This document shows positions 1-64,000 of a stretch of 64,000 nt of DNA, piece after piece. The notes under the pieces were generated by a model, which was not told the origin of the DNA, did not search any database, and was given only the letters and a program-made list of their open reading frames with translations. Each line of letters begins with the position of its first letter. The stretch's first letter is position 1. Made by a program: the position numbers and the translations under genes. The stretch spans positions 1,504,001 through 1,568,000 of the forward strand of contig CAWCKY010000004.1 of NCBI GenBank assembly GCA_963796275.1. Reading direction: 5' to 3'. The DNA comes from an uncultured Acidobacteriota bacterium. GTDB lineage: Bacteria; Acidobacteriota; Blastocatellia; RBC074.

Positions 1-291
1 CATCCGGGCGAAGCCGAAAAATATGACGAGCATCGCCAGCCACCAGGCGAGGTTTTCCAGCCAGGGCAGGAGAGGGCCTTCGATCTCGTTCTCCAGCACC
101 GGTATGAGTGCGCCCGCCCGGCCGATCAGCCTGTCGAAGAATTGCGGCAATGAACTGCCCGCCGGGCTCGTGGGCGCCGGAGGCGGCGTGGGATTGGGCG
201 TCTGAGCGAACGCGGACAGACTCAAGCAACCGGCCACCGCCGCGATGAACAGGATGGAAATTATTGATCGCTTGATTTTGCCTGCTCTCAT
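1..291 (-). CDS. VirB6/TrbL-like inner-membrane T4SS protein (5' part, runs off window)
   Basis: Manual translation MRAGKIKRSIISILFIAAVAGCLSLSAFAQTPNP...LLPWLENLAWWLAMLVIFFGFARM; signal peptide then TM helix; directly downstream of the VirB5-like gene. Confidence 0.55.
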   Translation of the reverse strand, partial: MRAGKIKRSIISILFIAAVAGCLSLSAFAQTPNPTPPPAPTSPAGSSLPQFFDRLIGRAGALIPVLENEIEGPLLPWLENLAWWLAMLVIFFGFARM

Positions 292-300
292 AATTCGTTC

Positions 301-1149
301 TTAGTTGACCTTGCTGAGCGCCCTTTGAAGCACATCGAGCGAGTCGTTGAATTGGCTCCAGGCATCATTCAGAGACTCCACCTGCTCGCCGAACATTCCC
401 CGCTCCTCCATCTGGATGTTGTACTCCCTGACGCGATTCTCGATCTGGCAACGAAGATCCTCGATTTCGGATTCAAGCTGTGCAATCAGCAACTCGTAGC
501 TGGCCAGTTCTTGAGTGAGACTGGCGATGCACGACGCGCACCTCTGGTCCTCGGGCGCTTGCTCCTGTTTCGTGAGGTTGATTCTCGCCTCCTTTTGTTT
601 TCCCTCCGCCCATGCTTTCTTATACATCTTGTATTTCAGTTCGCGCTGCAGCAGTTCAAGCTGATTATCCATTCGAATGAGTCGTTCACGATTGGCGGCG
701 AGGTCTTGGCTGCTCCGCCCGATGGAATTTCTCAGATACTCGTCTAGATCTCTGAGATCGGCTTCCGGATCGAAGATGCCGTTGCGAAGCCGGTCGTCGA
801 TCCTCTTAATCATGTTCAATCGCGTCGTAACGATGGCCTCGAGCTGATCCTTTAACTGAAACGACGCACGCACAGTCCTTCCGATGTTGCTCATCGTGGT
901 GATCGCATTTTTTTGCTTCAATACGAGGTCATCGGCGGCCTTGAGCACACCGCCCAGCGTGGTAAGCTGGTTAACAAGATTCGTGTAATGCTGAAGCCAT
1001 CGATTTGCTTCTTCTACTTTCTTTGCGACCTGAAGCGTGTATTGCGCCGGGTCGTAGACTGTCCACTGCGCCTGTGCTTGTGGCGGTATAAGCAGAACGC
1101 CGATCAGCAGCCCCAGCGCGAACTGACGAAGGAGAGATTTTCTTTTCAT
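301..1149 (-). CDS. VirB5/TrbJ-like secreted T4SS protein
   Basis: Signal peptide ending AQA followed by QWTVYDPAQ (typical TrbJ/VirB5 mature N-terminus); coiled-coil body; follows virB4. Confidence 0.7.
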   Translation of the reverse strand: MKRKSLLRQFALGLLIGVLLIPPQAQAQWTVYDPAQYTLQVAKKVEEANRWLQHYTNLVNQLTTLGGVLKAADDLVLKQKNAITTMSNIGRTVRASFQLKDQLEAIVTTRLNMIKRIDDRLRNGIFDPEADLRDLDEYLRNSIGRSSQDLAANRERLIRMDNQLELLQRELKYKMYKKAWAEGKQKEARINLTKQEQAPEDQRCASCIASLTQELASYELLIAQLESEIEDLRCQIENRVREYNIQMEERGMFGEQVESLNDAWSQFNDSLDVLQRALSKVN

Positions 1150-1179
1150 TACTACCTCACTTCCTCTCACGAATCATAT

Positions 1180-4011
1180 TTATAAAAGCGCCTCGTCTAT
1201 CTCGATCAGTCCTCGCGCCGCCAGTCCTCGCGGATAGACAGTGGCCAGCCACGCTATAACCTTTGTCAGCGGCCAATCCCGCCTGAGCGCCGATACTCTA
1301 GCCCTCGCGTTACGCTCATATGGATTGGTGGTGAACGTCCACAATTCGGCGGGCGAGAGATCGAGTTGGATCATCTCCACGATCTGATCCTGTCCCGATC
1401 CGAGCGCCAGGACGTATTGCGCATACTCTCCCGCGATGTTGTGGATCGCGCTGATCGCCGCCGCCGCGTTTTCCGACAACCCGGCGTCCGCAATCAGCTG
1501 CGAACAATCGCCGATCTGCTTGCCGATGACCTTGATACCGGCAGTCTTCGTGACATCGTGGATTCCGGCAAAGTCTTCGTATGCATGCGTCGCCAGCATC
1601 GTCACGACCGCCTCTTTGCGGCCCATGCGAGCTCCTTTTTTGATCACCCGCAGAATCTCAGGGTACTGCGCCGCGATCTTCCAGACCTCGTCAAAGATCA
1701 GAAGCGCCGGCGTTCGCGTCCCGTCCGATTTGAGCCGGCCTATCGAACGCACCACTCGAGCCGCGACACGATTTGCCAATGTCTCGCGCACGTCCTGGGG
1801 GAAGGCGTCCAGACTGTCGAGTTCATAAACGTCATACGGCGAATCTGCGGCAAAGTCGGGATGCGTCGGCGCATCGAGCCAGGGATGGTCGCGATACTTC
1901 TCCAGGGCCAGCGCCAGCGTCGCGGCGCGCTCGCGCAATCCCACCGTCTGGAATGGATAACTTTCGAGCATCGCAAGCAGATGCGAATGCACTGGCTCGT
2001 GTTTCGGTCTGTCGTGGCCGTTCCGAGGAACTTCATTCCTGTAGACCTCGGTGATGACATTGGTGAGGATATCTTCCGCCACGTTGTCATCCGGCTTGCC
2101 CCTGGCCAGTTTCATCGCATCCATCACGACCAGCGCGATCTGCGTCTCGTCGGGCATCTCTCCCAGCTCCAGCCCCGGATAGTCCCAGACGTTAATGGCG
2201 CGCTTATCGTCTATGCTGAAGCGAAGATGTCTCCCTCTCGTCACATCGGCGTGCGGGCCCAGCGACTCTCCAAAATCCACGGCGCGCACCAGCGCTTCCG
2301 GCAAGGTCGCGAGCACGTCATTGATGACGCGGGCCATGAATGTCGATTTACCGCTCCCCGGCTCGCCGAGCACGAGAGCGAGCGGAGAGCTGATCTTCGC
2401 GCTGTCAAAGAGGTTCAGGCCGATCAACCTTCCAGTCGGCGTCGAGCAGAGCGTGTGCGGCCTCCGCGCTCCTTCCCATGCCGATTCAACCGGGGCGAGC
2501 GCGGCGAGCGATCCCGCGACCTCGGTGATCTCCCTGCCCATCGGTCGATGATCTGCTTCGCCGACGATCGCCCGGTGATATAAGGCACGCAGGGAATCCG
2601 GTTCCTCGCGCGCCGCCTCCACTCCGGGGATCGATTGCATTGCTGTGACCATCTGCTCGCAATACCTGTCGAGATTGTCGAGAGACTGCCTCAGTTCACC
2701 TCGCGTGCGTGCCGGTTCCGCGTAGATGACGGCGTAGAAACGCGTATCGATCAGCGCTTCTCTCGATCCGGTGACGTGATCGCGAACGGTTTCGAGATCG
2801 AGCAGCGCCGCGCGCGCTTCCGGTGACTGCTTCACACGCCCGTCCGCGCGTGTGTACGAGCGTCGTACCTGGCGTATGCGCCGGTCGAGACGTTTTGTGG
2901 CCTTGCGTTGGTCGAGGTATGTGAACTCGGCGATGATCGTGTGGCGAAAATTGAGTGACGGATTCAATGTCAATGAGCGCAATGCATCGGCCGTAATCGC
3001 CGGCTGCGGTGGAGTGAACATCGAGACGATCGCCGCTGGATGTGCCCCGTGCATAATGTGCGAGCCGCTTCCGTCTATCGTCTCGCCGCAGAGATATTCA
3101 CGAATGTCGAAGCCCGGCACAACTGGCAGTATCGGAACACTCCGCGCATTCTGCCTGTGGCCCAAATAGATCGCCTCCCACAACTCTTGCCGGTTGAAAC
3201 GCCGCAGTGACAACGGACATTCGCGCTCGATGAGGCGAAAGACCTTCTCCGCCCTCCCATACGCTTCCCGTTCATCTTTGAGGAGCCGGCGCACCACGCC
3301 GTCGTCGGCGGTCTCCGCCCAGATCGCGCGAATTGTTTTGGGAAGTTTCGTAATGCCGTGCTTTCCAACCTCATCCAGAGCGGCGGGAATGAACGCGCTC
3401 AATCCGCTGTTTGTATCATCTCCCTTCTGACGAACCGGCACGCGCGCCCAGATCGAGAGCGCCTGCCGGCGATAGCTGTGCGCCGCCGCCGCTGCCGCAT
3501 AGAAATCGATATTCATCGCGTGCAGCAGTGCCGCTTCAGGATGCACCAGCGCGGGATCGCCCAAGGCCGCAATATGCGCGTTGATCGCGGCGCCAGGGTC
3601 GGGACCGGACGAAAAACGGAACTGGATCACCGTCCCTGGCGGCTTGTCCACGGCGAGCATTCGCGCCAGTTCGTCACAACGTGCCTCAACGACATGTTCG
3701 TGCGCGAGCATCGTCGGCGCCGTCTGCGCCTCCCACGCGCACGTGTAGGATCCGTCGGTGTGCCGCAGAGCGCCGTCGCAAAATCCGGCAATGGAAGAGT
3801 CGCGCTTTCGACCCGGAGGTGAGGCGAGTTTCAATCGTTCTTCTTTATGTTCCGCAATTCGCCGGTGAAGTTCCGCTTCCTCGCTCCGCTTCCATGCTTG
3901 CAAATCTCGACGGGCGCGAAGCGCGATGGGCAGCAGACGCGATCCGGCGCTGATGCCCAAACCCGCGCCTGCCGCCGCGATGGCGCCTCCGATGATCGTT
4001 AACGGTTCCAT
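1180..4011 (-). CDS. virB4: VirB4-family T4SS ATPase
   Basis: 943 aa; Walker A GEPGSGKS, Walker B LLIFDEVW, C-terminal GARMGRK motif; preceded by VirB2/VirB3-like genes. Confidence 0.9.
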   Translation of the reverse strand: MEPLTIIGGAIAAAGAGLGISAGSRLLPIALRARRDLQAWKRSEEAELHRRIAEHKEERLKLASPPGRKRDSSIAGFCDGALRHTDGSYTCAWEAQTAPTMLAHEHVVEARCDELARMLAVDKPPGTVIQFRFSSGPDPGAAINAHIAALGDPALVHPEAALLHAMNIDFYAAAAAAHSYRRQALSIWARVPVRQKGDDTNSGLSAFIPAALDEVGKHGITKLPKTIRAIWAETADDGVVRRLLKDEREAYGRAEKVFRLIERECPLSLRRFNRQELWEAIYLGHRQNARSVPILPVVPGFDIREYLCGETIDGSGSHIMHGAHPAAIVSMFTPPQPAITADALRSLTLNPSLNFRHTIIAEFTYLDQRKATKRLDRRIRQVRRSYTRADGRVKQSPEARAALLDLETVRDHVTGSREALIDTRFYAVIYAEPARTRGELRQSLDNLDRYCEQMVTAMQSIPGVEAAREEPDSLRALYHRAIVGEADHRPMGREITEVAGSLAALAPVESAWEGARRPHTLCSTPTGRLIGLNLFDSAKISSPLALVLGEPGSGKSTFMARVINDVLATLPEALVRAVDFGESLGPHADVTRGRHLRFSIDDKRAINVWDYPGLELGEMPDETQIALVVMDAMKLARGKPDDNVAEDILTNVITEVYRNEVPRNGHDRPKHEPVHSHLLAMLESYPFQTVGLRERAATLALALEKYRDHPWLDAPTHPDFAADSPYDVYELDSLDAFPQDVRETLANRVAARVVRSIGRLKSDGTRTPALLIFDEVWKIAAQYPEILRVIKKGARMGRKEAVVTMLATHAYEDFAGIHDVTKTAGIKVIGKQIGDCSQLIADAGLSENAAAAISAIHNIAGEYAQYVLALGSGQDQIVEMIQLDLSPAELWTFTTNPYERNARARVSALRRDWPLTKVIAWLATVYPRGLAARGLIEIDEALL

Positions 4012-4358
4012 ACCACTTGTCTTTCACCCCCGATGATCCATCGCCGCCTCGGCTGTCGCGCTCTATCTATCGGGAGCGCGCGCCGATGGATCGGGCTTGT
4101 AAACATTGCGCGTGACCTGTGCTGCAGCCAATAAGGACGCCGCCCAATACGCGCGTAGTTGAAGAAGGCTATGGAGAGCGCCGCTGCGCTCAGTCCCGTC
4201 CACAATTCCAGCGGCGCTCCCCATAGCTTCAGGTCGAACAGAAACGGCGTCGAGTAGGCGATCAGCGTGGCCACAATGACGAACTTCCAGTCCGAGATGA
4301 GCACGCCGAATCGCGCCACCGGCAAGTAGATGTTCGGCCTGATCGATCTAAGCCTCAT
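3999..4358 (-). CDS. VirB3-like small membrane protein
   Basis: 119 aa from MRLRSIRPNIYLP, two TM segments, overlaps the virB4 start. Confidence 0.65.
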   Translation of the reverse strand: MRLRSIRPNIYLPVARFGVLISDWKFVIVATLIAYSTPFLFDLKLWGAPLELWTGLSAAALSIAFFNYARIGRRPYWLQHRSRAMFTSPIHRRALPIDRARQPRRRWIIGGERQVVWNR

Positions 4359-4372
4359 GACTTGTCCCCGCT

Positions 4373-4825
4373 TCAATTTCCCAGATCGGTATCTAAATTG
4401 ACTGCATTCCCCTGGCTGAAACTGTAGATGAGCGACAGGATTCCACCCAGGCTCATACAAATGCCTCCGCCGAGCATCTGCCTGCCCCAAGCCTTTTCCA
4501 TCATGATGTTCGCCGAACCCCATCCCACGCCGCCGACGCCCAGAAGGAAGAGCAGGTTCCGCCCCCATCTGATCGCCTCCCGCACGCCGCTGCCCAACTG
4601 CTGATCATTGCCGCCGAATAGATTGCCGCCAGGCGTTTGCGCAAACGCGGGAACGGTCATCAGTAACACGGTGGCGACAAGGATCAACACAGGTTCAATA
4701 GCCCCAATCAGAACGGCGAGTTGAACAAATGAACGACCCGCTCTGGCAACGCGCGAGCGTTCAAACAGGTCGTCATCCATATCGCAAATACCTGAACGCA
4801 AACGAATCCCTCTCAAGCTATACAT
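4373..4825 (-). CDS. VirB2/TrbC-like pilin
   Basis: Long leader ending PAFA-Q, then two Gly-rich hydrophobic helices; first gene of the virB2-3-4 series; start codon uncertain. Confidence 0.65.
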   Translation of the reverse strand: MYSLRGIRLRSGICDMDDDLFERSRVARAGRSFVQLAVLIGAIEPVLILVATVLLMTVPAFAQTPGGNLFGGNDQQLGSGVREAIRWGRNLLFLLGVGGVGWGSANIMMEKAWGRQMLGGGICMSLGGILSLIYSFSQGNAVNLDTDLGN

Positions 4826-5030
4826 ATGCTCTACTCCATGGTCGATATGATTTGTGTCTGATTCGCCCGCCTTTTCGCCGCGACCGCACATCCGAATCCG
4901 CAGGAATAATTCCAAGAACTCACAGCGGGCAGTTGCGCTCACATAGCAAATCAAACCTCGTGCCACACATTCGCTTGCGGCATCGCTGTTGCTGAGTTAG
5001 CCTGTCGAACTATGTGATGGCGGAGGATGA

Positions 5031-5773
5031 ATGAAGAGGACTGAAAACATCCTGTATTGCAGAGATTTTCTTGTTGATGATTGCTACTACGGCCAGCTGC
5101 GCAAGAAAAAATGTCGAACGATCGCGTGCGAGCAAATGATCGCTCGCAACGAGGCGAAGCACCTGCGCTCGCGTCAAAACCTGATCAGGATTCTACGCGA
5201 TCAGCCGAGCTTCTGGATCGAGTTGCAGGCAATAGCGAGGCGGCTCAAAACAGAGCCCGCGTGGTTGTTGAATGTGATGGCGAGCGAATCATTGTTCGAT
5301 CATACAGCTCGCAATGGGCTTTCCGGACAGACCGCCACAGGATTGTTGCAGTTCATCGAGAGCACGGCGCGGAACATGGGGACGACCACCGAAGCGATCA
5401 GTCGAATGAGCCCTGTCGAACAATTGCGCTTGGTCGAGAGATACCTCACGCCGTTTTGCGGCCGTCTCAACAGCCTGGCCGATGTTTACCTGGCGGTTTT
5501 TCGAGGCTTCATCGTTAAAGGAGGAGATGCGACAGTACATCGCGCCTCTCGATAAATCAAGTAAGAGAGCAGCGTATCTATTCGTTAAACAGGTGGCTCG
5601 ATTTCGATGGTGACGGCAAGATATCCAAGGGCGAGCTGGCGCTCGCGGCGCTCGCCATCGGCCGATTCCAACCAATCACGCCACGGTCCGGCGGGAGACT
5701 CTATCGCAACCCTGCGGAAGCCCCTGATCCTAAGACTGAAACTCCACAGACCCGTTCGATCTATTTTCGTTAG
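5031..5773 (+). CDS. Lytic transglycosylase (VirB1-like), frameshifted near 5540-5570
   Basis: SLT motifs MASES...ATGLLQF...TA; continuation in another frame RIYSLNRWLDFDGDGKISKGE to TAG at 5771-5773. Confidence 0.75.
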
Positions 5774-5875
5774 CTCAATTCTTGCCACTCAATCATCGTT
5801 CTCCGTTACGTTGCCAGTCACCTTTTGAACGCGGTGACTGATACTCGATCAGGCAGAAACCCCAAGCTTTACTTA

Positions 5876-6010
5876 GGCTGTCGGTGTATCCGACACAGCG
5901 CGTCGGATGTTCGACAAAAGGGGTCACAGGAAAACGAAGAATATGTTGAATGAAGCTATTATGCGAAGGAGAGCAAGAGGTGCCGAGACTATCGACACGG
6001 CAATATCTAG
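5876..6010 (+). repeat. Left copy of ~135-bp degenerate direct repeat with three TGTCGR-N4/5-YCGACA-like palindromes
   Basis: Aligns by eye end to end with 14755-14887 (GGCTGTCGG...TGTTGAA.GAAGCTATTATG.GAAG...CAATATCTAG). Confidence 0.85.
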
Positions 6011-6452
6011 GTAGGCCAGCTGTTTTACGGACTGTTTTACGTCTGGTAAGGGCGGAAACGAAAAAACAGGGCGCTTTAGCAGCTTTAGCGTTCTTCCCCC
6101 TATGACTTTAGTCCTCGGGTTTAGACGCTCCGCGTGTCACGCCCGGAGGCAGCCAGCGCTCAGCCGCCAGGTCGCGGTCCTGCTGCGAGATCTTCCCAAC
6201 AGTGTCCCTCGTAATCCAGTGCGCGATAGATCCGACTGCCCCAAAATCCTGGGGCCCGGGAATGATCTCTGCGCTTTCGGCCTTTGCCCGAGCGAATGTC
6301 CGTCTACGTCTTCGACGTAGTGAATTGGCTACGCTTTGAAGCGGTCCGAGAGTTGATTGAGCTTGGGTTGTTTGAACTATATCGTCCCATCAAAATCTAA
6401 CTTTGACAAAGTAGTATTAAGGAATGCGTCAATCACTATCTAGCGAAAACGA

Positions 6453-7043
6453 TTACGCCTCAACATTTCTGCCCGCCTGCTTACTTTTTAATTCCCTTTC
6501 TGCTTTTCCACAAACTTCAATTCCCAACATCCTGGCCTGCTCCACTAACTCCTGCCATTGTTCCTGCTCGCGCGCCAGGCGTTCCTTGACTTCGGCTTCT
6601 TGCTGAGCAATCTGCTGTCGCTGAGTGTCGAACCTCTGCCGGCCGCCCTCTGTCATCTTCATCTTCACCGTTTCCAACTGCGCCCGCTCGCTCGCTTCCA
6701 GGTCTGGCTGCCCCAATCGCTCGTCATACTCGGCCATTTCCTGGTTGAATCCACTATCTTGCGCTTCCAGCCGCTGTTTGACCTTTTGCGCCTGCTCGAT
6801 CTCGCGCTCCAATTGGGCCAGCTTCGCCTGCTGCGATTCGAGCCGGAGCTTAAGCATTTCGATCTTCAAACTTCGCACTTCCGCCGCCAGGCGCCGCACC
6901 AGGGCGGCGAGGTCCGGGACCTGCCGGGCAGCGTCATTCGCGGCAGTTGGCCCCGCAGTTTGGCCGTTGGTCTGCGCCCAACCTGTGACCGTGGCTATGA
7001 TCACCAGACAGGCAGTCGTCACAATCAATCTCGCTCGTTGCAT
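6453..7043 (-). CDS. Secreted coiled-coil hypothetical protein
   Basis: Signal peptide (GWA-Q), Q/E/L-rich heptads, RBS GGAGAG upstream. Confidence 0.75.
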   Translation of the reverse strand: MQRARLIVTTACLVIIATVTGWAQTNGQTAGPTAANDAARQVPDLAALVRRLAAEVRSLKIEMLKLRLESQQAKLAQLEREIEQAQKVKQRLEAQDSGFNQEMAEYDERLGQPDLEASERAQLETVKMKMTEGGRQRFDTQRQQIAQQEAEVKERLAREQEQWQELVEQARMLGIEVCGKAERELKSKQAGRNVEA

Positions 7044-7209
7044 GTTTATCTCTCCGTGTGAAGCGCCTGTCGCCAGACACGGGTCATCAACTCAATGAAC
7101 GAGGCGGGAGGATTGCGAGCGATCTTCCCTGGCATCCGTCCGGCAGGATGCCCATCGCCACAATCCTCGTCGCTTCGCTCGCGCGTGGCGCCAATCGCTA
7201 TCAGCTCAC

Positions 7210-7740
7210 TTACTGCTGCCTATAGATGAGCACCACGTTGTCAATTTCGAAGTCATCGAGTTGGCCGCCAATGTTGCCGTCTGCGTTCCGAGAGCCGATG
7301 AACAGCCTGTTGCCGGCCTCTGTAAGCGTGTTATTCCCGACTATCCCGATCTCCGAAAAGTACTCGCCGTCATGGTCATCATGGTGCGGGAGCAGGGCGT
7401 TCGTGACCGCGACCCCATTGATCGTGATGACGTTGTTACTGAAATCCACGTCCCTAGTCCGGAGCAGCAGGACCGCTCTCATGCCGGCATTAACGTCTGG
7501 AGCGTCGAAGATGACCTCGTAATCATCGCCGACGCCGCTGTCGCCGAGATGCACAGGGCTGCCGATGAGGACGCGGAAGCTGGATTGGTCGACCAGGGCG
7601 GACGAAGCCAGCGCATTAGACGCCGACGTCGCGCTACCGATCACCGAGAGTGGCAATGCCAATGACAACGCGGCCAGAATCATCGCGAATCTCGCCACGC
7701 TCTTTTTTCCAAATTTGCTGAGTGTATGCTGTTTAATCAT
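7210..7740 (-). CDS. Secreted beta-rich hypothetical protein
   Basis: Signal peptide; beta-sandwich-like pattern ending LDDFEIDNVVLIY; RBS AAAGGA upstream. Confidence 0.75.
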   Translation of the reverse strand: MIKQHTLSKFGKKSVARFAMILAALSLALPLSVIGSATSASNALASSALVDQSSFRVLIGSPVHLGDSGVGDDYEVIFDAPDVNAGMRAVLLLRTRDVDFSNNVITINGVAVTNALLPHHDDHDGEYFSEIGIVGNNTLTEAGNRLFIGSRNADGNIGGQLDDFEIDNVVLIYRQQ

Positions 7741-8253
7741 GTATTTTTTCCTTTCAAGTTAGTTTCAGTTACTCCAATCAAGCGCCCTCGGCCAACGACT
7801 CCCCCTTCTGTTCAACCTCCGGGAGATAGCCGATGCGCCTTTTCGAGCGATCATTTGCTCGCTCTATTGAGAGAAGATGCGAACCGGGAGGAGATATGGA
7901 CAGCGGGCGAAAAAACTTTTCACTTGGTGCCCTCCTTCTCCTCCGCATCGAGCCGCCGCGCGAGATAAGCCGTCTACTACACTGCCCACAAATGCTCGGT
8001 CTCCACAACAGTTGCGGATGACAGGTTGGCTCGGAGCGCCCGCGCGCACGGCAGCCACTCTACGTTCTCTCTCAACCGCCTCTGGCACTCTGCGCAGCGA
8101 ATCACGTGCTCGTCCACTGCAAGCAACTCCGCTGGGTCGAGAATGCGCTGGCGGCAGCGTGCGATCTGTTCCTTTGTCAGGTGCGGTGTAATTTTGGATT
8201 CCCCATGTGGCTAGTGACGCGAAACTCCGCCGCGTATAGCTACCCGCGCGGAA

Positions 8254-9405
8254 TTATTTTTCCTGCGCGTTCCCCAACCGCCGTCCCAGGCGGCGGCGCG
8301 CCGCCTGCCGCAGGTTGATCACATTCTGGCGCGTGGTTCCCAGCATCACGGCAATCGTCGCGTCCTCAATCGGCAGTTGCTGCCAGAGCAGTGAGAACTT
8401 TTCGCCATAACTCCGGAGCGATGCGGCCCGCCGCTGCTGCTCGCCGCTCAAAGGCAACAAGGGCCACAAACGGTCGAACTGCTCGTCGGCGATTTCGAGC
8501 GTCGCGCCGATGCGCTCAATGGAGGCCACCCCGTGCCACCAGAAGAGGGCGATCTCACCGTCGGCGTCGGTGAAGTTGAGCAGGTAAGAGATCCTTTGCA
8601 GCGGCGGCAACTGCTCTACCTCGCGCCATACGGAGGCCAGAAACTGTCGCCACTGGACCTCCTCGTCGGAGCGCGGCCCGGTATCGGGCAAGGCGGCCAG
8701 CCAGCCCGCTTGCACGTCGTCGTCCACGGGGTCCGTCTCCGGCGCGTAATCCCTGACGCCCTGCAACTCCGCCACGAGGTTGATCAGATCGTCGAACCGC
8801 AGCGGGTGTCCGAAGTCGTTGAAGATGGCCGTCAGCAGTTCAGTGTGATCCAGCCGCTGCGCGTCGCGGCACGCCAGGACGCGGGCGCTGAAGCTCTGCG
8901 GGTCGTCGAGCATTTGCCGGAAGCCGCTGCCCTGCGGCAAGCCCGGCGTCTGGTCGCGCCAATCCGCCAATCCGCAAAGCTGCGATTGGTCAGCCCCGTA
9001 CCACAAGGCGAACTGCGGCTGGCGGTTGAGCAGATGACGGATGAAATCTTTCAGACTGCGGCGGCGCGGGCTTTCGCGCCGTAGTTCACCGCGGCAGACG
9101 TTGGCGGCGACGACCGAGACGTAATGGCCGAAGTCGGAAATGGGTTTGCCTGACGGGTTGGCCCGACAGTTTTGCAGCAATTCGACGACGCGGATGATGA
9201 TTTCGCTACGAAGGTCTTCGGCCTCCCGGCCGCGCCCCGCGACCCGTTCGATCACGGGCCGGGCGTGTTGTTCGATCAGAATGACCAGCCAATCGGCAGC
9301 CTCGGCCTCATCTGCGGCTTGCAAAAGGGGCACAAGCAAAGGATCGGGTTGGCCTCCTTCTCTATAGATGTGACGGATGATTACGCGAGATTTGGCTGTT
9401 CGCAT
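8254..9405 (-). CDS. Atypical ECF-type sigma-70 family factor with large insertion
   Basis: Region-2-like EAEDLRSEIIIRV...FGHYVSVVAANVC; region-4 HTH DATIAVMLGTTRQNVINLRQAARRRL. Confidence 0.65.
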   Translation of the reverse strand: MRTAKSRVIIRHIYREGGQPDPLLVPLLQAADEAEAADWLVILIEQHARPVIERVAGRGREAEDLRSEIIIRVVELLQNCRANPSGKPISDFGHYVSVVAANVCRGELRRESPRRRSLKDFIRHLLNRQPQFALWYGADQSQLCGLADWRDQTPGLPQGSGFRQMLDDPQSFSARVLACRDAQRLDHTELLTAIFNDFGHPLRFDDLINLVAELQGVRDYAPETDPVDDDVQAGWLAALPDTGPRSDEEVQWRQFLASVWREVEQLPPLQRISYLLNFTDADGEIALFWWHGVASIERIGATLEIADEQFDRLWPLLPLSGEQQRRAASLRSYGEKFSLLWQQLPIEDATIAVMLGTTRQNVINLRQAARRRLGRRLGNAQEK

Positions 9406-9668
9406 ATATGAACTCCATTCGTGAGAAATAGCTCTGTAGGATGAGTGGCCAGGGGAAGGCCATCATTCCCGATTATGTGATTTGTTGTGGCGCGCTATGG
9501 CTTTAGCGCGTAGGCGCATTCTCGAAGAAGTCCCAGATAGCGCCCATAAAATTCCATTCGGACCATTTGTGTGGCAGCGCCGGGTCGATAGCGGAAATGA
9601 CGACAAGGCCGTTCTTCGGATTCGTTTATCGCATCAACTCGACGCGGGCCGGCGCGCCGAACAGTGTG

Positions 9669-10279
9669 TTACTCGTACAGCATCGTGGTGATGTTCTCCT
9701 TGGAGATGGAGCGCCAGAAGGTATCGGCGGGATCCGAGCGGTTGGTCCATCGCTCGATGCGCGCAAACAGCCCTTCAATGCGCGGCCGGTAGCGGCGAAT
9801 CAGAAAGCCGTCTCGCATTCGTTCGTCTATCTTCCCATTCTCCTTGAGCACTGGAACCAGGTCTTCAGCGCCCGAGAGAATAAAGATATCGGACTCTTCG
9901 CCGCCGCGATATTGAGGCATCCCTTTGTCGGTCTTTCGTGTGATCGACGGCAGCGAGAGCTCCAGCCAAAGCCGAACGCACCGTTTCCGGCGCCGGAATC
10001 GTAAGAGAGTGACAGTTGCGGGCCGAATCCCGCTCTGCCGGAGCTGGTGTAGATCGGAACAGAAAGAGAGCCCGTGCCGGTGACGGGATTGGCGGCAAAC
10101 TTCTCGCCCATTCCACGAATCGCACCACCGCCTTTGGGCAATGAGATAGAAGGAGGAGCGAAAATGCTCTTCTCCTGTTCGCTTTGACCTTTTTGAGACG
10201 GCTGCTCTTTAGCTGAGGCTTCTTTTTTCTGGTTCATGATATGACTCGATGGTGGAGCATAGGGTTCATTGACATACAA
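9669..10279 (-). pseudogene. Truncated SpvB/TcB-type (Tc toxin B component) N-terminal fragment
   Basis: ISLPKGGGAIRGMGEKF..NPVTGTGSLSVPI..GFGPQLSLSYDSGAGNGAFGFGWS, then frameshifted PQY..SDIFILSGAEDLVP..YRPRIEGLFARIERW; stops after ~200 aa. Confidence 0.85.
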
Positions 10280-10393
10280 TTACATCTCACTCACGGACGT
10301 TTGGCTTAGTAGACGTATAGCCGAGTGTTCATAGATTGCCCTGGCCACTGCTTTGCCTTACAATGATTTTTCTCTCCGGATTTGGCCATTCCG

Positions 10394-10595
10394 CATCAAT
10401 TAAACGCTGTTATCTTTAATCCGGATATCGCGGCAGTAGCGTGACAGAACAAAGAATACTGTTAACATCCTTTGCAAGTCCTGGGAAAGTTCTGGGAAAT
10501 ACCTGAGAAAACACTGGGAGGTCCCGACTCTCATGCAGCCTTCAGCCAGACTCGTCTACCATTTTGGCCTTTTCCGGCTCGACACCGGCGAACGC
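10394..10595 (+). promoter_or_regulatory. Divergent promoter region with four CTGGGAAA-type repeats at 11-bp period (10481, 10492, 10503, 10514) plus start of the regulator gene
   Basis: Repeats read directly from sequence; whole block duplicated at 14467-14670. Confidence 0.7.
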
Positions 10596-13500
10596 ATCTT
10601 GCTCTACAACCAGCAACACCTTCCGATCACGCCTAAAGCATTTGAGATTTTGATGGCCCTGGTCGAAGGCGGCGGGCAAATACTCAAGAAAGAAGATTTG
10701 ATGCAGAGGGTTTGGCCCGACGTTTTTGTCGAGGAGATCAATCTGGTCAAGAACATCTCTGATCTGCGCAAGACATTGGGCGGCATGGATGGGGGGCAGG
10801 AGTACATTCAGACGATCCCCAAACGCGGCTATCGCTTCATCGTTCATGTCAAACCGTCGTGGGAAGAAGTTGGCGTGATAGAAAACTCCAGCGGCGCATT
10901 TATCGACAATGAGATGGAGCTTGCCAGCGGCGCAGTGGGAGGTGGCGAGTTGATCGGGCGTGAAACCGAATTGACCCGGTTGCAAAACTGGTTGGAAATG
11001 GCGCTGCGCGGCAAGCGGCAGGTGGTCTTCATCACGGGAGAGCCGGGCATCGGCAAGACCACCCTGGTTAAAGCGTTTCTCCAGCGCGTTACTGCCAATC
11101 GGCGCTTTGCGATCGCGTACGGACAATGTCTTTAGCAGTTTGGTACGGGTGAGGCCTACTTGCCGGTCTTTGAAGCGCTCAGCCGGCTGTGCAGTGAACC
11201 GGGACGCGAAAACTTGGTTGAGTTGCTCGCCGAACGAGCGCCGACCTGGCTCGCGCAGATGCCAACGCTCGTCAGCGTCGCCGAACGAGCGGCGCTACAC
11301 GAGGAGATTTTCGGCGCGACGCGTGAACGGATGCTGCGCGAGATGACCGAAACGATCGAAATACTGACTGCTGAAACCCCGCTCGTGCTGGTCCTGGAAG
11401 ACTTGCATTGGAGTGACGACTCGACATTGAGTCTCATCACCGCGCTGGCACAGCGAAGCGACCGGGCACGGTTCCTGCTGATTGGAACCTGGCGTCCGGT
11501 TGAAGTGAATCTAAGTGGGCATCCGCTCAAAGCTACCAAGCAGGAACTGCTGATCCATCGCCAGTGCGCAGAGTTGCAGCTCGGATTTCTGACTGAGGCG
11601 GCAGTGAGCGAATACCTCTTGATGCGTTTTCCGCAACATCGTTTCCCGGATGGTTTGGCGCATCTGATCTATCAACGGACTGACGGTAATCCGCTGTTTA
11701 TAGTCAATCTGGTAGATTACCTGGCGGCACAAGAAGTGATCATCGCTCGCGACGGACAGTGGGAATTGAAAGCCGCACTGACCGAGATCGAAATCGGGAT
11801 GCCGGAGAGTATTAAACAGATGATCGAGAGGCAAATCGATCGGTTGAGCCCGGATGAGCAGCGGTTGCTCGAAGCCGCCAGTGTGGACGGTATCGGTTTT
11901 TCTGCCTCATCTGTAGCTGCCGCACTCGATGTAGATGTAGTCCAGATTGAGGAAAAGTGCGATTTATTGGCGCGCCACGATCAATTCCTGTGCTCATCCG
12001 GGATCAGTCAATGGCCGGATAGGACAGAGACACCCGGCTACAATTTCACCCATGCACTCTATCACAGCATCTTCTACCAACATGTTTCCCCGGCTCGGCG
12101 AAGTCAGTTGCATTATCGTATCGGTGAGCATAAAGAGTTGGTTTATGGTTCGCGCGCGGGCGAGATCGCGGCAGAGTTGGCGATCCATTTCGAGCGGGGG
12201 CGCGATTATCGCCGGGCTGTTCAGTATCTGCGGCAGGCTGCCGAGAACGCTCTCCGCTCTTTTGCTAATCGTCAGGCGATTGACCATCTCACACTGGCGA
12301 TTGAATTACTGAACCGGATTCCCTCGACGGAACAACATGGTCCCCAGATGGAAATCCTGGAGATGATTGGCTTGGCCTCTCGCTCGATGAATGACATGCT
12401 GGGAGCCATTAAGACATATGAGGACATGGTCTTGTGCGCTCAGAAAGAAGGGCGGCTTGAGAGTAAGATCAGAGCCCTTCTCTGCTTGTGCAGCGGGCTT
12501 TACTGGACTGATCGCAGAAAGTGTTTAGAAGTTGTTGATCGAATCGGTGAACTCAGTCTTCAGCTTCAAGACGGGATACTTAAAACACATGCGCGCGGCC
12601 ATTGTGGGAGTTTGAATCTCCTTTTGCGGGGCTGGCATGACGACGACTTCTTGGCGGTGGCTGCTTCCGTTGAAGCGACCCGGGACACCGATGATCACAG
12701 GCTATTGGGGGAGTGTCTATCACTGTATTCATTCCATCAGGGCTGTCGGGGAGAGTACCGAGCAGCCTATCATTCGGCGGAAGAAGGATTACAAGTGACG
12801 CGAGAAGTCGGCGATGCTTTCCTCTTTATGTCATGTCAATATTCTCGTGCCCTGGCCGTATTGCATCTTGGCGAATGGGGGGAGATGCTGCGGTTTGTCA
12901 GAGATGGGATGGAAATGGCGGGGAAGAATCTTAATCAGGTATGGACAATGGCTCTTCAACTCCTACTGGCCTGGTTACATGAAATGGCAACTAACTTCGA
13001 GCGGTCGCGTGAGCTCTTCGAATCGGTCTATGGACGGACACAAGCAGGCGAGGTCAACCATATTATAGCTACTATCGGGTTAGGGCACGCCTATTTGGGT
13101 CTCAAGCAATACGATCGTGCCTTCGGCTGCTTCAGTGAAATCACCCAGTGGCTTGAAGACGGGCACATGACTCATGAATTGGACTAACTATGTAATTCTG
13201 CATCATGGTCTGAGCCGATATTGGCTTGGGCAGGGAAATTTTGCAGAGGCACGCTACCAAGCTCAGCAAATGCATCACCTCGCCTCACAGCCAGGCGAGG
13301 TTACTTACATGGCGCTTGGAAGGCGGATATTAGCCGAGATCGCAATGGCAGAGCAGGACTATGAACAGGCTGAAGCGGAAGTCACACAGGCATTCGATGT
13401 TATTAACCGAGCCGAAGCACCGTTAGCCGAGTGGCGGGTGTGGCAAACAGCGGCACGGCTCCACTCAGCCAGAGGGGAGCACGCCGAGGCGGCGCGTAAC

Positions 13501-13614
13501 TGGGAATGCAGCCTGACAATACTCAATCGGCTGGCTGACTCACTTGGTGAGGACGAACCGCTGTATCAACATCTAGTTGAGCGTTTGCGAAAACAGGTGG
13601 TCTACCCGCTTTGA
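10533..13614 (+). CDS. OmpR-type winged-helix + AAA/STAND ATPase + TPR transcriptional regulator; in-frame TAG at 11133-11135 and frameshift near 13175
   Basis: Trans_reg_C motifs TPKAFEIL..WPD.FVEE..IQTIPKRGYRF; Walker A GEPGIGKT; LVLEDLHW; TDGNPLF; C-terminal helical repeats. Confidence 0.85.
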
Positions 13615-13685
13615 GTTGTTTTGCTTGGTGGATGTTTACCAACCGCATAAAAGCTAACTCTCCCCTTCTCTCCCTCGCAACACTC

Positions 13686-14464
13686 TCACTCATGCCGTCT
13701 TGTTACCTCACTTACTGCTGTTGAGTTCTTTGAGGCGCGCTGCCAGGCGCCCGATTCGTGACAACTCAGGCAGGTTATGCGGGTATTCTCGGCGGCCTTG
13801 GGATCCTTCTTCCATTTCCTGGCGACAGATTCATAGGCAGTGTTGCTTAGCGTGGCGATTATCTTGTCGAGGTGTTGGGTCGACTCTTCCGTGCGCCCGG
13901 TCCGCATAGCGGAGGCGGCGAGCCCGCCGAGAAGCTCGCCGCGAAGATGCAGTGGAAGCTGGTTGACAACGGGAGCCTGCTGTTTCCAGAGCGCCTGGTA
14001 AGAGTCATAGGCTTGCGACCAGGCGGCGGCGCGATGTTCCTTCGGCAGCCGGTCACCGAAGGTCACGTAAGTGGCTCCGGCAATCGCGGAAGCCTCGCCA
14101 TCTTTCGAGCCGATCAGTTGGGCTTGAGCGAATAGATCGAGCGCCTCTCGGTATTTCTGCTGAAACTCATCGTTGCGATTATTTTCGTGGGCGATCACAG
14201 CGCGGTAAAGTGTTGCGCTGGCTTTCCAGGCCAAAAGTGAGGATTTTGCGGCGGGACGTTTTTCGAGCAGCGTCTGAATATTCTTTTCTCCCCTTCTAAA
14301 ACGCTCCATGTCATTGGCCAGGAAGCCAGCAAAGAGATCTCTCGCACGAGAGTATGGACAGTGATTCGAGTGTCCGAGAGTGGCGGTTCCGGAGATTGAG
14401 CCATTGCCACGGTGACACATAACACCGAAAGAAAAGTCTTGCTGATTCGATACATGGTCTGCAC
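13686..14464 (-). CDS. Secreted helical protein with C-terminal CXXCH (possible c-type heme), frameshifted near 14340
   Basis: Signal peptide in ORF 14195..14464 joins ORF 13686..14420 ending ITCLSCHE. Confidence 0.6.
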
Positions 14465-14466
14465 CT

Positions 14467-14670
14467 CATCAATTAAGCACTGTTATCTTTTAAACCGGAT
14501 GTCCCGGCAGTAGCACGGCAGAACAAAGAATACTATGAGCTCCCTCTGCACGTCCTCGGGAGTTCTGGGAAAAACCTGGGAAAACTTTGGGAGGAATCGA
14601 CCTTCATGCGGCCGTCCGCAACCAGATTCATCTATCACCTTGGCCCTTTCCTGCTGGACACAGCTGAACC
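14467..14670 (+). repeat. Degenerate duplicate of regulator promoter plus first ~20 codons
   Basis: CATCAATTAA..CTGTTATCTTT..CGGCAGTAGC..CAGAACAAAGAATACT..CTGGGAAA repeats..ATGC shared with 10394-10595. Confidence 0.85.
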
Positions 14671-14754
14671 TGGACTCCCCAGTATCAGTTGACCTGCCGT
14701 GTTCTCCCCGCCCGAATCAGAGCGCCCAACTCGGGTTTAATAATCCTTTTCTCC

Positions 14755-14887
14755 GGCTGTCGGAATATCCGACACGAATGCGTCGGATTATTCGACATGG
14801 AGGTCACGGACAAACGAAAGTTGTGTTGAACGAAGCTATTATGTGAAGAGAACAAGACTGCCGGACAACCGACGCTACAATATCTAG
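14755..14887 (+). repeat. Right copy of ~135-bp direct repeat, candidate recombination site
   Basis: Perfect palindrome TGTCGGA-ATA-TCCGACA, two degenerate ones, and core GTTGTGTTGAA-CGAAGCTA-TTATGTGAAGA. Confidence 0.85.
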
Positions 14888-15168
14888 TACAAAAGGGCTG
14901 TCATGATCACAACTAATCGCATCTGTCTCTGTCCAATTCATTTCTCTCTTACACATGGCTCCCACGCGAAGAGTGATCGCCGTTTGTCAGTATCCTGAAT
15001 ATACGGAGAAATTCTCTATACACTTTTCTGCGCAAACTTACGAATTTGAATGCATTCCTGCGTTTTTATTCCAACAGTAATCGATCGACCGCAATCGGAA
15101 TGGCACATAGCTTGTTTAGAGGTTCAGTCAGGTATTCGCATTATTTCTAGCGAAGGGAGTCTTACACG

Positions 15169-15408
15169 ATGAACGAGGCTGGCGTGCAAATAAGGGATTA
15201 CATGAGAAACTTCGTCGCCAATCATGTGGATATTAGCGAAGGCAAGGTGGCGCTCAAAGTTTCGGCGAGAGAGGTAGAGATACTCGGAGAGTCACTGGTG
15301 AAGGAATTGATCGGCTGGGCGATGGAACCCACAAGTTCCCCGTGGCCTGAATATGGTAGCTACAACACCGATTTCCTAGCCGGCCTCGGCACACCAGCAA
15401 CTGGATAG
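15169..15408 (+). CDS. Small hypothetical protein heading the right-hand transfer operon
   Basis: RBS AAGGGAG, 79 aa, co-oriented with the virB8-10-like genes. Confidence 0.45.
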   Translation: MNEAGVQIRDYMRNFVANHVDISEGKVALKVSAREVEILGESLVKELIGWAMEPTSSPWPEYGSYNTDFLAGLGTPATG

Positions 15409-15421
15409 ATGTGAAGACGAC

Positions 15422-15655
15422 GTGGTGGTCAAATTCACATCCCGGGATGTGCTGGCGCTGGGCCAGTTATTCATCCTGGGAGTACTCAGATGGGTGCAGA
15501 GCATACAAATAGCGCGGCGACGCGCTGACCGACTACGTGAAGCCATCCTCGCGAAACAGGCGGAGTTTAAGGCTGAATTTGAAGAAGACGATAAAAACGA
15601 CAGCGCTAAAGACCTGTTTAACCAAAGCACAAAGTGGAAGGTTCGATATGAATGA
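15422..15655 (+). CDS. Small membrane-anchored hypothetical protein
   Basis: One hydrophobic segment; stop overlaps the next ATG. Confidence 0.45.
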   Translation: MVVKFTSRDVLALGQLFILGVLRWVQSIQIARRRADRLREAILAKQAEFKAEFEEDDKNDSAKDLFNQSTKWKVRYE

Positions 15656-16437
15656 TGTTCAAACCATAGAACTTCATCCAGGCCGTGACGTGATCGCCGG
15701 CGAGACAGGCAGGGCCGAATCGGGTCACATCGAGGAACGCGATGCGGCCACCACACAATCGTCTCTTCATACCTTATACCGACGATCCCGCAGATGTCAG
15801 AACCATACTGAGCATGGCCGCGACGGGAACGCTGCTGGCGCTTCTGCTGCTCGCGAGCGTCGCGCTCAACATCTGGCAATACTGGCGGCGGCCTGATCGG
15901 ATCGTCGTGGATCGTTCCTCGGGCAGAGTGCTGCAGATCAACGACCGTGAATACGGCGAGACGGAAGCGGTCAGACTGGGTCCTGACAGTCTCACCAACG
16001 CTGATAAGCAGTACATTGCAGGGGAATTCGTCAAGGCGATCTATCAGGTCGATCCTGCAACACGCCCCCGCGACATAGAAAGGGCGCTCCGAATGATGTC
16101 CCCCAACAGCGCCCTTCTATTCGCCCGCTACCTCAAGCAAACAGGCATTCTCGACAAACAACGGGCCGAATCCTGGCAGGCGGTCTGGACGCCGCAGGAC
16201 ACCTCGGTCGACGGGGCGGTATCCCTACACGGTGCGCGTAATCGGCAAGCAGGAGATTACAAAAGTCATTTCCGGCGCCCCTAACAGGAAGCGCGCCAAT
16301 TGCACCTGACGCTAAAGCTCGCCGCCGATCCGCAAAGGCGGGCCGACCGCAACCTACGCTCAGGGTTTCTCGTCTCATCATTCGACTACCGGGAGCTCGG
16401 AACGCCGGAATCATCGGAGGTGGAGGCGCCTCGATAG
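15648..16437 (+). CDS. VirB8/TrbF/TraK-like protein (frameshifted at ~15740, ~16215, ~16290)
   Basis: Single TM then IVVDRSSG; C-terminal RRADRNLRSGFLVSSFDY resembles the VirB8/TrbF NPxGFxV motif. Confidence 0.7.
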
Positions 16438-16458
16438 GCTGCGAGCAAGGAGAAGATC

Positions 16459-17698
16459 ATGTCCAAACACAGGCACGGCACTATTACTCTGGCTGTGATC
16501 GCTATCGCCCTCTTCACCAGCTCTGCGAAGGGGCAGGTAAATTCAAGCCGCGACAGAACGGTGGAAACCAGGAAAGAGAGCACGCAAGCGCCACAGCAAG
16601 GATCGAGGGAGTGAGAGCGGCGCAAGTGTTCCCTCCCCGGTCGTGCTTGCCAATCCGCCCTCGGCCGATTTCCTAAGTGGTGAGGCGAACGTGGCGGTGA
16701 GCGGCAATCAGAATCCGGTCATCAGGCTCGGGCTTTCTCCCAACGGCGTGACGATGATCGAATTCCCTGTCGCTGACCGTTTTTTCGCCCTCCATCCCGG
16801 CAACAGCGACCTGGTGACCATCGACGAATCTCCCACCAAGGGAACCGATCATTTTCTGGTCGTGCGGGCAGGCAGCGGCTTCTCTTCTCCCGTGAATATG
16901 GCTAATGCGCGCCGCGCTCCAGTCACATCGATCATCGTTCAGATGCAATCGGGACTGGTCATGACCTTTCTCTTCTACCCGGTGCAGCAACTCTCTGAGC
17001 AGGCGCATCGCGTGGTGATCGCTTATGACCGGGAAGAAGTGATCGCGGCGCGGCGAGCCGCAGGACTGGCCGTCAACCTCGATGGCGCGGAAGCAGGGAG
17101 ACCGCGTACCACATCGTTGCGCATATCTTCTCCGCCGCCACCTGCGCCGGATGAATCGGCGCCCGATCTCGCTCGAACACCGCCCACGCCAAAACTGGTG
17201 GCTGACACTGCCGAAATCGACACAACACAGCCCCCGATAAAAAGCGATCACAAAAGCAATGATCCGGCACGACTCGCCAGTCTGGCTCTCACCGAAGCGA
17301 CCAGATCGCCGCGAAGCTTCAAGAAATGGAGCGACTCGGTGCATGGGCTATCGCTCTCCGTCACTCCCGTACAGGAAGCAGGCAAGAATTCTCAGCTGGT
17401 CGTCATCGCGGCCCGCAATACGAAGAAAATGGATGCGCGCATCGTGGCCGGACAGCCTGATATCTATCTGGAAACGCACGACGGCAAGGGCAGACCGCTT
17501 CAAATTGAGCCGGTCAGAAAACTCGCGATGGAAACCACGGCGACCGATGGAGTAATTCCCGGCGGCGAGACCAGATACTACGCGCTCGTATACGAGGCTA
17601 AGATTATGGGCGCACGGCAGCAATTGCGTGCCGCTCTCGGTCAGACGACATCGGCCGATGAACCGGCGACCGCGATCCTGACCTCGTCCAAACGTTGA
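16459..17698 (+). CDS. VirB9/TrbG/TraN-like outer-membrane core protein (frameshift ~16620)
   Basis: Signal peptide from 16459; VIRLGLSPNGVTMIEFP beta domain, Pro-rich linker, second beta domain; lies between B8- and B10-like genes. Confidence 0.65.
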
Positions 17699-19122
17699 AG
17701 GAATCACAGATGAATCCATCCGGAGATGGCTGGAAACAGAATATCGCAGTGGGCGTCGCGGAGCGCGATACCGGCGACACGAACGAGGAGCCGGCCACAT
17801 TTATCTCTCTCGATGATGACGAAGACGACAATACGGAATCTCCGGCTGATCAATCGGGGCGACGCGCAGCCAGCAGGCGCAAGCGGATCGCAGGGGCAGT
17901 GTGTTTTCTACTCATCTTAATCGTCGCGGGTGCAGGTCTATGGATGATGGTGGGCGGCGGCGGTAAGACGAAAATCAATGTACCAGTGCGTGATAACGCC
18001 CAGAGAACCGATCAGGTGGCGCGCGAGAATGCTGACGAGACGGCGCAGGCTATCGCCGAGGTCCGCAGCGCTACAGCTTCACCGACGCCAACCGCGAGCG
18101 CGTCTCCTGTGACAGAGGCGCCAGAAGCGACAGGTGGAACGAGAACGATCATTATGCCGACCACGCCAGTCACGGTACCCATTGAGGGAACCGGCTCCGT
18201 CGTTTCACCTCCCTCGACGGAAGCGGACCCGAGGGAACAAGGCGGCTCATCTCGACCACAGGCAGGCGCGGCGGCGAAACCAATAGGAATTGATTCGGAA
18301 CGCAATCCCGAGCGCTCGATCCGTTGCGCTCCCACACCCTTGCCTGTCTCCGCGCACAAGGCCTTCACCAGCGCTCCCGCGAACGCCAAGCCGTCTGAGG
18401 ACGCTGTGTCCGTGATTCTCAAGCAACCCGAGCCTCGTACTCGTGTCGTGTTACCTCCATTCGGCGCAATGTTGCCTATCAGGACGACGGGTGCTCTCTA
18501 CACTTTGCGCCCTGGCCTCGCTCGCTTCGAACTCACGCGTGATGTGCGCGGGCAGGGTTGGCATCTGCGAAAGGGCACGATGGTCATTGGCCAACAGCAG
18601 GGCAGCGAATATGACCGGGCATATATCTCGCTTATGGGCTTCATCGACCCCGAATCCAAACGGTTCGTGAAGGCGCCGGGAGAAGTGTTGGGCGCGGACG
18701 GCGCGCCGGGATTGCAGGGCAAGCGAAGACAGGTCAGCAGCCGGTGGGGGCGCGTTCTGGGGCGCGTGGCGACCAGCGCTGTCTCCCTGGGGCAGGCGGC
18801 GCTGGCGCGCGGAAACTCGACGACCGTCGTTCTGCCCGGTGCGGTCGCGCCTGAATTGATTCCGAGCGTGGCCAGCCGCCGTGAATTTGTCGAAGTGCCT
18901 GCCGGCACACCCGCGTTCGTGATGATCACAGATCTGCCGAAAGAGGCGCAGGCAGTAGACGCCGAGCCGCTCGTTGAAGGAATCGAAGAGCCGCTCACGG
19001 ATGAAGAATTGGCCGAGCTGCTCTCATCGGATTCGCCGGAGAAGATTCGCGCCGCAATGCCACGTATGACCCCAGAACTGCGGCGTATTGCCGACGCCGT
19101 GTTGAAAGAGCAGAACAGATGA
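17695..19122 (+). CDS. VirB10/TrbI/TraM-like core protein
   Basis: Acidic N-terminus, one TM, long Pro/Thr-rich stalk, C-terminal beta domain (LPPFGAMLPIR..GADGAPGLQG..VEVPAGTPAFV). Confidence 0.75.
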   Translation: MKESQMNPSGDGWKQNIAVGVAERDTGDTNEEPATFISLDDDEDDNTESPADQSGRRAASRRKRIAGAVCFLLILIVAGAGLWMMVGGGGKTKINVPVRDNAQRTDQVARENADETAQAIAEVRSATASPTPTASASPVTEAPEATGGTRTIIMPTTPVTVPIEGTGSVVSPPSTEADPREQGGSSRPQAGAAAKPIGIDSERNPERSIRCAPTPLPVSAHKAFTSAPANAKPSEDAVSVILKQPEPRTRVVLPPFGAMLPIRTTGALYTLRPGLARFELTRDVRGQGWHLRKGTMVIGQQQGSEYDRAYISLMGFIDPESKRFVKAPGEVLGADGAPGLQGKRRQVSSRWGRVLGRVATSAVSLGQAALARGNSTTVVLPGAVAPELIPSVASRREFVEVPAGTPAFVMITDLPKEAQAVDAEPLVEGIEEPLTDEELAELLSSDSPEKIRAAMPRMTPELRRIADAVLKEQNR

Positions 19123-19180
19123 CTGACATAGTCATTCTTTTTTGTAAGACCATTACACAGGTCAGAGGATTACTACAGCA

Positions 19181-20210
19181 ATGATACAAAGAAACCTTAA
19201 TAAACCTGCCATAGATCCACGCGAGGTACTCGAGCAGGAGGGCGTCGATGCGCTCGCGGAGTCGCTCGCCGGCGTAGGCTACATCATCCAGCGACGCGCC
19301 CTCATCGATCTTGCACACGCGCTACGCAGTCGCAAGCCGCTGCTCATCGAAGGACCGCGAGGCGGTGGCAAGACGGCGCTGGCTGAGAGTCTGGCGTTAG
19401 CATGCAATCTGACGAGTTTCTATCTGCAAGGCATGGACGATCTGACTATCGCCGACGTGCTCTATTCGTGGGATCGCGAAGCGCAGACGCAGATGGTCAG
19501 ACAGGAACTTGCCGCCGGCACACCGCTTTGGGAGGCGCAGACAAAACAGTTTACACGCGAATATCTGATCCTGGGCGAAGCACTTGCGGCCTTCGATTAC
19601 GCGGACACGTACTTCGATCCACCAGTATTCATACTCGACGAGGCCGACAAGCTCACCGAGAAGATCGAGGACATGCTGCTGCAACTGCTCGGACGCGGCT
19701 GCGCCCACGTGCCGCGCTTCGGGAACATCGGCGTTCGTGACCGATCGAGATGGCCGATAGTCATCCTGCTCTCGAACGACATCCGCCACGACCTCTCGTC
19801 TCCTTTGCGATCGAGATGTCTTTACACTTGGCTCGAGCCGCCGACGCCGCGCGAAGAGGTGCGAATTCTGCGCGCGCGCGTACCTGATGGCCTCGGCCTA
19901 TCTGGTGGGCGGCGTGACCCGGCTGATCAACTGCATCCGGCGCGATATGCCGGCTGTGCGCGATAAGCCAGGACTGCGCGAATCAATAGACCTGCTGGAA
20001 GCGCTGGTAAGAGACGGCGTCGGTAATCTCACGGCGGAAGTGATCGATCAATACCTGTGTTTTCTGGGCAAGCGGCACAAAGAGTTACTCAATCTGCGGC
20101 AAGGGCTTGCGAGGCTGGAGACGGCCGCGCGCCGGGTCGACTATGAGATCGATGAATGGGTGGAGTGGGCGTTTGCGAATGAGGCTAATGTGATGGAAGA
20201 AGCGGCATGA
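19181..20210 (+). CDS. MoxR-family AAA+ ATPase (frameshift ~19888)
   Basis: PLLIEGPRGGGKT, ILDEADK, LSN..DLSSPLRSRC, KPGLRESID. Confidence 0.85.
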
Positions 20211-20863
20211 AGGGCAGCGCCATGACTCATAAAACATTCAAAACATATCGTGCCACCATATTGATCGCCGGTCTGGCAGCCTCGCTCGTCATCGCGGTTT
20301 CTCATGATCGCAACTACTTCAGGCTGCGCGCAGTCGATCCCAGCGTGACGATGGAATTCGGTTAAGGATAGCGATCGGAAAACCAGCTTCCGCCAGACAA
20401 ATCATATCGCCACGACATTGACGGTGAGGTGGCGCGCACGGCTGATCGCATCGGCGAGGCAACGGCTCTGGCGCTTTCAGCCAGTCTCTACGCCAGCAAG
20501 CGAGCAAATCAAAGGACGCGCTCCGCGCGACGCGCCAGACCTGCTAGCCGGGATCGCGGCGAAGAATCTTCTGCCTCCCGGACTCTCATTCACACAAAAC
20601 GGCGGGCTCGTCTCCGCATACAGCGCTCTTTCAGTCCGCTATCGCCCAGCGCCACTCGGCATCGAGGTCGTCTCCATTGGCCACGAGATGAAGGCGGTCC
20701 CGCTTTAATTGTACGCATACCCGATGAGCTCTCGGACAAGGGCGAGGCCAAACTCTTCGTGGCCGGTTCACTGAGCAGCGTGAGAGTACCCGCGCCGTTC
20801 GCACCGACTGCCGAGGTGATCGCTCTCGGCTGGTCGCCCGAAAGCCTGCGTTCACTCAAATAA
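20207..20863 (+). CDS. Membrane-anchored pilin-like hypothetical protein (several frameshifts)
   Basis: N-terminal TM from MKGSAMTHKTF; pieces in ORFs 20418..20708 and 20429..20863; resembles the 22866 protein. Confidence 0.55.
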
Positions 20864-20882
20864 TTCCGGAACCGAGGTTGTA

Positions 20883-22718
20883 ATGTCACTCGATCAATTC
20901 TTCAAACGAATAGATGCTCGCTACCGGATGCCCCGTCCGGCGAACGCCTTGCATCTGGATGCTTACCAGGCCGGATTCCGTCTGCTGCGCGATATCGGCG
21001 AAGGGTTGGCGCTCGTGGCTTCCGGCATCGCGACATCCTTCGTGCTGTGGAAGATCGCCGATGTGCTGCTGCGCGTTGGCGTCGAGATACACGTCTATAT
21101 GATTTTCGGCATGGCCCTCGTCGTATTCATCGGGCTGGCCGAAGCCTCCACGCTCGTGATTCCCTACTACCGCATCTCGCAGCGACTGACGCATGGCTCC
21201 GCCCGCTGGGCGGACGTGCAAACGCTTAAAGATCTGGAGCTGGCCCACGATAACCGGCTGCCGCTGCCAGCAGGCGCGCTTCGCCTGGGAAGGTTGACGC
21301 ATCGATATGACCTTGCCTTGCCCTTTGAAAAGGCGCTAACCCACCTTGCGATCTTCGGCCCTCCGGGTAGCGGTAAATCATCGAGCTTCATCATGTCGAT
21401 GGCTAAAGATTGGGCGAGGAATGGCTCGGCGATCTTCCTGGACCCCAAAGGCGAGCTTTTCAAATACACCGCGCGCCATTTCAGGCGAGTCTATCGTCTC
21501 GACCTGGCCGACCCTCGATTGTCCGACCGCTGGAACTTCGTGCCGGCCTGCAAAGGTGATGCGGAACTCTCTCACGAGATAGCGTCGATCGTCGTTGGCT
21601 TCGACTTCAACAAGCATTACAACGGCGATCCGTTCTGGCCGCAGGCCGAAACGGCGCTGATGACTTCCCTGCTCCTGCACCTGCCGCAGATAGCTCACAA
21701 TCCCAGCCCCGCGATGATCGCCGAGTTCATCGCCGCCCGCGGCTTCGACGAGATCAACCACGAGATGAAGGAGTCGCCTGACCTCGAGGCGCAGGTTCAA
21801 TGGGGAATTTTCAAGAAGGCGGATCGCGAGAAGACGCAGGGCGGCGTCTTCGTCGGCCTTGGGACGAAACTCGCGCCGCTGCGCTCGCCTCACGCGATGG
21901 CGGTGATGCAATCGGTTACCGAGGAAGAGCGCGAGCGCGGTCTCCGCGAGATCGATCTCTATCAGCTGCGCGATCCGGGAACCGGCGTCTACGTCATCAT
22001 CCCGGAAGGCGACGCGACGCGCTACCGGATCGTGCTCTCGATCCTATTCGGTCTCGCGGCCTCGATCACGCGCAAGACGAGCAATGACGAGAACGGCGCG
22101 CCGGTGCTTCTCGCGCTCGATGAGGCCGGAAATATTCCTCTCCATAATCTGAGCGAAGCCCTCGGCGTGGGCAGAGGCAGACGATGCGGCATCGTCCTGG
22201 GTTATCAGAATATCGGGCAGCTCTACAAGCAACATGGCCGCGACGGCGCGCAGGCGATCCTCGGCTCGATCGGCACGATGGTCTTCCTGCCGGGGCTGGA
22301 TGCCGAGACAGCCCAGTACGCAGCAAAGAGGATCGGGCGCACAACCGTCTTTCAACACTCGGTCGTCGACGCGACGGGCGACGTTTACGACCACGACCGT
22401 TTGTCCGAGACAGGGCGCGATCTGCTCGATGCGGCGGAACTGCGGCAGATGGCGGAGCACACGCAGGCGGTGGCGATCATCGGAAGCGCGCCGCCGGTCA
22501 GGTTCGGCTTTCCGCATTGCGCCAAGGGCGGTCCACTCGCTCACCCGTTGCCGCGCGAGATAGCGCAGCCGGTATCTCTCGCAGACGCCGAAGCCGCATT
22601 CACAACGACGCGCAAAACGGATGAGGTAAAAACCCCTCGGGATAAGCCCACACCCACACCAAACGTTATCCCTCCCGAACCCTACTTCGATCGCGATCAT
22701 GGGCGATCAGATCGATGA
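20883..22718 (+). CDS. virD4: VirD4/TraG type IV coupling protein
   Basis: Two N-terminal TMs, HGSARWA, Walker A GPPGSGKS, DPKGEL, LDEAGN, QNIGQL. Confidence 0.93.
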   Translation: MSLDQFFKRIDARYRMPRPANALHLDAYQAGFRLLRDIGEGLALVASGIATSFVLWKIADVLLRVGVEIHVYMIFGMALVVFIGLAEASTLVIPYYRISQRLTHGSARWADVQTLKDLELAHDNRLPLPAGALRLGRLTHRYDLALPFEKALTHLAIFGPPGSGKSSSFIMSMAKDWARNGSAIFLDPKGELFKYTARHFRRVYRLDLADPRLSDRWNFVPACKGDAELSHEIASIVVGFDFNKHYNGDPFWPQAETALMTSLLLHLPQIAHNPSPAMIAEFIAARGFDEINHEMKESPDLEAQVQWGIFKKADREKTQGGVFVGLGTKLAPLRSPHAMAVMQSVTEEERERGLREIDLYQLRDPGTGVYVIIPEGDATRYRIVLSILFGLAASITRKTSNDENGAPVLLALDEAGNIPLHNLSEALGVGRGRRCGIVLGYQNIGQLYKQHGRDGAQAILGSIGTMVFLPGLDAETAQYAAKRIGRTTVFQHSVVDATGDVYDHDRLSETGRDLLDAAELRQMAEHTQAVAIIGSAPPVRFGFPHCAKGGPLAHPLPREIAQPVSLADAEAAFTTTRKTDEVKTPRDKPTPTPNVIPPEPYFDRDHGRSDR

Positions 22719-22865
22719 AGATGAGGAGATCATCCCGCTGGATCCCATTCTCTATCCCCTCATCGAGGAGCGGCAAACAGGCTTATCGCATTCGCCCATC
22801 CCCGAGAGCGTTAGAACAGCTGACGCCGTCCTGACGCGCATCAATGGCGAGGAGGAAGCAGGGGC

Positions 22866-23393
22866 GTGAATTCCAACGGTAAAACCAGGCTGAGAATCTC
22901 ATTCGTTCTGCTCTGCTCGGCGCTTGGCGCGCTCGTCATTACACACGCCTCCGCATCCGTTATGGAAATATGGCAAGCGCGCCAGCAGACGCCGCGTCTG
23001 GCGGTTGACAGTCTGGTGAAAGCGCTCCGGACGTATCACCGGCAGACGGGAAGATTCCCTACCGACTTCCGCGAATTGGAGGTCCGCGTCTGGAAGCACA
23101 AGAACCCTCCCGACTTCGGCCCCGACGGTCGTAGCCTGTCGATCGCCAACTACCACTATATCTATCATCCGGCCGGCGTCCGCGTCTGCACGATCTGGAT
23201 CATCCCGACAGGGCCGCGTCGTGACGAGGGCGCCACCCACTTTCTGCTCCTCTATCCTGACAATCTCCGCCGCTGGAAAGGTTCTCCGCTCTCGCTCGAT
23301 GAAATCAGAACGCTGCCGCCGGTACCACAGTACCGTGAGATGGCGCTCTTCGGTATGACGGAACAGCCGCAGATCGGCCTGGCCAGGAAGTAG
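22866..23393 (+). CDS. Membrane-anchored protein with GspG/pseudopilin-like segment
   Basis: TM followed by SLVKALRTYHRQTGRFPTDFREL. Confidence 0.6.
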   Translation: MNSNGKTRLRISFVLLCSALGALVITHASASVMEIWQARQQTPRLAVDSLVKALRTYHRQTGRFPTDFRELEVRVWKHKNPPDFGPDGRSLSIANYHYIYHPAGVRVCTIWIIPTGPRRDEGATHFLLLYPDNLRRWKGSPLSLDEIRTLPPVPQYREMALFGMTEQPQIGLARK

Positions 23394-26300
23394 TGCGGGA
23401 AATTATGCGCGCCGTGGTCAAGGTCAAACCGATGGGAGGCAAGGGCGCTTCCCGCGTGGCTCGTTACATCGCGGAAAGCAAGCTCGATCCCGTTCGCGAG
23501 GGCAAACGACGCCCCTTGTTCTCGGACCGCGATGGCGATCCGGCCGGGAGCGACGACCGGACATATCGCAAAGCCGACCGGTACCTGAGCGGCGGTCGCG
23601 GTGCTCCGCTCAAGAAAAACCTCATCCATTTCTCGGTCAGCTTTCGCGAAGAAGATTTCAAGCGTCTGGGTGCAAGCGACGATGAACGCAAAGGTCGATT
23701 GCGCGATGTAACGCGCGAGGCCATGGCCGGGGTTCAAGACGATCTGAACGTGGCCGGCTGGCGATGGATCGCCGGAATTCACCTCAACACCCTTCATCCA
23801 CACATCCACATAGTCGGTCACAAAGAAGTTACCGACCGCGAGACGGCCCTGCCACGCCGCCTGGGAAAGCTTCCCAAATGGATGCTGCCCCACAAAGAGC
23901 GGGAGTCTGACACCGCGATCCAGCCGGTGGACGGCGGCATCGCCGGGCATTTCATCGCGGCGCTGAACCGGGGACAGGAGCGTGCGAGGGAGGCGGAACG
24001 AGCAAGAGAGGATATCGCTATGAGCCCCAATAAGACGAAAAAATCGATTTCTCGTAAAGCAGTAAGCGTGAGGAAGGCCGAATTCTACAGGAAGGATGAA
24101 GCGCGCAGACGCGCGAACCCTCCCTGGCTCGATCGCATGCTGGAGATCGCCTCCCGTAACCCATCGCTCGGCGGGCGAGAACTGACGCTGGACATCCTCG
24201 GGCGAGAATCGAGGCTGGAACCGAAGCACGTAGAACCGAACTCGACTGACGACAGGGTCCGAGAGGAACCGAACCCGACTGACGACATCCGCTCCGCTTT
24301 CGCCAACGGGGGTTTGGACAATTCAGACTATCGTACTCCGCGGGATCAAGCCGCGTGGTTGGGCGAATACAGCAAGAGCCTGCGTGATCTCTACGAGCGT
24401 GGCGCTGAGGTCAAAGGCGACACGCTGATCATCCCAGCTGAGGAGCATGAGGTTCCGGACGAGCGCGATCACATACGCGTCATCAGCATCTCGCACGCGT
24501 TCGAGAAGATTCGAGACCCGAAGCTCGCGATGGAATTTCATTCCCTCGCCCGCGCCATCGCCGGGGAGTCCGCCGACACGGGAACCGAGATCAAGTTCTT
24601 TAAGCAATACTACGATCTGATCGAGCTCGATGCCGAAGGTAACAGACTCGACCGCCAGGATAATAATTACGAGAAAGAGCGCATAGCGGCACTCGACCGG
24701 ACGCTTGGGGAGATGCGTTTTCTCGCCGGCGAGATGGCGAGACTGGAGACGAAAGTGAGTCTCGACATAGTCCCATCGATTATGGAGCGCTCTCACGTCT
24801 ACCGGCATATTCAGGATTACGAGCGGGCCTCTGAGTTCTATTCGCTCGCCCAGGTCATCGCCGGGCCGGATGCCGATCTGCAAAAAGAGACCCAGGTCTT
24901 CAGCTACTACTACGGCAAACTCGAGAGAGATGACGCGGGACACCTGTTGACTCCAGAGAACGAGGCCGGAAGGCTGCAAGCCATCGATCGGACGGCCGCG
25001 GAGATGCGCCACGCGATCGAGCAGAAGGCAGAGATACCCGAATATGACGGAATCGCTCATGCTGTGGTCTCCCTCGATGAAGCAGCGGAACGCGAGGACA
25101 GGCACGAAGAAGATGAAGAGCATTCATTCATCGACGATGCGATCGATTATGGAGCCGGTGATGACACGGATGATCTTGACGGACCGGAGTACGAATACAC
25201 TATCGAGGAAGCATACGGTGAGCGCGAAGCGGAGGCGGCGGCCTGGCAATTCAACACCGCCGCGCGCAAGGTCAACCTCAAGCAGCTGAGCTTTCCCGGA
25301 GGGCTGGCGCCCGCGACCAAAGAATGGTTGATCGAGTTCAAAATCCCGGAGATCGATAAGCGGATCGAGAACGGCGCCAGCCTCATCGATAAAAAAGATA
25401 AAGACGGGGCAGTGCTGGAAAAAGGCATATTGTCCGACATCAATCGACTGGTCCAGCCCGAACGCGTCGAAATGTTGCGAAGAGTATCGGAAGCGGCGGG
25501 GGTGCGTGGAGACGAAGCACTTGTTCGCGCACCTAATACCAATGATATCGCCGAAGCCAGGCGCATACTTCTCGAACTTTGTGCTCACGAGAAGAGCGAG
25601 TTGGAGCGCAGGCGCGAGTTGCGCTCGAGGCTCGATTCAAACGACGAACGTGATCCGGGAGAAGCACGGACAAGAGTAGACACGGGCAGCTCCTACGTCT
25701 TCAATGGCAATACAGCCGCCCGTCTCGGACATATCGAAAGATTTATCGATGGTGTCCAGAAAAACCAGGTCGAACCCGCCGCGGGCCGGAGATCGATCCG
25801 TCCTTCGGATTCCAGCCTCTATGTGAGCCTGTCGAGCGACGATGAAGCGCCGCGCCTGCCAGCCGGCAATATCCGCGTCTACGATGCGATAGAGAAAATG
25901 GCGACCGGGGCAAAGCTCCAATTGTCCACCTGGATCGGTAGAGACGGCCCGGCGCTCATCAACGGTTTTACGGAGAAAGAATATGATTATCGGGTGAAGA
26001 TCGCCGGGTTCCTCAGAAGCTACGTCCAGGAGCGCCTCCGCGACCCGGAAACCCGCATCGCTCACGACAACGAAGACTTCCGCATCGCCCGTAATGCGCT
26101 CGACCGTGCGCGTGATTATGGAGAACTCAACCGCACGGCTTATGCCTTCATGAGCAGGAACGAGCGTGAGGGCAGACTGCTCAGCGAACAGGAGCGCCAG
26201 CTGCTCTTCTACGGCCGCACTCCGGATCATTACAAACCGCAGATGAGAGAACTACGGCAAGCCTGGGGGTTGCCGCGAGAAGGGCGTGAACAGGCGCTGC

Positions 26301-28794
26301 GCGACGGGCGGCTGCCGCCGTCCGCGACACTCATCAAGATGACCGATGAGCTTGAATCGCGCCGCAACGTCGAGTCGGTACGCCAGTATCAGAAGTCCTT
26401 GACGACTCCTCCCGAACAGATGCGCAACCCTGGCAGACTGCCCCTGTACCAGATGCATAAAAAGCTACTGGGGCACGAACGGGATTATCTTTTCCATCTG
26501 ACCGAGGAGATGAAACGATACCTGCCGGGTAAAGAGCCTCCGGTTCGCGAAGCGGAAAAATCTCCCGATGAGGCGGCGACGGGTCGTGCGTTCGGCGAAG
26601 CCCCAAATGAGAGCAAGTCATACAAGGAATACCTGGCCTCACTCGGAGAGATCAAGCGGCGACTGCTCGAAGAAGCTGTTTCACGCTTAAATAATGATAG
26701 AGGTTCGATTAACCACGCCGAACAGGTCCGAGTTCACAATCGCGCCTGCGACCTCGCCTGGGAACGACTCACATCCGAGGAAGTCTTCTCTTCACGGCCT
26801 TCAGAGCAGGCCCTTCGTTTGAGCGATGTGATAGCAAAGCTACAGGAGGAAGCGCAACCTCGGGCCCGGCTGGCGACTCAGGTACTCGATGAGTTCAGCA
26901 AAGAGAACATCCCGTCTTACGCAAATGGCCGGGTTCCCAGGGACGCCCTGGAACAACTGGATCCGTCTCTCAAGGATCGCTATAAGCAGCTCAAAGACTA
27001 TGCAAGCAGGACACGCGAGAGCTGTATCGTGGCTTCGAGGCTATCGATGGGATACGGAAAGAGATTGAAAAAGCTCGCGCCGAAGAGCGGATGGCTGATC
27101 GGATCACTCTTGGCAATGCGATCGTCGCCGAAGCACGTTATGAATGTGCGAGACTGGACTATGAGACGGCGCGCGATCACGGCGAGACATTCCGTTTTCG
27201 TATTCGTGACGAAAGCCTGAAAGCTAACCGCAGGATATCCGCGTTCGACGTCGAACGGCGCGCGGATGCCCGAGGAACGAGGGCCGCCGGCGAACGCGGG
27301 GCCGATCGCGCGGAGGAGCGACGGGGCATCAGGCAGGAGGTCGCGGCGCTCGACCTGGTCAATCACGCGGCGACCCTGCTGGAGCACGGTACAGTTCAGA
27401 GAACCCGGGTCAACAAACTCAAGGCGGAATCCGACAGGGCCGCGTACGAGAGCCTGATGGCCCAGGATAGAGCTCAGGATGTCAGGGCGAAATATCAGGA
27501 ACGCGGGGAGCAGATTCCAGCCCCTTTCATCAAGCGAAAGACGCTGACCGAGACTCAGGAACTGACCGTCAGGCATGGGCTCGCGGGACAGACCGAAACG
27601 CTCGAACAAATACGTGTAGCGCAGTCGAAGGAATTCAATCGGCCCGCGCGTACGGAGACTGAAACGGCCCGCCTCCGGGCGCAGCTATACGTTGCCCTGA
27701 CCGACTTCCAGGTGAGAGAGGAACGTGCCTCGCGCTACGATCGAACGCGACATCTCAGGCAGTGGGAGTTCGGCGGTGAGAAATGGTCGCTGGCCGATGT
27801 CGACCGGAAAATCGAACGGCTATCCGATGATGGCAAGATATTCGGCAGATACGAGCTTCACCTTGATTCCCTTGACCGCGAATCCGCGAAAGACGAGATC
27901 GGACACCAGAAAGCGATAAGAAATGAGATCGTCGCCAGGACCACGGAGCATCAGGGCGAACTGCGCAATCAGAAAGAGAGAGCGGGCGAGCTTGTCCAGA
28001 CGCTTTCCATTGCCTATGAACGCGAATCGGAGCGTCGCGCACAAACCGGCCAGGAGATACCGAATCCGATATTCGCGCGAGACGAGCTCGAGCGCATTGC
28101 GGACAATGCCGCCACGACGCGCGACGCAGCGATGCTCAGGCAATTCTATGAGTTCGAACGAGGATTCAACAACTATGCCGCTCCGAAGGAACAAATCTCA
28201 CCGGAGCGGCAGCTTGCGCGTGCGCTCGGCCGCGAAACGATGGCGGAAGTCTTCCTTCACGAGAGCGCGGAAAGGCTCTCGAACTTCCGGGACAGGAAAG
28301 ATGTTCAGCCTCTTCTGGTCGAAATGCCAGACGGCCATCTCATCACCCGCAGGTACACGGACACACAGCCGCGGTCGCCCCTGGAGCGGATAGCCCACCC
28401 CTTGATCGAGACTCCGTCGGAGCGCGATATCCGTGAATCGGTAAGGACGGCTCTGCAACATCAGCAACACTACCTAACTGCCGACCTGGAGAAGAGTCGG
28501 GCCTACTTTGAAGCGGCGAGGGAGATCGCCGATACCCTTTCCTACGGCAGAGAAAATGGCAGTTATATAAACCCGCCTTCGCGGGAATTCTCGCCGAAAG
28601 AGGAGATGAACATCGAGGTCTTCGCCGAGCGGCTGACTGACGAGGGACAGCGGGAACATTACCTGAGCCTTGTCGACCCAGAGCGTGGTTCCGCCACATC
28701 CCGACACGATTCACATAACAATTCTGATCACCAGAGGGAGGCGGCAACGCTCTCCCCGGATATGCCTGTGCCCGGAGTGGCGCGCGGGCGCTAA
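23393..28794 (+). CDS. Very large (~1800 aa) HUH relaxase, MOBP-like; one frameshift near 27020
   Basis: N-terminal ARYIA tyrosine motif, HFSVSF, and IHLNTLHPHIH triad; ORFs 23393..27220 and 27091..28794 join; follows virD4. Confidence 0.85.
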
Positions 28795-28824
28795 ATCAAT
28801 CTCAATAAATGGAGGAGTAATTCT

Positions 28825-29097
28825 ATGAACGACAACCATTCTCAAGATCGCCAGCTTGCTGCCGAACCGGTGCAGGTATGGGTCTATCAGGACAACGTCG
28901 AGGCATTGATGAAAATCTGCGAGGAGGACGGGTTCCAGCCGGGCGAGGTGCTGCGGCACGCATTCGACGAGTGGCTGAGCAGGCTTCCCACCCTCACCGA
29001 ATTGTTCAGCGAGTCCATGCCGATATGCGATCCGGCTGAGACGACAGTTTCATCCAGTGAGAATCTCTTAGAAAGGATCCAGCGCGATGAATGGTGA
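28825..29097 (+). CDS. Ribbon-helix-helix-like small DNA-binding protein
   Basis: VQVWVY..LMKICEEDGFQPGEVLRHAFDEWL; strong RBS GGAGGAG; paralog of the next gene. Confidence 0.6.
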   Translation: MNDNHSQDRQLAAEPVQVWVYQDNVEALMKICEEDGFQPGEVLRHAFDEWLSRLPTLTELFSESMPICDPAETTVSSSENLLERIQRDEW

Positions 29098-29172
29098 ATC
29101 CCAATTGCGAGAGCGAGACCGCCGAACAAGCCCAGACAATCAAGACAAAGAGAGGAGGCGTCGGAATCTGCT

Positions 29173-29691
29173 GTGAAGAATAACACTAATGGCCGCCTGC
29201 TCGGTCAAACGTGCTCCTGTCGGCCCTACCAGGACAACTATGACGAGATTATAAAAATCTGCGAGCAGACAGGGCGCAAGCCCGCCGAAGTGCTGCGAGA
29301 TGCCATAGACGAGTGGCTGCTCATGCGCCATGGTTCCGAAACTGGCAGCGACGTCCTGCCATCAGACAACCGGCGGAGCGATCTTGGGGAGGAGATCAAG
29401 GAACTGCGTGAGGACATCAGGCGGCTCGCAGAGCGACAAGAGAAGTTGGTCAAAAGCCTCGACTATGTGCAAAGACGGGACCACGGATATCTGCTCGAAA
29501 TCTTCATGGCCGCCTATGGAGCGAGAGACCTGATATGGAGGGACATCTCAAACAGGATGCGCCATGGCAGACAGATGCCGGAATCGATTCAGGCGCAGTA
29601 CGAGGCTTTCGAGCAGGAATGGAGCGCACAGTGCGATGCGACGGCGGAGCAGGATCAAAGAGATTATCCGGAAAGGAAGACCTCATGCTGA
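29173..29691 (+). CDS. RHH-like + coiled-coil protein (relaxosome accessory candidate)
   Basis: IIKICEQTGRKPAEVLRDAIDEWL then coiled coil; probable frameshift near the 3' end. Confidence 0.6.
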   Translation: MKNNTNGRLLGQTCSCRPYQDNYDEIIKICEQTGRKPAEVLRDAIDEWLLMRHGSETGSDVLPSDNRRSDLGEEIKELREDIRRLAERQEKLVKSLDYVQRRDHGYLLEIFMAAYGARDLIWRDISNRMRHGRQMPESIQAQYEAFEQEWSAQCDATAEQDQRDYPERKTSC

Positions 29692-30474
29692 GACTTGATA
29701 TCGACCGTCCTGACGGCTCATCTGGACTCCGGAGCCGGATCGAGAGCGTCTACGATCGGATCGCGGGCAATGACGACTACCAGCGAAACGACCGTAGCCT
29801 CAAACTGATCCAATTCTGCGTAATCACAGTGAGCGCCGGTGCGACCGGATTTGTGAACGCGTTCGCTCACACGGAAAGACTCGGGTGGATCGGCGCGAAC
29901 TTACTGGCGGCCCTCATCACAGGATTCGTCGAGAAGTTCTACTTCACTCTGCGACACGGACTCGTGACTATCTACAGGTCGAGAAAGCAACGATTCGCCG
30001 CAAAACTCTGCTACCGGGCGATTCAGGCGACGATGATCCTCAATGCGACGATCCTCTGCGCCTGGGTAACTGGGATTACGCTGCCAGAGATTTTTCAAAG
30101 CTGGAATAAGCTTTCAATCGCCATACATTTTGGATTGGCCCTGATAGGAGTTTCGGCGGTGCGTGATCATGATGCGGTCACTGAGAGCCGCATCCGTGAA
30201 CTGAAGGCGGACGCCGCGCGTGAGGACATCGTCACGATCCGTAGGGCTGCCGCGGGAGACAGCCCATTTCCTATTGCTTGCGGCAAAACTCAGAGGATGG
30301 CTCGATGGAATCAATTTGGCTTTCGAACTCCTGCGCGACAAGACAGGAATCTCTGCCAACAACGTTAAACAGATCAGCTTCGGCCCAGACGGCACGTACC
30401 TGTTAGGCGGGAATGACGAGATAAACCAGGAAGGCAACCTGACTGATATCTCGGGAAAACGCCTGCGCCGGTGA
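29685..30474 (+). CDS. Multi-pass membrane hypothetical protein (frameshift ~30270)
   Basis: About four TM segments from MLRLDIDRP; ORFs 29535..30368 and 30220..30474 join. Confidence 0.6.
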
Positions 30475-31127
30475 GCGTTGAGCCAGCCCTTATGCCTGGA
30501 GCAGACCCTCAGCTTCAGGCGCCGCCACCGGCGCAAAGCAATCTGTCCGACCTGGCCGTCTCTGGAGCCACCGGATCAAATGGGCGATCAGAGGATGAGC
30601 AAGAAACCGTATATGTGCGGGGGAGCAATGAAGAACAACCGGGGGAGCATTTGGGGGAGCAGGCCTTAGAGGACACCGGTAATCCGGGGGAGCAAATGAT
30701 CGAGATCGACCGAGGGAGCAAGAACGTGAATACGGAGGAGCAATCCACACTCAAACGGGGGAGCAGTAATGAGAGGATGGGGGATTCTGCATCCGCCGGT
30801 GAAGATATGGTGGATGCGCCGGCATCGCAATGGTTGAAAACATTGTTGCCAGAAGGATCCGGTGGATGGTGGGACGTTTACCCGAAAGACAACGGTTTTG
30901 CAGTCAGGTTCCGCTGGCGCGATCAAGGGCGGCAAACGCTCACCTTTCCACAAATTAGTTACCAACATCTGCAAGAGTTGAAGCAGAGTAGCCCCGATGA
31001 AACAGGAATGAAAATAAACGAGCGAATTACAGACAGCCTTCGCAAATATTTACTCGATCCGGAAAAACGCAACAAAGCCATGCTCGTCGCTCGGAAACTT
31101 GGGATCGATCTCGATGACTCGCAATAG
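30471..31127 (+). CDS. Hypothetical protein with disordered N-half and compact C-terminal domain
   Basis: Overlapping GTGA start; last gene of the co-oriented run. Confidence 0.65.
   Translation: MSVEPALMPGADPQLQAPPPAQSNLSDLAVSGATGSNGRSEDEQETVYVRGSNEEQPGEHLGEQALEDTGNPGEQMIEIDRGSKNVNTEEQSTLKRGSSNERMGDSASAGEDMVDAPASQWLKTLLPEGSGGWWDVYPKDNGFAVRFRWRDQGRQTLTFPQISYQHLQELKQSSPDETGMKINERITDSLRKYLLDPEKRNKAMLVARKLGIDLDDSQ
30618..30765 (+). repeat. Seven copies of CGGGGGAGCA-like 10-mer inside the ORF
   Basis: Starts at 30618, 30640, 30652, 30685, 30711, 30733, 30756. Confidence 0.85.
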
Positions 31128-31173
31128 GCTACTACTTCATCAATTTATTTTTCCGCAGTAATGTCTGTAAACA

Positions 31174-31876
31174 ATGACTCTCGAACGAGATGTTTTTCGG
31201 CATCTTCGTAAACATTGTAATCATCACTGGATTCAGCAGGATAGAGACACTCGGCAGTTTCGTTGCTGTCGTCAAGGCACCATCGGATTTGTGACCAATT
31301 CGCACTGCAGCAACACTCAGGGGAGGGTCCGAAGGAACCGCTTCTACCATCAGGCGAGCGCCTCCGGCACTACCAACCGCATTGGCCAGGAGGTCGCGGA
31401 CCCCACTTATTTCACCGGCGGCTCGTGTCCATCAGGGAGGCATTGCCTCTTCAGTGACAGTTCGTTTGCGCGAGTTCCTCATCCGAGTGGGCCATCGGTA
31501 GCTACTGCACTGGGAACTATCGCGCGCCCGCCAGTTGGCTCATTTACGTGGAACGGAACGGATACTTTCACGATAACCGCTGAAGCTGCCCCGGTGGCCT
31601 CGGCAGAATCCGTGACCAAGGTGGGTCGTACTACAGGCAGGACCAGTGTCACTATTCAGCAAACCTGCGCCAACTTTAACGTGGCGGACTCGACCCTCAC
31701 TCAGCTTTGCCAGGGCCGGGCGTCATATACTAGCTCCGGCGGAGTATAGCGGTTCTCCTGTCTTCAGGATCACTCCCTTCTTACTGAACGTTACACTTAC
31801 CGGTATCCACTGGGGGAGTGGAGGAGTATTTAGTCCGATCACAAATATCCAGATGTCCGGGGAGTTGGATCGATAA
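31174..31876 (+). pseudogene. Fragment of trypsin-like (S1) serine protease
   Basis: GFVTNSHCS, SDSSFA, KVGRTTG, frameshifted SGSPVF..GIHWG; N-terminus missing. Confidence 0.7.
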
Positions 31877-32129
31877 ACACCTGTTCGGGAGGCTGTTGAT
31901 CGAATGGAGAAGACGGCACCAAGGTTAACCGTGGTTCCGGTCGTTAAATGGGCAGCGTAAACTGTCCACTTTGCGCGGCTTCTATGATGCGACCATTTTC
32001 GAAAAGCCGCGCGAACTTGGACAGTTTGCGCTACATTCTTTTTTGTGTCTTTTGTCTTTTTGTGTTTTTTGTGGTGAAATCCCCGCATTCAAAGAGCTAT
32101 AGACGGTTATCTTTTGGTTAATTGCGGAA

Positions 32130-32760
32130 CTACCCCAAAATGTGGTGGATCTTCAGCCCTCTCGGAGAGAGTCTCTGCCAGGAACCTGCGCAATGACTCC
32201 CAGGCCCTGCCAGCTGACCGTGCGTTGTATAGTATTCCCCGTTCCGGATTATCGGCAGACTCGGCCATGAAGTCCGCATCGTTCCACCATACGCGTGGAG
32301 TTGCCAGTCCAGGCCGGCAGCAGCGAACTCCGCGCCTAACTCGACGACATCTGACGGCGGAACCCAGGGATCGTCCCATCCATGGAAGGCGATGACTTTG
32401 GGCATGTCTTGTTGTAATGAAAGGCAGGCCAGACGGCTTGAATAAACCATGGAAGCTCGCCACGCCTTTGAGCGGTGCACCGGCTCGCGCGAGGTCAAGA
32501 ACACATAATCCGCCGAAACAGAATCCAATGGCCGCGAGATTGTTCGAATCGAACCTCGGGTAGACGCCTTACCACCTCGACTGTATGGAGCAGGCGTTCC
32601 CTTAACATAGCCCGGTTCTCCATCAGCGGCGCCATCTGCGCCAGGCATTCCTCAAGCGTTTTGCCTCGTACGCCTTTACCGAAGATCGTCGACGGCAAAG
32701 CCGGCATAGCCCCATTCGGTTAACATGCGGGCGACTCCCTCCTGAGCTTCCGACCGATCC
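32130..32760 (-). pseudogene. Dienelactone hydrolase family fragment
   Basis: EWGYAGFAVD, G.CFGG, ASFHG, FHGWDDPWVP, DWQLHAYGG spread over several frames. Confidence 0.75.
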
Positions 32761-33177
32761 ACTTGTCCCTTAAAATTTGTGAAATGGCCCTGATTTGATG
32801 CGTACAATATCTCCTCGTGCAAATATTTCCATTGCTCACCTCCTAGTCTGCTTAGATGGTAGGAAAATGCACCACATCGGTCAATGATGGCAGGCAACGA
32901 ACTGATCGTCAATGCTGATTACCAACCAGGCATGTTTTGTATACAAGCCTCGACAAAACCGGCTATTTCCGCGTTCTTTGTAATCACGCAGCGAGCCGAA
33001 AATGCCTGCATAATCAATAAAGTAACCAGTCGGGAAACATGATTACAACTCTATCCTGTCTGCTCAAATGTTTACTTGTCTACAACACGCCATAACTTAT
33101 CTACGATCTCGGCCGGGCGTGGCAAGCTGGATTGAGATAGAATTGGGATGGCTGATCAGTGAATTAGGAAAGAGCTT

Positions 33178-33594
33178 ATGATGAGAAAATACGTCTTCCT
33201 TGTGATTCTTCTGGCGATCGGGCTGAGCGGCAGCTATCTGATCAAAGGAGGGCTGTACCTTGCGGGGATCGAACCGAGCGCAACCCTGGCCTACTGGATA
33301 TTGGGATCGGTCTGCTTCGCTTCGATCCTATATTTGCTGTACGCGATCAAGCGTCTGGGACGGGGCAGGAACGATGTCTCGTTAGTGGCTGAGCCGTGCA
33401 TAGGCTTTTTGATCTTGCTGCTGTGCTGCAACGCCTGGGGCCTGGCGTTCCGTGAGACGATTCCCGCGGCGAAGATAGCGCTCCCGGTGTTTTGGGTCCT
33501 CTCCGCAGCTGGGATGTTCCTGGCGTTTTGCCTTTTAAAGCCGCCAGGAAAAACTACTCGTCGCCAAGCGACACGGAGAGCGCGTAGACGTTAG
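33178..33594 (+). CDS. Four-TM membrane protein
   Basis: Four hydrophobic segments, basic tail. Confidence 0.6.
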   Translation: MMRKYVFLVILLAIGLSGSYLIKGGLYLAGIEPSATLAYWILGSVCFASILYLLYAIKRLGRGRNDVSLVAEPCIGFLILLLCCNAWGLAFRETIPAAKIALPVFWVLSAAGMFLAFCLLKPPGKTTRRQATRRARRR

Positions 33595-33608
33595 AGCCAG
33601 TTGCAAAA

Positions 33609-33791
33609 CTAGCGCCCTGTCCGTGATCGTCGCGTTGGAGCAGGGACTACCACCCGTCCACCGCCACCCTTACGTCGCCCGCCGCCGCCACCACCGTTGC
33701 GGTTCATCCACAGCCAAATGATGAGCAATATGAGGGCCAGGATCACCGCCGTCGTGGCTTTCCACTCATCATCGAAGTGGTGACTCCTCAT
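33609..33791 (-). CDS. Small single-TM Gly/Arg-rich protein
   Basis: 60 aa, TM then GGGGGGRRKGGGGR; upstream hairpin like other minus-strand genes. Confidence 0.45.
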   Translation of the reverse strand: MRSHHFDDEWKATTAVILALILLIIWLWMNRNGGGGGGRRKGGGGRVVVPAPTRRSRTGR

Positions 33792-34093
33792 AGCGGTACC
33801 CCCAAAAATGGAAATGCGCGCCAGGCGATTGCTCGGCGCGGGTTACGCATTGCCAGCAGCCCCATCTTTTGACGTGAAAAACGAGGACGATCCGAAGAAA
33901 ACGAAAGGCCAGGAATAGCAGGTTTATGCAATGGATGAGATCGTGCGAAAGGGGCGAATAAGCGAGTGGTGCGAGAGGGATTGGATCGACGGATGGATTG
34001 AGGTAGGAGCCAAGGTGTGGAAGGGAGACCGTGTGTTCGATCTCCCCCCTCTATCGGGTTGAGCAGGACGGTGAAAACTTGCGCCCACCCGAC

Positions 34094-34585
34094 TTAGAAC
34101 GGAATGTCGTCAGCCTCAATGCCGACGGGTTCTTTCGCCGGAGCGCGCTTCGAGGTCGATCTTTTGCCATTCCTGGACGCAGCAGGCTTTGGCGCATCCT
34201 CGGTCTCTGCCGCTTCATCGACCTGGACTTTCTCCTCAGCGGTCTCGACAGGCTCTCCACCCTGGCCCAGGAAGTGAATGTCGTTGGCGTTGACCTCGGG
34301 GCTAATCCGCAGGTTGCCTTCACGGTCGGTGTATTGCTCGAGACGCAACCTGCCATCGATATAGACCTGCCTGCCTTTCGCCAGGTATTCAGCGGCCGTC
34401 TCAGCCTGTCGTCCCCAGGCAGTTACGCGGAACCAGATTGTGTGTTCCTCCACTTCGCCCCTGGCATTCTTGCGTTTTTCGGTCGTCGCGACGGACAGGT
34501 TGCAAACGGCCATGCCTTGCTGAGTGAACCTCAACTCAGGATCGCGACCCAGATAACCGACGATAGTGATTTTGTTGAATGACAT
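34094..34585 (-). CDS. ssb: Single-stranded DNA-binding protein
   Basis: MSFNKITIVGYLGRDPELRFT..WFRVTAWGRQAE..YLAKGRQVYIDGRL; C-terminal DDIPF. Confidence 0.97.
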   Translation of the reverse strand: MSFNKITIVGYLGRDPELRFTQQGMAVCNLSVATTEKRKNARGEVEEHTIWFRVTAWGRQAETAAEYLAKGRQVYIDGRLRLEQYTDREGNLRISPEVNANDIHFLGQGGEPVETAEEKVQVDEAAETEDAPKPAASRNGKRSTSKRAPAKEPVGIEADDIPF

Positions 34586-34748
34586 TGCATTTTTTCTCCC
34601 TTCAAGTTTGAGATTGATATCGTTCTGAGCGAGGTAAGGCGCATACCCCTTTCGCTCACAGGCTTACGCGCAGCTCCAACCTATAATCGGCATATGAACG
34701 AATCAGAGAGAGAGAAAATGATGGCATCACTAGAGGTGTCGAGTGAGG

Positions 34749-34776
34749 TGTCGAAATAATATGGGTTATTTCGGCT
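34749..34776. other. 28-bp dif/Xer-like 11-6-11 inverted site
   Basis: TGTCGAAATAA-TATGGG-TTATTTCGGCT at a backbone/cargo junction. Confidence 0.4.
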
Positions 34777-34814
34777 TAGTTGCGCTGGCCCACATCTTTC
34801 AGCCATTCCTGGAA

Positions 34815-34868
34815 CCTATGGACATTCCAATAGAAGAAAGGTATCTTCATATGACATATCCAAGGGAA
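34815..34868 (+). promoter_or_regulatory. Sigma70-like promoter TGGACA-17-TATCTT with flanking palindromic boxes upstream of ADOP fragment
   Basis: Same layout at 43845, 51654, 60442. Confidence 0.5.
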
Positions 34869-34879
34869 ACTCTACTTAG

Positions 34880-35251
34880 ATGAAAGATTATCTGCGTGCA
34901 TTGATGGCGAGGCTCCGGGGACTGCTCGGAATACGAAAGGCTGATCTTGAGTTTGAGGATGAGATTCAGGCTCATCTCGAATTGCTCATCGAGCGATACG
35001 TTCGTCAGGGGATGACGCCAGATGAAGCTGCAGCAACTGCACGGCGACGGTTCGGAAACGTCACATTGTTGAAGGAGAACAATCGCGAGATGCGTGGATT
35101 CAGATTCATTGAGACGATCGCTCAGGATGTCCGTTATGGCTTGTGGATTTTGAGGAGAAATCCCGGCTTCGCCTCTGTCGCCGTGCTCACGCTGGCGCTC
35201 GGTATCGGCGCGACTGCGCCCATCACGCACATGGGTTACTCCAGTGGATAA
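34880..35251 (+). pseudogene. ADOP/MacB-like permease N-terminal fragment
   Basis: Prefix domain [38 protein letters not shown] then homology lost. Confidence 0.85.
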
Positions 35252-35625
35252 TTCGAAATGAGCGGGCCACCACATCCACTTGCGGCCACTTGCGGTCTCC
35301 TGCCGTTGAAAACCAGGTTCTCCCATCTCTGTGCCAATTCGTCCCACTGTTAAATCTCATTTAAGGCATCGTCCAACATTCTGGTCTTCAGGGACAATGC
35401 AGCTTCCGACATCAACGCCAAATTTATTGCTTCTGTGGCGTGGCTCAACAACCAGCTGCTTGTTCAGATTGAGTCGGAGTTTCTTTGGGCTGATGTTCAT
35501 TCCACGCTAAAATCACTTCTCATTTAGCCTTCTTGGGAGATCGCGATTCCGCAAGCTGTAGCAGGAATGCGGCCCGGTCAAGAAAAGATTCAGTTATGGG
35601 CGAAAAAGTGGGCATCGGATCAAGT

Positions 35626-35815
35626 TATGGGCGAATTGACATTGAGTGGAAAGGTTGCGTTGGTGACTGGAGCCTCACGAGGAATTGGCGCCAGCCTGGC
35701 GCGTTTGCTTGCGACTCGAGGTGCGGACATCGCGATCAACTATCACAGCAAAGGTTCGCGTGCTGAGATCGTTGCGACAGATATCCGTTCAGTGGGCCGG
35801 CGTGCGTTGTTGGTA
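35626..35815 (+). pseudogene. Short-chain dehydrogenase N-terminal fragment
   Basis: LSGKVALVTGASRGIG..GADIAINY; truncated. Confidence 0.8.
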
Positions 35816-35983
35816 TGCTTTGGATCAGCAAATCCTTTATCGGCAAGCAATCGCAGAAGCGCCTCGACTTCGGTTGGGAATTCACGCCAACCGGCAACAC
35901 TTTCACATTCACTAGAGAACTCCTCCGGGGTAATAAATCCCAGCTCCAGGCAATATTTCAAAACGCGCGACCAAGTCGCTTCA

Positions 35984-36451
35984 CTATAAATACCTGCTGT
36001 CCGCTCTGACATTCTTAAGCTTATTTTCCTCAATCACTTTTCGGACATCGTAAAGTACAACTCCCATCTCAGTCAGGAGCTTAAATGCAATAGTTCCTTC
36101 TTCGACTAATAGACCGAGAAGTAAATGATCCGTTCCAATATGACTGTGGCCAAGCTTGTCTGATTCTTGAGCAGCAAATGCGAGAACTCTTTTGGCTTCT
36201 ATGGAGAGTGGCAGATCGACATTACTTGTGACTTCACGTTCGCCAATGCCGACACGATCTTCGATATGCTTACGAATTAGCTTAAAGTCTGGAGAGTCTT
36301 CAGGAAAGAATCGAGCTGCTATCTGCCGGTCTTCACGCAACATTCCGAGAAGGATGTGTTCGGCTTCGATCTGTGAAGCACCAAATTGACTAGCCTCAAA
36401 ACGTGCAAAAAAGATTACACGACGTGCTTTTTCAGTGTAGCGTTCAAACAT
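35984..36451 (-). CDS. Clp protease N-terminal (double Clp-N) domain protein
   Basis: MFERYTEKARRVIFFA..EHILLG..AKRVL..HIGTDHLLLGLL; no AAA domain. Confidence 0.85.
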   Translation of the reverse strand: MFERYTEKARRVIFFARFEASQFGASQIEAEHILLGMLREDRQIAARFFPEDSPDFKLIRKHIEDRVGIGEREVTSNVDLPLSIEAKRVLAFAAQESDKLGHSHIGTDHLLLGLLVEEGTIAFKLLTEMGVVLYDVRKVIEENKLKNVRADSRYL

Positions 36452-36715
36452 GATTGCCCTCCTTTAGAGGTAGTTAGCTCCACAAGCGTGACACGGTATT
36501 GTAAAGGGGAGAAGCCAGACACGAAAGCAGGATGCTCATCGCGCTGGGCAACGCCAGCGAGATCAATAGATATGGTCGGGGAGGGAAAATGGCGCGCCGA
36601 GCTACGAGTTAATACTGACACAACATTTGTCGATGAAGGCGAAAGATCCCGAGCGAGTGGTACGCATTGATGAGGAAATATTGCACAAGATCGAGACCAT
36701 TCCGGGGTATCATCA

Positions 36716-37675
36716 GTGAGCTTCTCCCGATACGTTCCCATGGATGGCCGTCACGGGGTGAACCCTGTCCTCGCAAGGAATCGCAGCTACGCCCAGGGTG
36801 AGCTTCCCCTGCACCGATACGATTACGTTGCGCCGGGCTTTTTCAAAACGCTCGGCATACCGCTCCTCACTGGCCGCGATTTCACCTGGAGTGAGATCTA
36901 CAATAAGTATCCGGTAGCCATCGTCTCGGAAAACCTGGCTCGCGAATATTGGGGGTCCGCTGCAGGCGCCCTCGGCAAGCAATTTCGGGAAAGTGCGGAG
37001 GGTGACTGGCGAGAGGTCATAGGTGTTGTGGGAGACGTTCATCACCTCGGCGTGAATAAGGAAGCGCCCACTACTATCTACTGGCCGATCTTGATCTCCC
37101 ACTTTCTGGGCGGGTCGGATGTCGTAGCGCTCCGTGACGCTACTTTCGTCATCCGCAGCCCGCGCGAATGGTCACAGGGCTTGGCAAACGAGGTCCGAGA
37201 AGCGATTTGGTCGGTTGCCCCCTTTCTCCCGGTGGCGGAGGTCCGGACGTTGAATGATTACTACAACAGGTCGATGGCGCGTACTTCATTTACGCTCGTA
37301 ATGCTGGCCGTCGCCGGGGGCATGGCGCTCTTCCTCGGTATTGTGGGCCTCTACGGTGTGATCGCCTATTCGGTCTCACAACGGAAGCGGGAGATCGGCA
37401 TTCGTATGGCGCTAGGGGCGGGAAAGGGGGAAGTTCTTAAGCTGGTCATCGGCCAGGGAATGAAGATGGCATTGATCGGCGTAGCAATCGGCCTTGCCGG
37501 AGCTCTGGGCCTGACGCGCTTCTTATCGGATTTGCTCTACGGCGTAGAGCCCGGTGATCCGCTGACATTTATCGCAGTCTCAACGCTTCTCATAGGAGTG
37601 GCTGTCATTGCCAGCTACATTCCAGCCCTTCAGGCGTCTAAAGTAGATCCAATGATGGTACTCAGACAAGACTAG
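36716..37675 (+). pseudogene. ADOP/MacB-like permease C-terminal fragment
   Basis: [55 protein letters not shown]. Confidence 0.85.
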
Positions 37676-37800
37676 ATTCGTTGCTCCCGGATTTTCGTTC
37701 GGTGAGTCAACTTTCTTTCGATAAAGGATTGTGCAATACCCATAATCTGGGCGATTCCCTCAAAGAGTTCTGCCTTTGGCCGCTGGTTCGTAACTAACAT
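37672..37800 (-). pseudogene. Remnant of AbiEii-like nucleotidyltransferase toxin N-terminus
   Basis: MLVTNQRPKAELFEGIAQIMGIAQSFIE overlapping the antitoxin 3' end, then stops after 42 codons. Confidence 0.45.
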
Positions 37801-38188
37801 AGGCTCCACCATATCCAATTTTCCGATTCACACGCCCTTTGATAGCGATCATACGACCTGTAGGAACCTGGGTTGTTTTGCCTGCGTTGTAGTCGCTTTC
37901 CAAATCAGAAGGCACGACTTCAATGCCCAGACGTTCTAGCGCCGCCCTAGCCAATGTCGGCAGAGGGGCAACAGGAATGACCTCACCATTGATGGAGGAT
38001 TTTTTGGCTTTGGCATAAAGACCATACCCGATCTTGATGATCTTCCCATCACGGACGAGACTTCTAAGAATCCGCCCAACCTGATCGTATCCTCCCAAGT
38101 CCGCAAAATCCTCCCGTAGGAAAACGAGGTCTTTCCTTCTGGCTATCCTTGCAGAAATCTTATAGTTGAGAGTTTCGAATTTCTTCAT
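37760..38188 (-). CDS. DUF6088/AbiEi-like type IV TA antitoxin
   Basis: VFLREDFADLGGYDQVGR.L..LV..GKIIKIGYGLY; STQVP-like TTQVP motif. Confidence 0.75.
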   Translation of the reverse strand: MKKFETLNYKISARIARRKDLVFLREDFADLGGYDQVGRILRSLVRDGKIIKIGYGLYAKAKKSSINGEVIPVAPLPTLARAALERLGIEVVPSDLESDYNAGKTTQVPTGRMIAIKGRVNRKIGYGGAYVSYEPAAKGRTL

Positions 38189-38218
38189 ATCATAATGAAA
38201 CCAACTCGCAGTAGATGA

Positions 38219-38884
38219 TTAGGAACAAGGGCCTGCGATATACGTTGAGTCTTTGACAACAGACTCTCCAGGGATGCCACAAAACCGTGGGTTGCGGTTA
38301 CGCGATCCCTTGTCGTTGTTGACCAAAAACCCGCCTTCATCGATAGCCGACCCGGGAGCCGCGACTTCGAAATGAAGATGCTCAAGCATCGCGCAACCGA
38401 CCGCGGCCTCGTCCCCAAGATACAGGCCCGCTTTCACGGTGTCGCCGACGTGCAATTTCGCCTTTCCGGTGATCGAGTGCTGCGCCATGTGTGAGTAGCC
38501 GGTCCATTCGCCGTTCTCGTGAGCGATCCAAACGAAATTATTATGGCAATCGGCGGCAGCACGACCCGATTGCTGCTCGGAGAATATGTCGCGAATCGCA
38601 ATTATCCGCCCGGCTGCCGCAGCTACTATCGCGTAGGGGCGCTCGCCGGAGATGGCGAATAAGTCCAAGCGCCCTTGAGGTCGATGAGTCTGGAAGTCAT
38701 CGAAGACTTTAACGCGAGTACCGTCGGCATACGGAAGTCGATAGAGCCCCTCGCTGGGCTCGCCATTGAACAACCCATCACCAGGTGCGCGAGAACTTCC
38801 CGGCGGGTTCTGCTCACAGCCCGATGTGAACATCATCGCGAACGCGATGGCTGCTGCGCCGAGCAGGAAATCGAGATGATGCAT
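38219..38884 (-). CDS. M23 family metallopeptidase lipoprotein
   Basis: Lipobox TSGC; H....D, YSH and HLHFEV motifs. Confidence 0.85.
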   Translation of the reverse strand: MHHLDFLLGAAAIAFAMMFTSGCEQNPPGSSRAPGDGLFNGEPSEGLYRLPYADGTRVKVFDDFQTHRPQGRLDLFAISGERPYAIVAAAAGRIIAIRDIFSEQQSGRAAADCHNNFVWIAHENGEWTGYSHMAQHSITGKAKLHVGDTVKAGLYLGDEAAVGCAMLEHLHFEVAAPGSAIDEGGFLVNNDKGSRNRNPRFCGIPGESVVKDSTYIAGPCS

Positions 38885-39065
38885 AAATCTACTCCTTACC
38901 TATCACAGAGCTCGCGGCCGTGCCTGCGGTGCCAGTCAGGGCAATTGCTGTTCCCATCAACAATCAATGGCTTGAACCGACCCCAGCGGTTGATAGGCTT
39001 TCGCCACCTGTTGCGGCTCAACCGGTATTACAGGATACTATCTTCTCTCGAAGTATTTCAGAGAT

Positions 39066-39374
39066 TTAGTCTAAGAAATCGTCTGTCAGTGTAGGCTCTT
39101 CCCAGTAATCCGGGATGAGACGGATACTGAAGTCGACGAAATTCTGAGCGGCAATCGACCGGTTGTAATTTTCGCGTGCATAAAGAGCTGTGTAGATCGC
39201 GTTACGAATGATCGGGTTTAACTCCTTCATCTGCTTATCTGAAAGATGCTGGCAATGAAAATCTTCCATCGCATTGCGCACGACCGAAGCAATATACATC
39301 GCCAGCTCCTGGGCCTCAGTCGAAGGGTTTAGCTCCTTTTCCTCTTTTTCTTTCGATCTTTGCTTCTTTGCCAT
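39066..39374 (-). CDS. Hypothetical protein
   Basis: Clean ORF from MAKKQ with RBS GAGG; conserved-looking core VRNAMEDFHCQHLSD. Confidence 0.6.
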   Translation of the reverse strand: MAKKQRSKEKEEKELNPSTEAQELAMYIASVVRNAMEDFHCQHLSDKQMKELNPIIRNAIYTALYARENYNRSIAAQNFVDFSIRLIPDYWEEPTLTDDFLD

Positions 39375-39801
39375 CTTTACCTCACTCAGTAAAGTGATCA
39401 CGATCTTCTGCGAACGGAATAAAATCTCATTATAGTCGCAGACCACTTCTCGTGCTGAGGTCGAGGCAGAATGGGATCAACAGCGCCGAATAACGCTCAT
39501 CGTCACGTTGGCCATCAGGACAGGCGTCCGGCCGTTCCGGACAGCCAGTCGCAATCTATGGCCCAGCAAATATAGCCAACTTTGCTTTGAGTGAAAGGAC
39601 TGATCGGTCCCGCTGGGATGGCTGATGCCTCGGAAAGAGGCGGGTGGCTATGCCGCGCCTGGCTTAACCGTTGTACTCGGGGAAGATCAAAACCAGTGAT
39701 CCCCCCGAATGTATCCACCTTCACTATGAGCCGGAGAGCAAGGTAGGTGATTTGGGAACCTGCGCATCTGTGGGGTGGAACTGCGCTATCGAAAAGGTCG
39801 A

Positions 39802-41593
39802 TTATTGCCCCGTGCTGGACGCCACCTTCATGCGTAATCTGTTGGCAGACCCTCTCTTCTTCGTAGATTGTCTGGGTTTTGGATCGGCCGGCTTCGGAGC
39901 CAATGCGGGCCTTTTATCGGATACTCGCCGTTTGTTCCGAACAATGCTCAAAGCCTTGCGCAGCCGCGGCATTTCGAAGAACTCCTTGAACACCGCCAGT
40001 AAGACAAAACAGGCGAGAGGCAGTTCCCGCCCCCACGTCCCGAGCAATTTCGCATAGAGCCGTGGAAGTAGAATAGCCGCTTTCGCAGCCGTCATAATTT
40101 CCCAAACGCGCGTTTGTTCCTGCGAGTCAAGCGTGTGGATTGGGTGAAGAGGCTGATTATCGCCGTACATCGCCCAGGCCAGATATCTCAGTTTCTTCTC
40201 GGACGCTTTGACGATCTCATCGATGAGCTTATAAGCAGTTGCCGAGAGTGGCGCCGACAACAACCGTTCACGTTGGTTATCTGCGGCCGTATTGAGAGCA
40301 ATGAAATGTTTGACCGACATCTTACCTTTCTGCCGGGCCTGATACGCTCGCATCATCAACTCTCCGATCCTCTTGATATCAGTCGCGCGGCGAATCCTCG
40401 CATAGAATTTGCGATATGAACGGTTATTGCGCAGCGCGGTCATATGAAAGTCCTGCTCGCATTCAACGAGGATGGCTTCGAGCGCTTGACAGGTGAATTG
40501 CTGAAGCTCGCGATTGGCGTGAGAAATGAATTTCGGCTGACGATAAATCACGATCCGTTTACCATGACCCGTTGTCAGATTCGACGGGAAGCAGTCTCTG
40601 GGCAGATCGAGATTGACATTGACCGGAAAGATGAGCTCGATCTCCGCATTGATCTCCTCCCAGATCTTCTCGATTGCAACCCCGGCCGCATAAGCGCGGC
40701 GTAGTTTGCAGGCAAGATATTGCGCGCATTCAGGCAGGTCTTCGGCCGAGTATTCGGGATCAACGCGGCCACAGGTGACTGCGCGTTCGTGCGCGGACAT
40801 ACGAATGATCGCGCCGCCCTCATCGTATTGGTCCAAGGCCTCGACGTGGGCGAATGCATCATCGAGTTCCTCGATGGTTGCGCCGTTCGATTCCAAATCG
40901 TTCAACCACTCAGTCATTTCATCTTGGACAAATCGCACGCTCTTTCGGCGACCACGGATCGTCCTTTTGACTGTGAGCACCTCCAGATCGAAGAGCAATC
41001 GATATGCGGATGCCTTCTCGTATTCCTTACGGCTCGCGCCGTTCTGTTTCTGATCGCCGAATCCATCGGCCCATCCTCTGGCCACACCCCGATCGAAGAT
41101 TGAACGCGGCTTCGATATCTCCTGCGGCGCGTAGACAATTCCGATTTCGCTTTCGACCTCTTCTGTAACCGGATTGAGGCTGGCGAGGTGCATAGCGATG
41201 AGCGCCATCTCCTTTAGCACGACGCCAAGGCCGAGCTCGGCGATCTCGCCGTAGTAGTACGAGGCCACTACCTGTCGATAGCGCGCGTCCCCTTCCTTGC
41301 TGATCTCGTTCAGGCAACGCATGTAACTCCGCGGCGTCCTCCGGATTGCCGAGTTTCTTGAGCGCATAGGCGAGCGTCGCAATGCGCGCTTCTTCCTCCT
41401 GCTGGCTCGTGGGCTTCAAATCGCCCTCGATTGTGTAAATCACCTCTCCGGCGACCGCGCCGCGCTCGAAGTCGAGCCGCCTCATGCCGAGGCCAGAGAT
41501 ATGCTCTGCTGTGTCGTTAAAGGGCGATCCGTAATTCTGTGGAAGGAAAATGCTGTGATTTGAACGTCGAGTATTCTCGATCTTTCGTAACAT
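39802..41593 (-). CDS. Large hypothetical backbone protein (~600 aa, frameshift ~41325)
   Basis: RBS AAGGAG before 41593; ORF 41027..41593 joins ORF 39802..41382. Confidence 0.7.
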
Positions 41594-41718
41594 GTGTTAT
41601 TCTCCTTATACATTAATTATTGTTTTTGAGCGTGCCTGTGCTTTGCCTGGCCACGCTCATTTTTTTACTCACAGCAAAAATCTATGACTCACGAAAGAGA
41701 CCGGATGGAGAAAGTGCG

Positions 41719-41748
41719 GCTTGAACCATAAATTCTTATGATTCAAGC
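41719..41748. promoter_or_regulatory. 13-4-13 inverted repeat, candidate operator
   Basis: GCTTGAACCATAA-ATTC-TTATGATTCAAGC (one mismatch). Confidence 0.55.
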
Positions 41749-42042
41749 AATAAGAAATGTCGAAAGTGGTGCGGCCTGCTGAAGCTCTTTTCCAACTATT
41801 CTCTCAACTGTTACCATCGCTCCTCCCTGCTCCATCGGATATCGTCTCTCTTTAGAGACGACTGCTAGTTGTGGTGGGTGGGCTCGAGTCGGTGAGGATC
41901 CGTCAGAAAGCCTGGGCAGTGCTGAGTGGGAATATATTAGATTGATCGAGATTGACTCCTCGCCGCAAAGCTATGCTAGTCACAAGCTGCTCGGTTGATA
42001 GATTGATCGCGCTTCTAATCTGCGATTACAATATATATTGAG

Positions 42043-42324
42043 GTGAGTATTATGAATCAGACCCATCCAATAGAATTGCCGGAGGATATATTTGAGGCTT
42101 TGCTGCGGATTGCTGAACTGAAAGGCATGACGCCGGCTGACTGGATTGCATCTCAGATTCCCACCGCTTTTCTTCAGAGAGAGGAGTGCCCGCTCTCCGA
42201 TGCGTTAAATGGGATCACAGGATCCATCGACAGCACGACCGAGCCTCACCCGCAGGGATCGTTTTCTTCCGTTTCTGATATCATTGCCGAGAAATTCAGA
42301 AAGCAGGGACTCATCATTCCATGA
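42043..42324 (+). CDS. Antitoxin (VapB-like)
   Basis: Small ORF overlapping the PIN toxin start (ATGA). Confidence 0.75.
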   Translation: MSIMNQTHPIELPEDIFEALLRIAELKGMTPADWIASQIPTAFLQREECPLSDALNGITGSIDSTTEPHPQGSFSSVSDIIAEKFRKQGLIIP

Positions 42325-42743
42325 TCACTCTCGTCGATACCGGACCGCTCGTGGCCCTTATCGACAAGGGGCAACGCGAACTCCACAAAAAGTGTGTTGA
42401 GAAGCAGAAAGAGCTGATGGCTCCGCTGATCACTACTTGGCTATGCATCGGGGAAGCAATGCATCTTCTCTATCGCCTCAGCGGATGGAAGGGCCAGGAT
42501 CGGCTTTGGGAGATTATCGAGAAGGGCGCGGCAGAGATTTACCCACTCGGCGAAGATGAAGCGAAGAGGATGCGCATTCTCATGGAACAGTACCAAGATA
42601 CGCCGATGGACCTGGCCGATGCTTCGCTCGTCGTGGTAGCCGAAATCACGGGACTGAGACGAGTGTTCACTATCGATGATGACTTCTTCATCTATAAAAC
42701 AGGCGGGAGGGATTCGTTTGAGGTAATCAACCCAAAACTTTGA
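42321..42743 (+). CDS. vapC: PIN-domain toxin
   Basis: LVDTGPLVAL, GEA, MDLADASLV, FTIDDDF acidic tetrad. Confidence 0.92.
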   Translation: MITLVDTGPLVALIDKGQRELHKKCVEKQKELMAPLITTWLCIGEAMHLLYRLSGWKGQDRLWEIIEKGAAEIYPLGEDEAKRMRILMEQYQDTPMDLADASLVVVAEITGLRRVFTIDDDFFIYKTGGRDSFEVINPKL

Positions 42744-42760
42744 TCACAGTGGAGCGGCTC

Positions 42761-43039
42761 TCAAAAAGGCAGGTACGCCGGGTCATCGGAAGAACTCTCA
42801 GTAACCGGCAAATTGTCTTCGGGTTTGTTATCGCCAGGATTAACCAGGGTTGGCCTGAGTAACCCTTCCTCCCGCATCTCACGGATGTTTTCGTCTTCAA
42901 GCCTCTCGAGTTCGAGTTTGAGATTTGATTGCCTGATCATCTCTTGCTCTTGTTCGATGTAGTAATCCTCGTTGTAGACTGTCTCACTATAGAATTTCTC
43001 GTCATCTTCATCGTCGTAGTCGTTGTTAAACATGGCCAT
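42761..43039 (-). CDS. Small highly acidic protein ending DDPAYLPF
   Basis: RBS AGGAGG; 92 aa, 27 D/E vs 8 K/R. Confidence 0.7.
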   Translation of the reverse strand: MAMFNNDYDDEDDEKFYSETVYNEDYYIEQEQEMIRQSNLKLELERLEDENIREMREEGLLRPTLVNPGDNKPEDNLPVTESSSDDPAYLPF

Positions 43040-43222
43040 TTGTCCTCCTATTGCGATGCGACTCACGGAAACAATTTTGCTCTATTCGACGTCGGACAAT
43101 ATAAGGCCTTCAGATGTGAAACGAAAGCGCGCAGTTCGTCTACTCGACGACGATCTGACCCAATTCTGGCGCTAGAAATATGCTCATTGGCAATAGCCCC
43201 GTAGAGATGTGTCCCAGTTACA

Positions 43223-43648
43223 CTATGCGCGGATCGCCTTCTTCGCCTTGGAGGCGATTGGCTCCGCGTCGCTCAAGGCTCTGAAGGTGATTAATCGCGC
43301 ATACCTCTTATTGCCGTCCACATCATTACCAAGATGGCGCGAGAACCAGACCGCCTCTTGAAATCTGTTGTCAGGCGATCGTCGCGTGAATATCTGACCG
43401 TTCCATTCGACAGTCGTGGCGCCGTCGTCATCCCGACTAAGAACAGTTGCACCGATTGAGGACCAGTCAAACGTGGGATATTCGCTCAAAGCCCGCTGAT
43501 AGTTGGGAGCAGGGTTTGATGAGATGGCGATCTGGCGTAGATGTGATTCGACGCCCTGGAGGCTCGCCGCAATCATACGAAGTACTTCTGTCTGTTCGGT
43601 TATTCGTTGCCCAAGCTTGACGATCAGTTTTTCGTCTATGTCCGACAT
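43223..43648 (-). CDS. DdrB-like single-stranded DNA-binding/annealing protein
   Basis: FDWSSIGA..F.RR..VWFSR..YARLITFR parallels Deinococcus DdrB motifs as I recall them (FDWSLIGA..YSR..Y..LAIFR); RBS AAGGAGG. Confidence 0.7.
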   Translation of the reverse strand: MSDIDEKLIVKLGQRITEQTEVLRMIAASLQGVESHLRQIAISSNPAPNYQRALSEYPTFDWSSIGATVLSRDDDGATTVEWNGQIFTRRSPDNRFQEAVWFSRHLGNDVDGNKRYARLITFRALSDAEPIASKAKKAIRA

Positions 43649-43840
43649 AATTACCTCCTTGTAACAGATTGAAGAAAGCCGTTTGAACCGCTTGACGTGA
43701 TTGGCAGCCATTGCAACCGGCGAGTCTTCAGATTGTGCACACCGATGCCGCCCGCTTTTGTTTCAGTTAAGGTGTAGAAGGAAATGACAAGATGAGTCGG
43801 CATCATTAGAGGTAAGTGTTATGAAACGTGTGTCCCCCGT

Positions 43841-43892
43841 CCCATTGACATTCTACCAAAGACAATCGATACTCTGGTAGATATTCCACAGC
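43841..43892 (+). promoter_or_regulatory. Sigma70-like promoter TTGACA-17-GATACT with inverted operator (CTACCAAAG/CTCTGGTAG)
   Basis: Read directly; upstream of ADOP at 43946. Confidence 0.65.
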
Positions 43893-43945
43893 AACACACA
43901 ACCTGAATTGCCCCGAATCGATTTGAACTGAGAGGATATCCGGTA

Positions 43946-46620
43946 ATGCGTTGGTGGCACGAACTCAAATATCTCATCCGAAAATTGAACCGCAGACGTT
44001 CCGAGCATGAGGTTGAGGAGGAGATCCAGATCCCATCTGGAGATCGAAACCCGTGAAAAGATTGAGGCCGGTCTTTCGCCAGAAGAGGCGCGATATGCGG
44101 CGCGGCAGGCATTTGGCAGCGTCGCCATAGCTAAGGAGGACAGCCGCGCGGTCTGGGGATTGAGAACATTGGAGATACTTTGGCAGGACCTGCGCTATGG
44201 CCTGCGAATGATGCTGAAAAGGCCGGGTTTCACCCTGATTGCGATCGGCATGGTGGCGATCGGGGTCGCGGCGAATACGGCGGTCTTCAGCATTGCGGAT
44301 GGACTCATCCTGCGCCCTTTCGATTTCCCGGACCAGGATCGGCTGGTGATGATCTGGACCCAGAGCCGGTCAGCCGGCTTCCACCACAAGTGGATCCCGA
44401 ATCCTCTATTCACGGATTGGCAGGAACAGAATCAGAGCTTCGAGCAGCTCGTCCGTTTTAAAGGTAGATTGGATTATCTAACTGGAGCGCATGAACCGGA
44501 ACAGGTTTGGGGCAATCTCGTATCCGCCAATTTCTTCGATGCTCTCGGCGTAAAGGCTGCGCTCGGACGCGTCTTTCAAAAGGGGGAAGATGAGCCCGGA
44601 CGCGATAAGGTGGTGGTCCTCAGGCATAGTTTTTGGCAGCGCCGATTCAACTCCGATCCGGACATCATAGGCAAGACGATGTCAATCAATAAAATTACGT
44701 TCACCATCATCGGCGTGACGCCCGAGAAGTTCAATTTCCCAGCTCATTTTGATGGCCAGTTCTGGACGCCGTTCACATTGAGTGAGAAGGAAAAACGTGA
44801 TTACGAGCGTGGCGCCCACAACGCATTTGGATTGCTCAAACCCGGCGTCAGCATTGAACAGGCCGGCGCCGAGCTCAGTTCCATCTTGCGAAGGACGATG
44901 CCGCCTGACTACCAGAAATGGAACGCCCAGCCATCGGCCCAGGTGGTCGGGATGACTGAGGATTATGTGCGTGATACGAAAAAGTATCTGCCGCCGCTGA
45001 TCGGTACGGTGGCTTTTATGCTGTTGATTGTCTGCGCCAATGTAGCGAATATGCTTTTCAGCCGCGCCATCGGACGCAAGAAGGAGATCGCGGTGCGGCT
45101 GGCGCTGGGAGCGTCACGCCGGCGGTTGATCGGGCAGATGTTGACCGAAAGTATGCTGCTCGCGATCGCGGGCGGCCTCATCGGGCTGATCCTGTCGATC
45201 CTGGCGATCCATCTGTTCAAGGGGGCGATTCCGGAGGAGATGGCCCGTTTCACTCCCGGCTTCGAGCGTCTCGGCATCAATCGGAGCGCGCTGCTGTTCA
45301 ACCTACTGATTACGATGCTCACGGGTGTGCTCTTCGGCCTGGCGCCCGCGTGGCAGTCGAGCAGGCCCAATCTCAATGAATCATTGAAGGAAGGAAGAAA
45401 AGGCGCGTCGTCCGCGGGTTTGCGGAGCCGGCTGCGCGGCGCGCTGGTGATCGGGGAGGTCGCCCTGTCCCTGGCCCTGCTGATCGGCGCGGGGTTGATG
45501 CTGCGCAGCTTCGCGGCGATGCTCCGGGATGATTTCGGCTTCAAGCCTGAAAATGTCTTGAGCTTCGATCTTATGATGCATCGGGATTACGGGTGGACGG
45601 GTGATGAAGGGACTGGCGTCCGATGGAGGAGTGATGAATGGAATGGCGTCCGAAAATTCTATGATCGGGCGCTTAAACATCTTGAAACATTGCCCGGTGT
45701 CACAGCAGTTGGGGCGAGCAATGGACTACCGATGGGAACCAACGAGAATGGGCTGATCCGGCTTGCCGGCCCAACGCCGTCCGAACCGATCGAAAGGCTG
45801 GTCGACTATCGGGTAGTGACGCCCGGATATTTCAAGGCGATCGGCATGACAATGCTGCGCGGTCGCGACTTCACCGAGGCGGATAATGAACACGCGCCAG
45901 GAGCCTTGATCATCAATGAGGCTTTGGCTCGCCAGTTCTTCCCCAATCAGGATGTCATCGGAAAGCGGTTTGGTTTAGCTGAATCAATTATCGTCGGAAT
46001 CGTGGCGGACGCGCGAGACGATAATCTCGATAAGGCCGCGGCGCCAGGGTTCTACGCGCCATTCGCGCAGACCCCAAGGGTTGAAATGGGTATCGTTCTG
46101 CGTTCGACTGTTGAGCCGGAGGCGTTGATCGCCTCGGTCCGTAATGCGATAAAGGAACTCTATCCGGCCCAGCCAATCCTCGGTTTTAAAACAATGGAAC
46201 AGCGGATCTATGAGCGAACCGCGGCGAAATGGATCATGACAGTTGTGATGGGAGTATTTGCCGGGAATCGCGCTGCTGCTCGCCGGGCTGGGGCTTTATG
46301 GAGTAATGGCCTATGCCGTCTCCCAGAGGACGCACGAAATCGGCGTTCGCCTCGCGCTGGGCGCGCCGAGGGGCAACATTCTGCGGCTGATTCTGGGACA
46401 AGGGCTGAAGTTGACGCTGATCGGAATCGGGCTTGGAATGATGGGAGCGTTCGCGCTGACCAGATTCATGGTCTCGCTTCTCTATGGTGTCTCCACCGGA
46501 GATACTCTGACCTTTATCCTGGCCTGCTCGACCTTGGTAGGAGCGGCAATCCTGGCTTGTTTGTTACCGGCAAGGCAGGCGACGAAGGTAGACCCGATGG
46601 TCGCGCTGCGAGCGGAATAA
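43946..46620 (+). CDS. ADOP-family duplicated MacB-like ABC permease (frameshifts ~44030, ~46260)
   Basis: Prefix domain, WQDLRYGLR, two MacB-PCD/FtsX repeats, [11 protein letters not shown]. Confidence 0.9.
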
Positions 46621-46639
46621 CGCATTCGAGATGGTCTCA

Positions 46640-47890
46640 TCAATCCAACTCAACAGCCTTGCCCCAGGGCGCTTCGCTCTTCCCTTCCGGGACGGCCCAT
46701 AAGACCGGAAACGTTGGCTCCTCACCAGCCTCGCCTTCGAGGTCTGTCAAGTAGATAAGCATATCCGGCTTCCACCTTGCCGCTTCTGCTATAGCCGGCC
46801 TGAAATCCGTTCCTCCACCACCCCTGAACTTAAATCCGCGCAGCAGTTTTGCGCCGTCACGCCCGGAAAAATCGAGAATCTGATGAACATCTGCGTCACA
46901 AACGATTAAGCGAAGAAGTGGTTCGGTCTTTTCGAGCACTGATGCTACTTCGGCGGCGAAACGTCTGAGAAGCGATTCCTCAATGGAACCGGAAGTGTCC
47001 ACGGCGAGCGCGATACGCCCTGTTCGACTGGCGATCGCAGTGCGTTCGAATGGCAGATCGACGCCCTCGCGTTCCCTGAGATCGCTCTCCAGCGCGAGCC
47101 AGCGGCGTGATGGTCGCGACGGATCAGGCCTGCGTTTGCGCCGCGCATAGCGAAAAAGGAAATCTTTCAGAATTCGCTCCCACGGCGTCTTCACTTTCGG
47201 CAATTCGCACGCGAGTCGTTTGAATATCCCGGCGAGCGAACCGCGCGCCATCTTCAGACGCGAGCTCCAGGCCCGAATCTCCTGTTCAATAGAAAAGCCG
47301 CTTTCCGGTTGCGAGATTCCCATTGCCGGCGCCCTGAGCGATTGTGCGATATCTTTTCCGCTGAATCCCTCACCCGAACCGAAGGTGTGAAAATCGATAC
47401 AGCTGCGATTCTTCGCGAGCAGGTGGTACAGCGATTCTGAGGACCATCGCCTCACGGTTTCGGCGGGATTGTCATCTTGCTTCCAGTGATCCAGAGGAAC
47501 CAGCAATGCCTCGAGAGTCACCGCGATATCAGGAGCGCGGACGCCTCGTACTCCATCGAGTGCGGCGTTAATGATGGCATCGCAGGCCAGGTTATAGAGC
47601 TGCGCATCGAAATCTTGTGTTCGCCGCTCCATGTCACGCTCGCGCGCAGGATGGGCCAGCGCCACATGCAGCAGTTCGTGAAGGACGATGAATCGCCGCT
47701 CGGCGTCGGCATATTTCTCATAACGCAGCCCGGCCTCGACGTGAATGCCGTCCGTGCGAGCGATCAGGTCCGGATCGTCGGCATCCATAAACTTCACCCA
47801 GAGCGCGACGCCGCCGAGCCCTGGCATCGCCTCGATGGCGTCTCTCAAATCCGGTCCCATTCTCGTTGCGACAGAGTTCAAACGATTCAC
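46640..47890 (-). CDS. DUF2201-type putative metallopeptidase + VWA domain protein
   Basis: HELLH zinc motif, NLACDAIIN, MIDAS DTSGS, GGGTDFRP, YLTD. Confidence 0.88.
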   Translation of the reverse strand: MNRLNSVATRMGPDLRDAIEAMPGLGGVALWVKFMDADDPDLIARTDGIHVEAGLRYEKYADAERRFIVLHELLHVALAHPARERDMERRTQDFDAQLYNLACDAIINAALDGVRGVRAPDIAVTLEALLVPLDHWKQDDNPAETVRRWSSESLYHLLAKNRSCIDFHTFGSGEGFSGKDIAQSLRAPAMGISQPESGFSIEQEIRAWSSRLKMARGSLAGIFKRLACELPKVKTPWERILKDFLFRYARRKRRPDPSRPSRRWLALESDLREREGVDLPFERTAIASRTGRIALAVDTSGSIEESLLRRFAAEVASVLEKTEPLLRLIVCDADVHQILDFSGRDGAKLLRGFKFRGGGGTDFRPAIAEAARWKPDMLIYLTDLEGEAGEEPTFPVLWAVPEGKSEAPWGKAVELD

Positions 47891-48837
47891 GTGGTGCCCT
47901 CCCTCCTCGCCAGAGCGTCGAACCGCGCCATATCTTGACCGCGCGCTTCCAGCCATTTCCGTAGTTCGCGTCGGGCTGCCATCTTTTCACGGGCCGAAGA
48001 CTTTTCGAGGAGCCCGCCGATGTCCCAGGTCAGAGATGCAGGGTATTCATCGTAACCGCTTTTTCGATTATAAGCTCCGTCATTGTACTCATAGCTCCAG
48101 CCCACGAGACGGTTCTCCGAAAGGGCGATAGCCATCAACCCTCCCAGCAGCTCCGAGTGGTAGCAGTCGCTACTTCCAAGGTACGGTCCGGCCCCGTCCG
48201 TCGCCGCGTAGAGGCGAATCTCTTCGTCCTCGTGCGCCTCGATGTCCGGCTCGGTCAGTATGAAGAGTTTCATCAGCCGTTCGAGTTCGGCCCGCGAACC
48301 CGTTTCGAAATAGAGTTCACAGTCCTCACCAGAAGGGTCGAAGAACGGATCCTCCATCTGCGGACAGATATGTTCGGAGAAATGATCGCGAAGCAGATCA
48401 CCGATCGCGTCTTCGTCGCCTTCGCAGTCACACCTGACCTTTTCTAGATCGAGGTCATGCCCGAAGAACTCATAGTGCGAGTCTTCTTTGGTGACGCCGA
48501 TCCCGTCGGCTCGGAAGACGACCTGGACGTCATCGGAACCGAAGTCCATTGTCGTCGCCAGATGAGGGATCCGGCTGCTGACAAAACCGATCCGCTCGTC
48601 CAACGAGCCGCTGACACCGCGCCCGACCCTGGCGATGATTCGATGGCCGGAGTAGTCGAACGCCACGCCGGAGTATATCTCCGAGAGACGCTCGCATAAT
48701 CCCTGACCAAAGTCTTCGCGAATTGGCGCTTTGCCATCTCGTTCGCGATGAAAGTTAACGAAGCGCAGAAGCGAATCCGCTTCGTCATAATTCAGTTTCG
48801 CCTCGCGCGCCTTCTCATCAAGGTTCGTGAAATCCAT
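47887..48837 (-). CDS. Acidic hypothetical protein
   Basis: 316 aa, RBS GAGGAG, between MoxR and VWA genes. Confidence 0.75.
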   Translation of the reverse strand: MDFTNLDEKAREAKLNYDEADSLLRFVNFHRERDGKAPIREDFGQGLCERLSEIYSGVAFDYSGHRIIARVGRGVSGSLDERIGFVSSRIPHLATTMDFGSDDVQVVFRADGIGVTKEDSHYEFFGHDLDLEKVRCDCEGDEDAIGDLLRDHFSEHICPQMEDPFFDPSGEDCELYFETGSRAELERLMKLFILTEPDIEAHEDEEIRLYAATDGAGPYLGSSDCYHSELLGGLMAIALSENRLVGWSYEYNDGAYNRKSGYDEYPASLTWDIGGLLEKSSAREKMAARRELRKWLEARGQDMARFDALARREGTT

Positions 48838-48852
48838 ACTCCTCCTCTCTAA

Positions 48853-49941
48853 TCAAGTTCTCTGCTTAAGCGCGTGGTGATCTCCGCGCCGCTTTTCATC
48901 GAAGCGAATGAAAGCCGGATCGTCGCCGCAGTCGAGACCGAGTTTAAGCGCGCGTTCCAAAACCAAGCTTCCGGCGAGAGTCTGAATATCAGCCAGCGGC
49001 AGACTGTTATGAGAAGTCCCGCGCAACTCATCGAGCGCATCCACAGCACCCATTATCTTGCTCAGGTTCTCCGCATTCACTGAGGCGGCCAGCGCGTAGG
49101 CCATACTATACAAACCGTTGATCGTCGCAGGAACTACCTTGTGCAGTCGCTGGCGCGGCGTCGAGATGATCTTCTCGACCGATGCGAGGTGCTTGAGCTC
49201 GTCGGCGACGGTCAGAAACTCGTGCGCGGTCGAATCGCCGACCAGTCCGCTGAGGAGGATTTCGCGTTCGCGTTTGCCAACGCAGTTCTTCCACACCTCA
49301 GAGACTCGCTCCCACGAACGCGGGCTGGGAGTGATCGCGTGATCGGCGCGTCGCATCTCCGCCGTCCCGATCAGCAGATCAGGACGGACCTGGATGAAAG
49401 CCATCACTTCGGGCGCGACGTCGTTCTCCATAGCCCATGCCAGCCAGTCCTGCGCGGTCGGCTCAATGACTAGATGCACAAGTCGATCGTTCATCGCGGT
49501 GCCGAGATCGCAAGAGATCGCGCCATCTTCAGGACGATTGCCCGCGGCGATGATCCGCCACTGTTCGCCGAGCGTCCAATCAGCGACGCGCCGCTCCAGA
49601 ATCAGGCCGTAAGCGGCGATGCGGGTCTGTTCATCGGCGCCGGGAAGTTCGTCGAGGAATAGAATGCCCGGTTCATCTTCACGTGGCAGGAAATCGGGAA
49701 GGTAAAAGGTCGTCAGTTTGTTTTGATTGTCGAGAGCTGGTAATCCGCCGATGTCGGAAGCCGTCTTCTGCGACAATCTTACGTCCCGCAGTTTGGCTTC
49801 GCGCAGCCGTGCAAGTTGAGTAACTAACATCGATTTGCCGACGCCGGCGCTACCCCAGAGCATGACCGAAAGTCTGAGCGGCCAGAGCGCATGGATCGCC
49901 GAGATTGCCTCCGACGGCGTACACGACATTGTATTGATCAT
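48853..49941 (-). CDS. MoxR-like AAA+ ATPase
   Basis: WGSAGVGKS, DVRLSQ, ILFLDEL, AAGNR, SPRSWE. Confidence 0.9.
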   Translation of the reverse strand: MINTMSCTPSEAISAIHALWPLRLSVMLWGSAGVGKSMLVTQLARLREAKLRDVRLSQKTASDIGGLPALDNQNKLTTFYLPDFLPREDEPGILFLDELPGADEQTRIAAYGLILERRVADWTLGEQWRIIAAGNRPEDGAISCDLGTAMNDRLVHLVIEPTAQDWLAWAMENDVAPEVMAFIQVRPDLLIGTAEMRRADHAITPSPRSWERVSEVWKNCVGKREREILLSGLVGDSTAHEFLTVADELKHLASVEKIISTPRQRLHKVVPATINGLYSMAYALAASVNAENLSKIMGAVDALDELRGTSHNSLPLADIQTLAGSLVLERALKLGLDCGDDPAFIRFDEKRRGDHHALKQRT

Positions 49942-49983
49942 GACGTTTGCTCCTCTGACAGGTGGATACCAATGGTTGTGAGA

Positions 49984-50724
49984 TCAGGTACGTTCGGCTG
50001 CCGTCCGCACATTTTTCCCACGGGCATTCAACGCGGCGCTGACTTCTGTCCCGCACATCCAGAGCCTCAATCTGATGTGAGCGGCGAGATTTCCTGCAGG
50101 CGGAATCGAACCAATCCGGGCATAGACGAGGTCTTCAGCGGCTGAGCGTGTAGAGATGATCTGCGGAAGGCATCGTGAATCGTTCGTCTCAGTAAGGGCG
50201 ATGGTCGTTCCCAGCAGTTCTTCCGAGAGGAAGATTCCGAAACTGTTGTGAGTAATCATGGCAGCGGCGTCGGGATTGTCCGGCGCGAACTCACATGGAT
50301 TGTCAAAGAAGTCGATCAGCGCGAGATAATCATTGGGAAGGCCTCCCCAACGCGCAGCCAATCCTTCGGCGGGTTCTTCTTTGACCTGCTCGAGCCAGCG
50401 AGGCGGCTTACGGCGGCGCGTCCAGTAATCGGCATCGGCCTCCAGCAGCCATTCCGCCAATGTAACGACTCGTCCGAGGTCTTCCACCTGATGGTCGCGG
50501 AACAGATCGCGAGTCGAAATGACAGTCCCGTCTTCGGCATGGATCGCTTCGCCATGAATCCTGACCGACAGCCACTCCCCGAAATCTGAATGGATGAACA
50601 TTCGGTGCTGCATGCTTGGAAAGATCATCTTGCTGCGATCGATCCAATCGTGGATCGCGATCCAATCCTGCCATCGGCCACCGTAGCGGTGAGCGGTGAT
50701 ACGAGCATGTTGTAGTGGTTTCAT
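49984..50724 (-). CDS. Tandem DUF6915-like domain protein
   Basis: MKPLQHA..RYGG.WQD.IAIHDWID.SK..HR..HS.FG..HQVEDLG, repeated in degenerate form (ARWGGLPNDY..HNSFG..AEDLV). Confidence 0.7.
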   Translation of the reverse strand: MKPLQHARITAHRYGGRWQDWIAIHDWIDRSKMIFPSMQHRMFIHSDFGEWLSVRIHGEAIHAEDGTVISTRDLFRDHQVEDLGRVVTLAEWLLEADADYWTRRRKPPRWLEQVKEEPAEGLAARWGGLPNDYLALIDFFDNPCEFAPDNPDAAAMITHNSFGIFLSEELLGTTIALTETNDSRCLPQIISTRSAAEDLVYARIGSIPPAGNLAAHIRLRLWMCGTEVSAALNARGKNVRTAAERT

Positions 50725-50972
50725 CTTCGACTCTCCCCGATCCGAAAAGAATCCCATATACCAAAGATACCTTTTGGCATGACAGAAAATGAATCGGCTA
50801 TTGCCACTTATGATTAGGAAGGCACAGGATGTGATGCTTGCCTTCGGGCGAATCGCTCTCTCTTTAGAGAGGCTGATTCGTAGAACGATCGTCTCCAGAG
50901 CGTCCCTCTGAATCGATCGAGGCCCTCATCCTGGCGCGGGCTTCGAGCGGCGACGGAGCAATGCGCCCTTGC

Positions 50973-51410
50973 TCATACAGCATTGCCCAGAGCCGCGCAT
51001 ACAGATCGCCTTGCCGCCACGATTTCATGATCTCCCATTAATCCACGCGCACTAATTGCGTCAGATTGCCCTTTGGTTTGCTCCGCGGAAAAATAGGCGC
51101 AACCGAACGGATTGACGGCATGTATGCTGCACAGATCGTTTTTCAGAAAACGGCAGGCGCCATCCGGCCTCCTGGCGGGGACGATAGTCGGGATGGCGAA
51201 TATTTCTCCATGCGCGACTACGAGCGCGCCAGGGCTTGCAAGGAGATTATCGAGAGCGAATCGCACGACGTCGTCTTCGCCCAGATAATCAGCGATACGC
51301 CGCAAGTCATCTGGTATGAGGTATCCCGGCAATCCGTAACAATTGCAGAGGCACGCAGAACAAGCGCACTCAATACGCTTGAATTCGAATTCGGTCCTTT
51401 CATCCACCAT
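50973..51410 (-). CDS. YkgJ/FliB-like cysteine-cluster protein
   Basis: CxCxxCxxxC, C.FL....C.IH...P..C; probable 3' frameshift. Confidence 0.75.
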   Translation of the reverse strand: MVDERTEFEFKRIECACSACLCNCYGLPGYLIPDDLRRIADYLGEDDVVRFALDNLLASPGALVVAHGEIFAIPTIVPARRPDGACRFLKNDLCSIHAVNPFGCAYFSAEQTKGQSDAISARGLMGDHEIVAARRSVCAALGNAV

Positions 51411-51650
51411 TTATAGCCCTCCTGTTGCGTCGCGATGATAAAGACATTGGCACCCACTACTCGCACAGTAGCGGGATACAGCGGCTTGCGTTGGTATTCA
51501 TGATTTGAAGCCCTCGATTGCTGTGTATCGACGCTCGCCCTTCTGCTATCCGCGATAATTTCCTTATTTCCTTAGTGTCGAGTTACTAACAATGGCTTAA
51601 TCAGTTATCAGAGAATTTAGCCATTCGGCATGACGCATCCGTTGAATCTT

Positions 51651-51705
51651 TCCTTGACACTCTAGGGATGAGCGTGGCACCATCTTCCCCAGTTTTTCTA
51701 GGAGG
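51651..51705 (+). promoter_or_regulatory. padR promoter TTGACA-18-CACCAT with two imperfect CCTAGA/TCTAGG-type boxes
   Basis: CCTTGACACTCTAGGG and CCCAGTTTTTCTAGGA flank the -10 and overlap the -35 and RBS. Confidence 0.6.
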
Positions 51706-51711
51706 AACAGA

Positions 51712-52047
51712 ATGGCAGCTAAAGATAGGGCCGACCTTCTGCAGGGCACGCTCGACATGCTGATACTCAAAGCACTTTCTCTGGGACCGATGCACGGCTA
51801 TGGCGTCGGGCAGCGCATCATGCAACTGGCTGAAGACCTGCTCAGAGTTGAGGAAGGCTCACTCTATCCGGCGCTCTACCGGGTGGAAGAACGCGGCTGG
51901 ATCGAATCGGAATGGGGTACATCTGAGAATAACCGCCGCGCTCGTTTCTATCGACTCACCCGTGCCGGCCGCAAACAACTCCAGGTGGAAGAAGAGAATT
52001 GGCAGCGATTCGTGCTGGCTATCGGTAAAGTGATGCAAACAGCGTAA
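51712..52047 (+). CDS. padR: PadR-family transcriptional regulator (acidobacterial type)
   Basis: LLQGTLDMLILKAL..HGYG..EEGSLYPALYR.E..GWI.SEWG.SENNRRARFY.LT. Confidence 0.95.
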   Translation: MAAKDRADLLQGTLDMLILKALSLGPMHGYGVGQRIMQLAEDLLRVEEGSLYPALYRVEERGWIESEWGTSENNRRARFYRLTRAGRKQLQVEEENWQRFVLAIGKVMQTA

Positions 52048-52062
52048 GGGGCGTTCTAAACC

Positions 52063-54705
52063 ATGAGACTGCTGGCGAACTTGTTTTATAGAGTACGCGG
52101 CCTGATGCGCGCCGAGACGATTCACCATGAAATCGATGAAGAAACGCGGTTCCACCTCGAGATGCGCAGCGACGAAAACATTCGCCGTGGCCTGTCTCCC
52201 GAAGAAGCACGACTAGATGCCGAGCGGCGGTTCGGCAATCTGACGAGGATGAAAGAACGCGGCTATGAGGTAAGAGGCGGTCGCTGGCTGGAGACCCTCT
52301 GGCAGGATCTGCGTTATAGCCTGAGAATATTATTGAAGAATCCAGGCTTCGCCCTCGTCGCCATACTAACGCTGGCGCTGGGGATCGGCGCAACCACTGC
52401 CATCTTCAGCGTCGTGAATGCGGTGTTGCTGCGGTCGCTCCCGTACCGAGATCCTGACCGGCTCATGCTGGTCAGCCATCACCGGGCAGTTCTGAATCTC
52501 GACTATGCCTTAGACGCGGATTTTCTGGAGTGGCGTGATCAGGCGAAATCGTTTGAACAGATCGCCGCTTACCGAGGCGATAGTGTCGTTCTGACAGGAA
52601 GCGGCGAGACGGTGCGACTCTCTACAGGGCGTGTTTCTGCTAATCTGTTTGCGATACTCGGCGTCGCGCCTGCGCTCGGTCGCGCCTTCACGTCTGAGGA
52701 AGACACGTATGGCGGCCCGCCGGTTGTAATCCTTAGCGACAGCCTGTGGCAGAGCCATTTCGGCGGCGATCCCCAATTGATTGGCCGTACACTCACGCTG
52801 GAAGGCCAAAGCTGGACGGTCATCGGGATTATGCCGCCCGGATTCCGGTTCCCCGGAGAATCTGATCTATGGCTGCCGCTCCTCAATGTCGCTCAGTCAT
52901 TGAGACACTTTAGAAGAGCGGTGAGTGTAATCGCGCGTCTCAAACCGGGTGTGACGCCGGAAGCCACCGAGGCGGAATTGTCTGTTATCCTCAAGAGGCA
53001 GCAACAGGCATTTCCCCGCATCTATTCGACTGTACAACAGGTTAGGGTGGTCAGGCTGAGCGAGAGCCTCGTCCGCAATGTGCGACAGACCTTGCTGATT
53101 ATGTTCGGCGCAGTCACCTTTGTTCTGCTCATCGCATGCGCCAACGTAGCAAACCTGACCCTGGCGCGGTCAGCGGCCAGACAAAAGGAGATGGCGATCC
53201 GCGCAGCGGTGGGCGCTGGGCGTCTGCGGCTCATACGACAGTTGTTGACCGAGAGTCTGCTGCTTTCGTTGGTTGGCGGTGTCGCCGGGCTGTTCACGGC
53301 GAAGTGGGGCGTCAAGCTGCTAGTGGCGATGAATCCCTCTAGGATCGCACGCATCGATGAGAGCGGCGTGGATGGCCGCATGCTCGGCTTCACCTGCGTG
53401 GTCGTAGTGCTCGTAGGCTTGACCGTCGGCATCTTTCCCGCACTGCATGCGTCAAGGACAGATGTCAATGAAACGCTCAAGGCACAGCCAGCCCACCGGA
53501 CGGGGCACGGTGGAGTGGGGCGGATGCTTTCTGCCTTGATGATTGCCGAACTTGCGCTCGCTCTTGTCCTGCTCGCCGGCGCAGGGTTGATGATCAGGAG
53601 CTTCTTGCGCCTGTTGGCCGTTCCCACAGGTTTCAACTCTGATGGCGTATTGACGCTCGCGCTCTCGCTCCAACACGTCAAAGACCAGCGCGCTTATATT
53701 CAGGAAACGCTCGATCGCGTCCAGGCCTTGCCCGGAATCCAGTCTGCCAGTTTGACCGATTTCCTTCCGCTCACCGCAAATTACGCAGGCCAGAGGCCGC
53801 CGAAGCTCATCGAAGGGCGTCCGCCGTTTGAGCCAGGGAAAGAACCATCTATTTTGGTATATCACATCAGCCCCAACTACTTTCAGACGATGGGCATTCA
53901 GATGCGCGCCGGACGACCGTTCACCTCACAAGATGGCGCGGAAGCGACGCCAGTAGTGATCATCAACGAAACATTTGCACGGCGTTTCTTCCCCAACGAG
54001 GACCCAATCGGTCATCGGTTGTCGATATGGTCACCCCCACAGACCATCGTGGGAGTGGTGGGCGACACGCGTCATAACGGTTTGGACCAGGAGGTCCGTC
54101 CGCAGATTTACGCGCCACGCATGCAACGCATTCGAAGTTCGATCTACCCCTCAGAGTGGTTGGTCGTGCGAACAACCTCCGGTCAGAACAATCCGACCAG
54201 TCTATCAAGCTTGGCCGGTTCCATACGCAATCAAGTGCGCGCAATAGATTCAAATGTGCTAGTCGATCGGGTCATCACCATGGATGAACGCTTGTCGAAT
54301 TCGGTCGCGGGGCGGCGCTTCCAGATGCTCCTGCTCGGTGTTTTTTCGGCGGTGGCGCTCATCATCGCGACGGTGGGAATTTACGGCATCATCTCGTATG
54401 GCGTCAGTCAACGAACACCTGAGCTCGGCATTCGGATGGCCTTGGGCGCGCAAGCGAGCGATGTGCTGCGGATGGTCATTTGGTGGGGAATGAGCTTGAC
54501 GCTGATCGGCGTGGCGCTGGGGTTGGCGGCGGCACTCGCCCTGACGCGCGTCATGAAGAGTCTGCTCTTCGACGTGAGCGCAACCGATCCGGTTACCTTC
54601 GCGTTCATCATCTTACTACTGGTTGGTGTCGCCCTGATTGCGAGCTACATTCCGGCGCGACGCGCTACCAAGGTCGATCCGCTTCAGGCTCTTCGCCAGG
54701 ATTGA
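52063..54705 (+). CDS. ADOP-family permease 1
   Basis: 880 aa intact; prefix domain plus duplicated MacB/FtsX architecture. Confidence 0.95.
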
Positions 54706-54746
54706 AGGGAATTGGCAGCGATTTTCCGACTACCGACTACTGCACT

Positions 54747-57421
54747 ATGATCATGAGATTGCTGAGGAGTTTATTCCGTAGAGTACGCGGCCTGGTGCGT
54801 GCCGAGACGATTCATTATGAAATCGATGAAGAAGCGCGGTTCCACATCGAGATGCGCACCGCTGAAAACATTCGCCGTGGCATGCCACCGAAGAGGCACG
54901 ACAAGATGCCGAGCGGCAGTTCGGTAATCTGACAAGGATGAAAGAACGCGGCTATGAAGTAAGAGGCGGTCGTTGGCTGGAGACCCTCTGGCAGGACCTG
55001 CGTTATAGCCTGAGAATATTATTGAAGAATCCCGGCTTTACCTGTATTGCCGTACTCACACTGGCGCTAGGAATCGGCGCGAATACCGCAATCTTCAGCG
55101 TCGTGAATGCGGTCTTGCTGCGGTCGCTGCCTTACCAGGTACCCGACCGTCTCGTGCTGGCCAGCTATTACCGTGAATATGGAGCCGACAATGCCTGGGG
55201 CGCGGACCTGCTGGAGTGGCGCGATCAGGCGAAAGCCTTTGAACAGATCGCCGCTTACAGATTCGATGACGTAGATCTCACAGGAAGCGGCGAGCCGGAG
55301 CGGCTGATCGCGGGGCGCATATCCGCTGATCTTTTTCCGATGCTAGGCGTTGCGCCCACACTCGGTCGCGCATTCACGCTCGCTGAAGACACGGATGGCG
55401 GCCCGCCGGTTGTAATCCTGAGCGACAGCCTGTGGCGGCGCCGTTTCGGCGGCGATCCGCGGGTGATTGGCCGGGCGCTCACCCTAGAAGGCCAGAGCCG
55501 AACGGTCATCGGGATTATGCCATCCGCCTTCTGGTTTCCGGAAAAGGTTGATCTGTGGTTGCCGCTCGCCCTCAATGCCGCTCAACAGTTAAGTCGCCGG
55601 GGATTGACCAAATTGAATGTGCTCGCTCGTCTCAAGCCTGGGGTGACTCCGGAAGCCGCCAGGGCGGATTTGTCTGTCATCTTGGAGCGGCAGCGGCAGG
55701 CCTTTCCCGACTACTATTCGTTTATTAACAAGATCCGAGAGGTTCGAGTGGTCAGGTTGAGCGAGAAACTCGTCGGCAATGTGCGATGGGCCTTGCTGGT
55801 GCTCTTCGGAGCGGTCGCCTTTGTTCTGCTCATAGCATGCGCTAACGTGGCGAACCTGCTCCTAGCGCGGTCGGCAGCCAGACAGAAGGAGATGGCGATC
55901 CGCACAGCGGTGGGCGCCGGACGACTGCGGCTAGTGCGGCAATTACTGACCGAGAGTCTGCTGCTCTCGGTCGTCGGAGGCGCCGCCGGGCTGCTCGCGG
56001 CGAAGTGGGGCGTCAAGCTGCTCATAGCGATGAGTCCCGCCGGGATCGTGCGTATCGATGAGAGCAACGTGGATGGCCGCGTGCTCGGCTTCACCTGCGT
56101 GGTTGTGGTGCTCGTGAGCCTGATCGCCGGCGTCTTCCCCGCGCTGCAAGCATCAAAGATCGACGTCAATGAAACCCTCAAGTCAGGGCCCACAACGAGA
56201 GGCGCACAGTTAGGAGGCAGGGGCGTGCGGCTTGGGCTGCCTGCCTTTATGGTCGCTGAACTCGCCATGGCGCTGGTTTTGCTCGTTGGTGCGGGACTGA
56301 TGATCAAGAGCTTCATACGCCTGCTGTCAGTTCCCAAGGGTTTCAATACCGATGGCTTGTTGACGCTTTATCTCAACCCTAAATACCCAAGCGCCTCGCC
56401 GCAAAGCGTCGCTTATTTCCGGGAATTGCTCGCGCGCGTCCAGACGTTGCCTGGCGTCCAATCCGCCTCCCTGACTGATTTCCTTCCGCTCACCGGCCCT
56501 TTCTTGCTATGGCCACTTCAGATCGAGGGGCGTCCGCGCTATGAGCTGGGAAAAGCACCGCTTATTAATATGAATCGCATCAGCTCCGACTACTTTCAGA
56601 CGCTGGGCATTGAGCTACGCTCCGGAAGACCGTTCACCGCCCAGGATGGTCCTGAGGCGCCGAAGGTTATCATCATCAATGAAACGCTGGCTCGGCGCTT
56701 CTTTGCCGGTGAGGACCCCATCGGCCGCCGGTTGTTCCCCGGATCAAACGCGAGGACGATAGTTGGAGTGGCGAGCGACACTCGTCATCGCGGGTTAGAC
56801 CAGGAGGTTCAGCCTGAGGTTTATATTCCGTACCTGCAATATATGAAGGAGATGAGAGGTATGCGCCTGGTGGTGCGAGCCTACTCCGATCAAAACTCTC
56901 CGACCAATCCCTCCGTTTTATCCAGCCTGACTACCTCCATTCGCGATCAGGTGCGCACTATCGAGCCAAATGAGCCTGTCAATCCGGTCACCACGATGGA
57001 TGAACGCTTGTCGAATTCGGTCGCGGGGCGTCGCTTCCAGATGCTCTTGCTCGGCATCTTCGCGGCTGTTGCGCTGGTCATCGCGACTGTGGGAATTTAC
57101 GGCGTCATCTCGTTCGCCGTCAGTCAAAAAACTCATGAGATCGGCATTCGCATGGCTCTGGGCGCGCACGTGAGCGACGTATTGAAGATGGTGATCTGGC
57201 AGGGATTGCGCCTGGCGTTGATCGGCGTGGGGCTGGGATTGGCGGCTGCCCTGGCCCTGACACGCGTTATGGAGAATCTGCTCTTCAACGTGAGCGCAAC
57301 TGATCCGGTAATCTTCGCATCCATCGCCTTGTTGCTGGTCGGTGTCGCCCTGATTGCGAGCTACATTCCGGCGCGGCGCGCTACGAAGGTCGATCCGCTT
57401 CAGGCTCTTCGCCTGGAATGA
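54747..57421 (+). CDS. ADOP-family permease 2 (frameshift ~54890)
   Basis: Close paralog of permease 1 over its full length. Confidence 0.92.
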
Positions 57422-57425
57422 TGAT

Positions 57426-57486
57426 GAGAATTGGCAACGATTCGTGCTGGCTACCTGTAAATGTTAAAGTGATGCAAACAGCATAG
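57426..57486 (+). pseudogene. Remnant of padR 3' end
   Basis: GAGAATTGGCAACGATTCGTGCTGGCTA...AAAGTGATGCAAACAGC matches padR 51994-52044. Confidence 0.85.
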
Positions 57487-57498
57487 AGGATTTACAAA

Positions 57499-57519
57499 CC
57501 GACTACCGACTACCGACTA
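57499..57519 (+). repeat. (CCGACTA)3 just upstream of the start codon; (CCGACTA)2 at 54726-54739
   Basis: Read directly. Confidence 0.85.
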
Positions 57520-57526
57520 CTGCAAT

Positions 57527-60175
57527 ATGATCATGAGATTGCTGAGGAGTTTATTCTGTAGAATACGCAGCCTGGTGCGTGCCGAGACGATTCACCATGA
57601 AATCGATGAAGAAGCGCGGTTTCACATCGAGATGCGCATCGATGAGAACATTCGCCGTGGCATGTCGCCCGAAGAAGCACGCCGAGATGCCGAGCGGCGA
57701 TTCGGTAATTTGACTCGGATGAAAGAACGCGGCTATGAGGTGAGAGGCGGTCGTTGGCTAGAGAATCTGTGGCAGGACTTGCGCTACGGCGCGCGAATGT
57801 TGCTAAAGAATCCCGGCTTCACGCTGGTGGTCGTGCTCACGCTGGCGCTCGGCATCGGCGCCAATACGGCTGTTTTCAGCGTCGTGAACGCGGTGCTACT
57901 GAGACCGCTTTCATATCGTGATCCGGACCGGATTGTCACTCTCTCCAACGCTCTTTCAGAAACACACGAGGCCCCTACTGCCCTCTCCAGGCAAGTGTCA
58001 ATCCCTGACTTTGAAGATTGGCAGGCCCAGAGCTCCTCGTTTGAGGCGATGGCCTATTACGGCTCGCCTCGCGAAAAGGGGGTGATACTGGGCTCAACTC
58101 CCGAGTACACCCGACTCACCATCGTCAGCTCTGACTTTTTTCGCGTCTTTGCTGTTGAGCCGCTCGTCGGCCGCTCGTTTACGCCTGAAGAAACCAAACG
58201 AGGGGGCGGCGGAGCAGCGATGATCAGCTATAACTATTGGCAAATCCATTTTGGTGGTGACCCTCGTGCACTGGGACAGACTGTCCGAATTTCAGAGCCA
58301 CTATCAATCGTCGGAGTGCTTCCACCAGGCTTTCGTTTTCCCGATAACACTGATATATGGGTCCCGGCGGTGGGACCGGCGGGACATCGTAGTGGGATGA
58401 ACTTCCTGTCCGTCGGGCGCCTTAAAGTCGGTGTGCCGATCGAACAGGCCCGAGCCGAGATGACGGTCATCGCCCAGCGCCTGGAGCAGCAGTATCCAGA
58501 AACCAATCGTGGGCGGGGCGTTGTCGTCACGAAATTGATGGACGTGATGGTTAGTGACGTTCGCATGACGCTCTACCTTCTACTCGGTTCAGTATCTGTC
58601 GTCCTTCTGATAGCTTGCGCCAATACCGCGACGCTTCTGCTCGCCAAAGCGAGTACACGGACGCGCGAAATCTCTCTTCGCGCTGCACTGGGTGCAAGCC
58701 GTAAGCGGATTGCGAGGCAGTTAATCACCGAAAGCTTACTGCTGGCCTTGATCGCAGGCCTTGCCGGTCTAGTGCTCGCCTATTGGGGATCAAGGGCACT
58801 GGTGGCGCTGGCTCCCGCCGACGTACCGCGGCTAGCCGAAGTCGGCATCGATCGCTGGGTACTCGGGTTCACTCTTGGAATGTCGGTGATCACCAGCCTT
58901 CTTTTCGGCTCCATACCTGCGTTCTATGCGTCAAATGTGGAATTGAGCGAGGCTCTGAAACAGGGCGGAACGCGGATCACCGGCGGCCGGCGAATGGCCA
59001 GCATTCGTGAGTTCCTCGTGGTGGTTGAGATCGCTCTTGCCGTGACGCTTGTCTGCGCGTCGGGTCTGCTGATCAAGAGTTTCGTGGCGCTCAACAACGT
59101 GGCTTTGGGTTTTCGGCCCGAAAGCGTGCTCGTTATGCGCGCAACTGCCCCGGCGCCACCCTCCGAAGACATCGCCCGCACACGGCAGTTTTTCAGTGAC
59201 ATGCTAACGCGGCTCGCCGAAACACCCGGAGTGGTGGCGGCCGGCGCTACAATGGCGCCGCCTGGATATGTTGATTCGACAGGGGGGTATTTCCTCGATC
59301 ATTTGCCCGCGCAACAGGATTGGAGCCGTGCGCCGAGCGTGGTGTTATCGGTCGTAGCACCTGGCACTTTCGCGGCGCTCGGCATTCCGCTCAGGAGCGG
59401 TCGCGACTTCAGCGAGAGCGATACGCTGGACAGACCCTTTGTCGCTGTGGTCAATGAAGCGCTAGTTCGCAAATCGCTGCCCAACCAAAACCCGCTCGGT
59501 AGGACCATCTTCTGTCCCTTCGATTCGTTCCAAGGGATGAAGATCATCGGTGTCGTCGGCGACGTAAGGCAGCGTGGCCCCGAGCACGAACCGATGCCTG
59601 AGTGCTATTTGCCGTACGGGCAGCACGACTTTAACGGAGCGACTTTGAGCCTGGTGGTGCGGGCCACAGGGGATCCCAATGCCCTTTCACAGACACTGCG
59701 GCGTATGGCGAGCGAGATCAACCCAGAGGTCCCAATGAAGTTCACCGCCATGGAGGCTATGCTGTCTGAGAATGTCGCCGCCCCTCGGTTTCGCACGGTA
59801 TTGTTTGCAGTTTTCGCAGGGTTGGCAGTCTGTCTCGCTATGGCCGGTATCTATGGCGTGATGGCCTTCACGGTCGACCGGCGATCGAACGAGATCGGAG
59901 TAAGGATAGCGCTCGGTGCGAGCACAGGTTCTGTGGTACGACTCGTTCTCAGACAAGGGCTGGTGCTCGCCGGCATAGGCCTTGTTTTGGGGTTGGTTGC
60001 GTCGATTGCCGGCACACGTCTGCTTCGCACCATGCTCTTTCAAGTTCAGCCAAACGACCCTACAGTCTATCTAGCTGTTGCGTTTCTGGTAGGCTTGGTG
60101 ACACTAGCTGCAGGCTACCTTCCAGCCAGCCGCGCTGCCAAGGTCAATCCTGTGGTTGCATTACGGCAGGAGTAG
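57527..60175 (+). CDS. ADOP-family permease 3
   Basis: 882 aa intact; prefix nearly identical to permeases 1-2, body divergent. Confidence 0.95.
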
Positions 60176-60440
60176 GTGCCACCGAGAAATTTTACGCGAT
60201 GCAAGTATTACTGCAGTCGCGAAATGTTCTGTGTCGTTTATTTCCAGATCAGAAGAGCCTCAGCCTGATCATCCCATCATTGCTCAGAATGATCATTATA
60301 CTGACCGGTCTGTGTTTGCGCCGGCTCTTATACTCGGGAGTAACCGCCATGATCCGTTCTCCCTCGGGGACGAATTTCAGCAGGTCATCCCACGTGAAGT
60401 TCTTCGGGACCGCATTGCCAATAAGATCGCACATGTTCCC

Positions 60441-60486
60441 CTTGCTTACCGAGATGGACATGGCTACACTCATCTCGGTAACCAAG
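60441..60486 (+). promoter_or_regulatory. Promoter TTGCTT-17-TACACT inside a 16-bp inverted repeat
   Basis: CTTGCTTACCGAGATG...CATCTCGGTAACCAAG. Confidence 0.65.
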
Positions 60487-60505
60487 TGATGCAGCATAAG
60501 TGCAT

Positions 60506-60830
60506 ATGAGCAAACCGACATATCTGGTCCAGGGCACTCTGACCTTCTGATCTTGAAGATCCTGCGTTAGAGCGGCTCCGTGGGTGGATAATCGGACAGC
60601 GCCTGAAACAAGTCTCATGCGATATTCTGCAGGTCAGCGACGGATCGATATGTCCTGCCTACATAAGCCGGTGCGGGAGGGGTTGGATACTGCAGAATCG
60701 GAAACCAAGCGAGATTATCATCGCGAGAAGTTCTCTTCGTTAACGCGGCTCTACCCAGGAAGTGAAAAAGAAGCCGACTGGAATCGCCTATCTAGTGCCA
60801 TCCGCGCGTGGTGAAACTCAAGGAGTTTTG
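60506..60830 (+). pseudogene. Degraded second padR
   Basis: MSKPTYLVQGTL..LILKIL..GQRLKQVS..LQVSDGS..EGWI..LTR..DWNRLSSAI with many frameshifts and substitutions. Confidence 0.85.
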
Positions 60831-60834
60831 ATCA

Positions 60835-63609
60835 ATGCGAAACAAACGCTGGTTTTATACCATCCCATTGCGGTTACGCTCCCTCTTTCGCCGCAGGCAA
60901 ATCGAGCAAGAACTGGACGAGGAGCTCCGCTATCACCTCGAGCGGCAAATCGAAGAGAACGTCACCAGGGGTATGACGCCGGAGGAGTCGCGTTATGCCG
61001 CGCTGCGCGCTTTGGGCGGGATCGAGCAGCGGAAGGAGGAGTGCCGTGATATGCGACGCGTGAGGCCGATAGAAGAACTGATACAAGATCTACGCTATGG
61101 GCTACGGACGCTGCGCAAGAGTCCCGGCTTCACGGCGGCGGCGGTGCTCTCGCTGGCACTGGGGATTGGAGCCAACACAGCGATTTTCAGCCTGGTCGAC
61201 CCAATCATAATCAAGACGCTTCCTGTCAAAAACCCGGAACAACTGGTAGTGCTTAGCGGCGATCGGCAATACCCGGGACTCCCCTACTCGATGGTCGAGG
61301 AACTTCGCACTCGCACCCAGGTGTTTTCAGGAATCTCCTTTTCCGATGCGGAAATGACCATAGACGTGGTCGACCCTGTAGCCGGAGATCAGATAGAGAC
61401 GGCCAGGCTACAGCTGGTTTCCGGGGAATATTTTCAGGTATTGGGCGTCAATGCGGTCCTCGGCCGCACGCTCACGTCAGCCGACAACCAGGCGCCCTGC
61501 CCAACTCCGGTGGCAGTGCTGAGCTACAGTTTCTGGCAGAGCAGATTCGCCGGAGACCTTTCGATAATCGGCAAAAGCATTACTCTGAGAAATCAGCCGT
61601 TCACCATCATCGGCGTAACGACGGCCGAATTCTTCGGCGATGAAGTGGGAAGCGCGCCCGATATCTGGGCGCCGCTACTGCTGATAAATAGCGTAAGAAC
61701 AGGCCAGCCGTGCCGCGGCGATAACGGTATCACGTTCAATCGACAGCTCATGGCGCGGCTCCGTCCGGGAGTGAGCATTGAGCAGGCTCGAGCGGCGCTG
61801 GACTTATTCTGGGGACAACTCGCGAACGAGCCGACGAGCGGGCTCGGAAGTTGGGTAAATAGATTTTCAAAGATGGGTTTTATCTCAAAGATAAAAATGT
61901 CTCCCGGCCAGCGAGGATTAACAATCCGAACGGCAGGAACGAGAGGACTGCGCAGCTGGATTGTTCAGCCGCTTCAAATCCTGATGACGGTCGTGGGACT
62001 GGTGCTCATCATCGCCTGCGCCAACGTCGCCAACCTGCTGCTGACGCGCGTCGCGGTGCGACAAAAAGAAGTTGCGATACGTCTCACCATCGGCGCGGGC
62101 CGCTTCAGGCTCATCCGCCAGTTCCTCACCGAAAGCGCCCTGCTGGCAGCCGCCGGCGGCCTTCTGGGACTGGTTTTCGCCTGGTGGGGCAGCCGTCTCC
62201 TCCTGGTTTTGATGTCGCGCGGCGCAACTCCTATCCCCATCGATGTGACGCCGAACATCCGCATTCTCGGCTTCACGATAATATCCTCGCTCCTGACGGT
62301 ATTTCTCTTCGGCCTGGCGCCCGCGCTCATCGCCACGCGGCAGGATCTGAATGCAACGCTCAAGGCATCCACGGCGCAGATTCTCCCCCGCTCACGCCTA
62401 TCGCTCTCCCGCTCTTTAGTGATTGCGCAAGTCGCGCTGTCGGTCCTGCTGCTGACCGGAGCCGGCCTGATCATCCAGACCTTGCATAACCTGCGCACGA
62501 TGGATTTCGGAATCGATACTGAACACATCATCCAGGCCCGCGTCTCCGCGGAAGAAGCGGGTTATCAAGGAAATCAGGTAACTGAACTAAAACAGCGAAT
62601 ACTCGAAAGGCTGAACTCCGCGCCGGGCGTTCGCTCCGCCGCCACGGCAGATAGCGGATTTCTGTCGGGCACCGGCACTTCATGTTGTCTCGCCATCGAA
62701 GGCTTTGCTCTTCATCTCGATGAAGACCGCAAAATCGACGTCGACTACGTGAGGCCCGGTTATTTTCAAACTCTGGGTCTGCCGCTGATGCTCGGTCGGG
62801 ACTTTACCGCAGAAGATCTAAGTCACGACCCCTACAATCGGCAGAATCGAAGCCGCGAGCCGGCCGCCGGCCCGATAGCCGCGATCATCAACGAAACGAT
62901 GGCGCGTAAATATTTCGGGACTGCAAATCCTCTGGGGAAACGCTTTGGTATGCAAATTCCGGGGCGGAGCAATATCAATTACAACAGAGAGATCGTCGGC
63001 GTCGTTAAAGATTCCCCCTACTGGGAGATCCGTGCCGAGATACGACCGCTGATCTATATTCCCAGTCAGGAAGGAGATATGTTCGTGGTGCGTGCGGAGG
63101 GTCGGGCTGACTCGCTTGTGGCAACGATCCGCCGGGAGATCGAGGCTGTCGACAAGAAATTAAAGGCGAGCGACATCCACACTGCCTCTCAGGCTATTGA
63201 TAGACGCCTGTTTTCAGAAATATTGCTGGCCAGGCTTTCGAGCTTTTTTGCCCTGCTGGCGCTGCTACTCGCTTGCGTCGGGCTGTATGGCGTGCTGTCC
63301 TACGAGGTGGCGCGCCGCACGCACGAGATCGGCATACGGATGGCGCTCGGCGCGCAACGAAGGGACGTCGTCGGGATGGTAATGCGCGAAACTATGCTGC
63401 TGTTGATTATAGGCATAGTCATTGGACTGAGCGCAGCATTGGGCTCTACACGCTTCATTGCAAGTTTGTTGTATGGTCTGACGCCGAATGATCCATTAAC
63501 AATCGCGCTTGCTTCAATGATGCTGCTGATTGTTGCGGTGCTGGCGGGTTATCTGCCGGCGCGCAGAGCTGCGCGTGTCGATCCGATGGTGGCATTGCGC
63601 CACGATTAG
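60835..63609 (+). CDS. ADOP-family permease 4 (second prefix type)
   Basis: 924 aa intact; prefix [32 protein letters not shown]. Confidence 0.95.
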   Translation: MRNKRWFYTIPLRLRSLFRRRQIEQELDEELRYHLERQIEENVTRGMTPEESRYAALRALGGIEQRKEECRDMRRVRPIEELIQDLRYGLRTLRKSPGFTAAAVLSLALGIGANTAIFSLVDPIIIKTLPVKNPEQLVVLSGDRQYPGLPYSMVEELRTRTQVFSGISFSDAEMTIDVVDPVAGDQIETARLQLVSGEYFQVLGVNAVLGRTLTSADNQAPCPTPVAVLSYSFWQSRFAGDLSIIGKSITLRNQPFTIIGVTTAEFFGDEVGSAPDIWAPLLLINSVRTGQPCRGDNGITFNRQLMARLRPGVSIEQARAALDLFWGQLANEPTSGLGSWVNRFSKMGFISKIKMSPGQRGLTIRTAGTRGLRSWIVQPLQILMTVVGLVLIIACANVANLLLTRVAVRQKEVAIRLTIGAGRFRLIRQFLTESALLAAAGGLLGLVFAWWGSRLLLVLMSRGATPIPIDVTPNIRILGFTIISSLLTVFLFGLAPALIATRQDLNATLKASTAQILPRSRLSLSRSLVIAQVALSVLLLTGAGLIIQTLHNLRTMDFGIDTEHIIQARVSAEEAGYQGNQVTELKQRILERLNSAPGVRSAATADSGFLSGTGTSCCLAIEGFALHLDEDRKIDVDYVRPGYFQTLGLPLMLGRDFTAEDLSHDPYNRQNRSREPAAGPIAAIINETMARKYFGTANPLGKRFGMQIPGRSNINYNREIVGVVKDSPYWEIRAEIRPLIYIPSQEGDMFVVRAEGRADSLVATIRREIEAVDKKLKASDIHTASQAIDRRLFSEILLARLSSFFALLALLLACVGLYGVLSYEVARRTHEIGIRMALGAQRRDVVGMVMRETMLLLIIGIVIGLSAALGSTRFIASLLYGLTPNDPLTIALASMMLLIVAVLAGYLPARRAARVDPMVALRHD

Positions 63610-63621
63610 GAGGATCGAGAG

Positions 63622-64000
63622 ATGCGATTCATACGCTGGTTCTACACTATGCCGCTAAGGTTGCGCTCGCTCTTCCGTCGCAGACAAGTCGAGCAGGAAC
63701 TGGACGAGGAGCTCCGCTATCACATCGAGCGGCAAATTGAAGAACACATCGCCAAAGGTATGACACCGGAGGAAGCGCGATACACCGCTCTGCGCGCACT
63801 GGGCGGGATCGAGCAGAGAAAAGAGGAGTGCCGCGATCTGCGACGGGTGAGATTGATTGAAGATCTAATACAAGACCTCCGCTACGGGCTACGAACACTG
63901 CGCAAGAGTCCTGGAGTCACGGCAATTGCCATCCTCTCGCTTGCCCTCGGAATTGGAGCCAACACAGCTATCTTCAGCCTGATCAACGCGCTGATGTTGA
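63622..64000 (+). CDS. ADOP-family permease 5 (partial, runs off window)
   Basis: RBS AGGAGG; [36 protein letters not shown]...[12 protein letters not shown]; not in the ORF track. Confidence 0.9.

What the first reader, a model, noticed from the sequence alone, without database searches (positions are those of the whole stretch)
1..31127. Conjugation system that may not fit the described MPF classes
Seen: two divergent modules, B2-B3-B4-B5-B6 on the minus strand and B8-B9-B10-MoxR-pilin-like-D4-pilin-like-relaxase-RHH-RHH on the plus strand. There is no VirB11 and no F-type TraH/N/U/W in the window, and most subunits are recognisable only by topology and order. Known: the standard MPF classes (T, F, I, G, B, C, FA, FATA) include none specific to Acidobacteriota. 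Inference: a lineage-specific T4SS.
Basis: partly seen in the sequence, partly recalled or inferred. Interest (0 to 1): 0.72.

Follow-up and report, generated by a model that had tools for sequence, protein, structure and literature searches.

The report
Unclassified conjugation machinery in Blastocatellia ICE
The window holds the DNA-transfer machinery of a large integrated mobile element from a soil acidobacterium, and its key motor protein falls outside every conjugation class it could be compared with.

Summary
VirB6/B5/B4/B3/B2-like genes lie on the minus strand. SLT, VirB8/B9/B10-like genes, a MoxR-like AAA+ ATPase, VirD4 and a MobL/MOBP-type relaxase lie on the plus strand.

Only VirD4 passes a curated family threshold. 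Predicted folds match VirB8 and VirB9/TraK. The two "pilin-like" labels and the two "RHH" labels are not supported.

No VirB11, TraU or TraH was found beside the element or anywhere in the genome.

The module belongs to a ~111 kb ICE in tRNA-Phe (49-bp att repeat, tyrosine integrase at the far end). The genome has two more copies, next to tRNA-Arg and tRNA-Pro.

The VirB4 family forms a 100/100 clade outside reference clades labelled MPF_T, F, B and C, the FATA pair, and single I and FA representatives. It scores ≤8 bits against any reference. MPF_G was tested only by its NCBIfam model, which gave no hit.

The family occurs in 31 of 120 sampled species of the class and essentially nowhere else in the phylum. 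Other acidobacterial VirB4s group with MPF_T.

The many broken reading frames here are most likely assembly errors, because rpoB and rpoC are fragmented too.

Verdict: a lineage-restricted T4SS variant and a candidate new MPF class.

The parts
1..291 (-). 5' part of the VirB6-like gene. The gene continues left of the window to G000:C4:1502169. In relatives it is one 664-710 aa protein with a polytopic membrane domain and a ~340 aa Gln/Ala/Gly-rich C-terminal domain.
   Evidence: Hydropathy and read-through in relatives. 60 of 61 loci have the fused form. 0 of 14 members hit any Pfam family. VirB6 identity rests on topology and position only.
301..1170 (-). VirB5/TrbJ-like secreted coiled-coil protein
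   Evidence: TrbJ NF010448 E=1.4e-4 and DUF4141 E=4.5e-4, both below cut-off. hhalign against R751 TrbJ gives prob 74, E=2.8e-5. Sec signal followed by a QWTV(Y/F)DPAQY motif is conserved.
1180..4011 (-). VirB4-family ATPase (943 aa)
   Evidence: TIGR02746 64.9 bits, TIGR00929 45.4 bits, both far below cut-offs. hhalign prob 97.5-98.9 against TrwK, TrbE, TraC and TraG. Trees.
3999..4358 (-). VirB3-like small membrane protein
   Evidence: Two hydrophobic segments, lies just upstream of VirB4, present in 66 of 80 loci. Best hhalign hit is F TraL at E=0.003, which is weak.
4373..4780 (-). VirB2-like pilin precursor
   Evidence: Long leader ending AFA|Q, then two hydrophobic segments. Present in 63 of 80 loci. 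No family hit.
5031..5555 (+). Lytic transglycosylase (VirB1-like role)
   Evidence: PF01464 SLT, E=4e-7, above cut-off. Present in all 3 copies in this genome and in 7 of 80 loci.
5600..15700 (.). Copy-specific ~10 kb insertion between the two modules. It holds a secreted coiled-coil protein (6453-7043), an unknown protein (7210-7740), a sigma-70-like protein (8254-9405), a Trans_reg_C + STAND ATPase + TPR regulator read in three pieces (10533-13614) and a TPR protein (13686-14420).
   Evidence: Pfam and NCBIfam. Absent from the C2 and C3 copies, where SLT and the VirB8-like gene are 1.5-1.7 kb apart. Found in 0-1 of 80 loci.
15742..16434 (+). VirB8-like bitopic protein. As assembled, its frame is broken at about 16220 and 16282.
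   Evidence: AlphaFold2 model of the intact homologue has pLDDT 79. Foldseek top hits are all VirB8 family (5cnl, 8rtd TrwG, 4lso, 2bhm, TraE, DotI, CagV), target TM-score 0.7-0.79. Frame breaks.
16643..17698 (+). VirB9/TraK-like outer-membrane core protein with two beta domains
   Evidence: Model pLDDT 74. The ten best Foldseek hits are all VirB9-family chains: F TraK 7spb at E=7e-10, pED208 7oko, R388 TrwF, Xanthomonas VirB9, DotH and CagX.
17695..19122 (+). VirB10/TraM-like protein
   Evidence: TrbI E=3.2e-4. Among 24 homologues, 13 hit Transposon_TraM (best E=1.2e-5) and 3 hit TrbI. One N-terminal TM segment.
19181..20210 (+). MoxR-like AAA+ ATPase. It is 342 aa in relatives. Here it is read in two frames (19181-19966 and 19887-20210).
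   Evidence: AAA_5 E=3.9e-12. MadB-family NF047784 at 96.6 bits, below its cut-off. Intact in C2 and in relatives. Present in 42 of 80 loci. Also linked to the distant VirB4 relative in G099, E=4e-43.
20429..20863 (+). Conserved protein of unknown function (about 145-165 aa in relatives). Not pilin-like.
   Evidence: Present in 34 of 80 loci. No hydrophobic segment. The middle of the window copy is out of frame relative to its relatives.
20883..22718 (+). VirD4 coupling protein
   Evidence: PF02534 at 133.4 bits, TraG-D_C and TrwB_AAD_bind. NF045973 CD1115 family at 171.9 bits, cut-off 250.
22866..23393 (+). Conserved protein anchored in the membrane at its N-terminus. Not a pilin.
   Evidence: One N-terminal hydrophobic segment. 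GspG E=0.015 only. No lipobox in 0 of 16 homologues.
23393..28794 (+). MobL/MOBP-type relaxase. It is about 1790 aa in close relatives. Here it is read as two ORFs (23393-27220 and 27091-28794).
   Evidence: MobL E=1.2e-4, PF03432 E=9.4e-4, MobP3 E=1.8e-5. 54 of the 60 best homologues carry PF18555 and/or PF03432. The two ORFs map to residues 1-1201 and 1224-1790 of P0292.
28825..31127 (+).
   Evidence: tblastn between the copies. No family hits.
1..64000 (.). The whole window lies inside a ~111 kb integrative element, about G000:C4:1500376-1611432.
   Evidence: tRNA-Phe at C4:1500350-1500425. A 49-bp direct repeat of tRNA nt 27-75 (98% identity) at C4:1611384-1611432. A tyrosine integrase at C4:1610111-1610605.

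Best explanation
The region is the mating-pair-formation and DNA-processing module of a ~111 kb integrative and conjugative element inserted in the 3' end of tRNA-Phe.

Likely mechanism (inferred from homology, not tested):
- A tyrosine integrase at the far end excises the element.
- The MobL/MOBP-type relaxase nicks it.
- VirD4 hands the DNA to an envelope-spanning channel.
- The channel is built from VirB3/VirB4, an extended VirB6-like protein, VirB8, and a VirB9/VirB10 outer-membrane core.
- A VirB2-like pilin and a TrbJ/VirB5-like protein complete it, and an SLT opens the cell wall.
- There is no VirB11.
- A MoxR-like AAA+ ATPase is a constant extra component. I guess that it helps assembly.

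The machine belongs to a family restricted, among the genomes sampled, to one acidobacterial class. Sources name its relatives Blastocatellia. Its VirB4 forms its own deep clade outside every MPF class that could be sampled. It is therefore a lineage-specific T4SS variant and a candidate for a new MPF class.
For: Components:
- VirD4 is above the Pfam cut-off.
- VirB4 is homologous to TrwK, TrbE, TraC and TraG at hhalign prob 97.5-98.9.
- The VirB8 fold and the VirB9/TraK fold come from models built on 26-sequence alignments.
- VirB10/TraM hits occur in 13 plus 3 of 24 homologues.
- TrbJ-like, SLT, relaxase family.

ICE:
- tRNA-Phe, a 49-bp repeat 111 kb away, and an adjacent integrase.
- The two other copies lie next to tRNA-Arg (with an integrase) and tRNA-Pro.

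Separate lineage:
- phmmer against all PDB chains finds no T4SS protein at E<=1.
- The best of 72,556 plasmids is E=1e-7, 23% identity over 43% of the query.
- Pairwise scores to nine reference VirB4s are <=8 bits. References within a class score 67-86 bits and references between classes <=18-19 bits.
- The family HMM scores all classes alike, except a weaker FATA member (pCF10 PrgJ, 21.7 bits) and FA (9.6 bits). The rest score 35-55 bits.
- In the careful ML tree (34 rows x 827 columns) the family is 100/100 on a stem of 0.88. The stems of the T, B and F clades are 0.80-0.97 and that of C is 1.51.
- Other acidobacterial VirB4s group with MPF_T, not with this family.
- TIGR03744, the MPF_G model, finds nothing in the genome.

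Conservation and range:
- 80 syntenic loci.
- 31 of 120 species, 19 of 47 genera and 6 of 10 families of the class.
- 1 weak match in 100 genomes across the phylum.
Against: - No experimental evidence of transfer.
- No MPF_G sequence was in the tree. MPF_I and MPF_FA have one representative each.
- The MPF_B, C, FA and FATA labels are recalled, not given by a tool. MOB-suite, as printed by the tool, calls those plasmids MPF_T or leaves them untyped.
- Deep branches joining the family to its nearest relatives are weak (63/71 and 38/7).
- An AU test of family plus MPF_F did not finish.
- More distant relatives of the family (P0199 group) score 85-183 bits on the F-type TraC model. A remote tie to MPF_F is therefore not excluded.
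- VirB6-, B3- and B2-like identities rest on topology and position only.
- As assembled, at least six genes of this copy have broken frames.
- The role of the MoxR-like ATPase is a guess.
Confidence: 0.7

Rival explanations
1. It is a very divergent member or sister of an existing MPF class. The candidates are MPF_F (the best single model hit), the Bacteroides-type class (TraM-like VirB10) and the unsampled MPF_G. It would then not be a separate class.
For: - TraC-F-type is the best NCBIfam hit for VirB4 (64.9 bits).
- All 162 plasmid matches listed or tallied are in enterobacterial-type hosts, and the 40 listed are traC.
- The related P0199 group scores 85-183 bits on that model.
- F-type systems also lack VirB11 (recalled).
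- The best structural match of the VirB9-like protein is F TraK.
- 13 of 24 VirB10-like homologues hit Bacteroides TraM.
- No MPF_G sequence was in the tree.
Against: - The MPF_F (4 rows), MPF_B (3) and MPF_C (4) reference clades are each 100/100 and exclude the family.
- A 99/93 split separates the family from F, B, T, I, FA and FATA.
- F-type signature proteins TraU and TraH have no match in the genome.
- The MPF_G VirB4 model has no match.
- All accessory hits are below curated cut-offs.
Confidence: 0.2
2. This copy is a decaying, non-functional remnant of an ICE. Its VirB6-, VirB8-, MoxR-, unknown-protein and relaxase genes are pseudogenes.
For: Frame breaks relative to intact relatives occur in at least six genes. 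The indels at 16220 and 16282 are not in homopolymers.
Against: - The essential genes rpoB and rpoC are read in 8 and 6 pieces in the same assembly, and the only PilT-like gene is split. Frame errors are therefore genome-wide.
- Two public metagenome contigs lack the VirB8-like indels where they cover them. One (X1) has 2 differing letters in about 270 bases. The other (X3) is about 91% identical.
- Both att sites and an integrase are in place.
Confidence: 0.07
3. The T4SS serves effector delivery or DNA release/uptake rather than conjugation.
For: No transfer has been shown. The MoxR-like ATPase and several conserved unknown proteins have no conjugation counterpart.
Against: The T4SS is always linked to VirD4 and, where loci reach far enough, a relaxase. 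The element has the tRNA att repeat and integrase anatomy of an ICE. There are multiple diverged copies per genome at different tRNAs.
Confidence: 0.03

Closest known systems
MPF_T (VirB/D4 of pTi, R388 Trw, IncP Trb)
   Same: It has VirB1-like, B2, B3, B4, B5/TrbJ, B6, B8, B9, B10 and D4 counterparts. B8-B9-B10 are in the same order. The VirB8 and VirB9 folds match R388 chains.
   Different: No VirB11 and no VirB7 lipoprotein seen. VirB4 scores 2-8 bits against TrwK and TrbE, whereas these two score 84-86 bits against each other, and it lies outside the T clade. It has an extra MoxR-like ATPase and a VirB6 with a 340-aa C-terminal domain.
MPF_F (F plasmid Tra)
   Same: No VirB11 (recalled for F). 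Best VirB4 model hit. Best VirB9 structural hit is TraK. The VirB6-like protein has a large C-terminal extension, as F TraG does (938 aa).
   Different: TraU and TraH are not found in the genome. No hits to other F-specific families among the ORFs scanned. VirB4 lies outside the 100/100 F clade.
Bacteroides-type conjugative transposon systems (MPF_B; label recalled)
   Same: VirB10-like homologues hit Transposon_TraM (13 of 24). The VirB5-like N-terminus hits DUF4141. Some VirB4 homologues carry precomputed P-loop_TraG hits.
   Different: All hits are below cut-off. VirB4 lies outside the 100/100 clade of three Bacteroidota TraG proteins. hhalign of the VirB5/8/9/6-like families to p5482 proteins gives nothing.
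Acidobacteria lineage basal to MPF_T (Guglielmini et al. 2013, PMC3548315; passages read)
   Same: Same phylum, and a diderm T4SS.
   Different: Other acidobacterial VirB4s (9 of 100 genomes, TIGR00929 at 141-251 bits) group with R388 and R751 in the tree. This family does not. The paper's text does not name its species, and its supplements could not be seen.

Membership tests
Type IV secretion system (conjugative, diderm type) | VirB4-family ATPase | tested here: met
   hhalign prob 97.5-98.9 against TrwK, TrbE, TraC and TraG. TIGR02746 E=3.5e-18.
Type IV secretion system (conjugative, diderm type) | Coupling protein and relaxase | tested here: met
   VirD4 PF02534 at 133 bits. The relaxase family carries MobL/PF03432 in 54 of the 60 best homologues.
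Type IV secretion system (conjugative, diderm type) | Envelope core: VirB8, VirB9 and VirB10 homologues | tested here: met
   Fold matches. TraM/TrbI hits among homologues.
Integrative and conjugative element | Integrase, and direct repeats at a tRNA target | tested here: met
   tRNA-Phe, a 49-bp repeat at 98% identity 111 kb away, and an adjacent tyrosine integrase.
Integrative and conjugative element | Excision and transfer observed | not testable with these tools
   Needs PCR for the circular form and mating assays.
MPF_T | VirB4 inside the MPF_T clade / passes TIGR00929 | tested here: not met
   45.4 bits against a cut-off of 643. Outside the T clade.
MPF_T | VirB11 ATPase present | tested here: not met
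   The only T2SSE-family locus in the genome is on C6. None is on C2, C3 or C4.
MPF_F | VirB4 inside the TraC clade / passes TIGR02746 | tested here: not met
   64.9 bits against a cut-off of 567. Outside the 100/100 clade of 4 TraC proteins.
MPF_F | F-specific genes (TraU, TraH and others) | tested here: not met
   PF06834 and PF06122 have no match in the genome at E<=0.01. TraN, TraW, TraF and TrbC were checked only through Pfam scans of the listed ORFs.
MPF_B (label recalled) | VirB4 inside the Bacteroidota TraG clade | tested here: not met
   Outside the 100/100 clade of 3 TraG proteins. TIGR03783 is not among the hits at E<=0.1.
MPF_C (label recalled) | VirB4 inside the cyanobacterial clade | tested here: not met
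   Outside the 100/100 clade of 4 cyanobacterial plasmid proteins. Pairwise score is 2 bits.
MPF_I | VirB4 groups with TraU/DotO | tested here: inconclusive
   One representative only (R64 TraU). Pairwise score is 0 bits and it lies on the other side of the 99/93 split.
MPF_FA / MPF_FATA (labels partly recalled) | VirB4 groups with monoderm systems | tested here: not met
   Pairwise scores are <=0 bits. pGO1, pCF10 and pCW3 lie on the other side of the 99/93 split. VirB9/VirB10 outer-membrane components are present.
MPF_G | VirB4 matches the PFL_4706-type ATPase (TIGR03744) | tested here: not met
   No hit at E<=0.1 for the window protein and none in the genome at E<=0.01. No MPF_G sequence could be fetched for the tree, so placement in a tree was not tested.

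The most novel reading that the evidence does not exclude
The Blastocatellia family represents a ninth, diderm MPF class, probably together with its more distant relatives (the P0199 group, which includes the acidobacterial genome G099). Its signature is a MoxR-like AAA+ ATPase in the T4SS operon where other systems have VirB11 or nothing, plus a VirB6 fused to a large Gln/Ala/Gly-rich domain. The MoxR-like gene is also linked to the distant VirB4 relative in G099 (E=4e-43), which suggests an old association.
Probability: 0.4. Interest if true: 0.7.

Novelty: new variant of a known kind. Interest (0 to 1): 0.6.

Why it matters
Acidobacteriota are among the most abundant soil bacteria, yet little is known about how they exchange genes.

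This conjugation system scores far below the curated VirB4 model cut-offs. The nearest plasmid relative found, Myxococcus pYRE, is typed 'non-mobilizable'. Tools built on such models may therefore miss the family, and ICEs of up to about 111 kb would go uncounted in about a quarter of the sampled species of one class. That would understate horizontal transfer in soil.

If the family is a separate class, the eight-class MPF scheme needs extending. It would also offer a T4SS that works without VirB11 but with a MoxR-type ATPase, which is a testable variant of the assembly and energising steps.

Tried and rejected
- Decay reading. I first read the split VirB6-, VirB8-, MoxR-, unknown-protein and relaxase genes as pseudogenes. 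I rejected this after rpoB (8 pieces) and rpoC (6 pieces) proved equally broken.
- Read laying on three coded runs. The contigs cover the VirB8-like indels. The MoxR frame break near 19886 has no listed piece across it, so it is not resolved.
- Exact search for the tRNA-Phe 3' end in the contig found nothing. The repeat appeared only with blastn-short.
- Profile searches of the VirB8-, VirB9- and VirB10-like alignments against PDB sequences gave no T4SS hit. Only the fold searches did.
- hhalign of family alignments against single R388, R751, F and p5482 proteins gave nothing beyond VirB4 and TrbJ.
- The AU test (family plus MPF_F as one clade) did not finish in two 300-s runs and was dropped.
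- An MPF_G reference could not be obtained: AY257538 is not in the collections. AP001918 and BR000038 were not held either, so RefSeq numbers were used.
- A literature search for the 'MadB' AAA ATPase found only unrelated proteins.
- Searches for an acidobacterial, Blastocatellia or new-MPF description found none beyond the 2013 note of one Acidobacteria MPF_T. This covers only the held library.
- The search of earlier findings returned nothing.
- I read the 124-aa ORF left of the window as an AlpA-like excisionase from its sequence alone. Pfam gave no hit.

Full report
**What is there.**
ORF listing and family scans confirm two divergent gene sets.

Minus strand:
- a gene that runs off the left edge (1-291);
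- a TrbJ/VirB5-like secreted coiled-coil protein (301-1170; TrbJ E=1.4e-4, DUF4141 E=4.5e-4);
- a 943-aa VirB4-family ATPase (1180-4011);
- a small two-helix membrane protein (3999-4358);
- a pilin-precursor-like protein (4373-4780).

Plus strand:
- an SLT transglycosylase (5031-5555; above the Pfam cut-off);
- after a ~10 kb gap, a bitopic protein (15742-);
- a 351-aa protein (16643-17698);
- a TrbI-weak protein (17695-19122);
- a MoxR-like AAA+ ATPase (19181-);
- an unknown protein (20429-20863);
- VirD4 (20883-22718; PF02534 at 133 bits);
- an N-terminally anchored protein (22866-23393);
- a relaxase with weak MobL/MobP3 hits (23393-);
- small unknown ORFs up to 31127.

Only VirD4 and SLT pass curated cut-offs. 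VirB4 reaches 64.9 bits on TIGR02746 (cut-off 567) and 45.4 bits on TIGR00929 (cut-off 643).

**Left edge and VirB11.**
The genome holding the window was available. The window is G000:C4:1504001-1568000. Left of the window lie the rest of the edge gene, a 347-aa ORF and a 124-aa ORF. Then come AlkZ-like, tRNA-Phe, Dus, HD, Pta, MutL and AspRS genes.

No VirB11 lies there. The only T2SSE-family locus in the 9.46 Mb genome is on contig C6. The F-type signature families TraU and TraH have no match in the genome.

**Relatives and gene models.**
The genome has three copies of the module, on C4, C3 and C2. They are 65-75% identical in protein and have the same order.

A database search finds hundreds of VirB4 homologues. 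Those that carry names are called Blastocatellia or Acidobacteria.

A scan of one genome per species found 97 matching stretches, of which 80 loci were kept. Nearly all are titled Blastocatellia, Pyrinomonadaceae, Chloracidobacterium or Acidobacteriota. A few MAGs carry odd labels.

tblastn of the window's proteins on these 80 loci gives the counts below. Many loci are cut by contig ends or by the 10 kb flank.

| Protein | Loci of 80 |
|---|---|
| VirB4 | 80 |
| B5-like | 74 |
| B6-like | 70 |
| B3-like | 66 |
| 347-aa ORF | 63 |
| B2-like | 63 |
| B8-like | 53 |
| B9-like | 49 |
| B10-like | 45 |
| MoxR-like | 42 |
| Unknown protein | 34 |
| VirD4 | 30 |
| Anchored protein | 23 |
| SLT | 7 |
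| Relaxase | 5 |

Genes of the 5.6-15.7 kb stretch occur in 0-1 of 80 loci and are absent from the C2 and C3 copies. That stretch is therefore an insertion specific to this copy. It carries a sigma-70-like gene and a Trans_reg_C-STAND-TPR regulator.

In 60 of 61 loci the edge gene and the 347-aa ORF are one protein of 664-710 aa. It has about six hydrophobic segments followed by a Gln/Ala/Gly-rich domain. None of 14 members hits any Pfam family.

**Broken frames are probably assembly errors.**
Compared with intact relatives, the window copy has frame breaks in these genes:
- the VirB6-like gene;
- the VirB8-like gene (two indels 62 nt apart with a stop between them);
- the MoxR-like gene;
- the unknown gene at 20429;
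- the relaxase. Its two ORFs map to residues 1-1201 and 1224-1790 of a 1790-aa homologue that is 84-88% identical.

I first took this for decay. However, rpoB is read in 8 pieces and rpoC in 6 in the same assembly, and the only PilT-like gene is split. Two public metagenome contigs also lack the VirB8-like indels where they cover them. One has 2 differing letters in about 270 bases, and the other is about 91% identical. Frame errors are therefore genome-wide, and I do not claim pseudogenes.

**Identity of the subunits.**
- Profiles of the B8-, B9- and B10-like families find no T4SS protein among PDB sequences.
- An AlphaFold2 model of the B8-like protein (26-sequence alignment, pLDDT 79) matches only VirB8-family structures at the top. 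These are IcmL-like 5cnl, R388 TrwG, Bartonella, Brucella and Agrobacterium VirB8, pKM101 TraE, DotI and CagV, with target TM-scores of 0.7-0.79.
- The B9-like model (pLDDT 74, two beta domains) has ten best hits that are all VirB9-family outer-membrane core chains. F TraK comes first at E=7e-10.
- Of 24 B10-like homologues, 13 hit Bacteroides Transposon_TraM (best E=1.2e-5) and 3 hit TrbI.
- The B5-like family aligns with R751 TrbJ (hhalign prob 74). It has a conserved Sec signal followed by QWTV(Y/F)DPAQY.
- Of the 60 best relaxase homologues, 54 carry MobL and/or PF03432.
- The two 'pilin-like' genes are not pilins, and the 'RHH' genes have no hit.
- No lipobox was seen in the conserved proteins checked, so no VirB7 candidate was found.

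**The element.**
A 49-bp direct repeat of tRNA-Phe nt 27-75 (98% identity) lies at C4:1611384-1611432. It is next to a tyrosine integrase at C4:1610111-1610605. The module therefore belongs to a ~111 kb ICE that covers the whole window.

The C3 copy ends with an integrase and tRNA-Arg. The C2 copy lies beside tRNA-Pro. In all three cases the tRNA 3' end faces the element.

**Relation to the MPF classes.**
Sequence-level distance:
- phmmer of VirB4 against all PDB chains gives no T4SS hit at E<=1.
- The best of 72,556 plasmids is an F-type traC at E=1e-7, 23% identity over 43% of the query.

Reference VirB4s were fetched from plasmids:
- F, IncC, Aquicella and Citrobacter TraC, labelled MPF_F. 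The tool's MOB-suite typing printed MPF_F for F and IncC only; the Aquicella and Citrobacter plasmids are untyped, so their label rests on the traC annotation.
- R388 and R751, typed MPF_T.
- R64, typed MPF_I.
- Three Bacteroidota TraG proteins, four cyanobacterial proteins, pGO1, pCF10 and pCW3. I labelled these MPF_B, C, FATA and FA from recall and from passages.

Pairwise phmmer scores:

| Comparison | Bits |
|---|---|
| Window VirB4 vs any of the nine references then in hand | <=8 |
| Between classes | <=18-19 |
| Within MPF_T | 84-86 |
| Within FATA | 67-71 |

The family HMM scores most classes at 35-55 bits. pCF10 PrgJ (21.7 bits) and pCW3 TcpF (9.6 bits) score lower.

The careful IQ-TREE run used 34 rows x 827 columns. 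Eleven family rows of the first tree were dropped for time. Results, given as ultrafast bootstrap / SH-aLRT:
- family (9 rows): 100/100, stem 0.88;
- MPF_C: 100/100;
- MPF_B: 100/100;
- MPF_F: 100/100;
- MPF_T: 100/99;
- FATA: 98/92;
- a split at 99/93 puts T, B, F, I, FA, FATA and two untyped plasmids on one side, and C, the family and its distant relatives on the other.

The family's link to those distant relatives (the P0199 group) is weak (63/71). That group scores 91-179 bits to the window protein and 85-183 bits on the TraC-F model.

The MPF_G model TIGR03744 finds nothing. No MPF_G sequence could be placed in the tree.

**Other acidobacterial T4SS.**
In 100 genomes drawn across the phylum, 9 have VirB4s scoring 141-251 bits on TIGR00929, and none is above the cut-off. 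Four of the five loci returned were added to a quick tree, with four other rows dropped for time. They group with R388 and R751 (SH-aLRT 92, 97 and 86), while the window family stays apart at 100.

This fits the 2013 report of an Acidobacteria lineage basal to MPF_T (passages read). It also shows that the present family is a different thing.

**Range.**
The VirB4 is found in 31 of 120 other species of the class, in 19 of 47 genera and 6 of 10 families, at E<=1e-50. Across the phylum sample it is found in 1 of 100 genomes, a 24%-identical relative in G099.

In G099 the distant VirB4 sits beside B3-, B2-, B10- and B9-like ORFs and a MoxR-like ATPase. That ATPase scores E=4e-43 on the family's model. 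The MoxR link is therefore older than the family. The Myxococcus plasmid pYRE, the best plasmid match of the P0199 group, lacks it.

**Reading.**
This is a conjugative T4SS of the diderm type on a tRNA-targeting ICE. It has no VirB11, a constant MoxR-like AAA+ ATPase and an extended VirB6.

Shown here: homology or fold of VirB4, VirD4, VirB8, VirB9, SLT and the relaxase family; the att and integrase anatomy; the phylogenetic separation; and the taxonomic range.

Inferred: the VirB2, B3, B5, B6 and B10 roles; the transfer mechanism; and any role of the MoxR-like protein.

**Literature.**
No description of this family was found in four searches of the held library. A 2025 review passage still cites the VirB4-based MPF classification of Guglielmini et al. 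2013.

**Verdict.**
I rate it a new variant of a known kind, with about 0.4 probability that it merits a ninth MPF class.

Noticed in passing
G000:C6:1266086-1274588 and C6:1118604-1119774 (outside the window): rpoB is read in 8 pieces, rpoC in 6, and the only T2SSE/PilT-like gene in 2. The assembly carries many frame errors, so split genes anywhere in this genome should not be read as pseudogenes.
   Followed up: yes
window 5600-15700: A ~10 kb insertion between the two T4SS modules, absent from the two other copies. It carries a 383-aa sigma-70-like protein and a Trans_reg_C + STAND ATPase + TPR regulator read in three pieces. It may be a regulatory cargo or control module for this copy.
   Followed up: partly
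G000:C3 ~47-79 kb and G000:C2 ~682-712 kb: Two further copies of the same T4SS/relaxase module, 65-75% identical in protein. One is next to tRNA-Arg with an integrase, the other next to tRNA-Pro. That makes three related ICEs at three tRNA genes in one genome.
   Followed up: partly
window 36716-50757: Cargo inside the ICE includes MacB/FtsX-type ABC permeases (36716-37675 and 44007-46754), an M23 peptidase, a Clp_N protein and a DUF2201 VWA-like/metallopeptidase protein (46640-47956). Four 830-920 aa ORFs further right were not examined.
   Followed up: no
L108 (Myxococcus stipitatus plasmid pYRE, NZ_CP102771.1): This 50 kb plasmid is typed 'non-mobilizable' but carries a VirD4-like gene, two small ORFs, an 858-aa VirB4 relative and four unknown ORFs in a row. 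It looks like another T4SS that standard typing misses.
   Followed up: partly
L007, L011, L081, L008, L018, L020-L022, L025, L027, L048, L062, L066, L079: MAGs titled Gammaproteobacteria, Clostridia, Heliobacteriaceae, Heliomicrobium, Burkholderiales or Actinomycetota carry this Blastocatellia-type module at 49-77% VirB4 identity. Mislabelled or contaminated bins seem more likely than transfer across phyla, but this was not checked.
   Followed up: no
G000:C4:1501788-1502162 (just left of the window): A 124-aa ORF whose C-terminus looks like an AlpA/excisionase-type helix-turn-helix by eye. Pfam gave no hit. It has homologues in 2 of 80 loci.
   Followed up: partly

Follow-up and report, generated by a model that had tools for sequence, protein, structure and literature searches.

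A candidate sigma-54 enhancer module duplicated around cargo DNA in a conjugative element of Blastocatellia

The 64,000-nucleotide stretch of DNA that we analysed (the window) carries a conjugative element in which 8.7 kb of accessory DNA lies between two diverged direct copies of a short unit, inside the transfer region. The point at which this DNA lies, between a lytic transglycosylase (SLT) gene and the gene p79, is a variable-region cargo hotspot of the ICEs in this Blastocatellia family, and the cargo found there is usually bracketed by copies of the unit, hereafter called the module. Judging from sequence comparison, we tentatively read the module as a sigma-54 enhancer of the conjugation operon that was duplicated around the cargo, an explanation that we favour over the others, at slightly less than even odds.

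The backbone of the window element includes, on the left, two minus-strand genes. These encode a VirB4/TraC-like T4SS ATPase of 943 aa (1180..4011; weak Pfam matches to TraC_F_IV and the TraG P-loop), 72-86% identical to its homologues in paralogous and related elements, and p197, a small membrane protein whose gene is the first of the leftward T4SS operon (4376..4966; sequence read and tblastn). The true start of p197 is likely to be near 4830, since in relatives the tblastn matches start only at residues 44-51. The plus-strand SLT gene (5031..5828; Pfam SLT) is split by a frameshift into ORFs at 5031-5555 and 5607-5828; each paralogue is one uninterrupted ORF of 258-260 aa, and the motif at the C-terminus of these proteins recurs in the second window ORF. 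Right of the cargo, also on the plus strand, lie the rightward T4SS operon (15169..22718; p79, p77, p180, p351, a TrbI/VirB10-like gene, an AAA ATPase and the coupling protein, assigned by Pfam and synteny) and a relaxase gene of 1275 aa (23393..27220; weak Pfam matches to MobL and the MobA-VirD2 nuclease), which has a homologue in the G058 element (L090:14166-16550).

The cargo (6011..14745) consists of degraded accessory genes, recognised by Pfam and by an internal repeat. It holds two ORFs without assigned function, a sigma-70-like gene (8254-9405), a 150-aa SpvB-domain fragment (9827-10279), a frameshifted OmpR/AAA/TPR regulator spread over three frames (10533-13614), a TPR ORF (13686-14420), and a second, truncated 5' fragment of a similar OmpR/AAA/TPR regulator (14464-14669, matching 10391-10593) that is cut off at the right repeat. 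T4SS genes flank the cargo and its repeats on both sides by Pfam and synteny, which confirms the description given by an earlier, sequence-only reading: accessory DNA with truncated genes inside the repeats and T4SS genes outside. That reading was also correct in reporting no recombinase gene in the window. Scanning 60 window ORFs (58 of at least 100 aa) turned up no family of integrases, resolvases or transposases, PF00589 had no match in the window, and PF00239 had none on contig C4, its only two matches in the genome being on C1 and C6. With a frameshifted SLT gene and no integrase, the window element is a decaying remnant.

Both module copies are read on the plus strand, the left (L) at 5867-6010 and the right (R) at 14746-14887. 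Gapped pairwise alignment of 5876-6010 with 14755-14887 gave 110 identical columns of 139 and bore out the earlier description of direct repeats that align end to end and carry three palindromes. Searched against all 9.46 Mb of the genome, a scan which that reading had suggested, the left copy gave these two sites only (E 4e-79 and 7e-20; the remaining four matches all had E > 1), so no further copies exist beyond the two known. A 25-nt core pattern allowing up to 3 mismatches occurred exactly twice in the window and never in 100 shuffles. The module is 135-146 bp long and its copies have diverged; its conserved parts are three 6-5-6 palindromes (boxes), of the type TGTCGG-N5-CCGACA, and a 10-mer, CAATATCTAG. 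Box coordinates, partly read off the sequence ruler by eye, are 5879-5895 in L and 14758-14774 in R for box 1, 5901-5916 and 14781-14797 for box 2, and 5981-5997 and 14859-14874 for box 3, the spacer of which is 4 nt in R vs 5 nt in L. The 10-mer occupies 6001-6010 and 14878-14887. L and R differ at 21% of positions overall, and at 4 of 46 box and 10-mer positions vs 25 of 93 elsewhere (Fisher p = 0.014); this suggests that both copies are under constraint at the boxes and 10-mer, which we counted in favour of the enhancer reading. The outer flanks are ancestral: in the closest relative (L028), which has one unit, the DNA 5' of that unit resembles the DNA 5' of L, and the DNA after it aligns with the 3' flank of R.

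The window element belongs to a widespread, previously undescribed family of Blastocatellia conjugative elements, which we define here from 68 loci in public genomes. In L028 (VirB4 86% and p79 75% identical), one unit and no cargo lie between SLT and p79, and the unit shares its boxes and its 10-mer with the window copies. Eight of 11 metagenome contigs are of the L028 type with one unit each, and all four that include both flanks (L098, L101, L103, L105) show SLT, unit and p79 without cargo. The empty allele for which the sequence-only reading proposed to search thus exists, in L028 and in these four contigs; C3 and most relatives are likewise empty at this spot. The host genome contains three paralogous elements, that of the window and those on C2 and C3, and the window cargo is present in neither of the latter, nor in L028. 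The distance from SLT to p180 is 1491 and 1254 nt in the two paralogues vs 10205 nt in the window. At the position equivalent to the window module, C2 and C3 carry different palindromes in a similar layout, a look expected of a specificity-determining operator.

The spot is filled in the window and in L030, L044, L046, L047, L049, L055, L058, L076, L083 and L088. Direct repeats surround the extra DNA in eight of the 53 loci having both anchor genes, and L055 and L058 are two further loci with repeat-flanked cargo. At least ten relatives other than the window carry unrelated cargo here. In eight of these relatives the cargo is bracketed by module copies, two or three in number, and in seven of the eight the junctions are tight against the module 3' edge. 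The cargos are unrelated to one another, hold mostly defence-like genes and, in arrays, lie in mixed orientation; no integrase was found in or beside the cargo arrays of relatives. L030 and L076 have cargo at the spot without detectable repeats. The earlier proposal of a cassette-capture hotspot therefore stands in part: with its empty and filled relatives, this is a spot of cargo entry flanked by module copies, but the flanking unit does not appear to be a dimer-resolution-type site.

An exact pattern match placed a -24/-12 (sigma-54 type) motif, TGGCACATAGCTTGT, at 15101-15115 on the plus strand, 214 nt 3' of the right module and 54 nt 5' of the p79 start codon. The same motif precedes the homologous operon in L022-L028, C2, C3 and others, within surrounding DNA that could not be aligned, and the family-wide pattern at this place is TGGCAC-N5-TTGT. 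Module and promoter are 228 nt apart in L028 and 276 nt apart in C2. A second -24/-12-like motif, TGGCACGAGGTTTGA, was found by a one-mismatch pattern search at 4951..4965 on the minus strand, before the leftward operon; matches of this type are by themselves at chance level (3 in the window vs 2.6 expected), and from its position the motif may be the promoter of that operon. The genome has a single PF04552 (rpoN) match (C3:1419712-1420188, E 4.5e-58) and 60 PF00158 matches, fragments and weak ones included, which amount to dozens of sigma-54 activator genes. None of the 60 lies in the window element or its two paralogues, and window-type relatives have no sigma-54 activator within 10 kb of VirB4. 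A cluster of boxes at C4:1636642-1636697, upstream of a frameshifted activator gene, provides a lead.

A sister clade carries, at the position equivalent to the window module, a block of 45-47 bp with 16 copies at 7 loci. Most of these copies are identical or nearly so (10 match exactly across all 47 bp, and two middle ones have diverged), despite backbones that are only 80-96% identical. The last block copy is followed at +35/+36 by TGGAAC-N5-TTG in six of the seven loci. The block or its palindrome is also found about 113 nt, as counted by hand, before TGGCAC-N5-TTGA upstream of xis-int operons, namely the element's own and those of six further integrase-bearing loci; altogether it stands upstream of -24/-12 promoters for three kinds of operon. 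In the sister clade the elements carry a gene for a sensor-less activator that combines Sigma54_activat and HTH_8 domains. The activators of the 7 block-bearing loci are 87-100% identical to it and those of 12 loci without the block 42-71%, a link that represents one clade and not independent events. The sister-clade counterpart of the module thus appears to behave as a site to which the element's own sigma-54 activator binds, and it is because this block both lies 5' of -24/-12 promoters and tracks the activator that we read the window unit as an enhancer module. The sequence-only reading had set a crossover point against an operator, and the outcome is largely the operator: the window unit lies upstream of a conserved -24/-12 promoter, and its counterpart tracks an activator.

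Under the enhancer reading, the module would comprise three dyad-symmetric protein-binding boxes and the conserved 10-mer, and T4SS promoters that depend on sigma-54 would use it as their upstream activating sequence. A single module, located between the transglycosylase gene and the p79 operon, would have been the ancestral state. That point is now occupied, in the window lineage, by 8.7 kb of foreign DNA with one copy kept per side, such that the right copy still faces the rightward -24/-12 promoter and the left copy the transglycosylase gene and leftward operon. The window boxes would be expected to bind an activator, and both copies to have stayed functional. The duplication may have arisen by recombination using the module as a joint or by passive insertion between pre-duplicated modules; we lean to the former, at about even odds. 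Several observations count against the enhancer reading, among them the lack of an activator gene in the window element and the single-clade basis of the link between block and activator. The gap between module and promoter in the window type exceeds the 36 or 113 nt of the sister clade; the -12 part reads TTGT in most loci, the usual -12 element being TTGC; and of the 31 loci examined, 15 gave no match to the strict promoter pattern before the homologous operon, against 16 that did. The first and middle block copies of the sister clade have no -24/-12 motif 3' of them, one weak case excepted, nor do internal copies have one on the left side; if enhancers, these copies would either work from afar or do nothing. 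The cargo of L030 and L076, without detectable repeats, is a further difficulty. Regulation alone also leaves unexplained why cargo starts so tightly, 0-2 nt after the block and, in the window, right after CAATATCTAG.

The activator's binding block may instead double as a portable recombination site, where integrase-free cassettes with one block each, mostly of defence genes and often of one gene only, would join at the 3' edge of the resident block and build arrays before the T4SS operon, in the manner of an integron that lacks its integrase; companion integrase-bearing elements could share the block, and the window would be an old, decayed instance. We regard this as possible but would not expect it. 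A dedicated cassette system, with the module primarily a recombination site following integron attI/attC logic and any regulatory role secondary or coincidental, seems rather unlikely. Circular cargo-plus-module would here be inserted at the module 3' edge by an enzyme that an element encodes (the tyrosine integrase carried by the ICE or by its companions). The polarity of the junctions suits such a system: cargo starts 0-2 nt after ...ACAACAGGG in 10 of 10 first and middle block copies aligned, whereas internal copies have a left limit that moves over 0-45 nt, and homology ends at the module 3' edge in the window and right after the last box in L044. It would also account for three-copy arrays with two cargos (L049, L055, G348/G730), single-gene cargos of 0.8-1.4 kb (L088, L083), cargo that is wholly different between backbones 96% identical, and block copies that adjoin integrase genes elsewhere in genomes. 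Against it, no integrase was found in or beside any array or in the window, and the fixed spacing of the block to -24/-12 motifs before three kinds of operon fits an enhancer. Single-strand folds of the four window unit strands were unremarkable (z -0.5 to -1.9 vs shuffles), neither the same cassette in two contexts nor an excised form was seen, and the right-hand window junction truncates a gene.

L and R could also be relics, the homologous intergenic regions of two diverged ICEs, tandem or recombined, that were brought together by later deletions at a site that is not special. Their 21% divergence is within the range between related backbones, and the genome does hold three paralogous elements. 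A diverged remnant of the transglycosylase C-terminus lies just upstream of some internal sister-clade blocks, and the L044 repeat takes in the 3' end of the SLT gene. We nevertheless consider this origin improbable: no remnant of a second backbone was found between the window copies beyond the module copies themselves, L and R are more similar to each other in a three-way alignment (70%) than either is to L028 (58%), and the tight-junction pattern with unrelated cargo recurs in at least four lineages.

An origin of transfer is less probable again. In this scheme the relaxase would nick the module 3' edge, and strand transfer between oriT copies would insert or delete the intervening DNA; relaxase-mediated integration into an oriT copy is described for TrwC (PMC3264647). 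The junctions, which keep to one point 3' of an inverted repeat and vary in extent on the 5' side, would agree with this, as would the invariance of CAATATCTAG across L, R and L028. The near-identical block of the companion integrase-bearing loci also recalls mobilisable elements that borrow a helper oriT. Upstream of the element's own xis-int operon, though, only the palindrome half of the block is present. It lies about 113 nt from the -24/-12 motif, just as the full blocks do in the companion loci, and this suits an enhancer, not a second oriT. L026 has the two-box module in the opposite orientation to L022-L025 and L027, and box sequences differ among the three same-genome elements, the relaxase genes of which share 65-70% DNA identity over aligned parts. 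The stems are short, the fold is not unusually stable, and this relaxase family has no known nic site.

The sequence-only reading took the unit for a cer/res dimer-resolution site co-opted for cassette capture, in which XerC/XerD or a resolvase would cut a core with the palindromes as accessory sites. A unit of about 135 bp with three dyad sites does have a res-like layout, the central A/T-rich stretch is partly conserved among L, R and L028, and Xer-sized tyrosine recombinases (ORFs of 307-359 aa) are encoded elsewhere in the genome. The proposed Xer core, of the 11-(6 to 8)-11 type, is absent, however, from the equivalent C2 and C3 modules of the same genome; this weighs against Xer because those modules would meet the same host Xer proteins. 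The core is only partly conserved in L028, the sister-clade block has none, and, with up to 8 of 30 mismatches allowed, the core has no counterpart elsewhere in the genome. The sequence also speaks against the core as the place of strand exchange, as L/R homology passes through it and ends about 40 nt later, right after CAATATCTAG at the 3' edge of the unit. A serine-resolvase res site finds no support either, there being no Resolvase family among the window ORFs and PF00239 matches only on C1 and C6. The claim of a cer/res-type site is accordingly not supported, and we judge it very improbable.

The transfer and excision genes of these elements seem to be under the control of sigma-54 and, in one clade, of an activator that the element itself encodes; the hotspot is bordered by copies of that activator's putative target. 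Should the block be a joint for cargo exchange, it would represent a new way to build cassette arrays and would explain the movement of defence genes among soil Acidobacteriota; should it not be, the case would still illustrate how an element can take up DNA within its transfer region and yet keep the flanking operons regulated. As regards the window, the repeat is best no longer described as a Xer/res site, and the element is to be seen as a remnant in decay.

Sigma-54 promoters have upstream activating sequences bound by bacterial enhancer-binding proteins of the NtrC/NifA/PspF type. The module resembles these in its clusters of dyad sites 5' of a -24/-12 promoter, in the inversion tolerated in relatives, and in a sister-clade site whose sequence tracks an AAA+ activator with a Fis-type HTH. 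It differs in that the window element lacks a cognate activator gene, the promoter of the window type is 214-276 nt away, and the module is duplicated around inserted DNA, an arrangement of which our literature search found no description. The ICEs of the SXT/R391 family have variable-region hotspots that are similarly fixed intergenic points in a transfer backbone, with unrelated accessory genes of which many are defence-like; unlike those, the cargo here usually lies between direct copies of a regulatory module, up to three of them, with junctions tight at one edge. Integron arrays share the single site per cargo unit, the fixed 3'-edge joint and the small integrase-free cargos in arrays, but have an IntI-type integrase beside the array; here cargo orientation is mixed, and the site copies are near-identical, not structure-conserved hairpins, and are tied to sigma-54 promoters. 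The cer, psi and dif sites and the res sites of the Tn3 family are of similar size, and share three dyad subsites and the direct repetition around a DNA segment; the module departs from them in a core that varies among paralogous modules in one host, a boundary outside the core, the lack of a resolvase, and its promoter context. Finally, oriT-oriT recombination of the kind carried out by TrwC of R388 would also give a fixed joint 3' of an inverted repeat and direct site copies around the insert, whereas the module is linked to -24/-12 motifs before xis-int operons, which argues for a regulatory site.

The 8.7-kb region is bracketed by a direct repeat on the + strand, with a left copy (L) at 5867-6010 and a right copy (R) at 14746-14887, and alignment within the window confirmed both copies of the repeat proposed in the sequence-only reading. 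In a gapped pairwise alignment L and R were identical at 110 of 139 columns, and a 25-nt core pattern occurred twice in the window at up to 3 mismatches, with no occurrence in 100 shuffles. In each copy, a pair of adjacent 6-5-6 palindromes is followed by a central stretch rich in A/T, another palindrome and finally CAATATCTAG. A scan of the 9.46-Mb, 7-contig host genome using L as the query returned only L and R, the other 4 rows having E > 1, and paired boxes were likewise observed at L and R alone. Differences between the copies were fewer in the box and 10-mer positions (4 of 46) than elsewhere (25 of 93; p = 0.014), which suggests that both copies remained under constraint. A DNA search of 60 related genomes with 14740-15660 matched only its own genome, and the interval 4000-17000 had no megablast match in the plasmid collection and no Rfam match at E up to 0.1. 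A tRNA search found no tRNA genes in the window, sigma-70 promoter and terminator matches in 4700-6500 were at chance level, and single-strand folding of the units was not unusual (z -0.5 to -1.9).

The DNA between the copies is accessory and its genes are broken, as the earlier reading had claimed. An OmpR/AAA/TPR regulator is spread over three frames, a truncated second 5' copy of such a regulator gene (14464-14669) stops at the right repeat, and a 150-aa ORF on the - strand (9827-10279) is a SpvB-domain fragment, matching the first 47 positions of this domain (Tc-toxin B / RHS-associated) without the remainder of such a protein; the cargo also holds a sigma-70-like gene. The regulator upstream region and 5' end are present twice in the cargo, at 10391-10593 and 14464-14669 (78% identical), and the first regulator gene (10320-11763) is 87% identical to the C1 locus 1284906-1286341. 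Short contigs of four soil metagenome runs covered cargo positions 6556-9649 at ~95-98% identity, indicating from these matches that close relatives of the cargo DNA exist elsewhere; one of these soil contigs skips 7921-8242.

The window corresponds to C4:1504001-1568000, on a contig of chromosome size. T4SS genes were observed outside the repeats on both sides, again as claimed. To the left lie a VirB4-like ATPase operon on the - strand and, between it and the repeats, a lytic transglycosylase gene (SLT) on the + strand. To the right lie the small genes p79 and p77, followed by p180, p351 and genes for a TrbI/VirB10-like protein, an AAA ATPase and a coupling protein, and then the gene for a relaxase of 1275 aa. 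Two further paralogous copies of this conjugative element are present in the genome (C2:687058-720530 and C3:45825-76190), with ~65-72% DNA identity among the three; homology of the window to them extends from about -871 to 34688 and is interrupted between 5673 and 15778. The window SLT is broken into ORFs of 174 and 73 aa, compared to one uninterrupted ORF of 258-260 aa in each paralogue, and the genome's 19 PF00589 matches all fall outside the window; the window copy, which has no integrase, looks degenerate. In the C3 copy the TrbI-like gene is interrupted by stop codons; tyrosine integrase genes are located at C3:47308 and C3:78345. Elsewhere in the neighborhood, the segment 44007-63609 contains five large permease genes of MacB/FtsX type in tandem, each encoding 827-924 aa, with a PadR regulator gene (51712-52047) among them, and a ~6-kb tandem duplication was observed upstream of the window (C4:1477852-1483820 and 1484263-1490241, 65-88% identity).

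Alleles without cargo were found, as the sequence-only reading had proposed looking for. The paralogues lack the cargo, with SLT and p180 separated by 1491 nt in C2 and by 1254 nt in C3, compared to 10205 nt in the window. A VirB4-alignment scan, using one genome per species, gave 68 related loci, of which the closest (L028) is 86%, 75% and 91% identical in VirB4, p79 and p180, respectively. Between its SLT and p79 genes this locus has one unit, whose three boxes and 10-mer are the same as in the window; its upstream DNA resembles that before L and its downstream DNA aligns with that after R. A metagenome scan with the box 1 plus box 2 pattern returned 11 contigs, eight of L028 type with one unit each, and in the four with both flanks visible (L098, L101, L103, L105) the unit sits in a cargo-free interval from SLT to p79. 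These eight contigs are close kin of L028 and were therefore counted as one lineage rather than as eight independent cases. The remaining three contigs (L099, L106, L107) were rejected as unrelated matches. One of them, the low-GC contig L107, contains past a gene end (200-370) a tandem array in which a palindrome resembling GGCTGTCGG-N5-CCGACA is repeated every 23 nt, in at least 6 copies; its half-sites are those of the window boxes, probably by chance.

Extra DNA at this position was not limited to the window. Internal direct repeats were sought in the 53 of 71 sequences in which both anchor genes are present, comprising 50 relatives, the paralogues C2 and C3, and the window; the other 18 lacked an anchor gene and were left out. 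Repeats flanking extra DNA at the hotspot were observed in eight of the 53 (the window, C2, L044, L046, L047, L049, L083 and L088). The C2 repeat consists of two 144-nt units, 88% identical and 39 nt apart, and L055 and L058 have two or three copies each. L049 has three module copies, although this, its kinase plus DUF2971 cargo, and every count including it rest on a genome flagged unpublished (G349, the same as G454). Two loci, L030 and L076, have extra genes at the hotspot with no repeats detected. Empty alleles together with cargo at the same spot in relatives support the earlier claim of a cargo hotspot.

A related arrangement was observed in a sister clade, in which a 45-47 bp block occupies the position equivalent to the window module. 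The block is common to seven Pyrinomonadaceae-type loci (16 copies, most identical or nearly so); ten copies are exact over the full 47 bp and two middle copies have diverged, while the backbones flanking the block are just 80-96% identical. The cargos are mutually unrelated except for one 163-nt stretch, and their genes include AbiU2, NucS/PDDEXK, NYN, HEPN, kinase plus DUF2971 and 8xMP as well as unknowns; no integrase was found in any of them. The junctions are polar, with cargo starting 0-2 nt past ...ACAACAGGG in all ten aligned first and middle copies. The left limit of internal copies is variable, and some of these copies carry a diverged remnant of the SLT C-terminus. The block was present in 19 of 401 sampled genomes of the order (34 matches in total).

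Several observations associate this block with sigma-54. A TGGAAC-N5-TTG motif was found at +35/+36 after the last block copy in six of the seven loci, the exception being L058, whose third copy lies outside the locus. First and middle blocks were followed by no such motif except for one weak case in L046, and none was found left of internal blocks, with two weak leftward matches adjoining first copies (L055, L058). The element of this clade in genome G058 encodes a 334-aa activator (L019:14214-15218) containing only Sigma54_activat, AAA_lid_14 and HTH_8 domains, as well as a tyrosine integrase and an HTH_17 protein. Upstream of this xis-int pair is the palindromic half of the block, followed by ~113 nt and TGGCAC-N5-TTGAA. 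G058 also has xis-int pairs outside the element, and these are preceded by full blocks at the same spacing. Single-copy block loci of other genomes agreed, six of the seven fetched showing block, spacing and xis-int and the seventh a T4SS context; four additional genomes (one flagged unpublished) with such loci lie outside the fetched set. The activator gene was observed in 19 related loci, with 87-100% identity to the G058 activator in the seven block-bearing loci versus 42-71% in the 12 without the block; this link is confined to one clade and is a correlation, not repeated evolution. Taken together, these observations point to the block as a predicted enhancer for the element-encoded sigma-54 activator, which would control the T4SS and excision operons.

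The same arrangement recurs in several Pyrinomonadaceae genomes as a conserved module (L094:4318-5930, L095:4039-4477, L109-L114) of an upstream gene, the 47-bp block, ~113 nt, TGGCAC-N5-TTGA, HTH_17 and a tyrosine integrase, with integrases 92-94% identical in three genomes. These modules resemble companion elements, or the ends of an ICE, that would be under the control of the ICE activator; no partial block copies were found at the companion-locus ends, and no convincing att repeat candidate was found between the two ends of the G058 element. A canonical TGGAAC-N5-TTGCA was also observed right upstream of the G058-element SLT (L019 ~5975-5995, - strand), ~730 nt before the first block, and given this position the transglycosylase gene may also be sigma-54 dependent.

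For the window unit, the best reading is that of a sigma-54 enhancer module, duplicated within an ICE that is decaying. At 15101-15115, starting 214 nt past R and ending 54 nt ahead of p79, there is an exact -24/-12 motif, TGGCACATAGCTTGT. The leftward operon has a second motif in front of it (4951-4965, - strand), which is weaker. A -24/-12 motif ahead of the homologous operon was also observed in L022-L028, C2, C3 and others despite non-aligning surroundings, and 16 of the 31 loci chosen for examination had the strict pattern. Palindromes also occupy the module position in the paralogues (TTTACG-TTT-CGTAAA in C2, TTTCCA-AAA-TGGAAA in C3) and in the L022-L027 group (GTGTGAC type), in which the two-palindrome module after SLT is inverted as a block in L026 (reverse complement 4960-5015) relative to the others. 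The host genome contains rpoN, and its PF00158 matches (60, including fragments and weak hits) amount to dozens of genes for sigma-54 activators. A module copy on either side of the cargo would keep both the leftward and rightward operons within enhancer reach. Weak points of the enhancer reading are the long promoter distance and the -12 element, TTGT.

A further weak point is that no activator gene was found in the window element or its paralogues, nor, in relatives of window type, within 10 kb of VirB4. At C4:1636642-1636697 (L116:9642-9697) there are three TGTCG...CGACA boxes, one perfect and the other two degenerate. Downstream of them is a sigma-54 activator gene (C4:1635.1-1636.5 kb) that is frameshifted and adjoins a Crp-like regulator gene and a tyrosine integrase; this may be the lost cognate regulator of the window-type boxes. 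A second, more decayed Crp-activator-integrase module was observed at C4:1603-1613 kb (L117). An activator ~30 kb from VirB4, conserved between genomes G352 and G353, had no GTGTGA-type boxes nearby and its region was unmatched in the window; it was dropped as a candidate because it may be a chromosomal neighbor.

Several explanations may account for the duplication of the module. Junctions are tight and polar in the window, in L044 and at all ten sister-clade junctions, which argues that the module itself may be the joint, either through recombination within a short identical block or through a site-specific enzyme of the cassette or cer/res kind. The passive alternatives are that the cargo was inserted between modules already duplicated, with later exchange via homologous flanks, or that L and R are a relic of two elements. 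These would account for the truncated gene at the right junction of the window and for the absence of any recombinase, but leave the junction precision unexplained. That absence had been claimed earlier and holds for the window by the PF00589 search, and the genome's two resolvase matches are both on contigs other than C4. Public reads were uninformative on excision: the seven runs contained at most 9% of the sampled words, and contigs of four runs placed on 4000-17000, most of them less than 95% alike, had a depth of 0 to 0.33 over both repeat bins with no L-R joint. The cer/res mechanism of the sequence-only reading is not supported: the central core is only partly conserved in L028; the modules of C2 and C3, which have the same host Xer proteins, lack it; no other site within 8/30 mismatches of it was found genome-wide; and the boundary of the L/R homology falls outside it. 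The likeness of the core to ColE1 cer is a suggestion of the sequence-only reading.

Full-text searches turned up no publication dealing with this element family or with ICEs in which T4SS or excision operons are driven by sigma-54 and have duplicated enhancers. Module-bracketed cargo across the family is the part of interest here; among known systems, integration at oriT mediated by a relaxase has been described for TrwC (PMC3264647).
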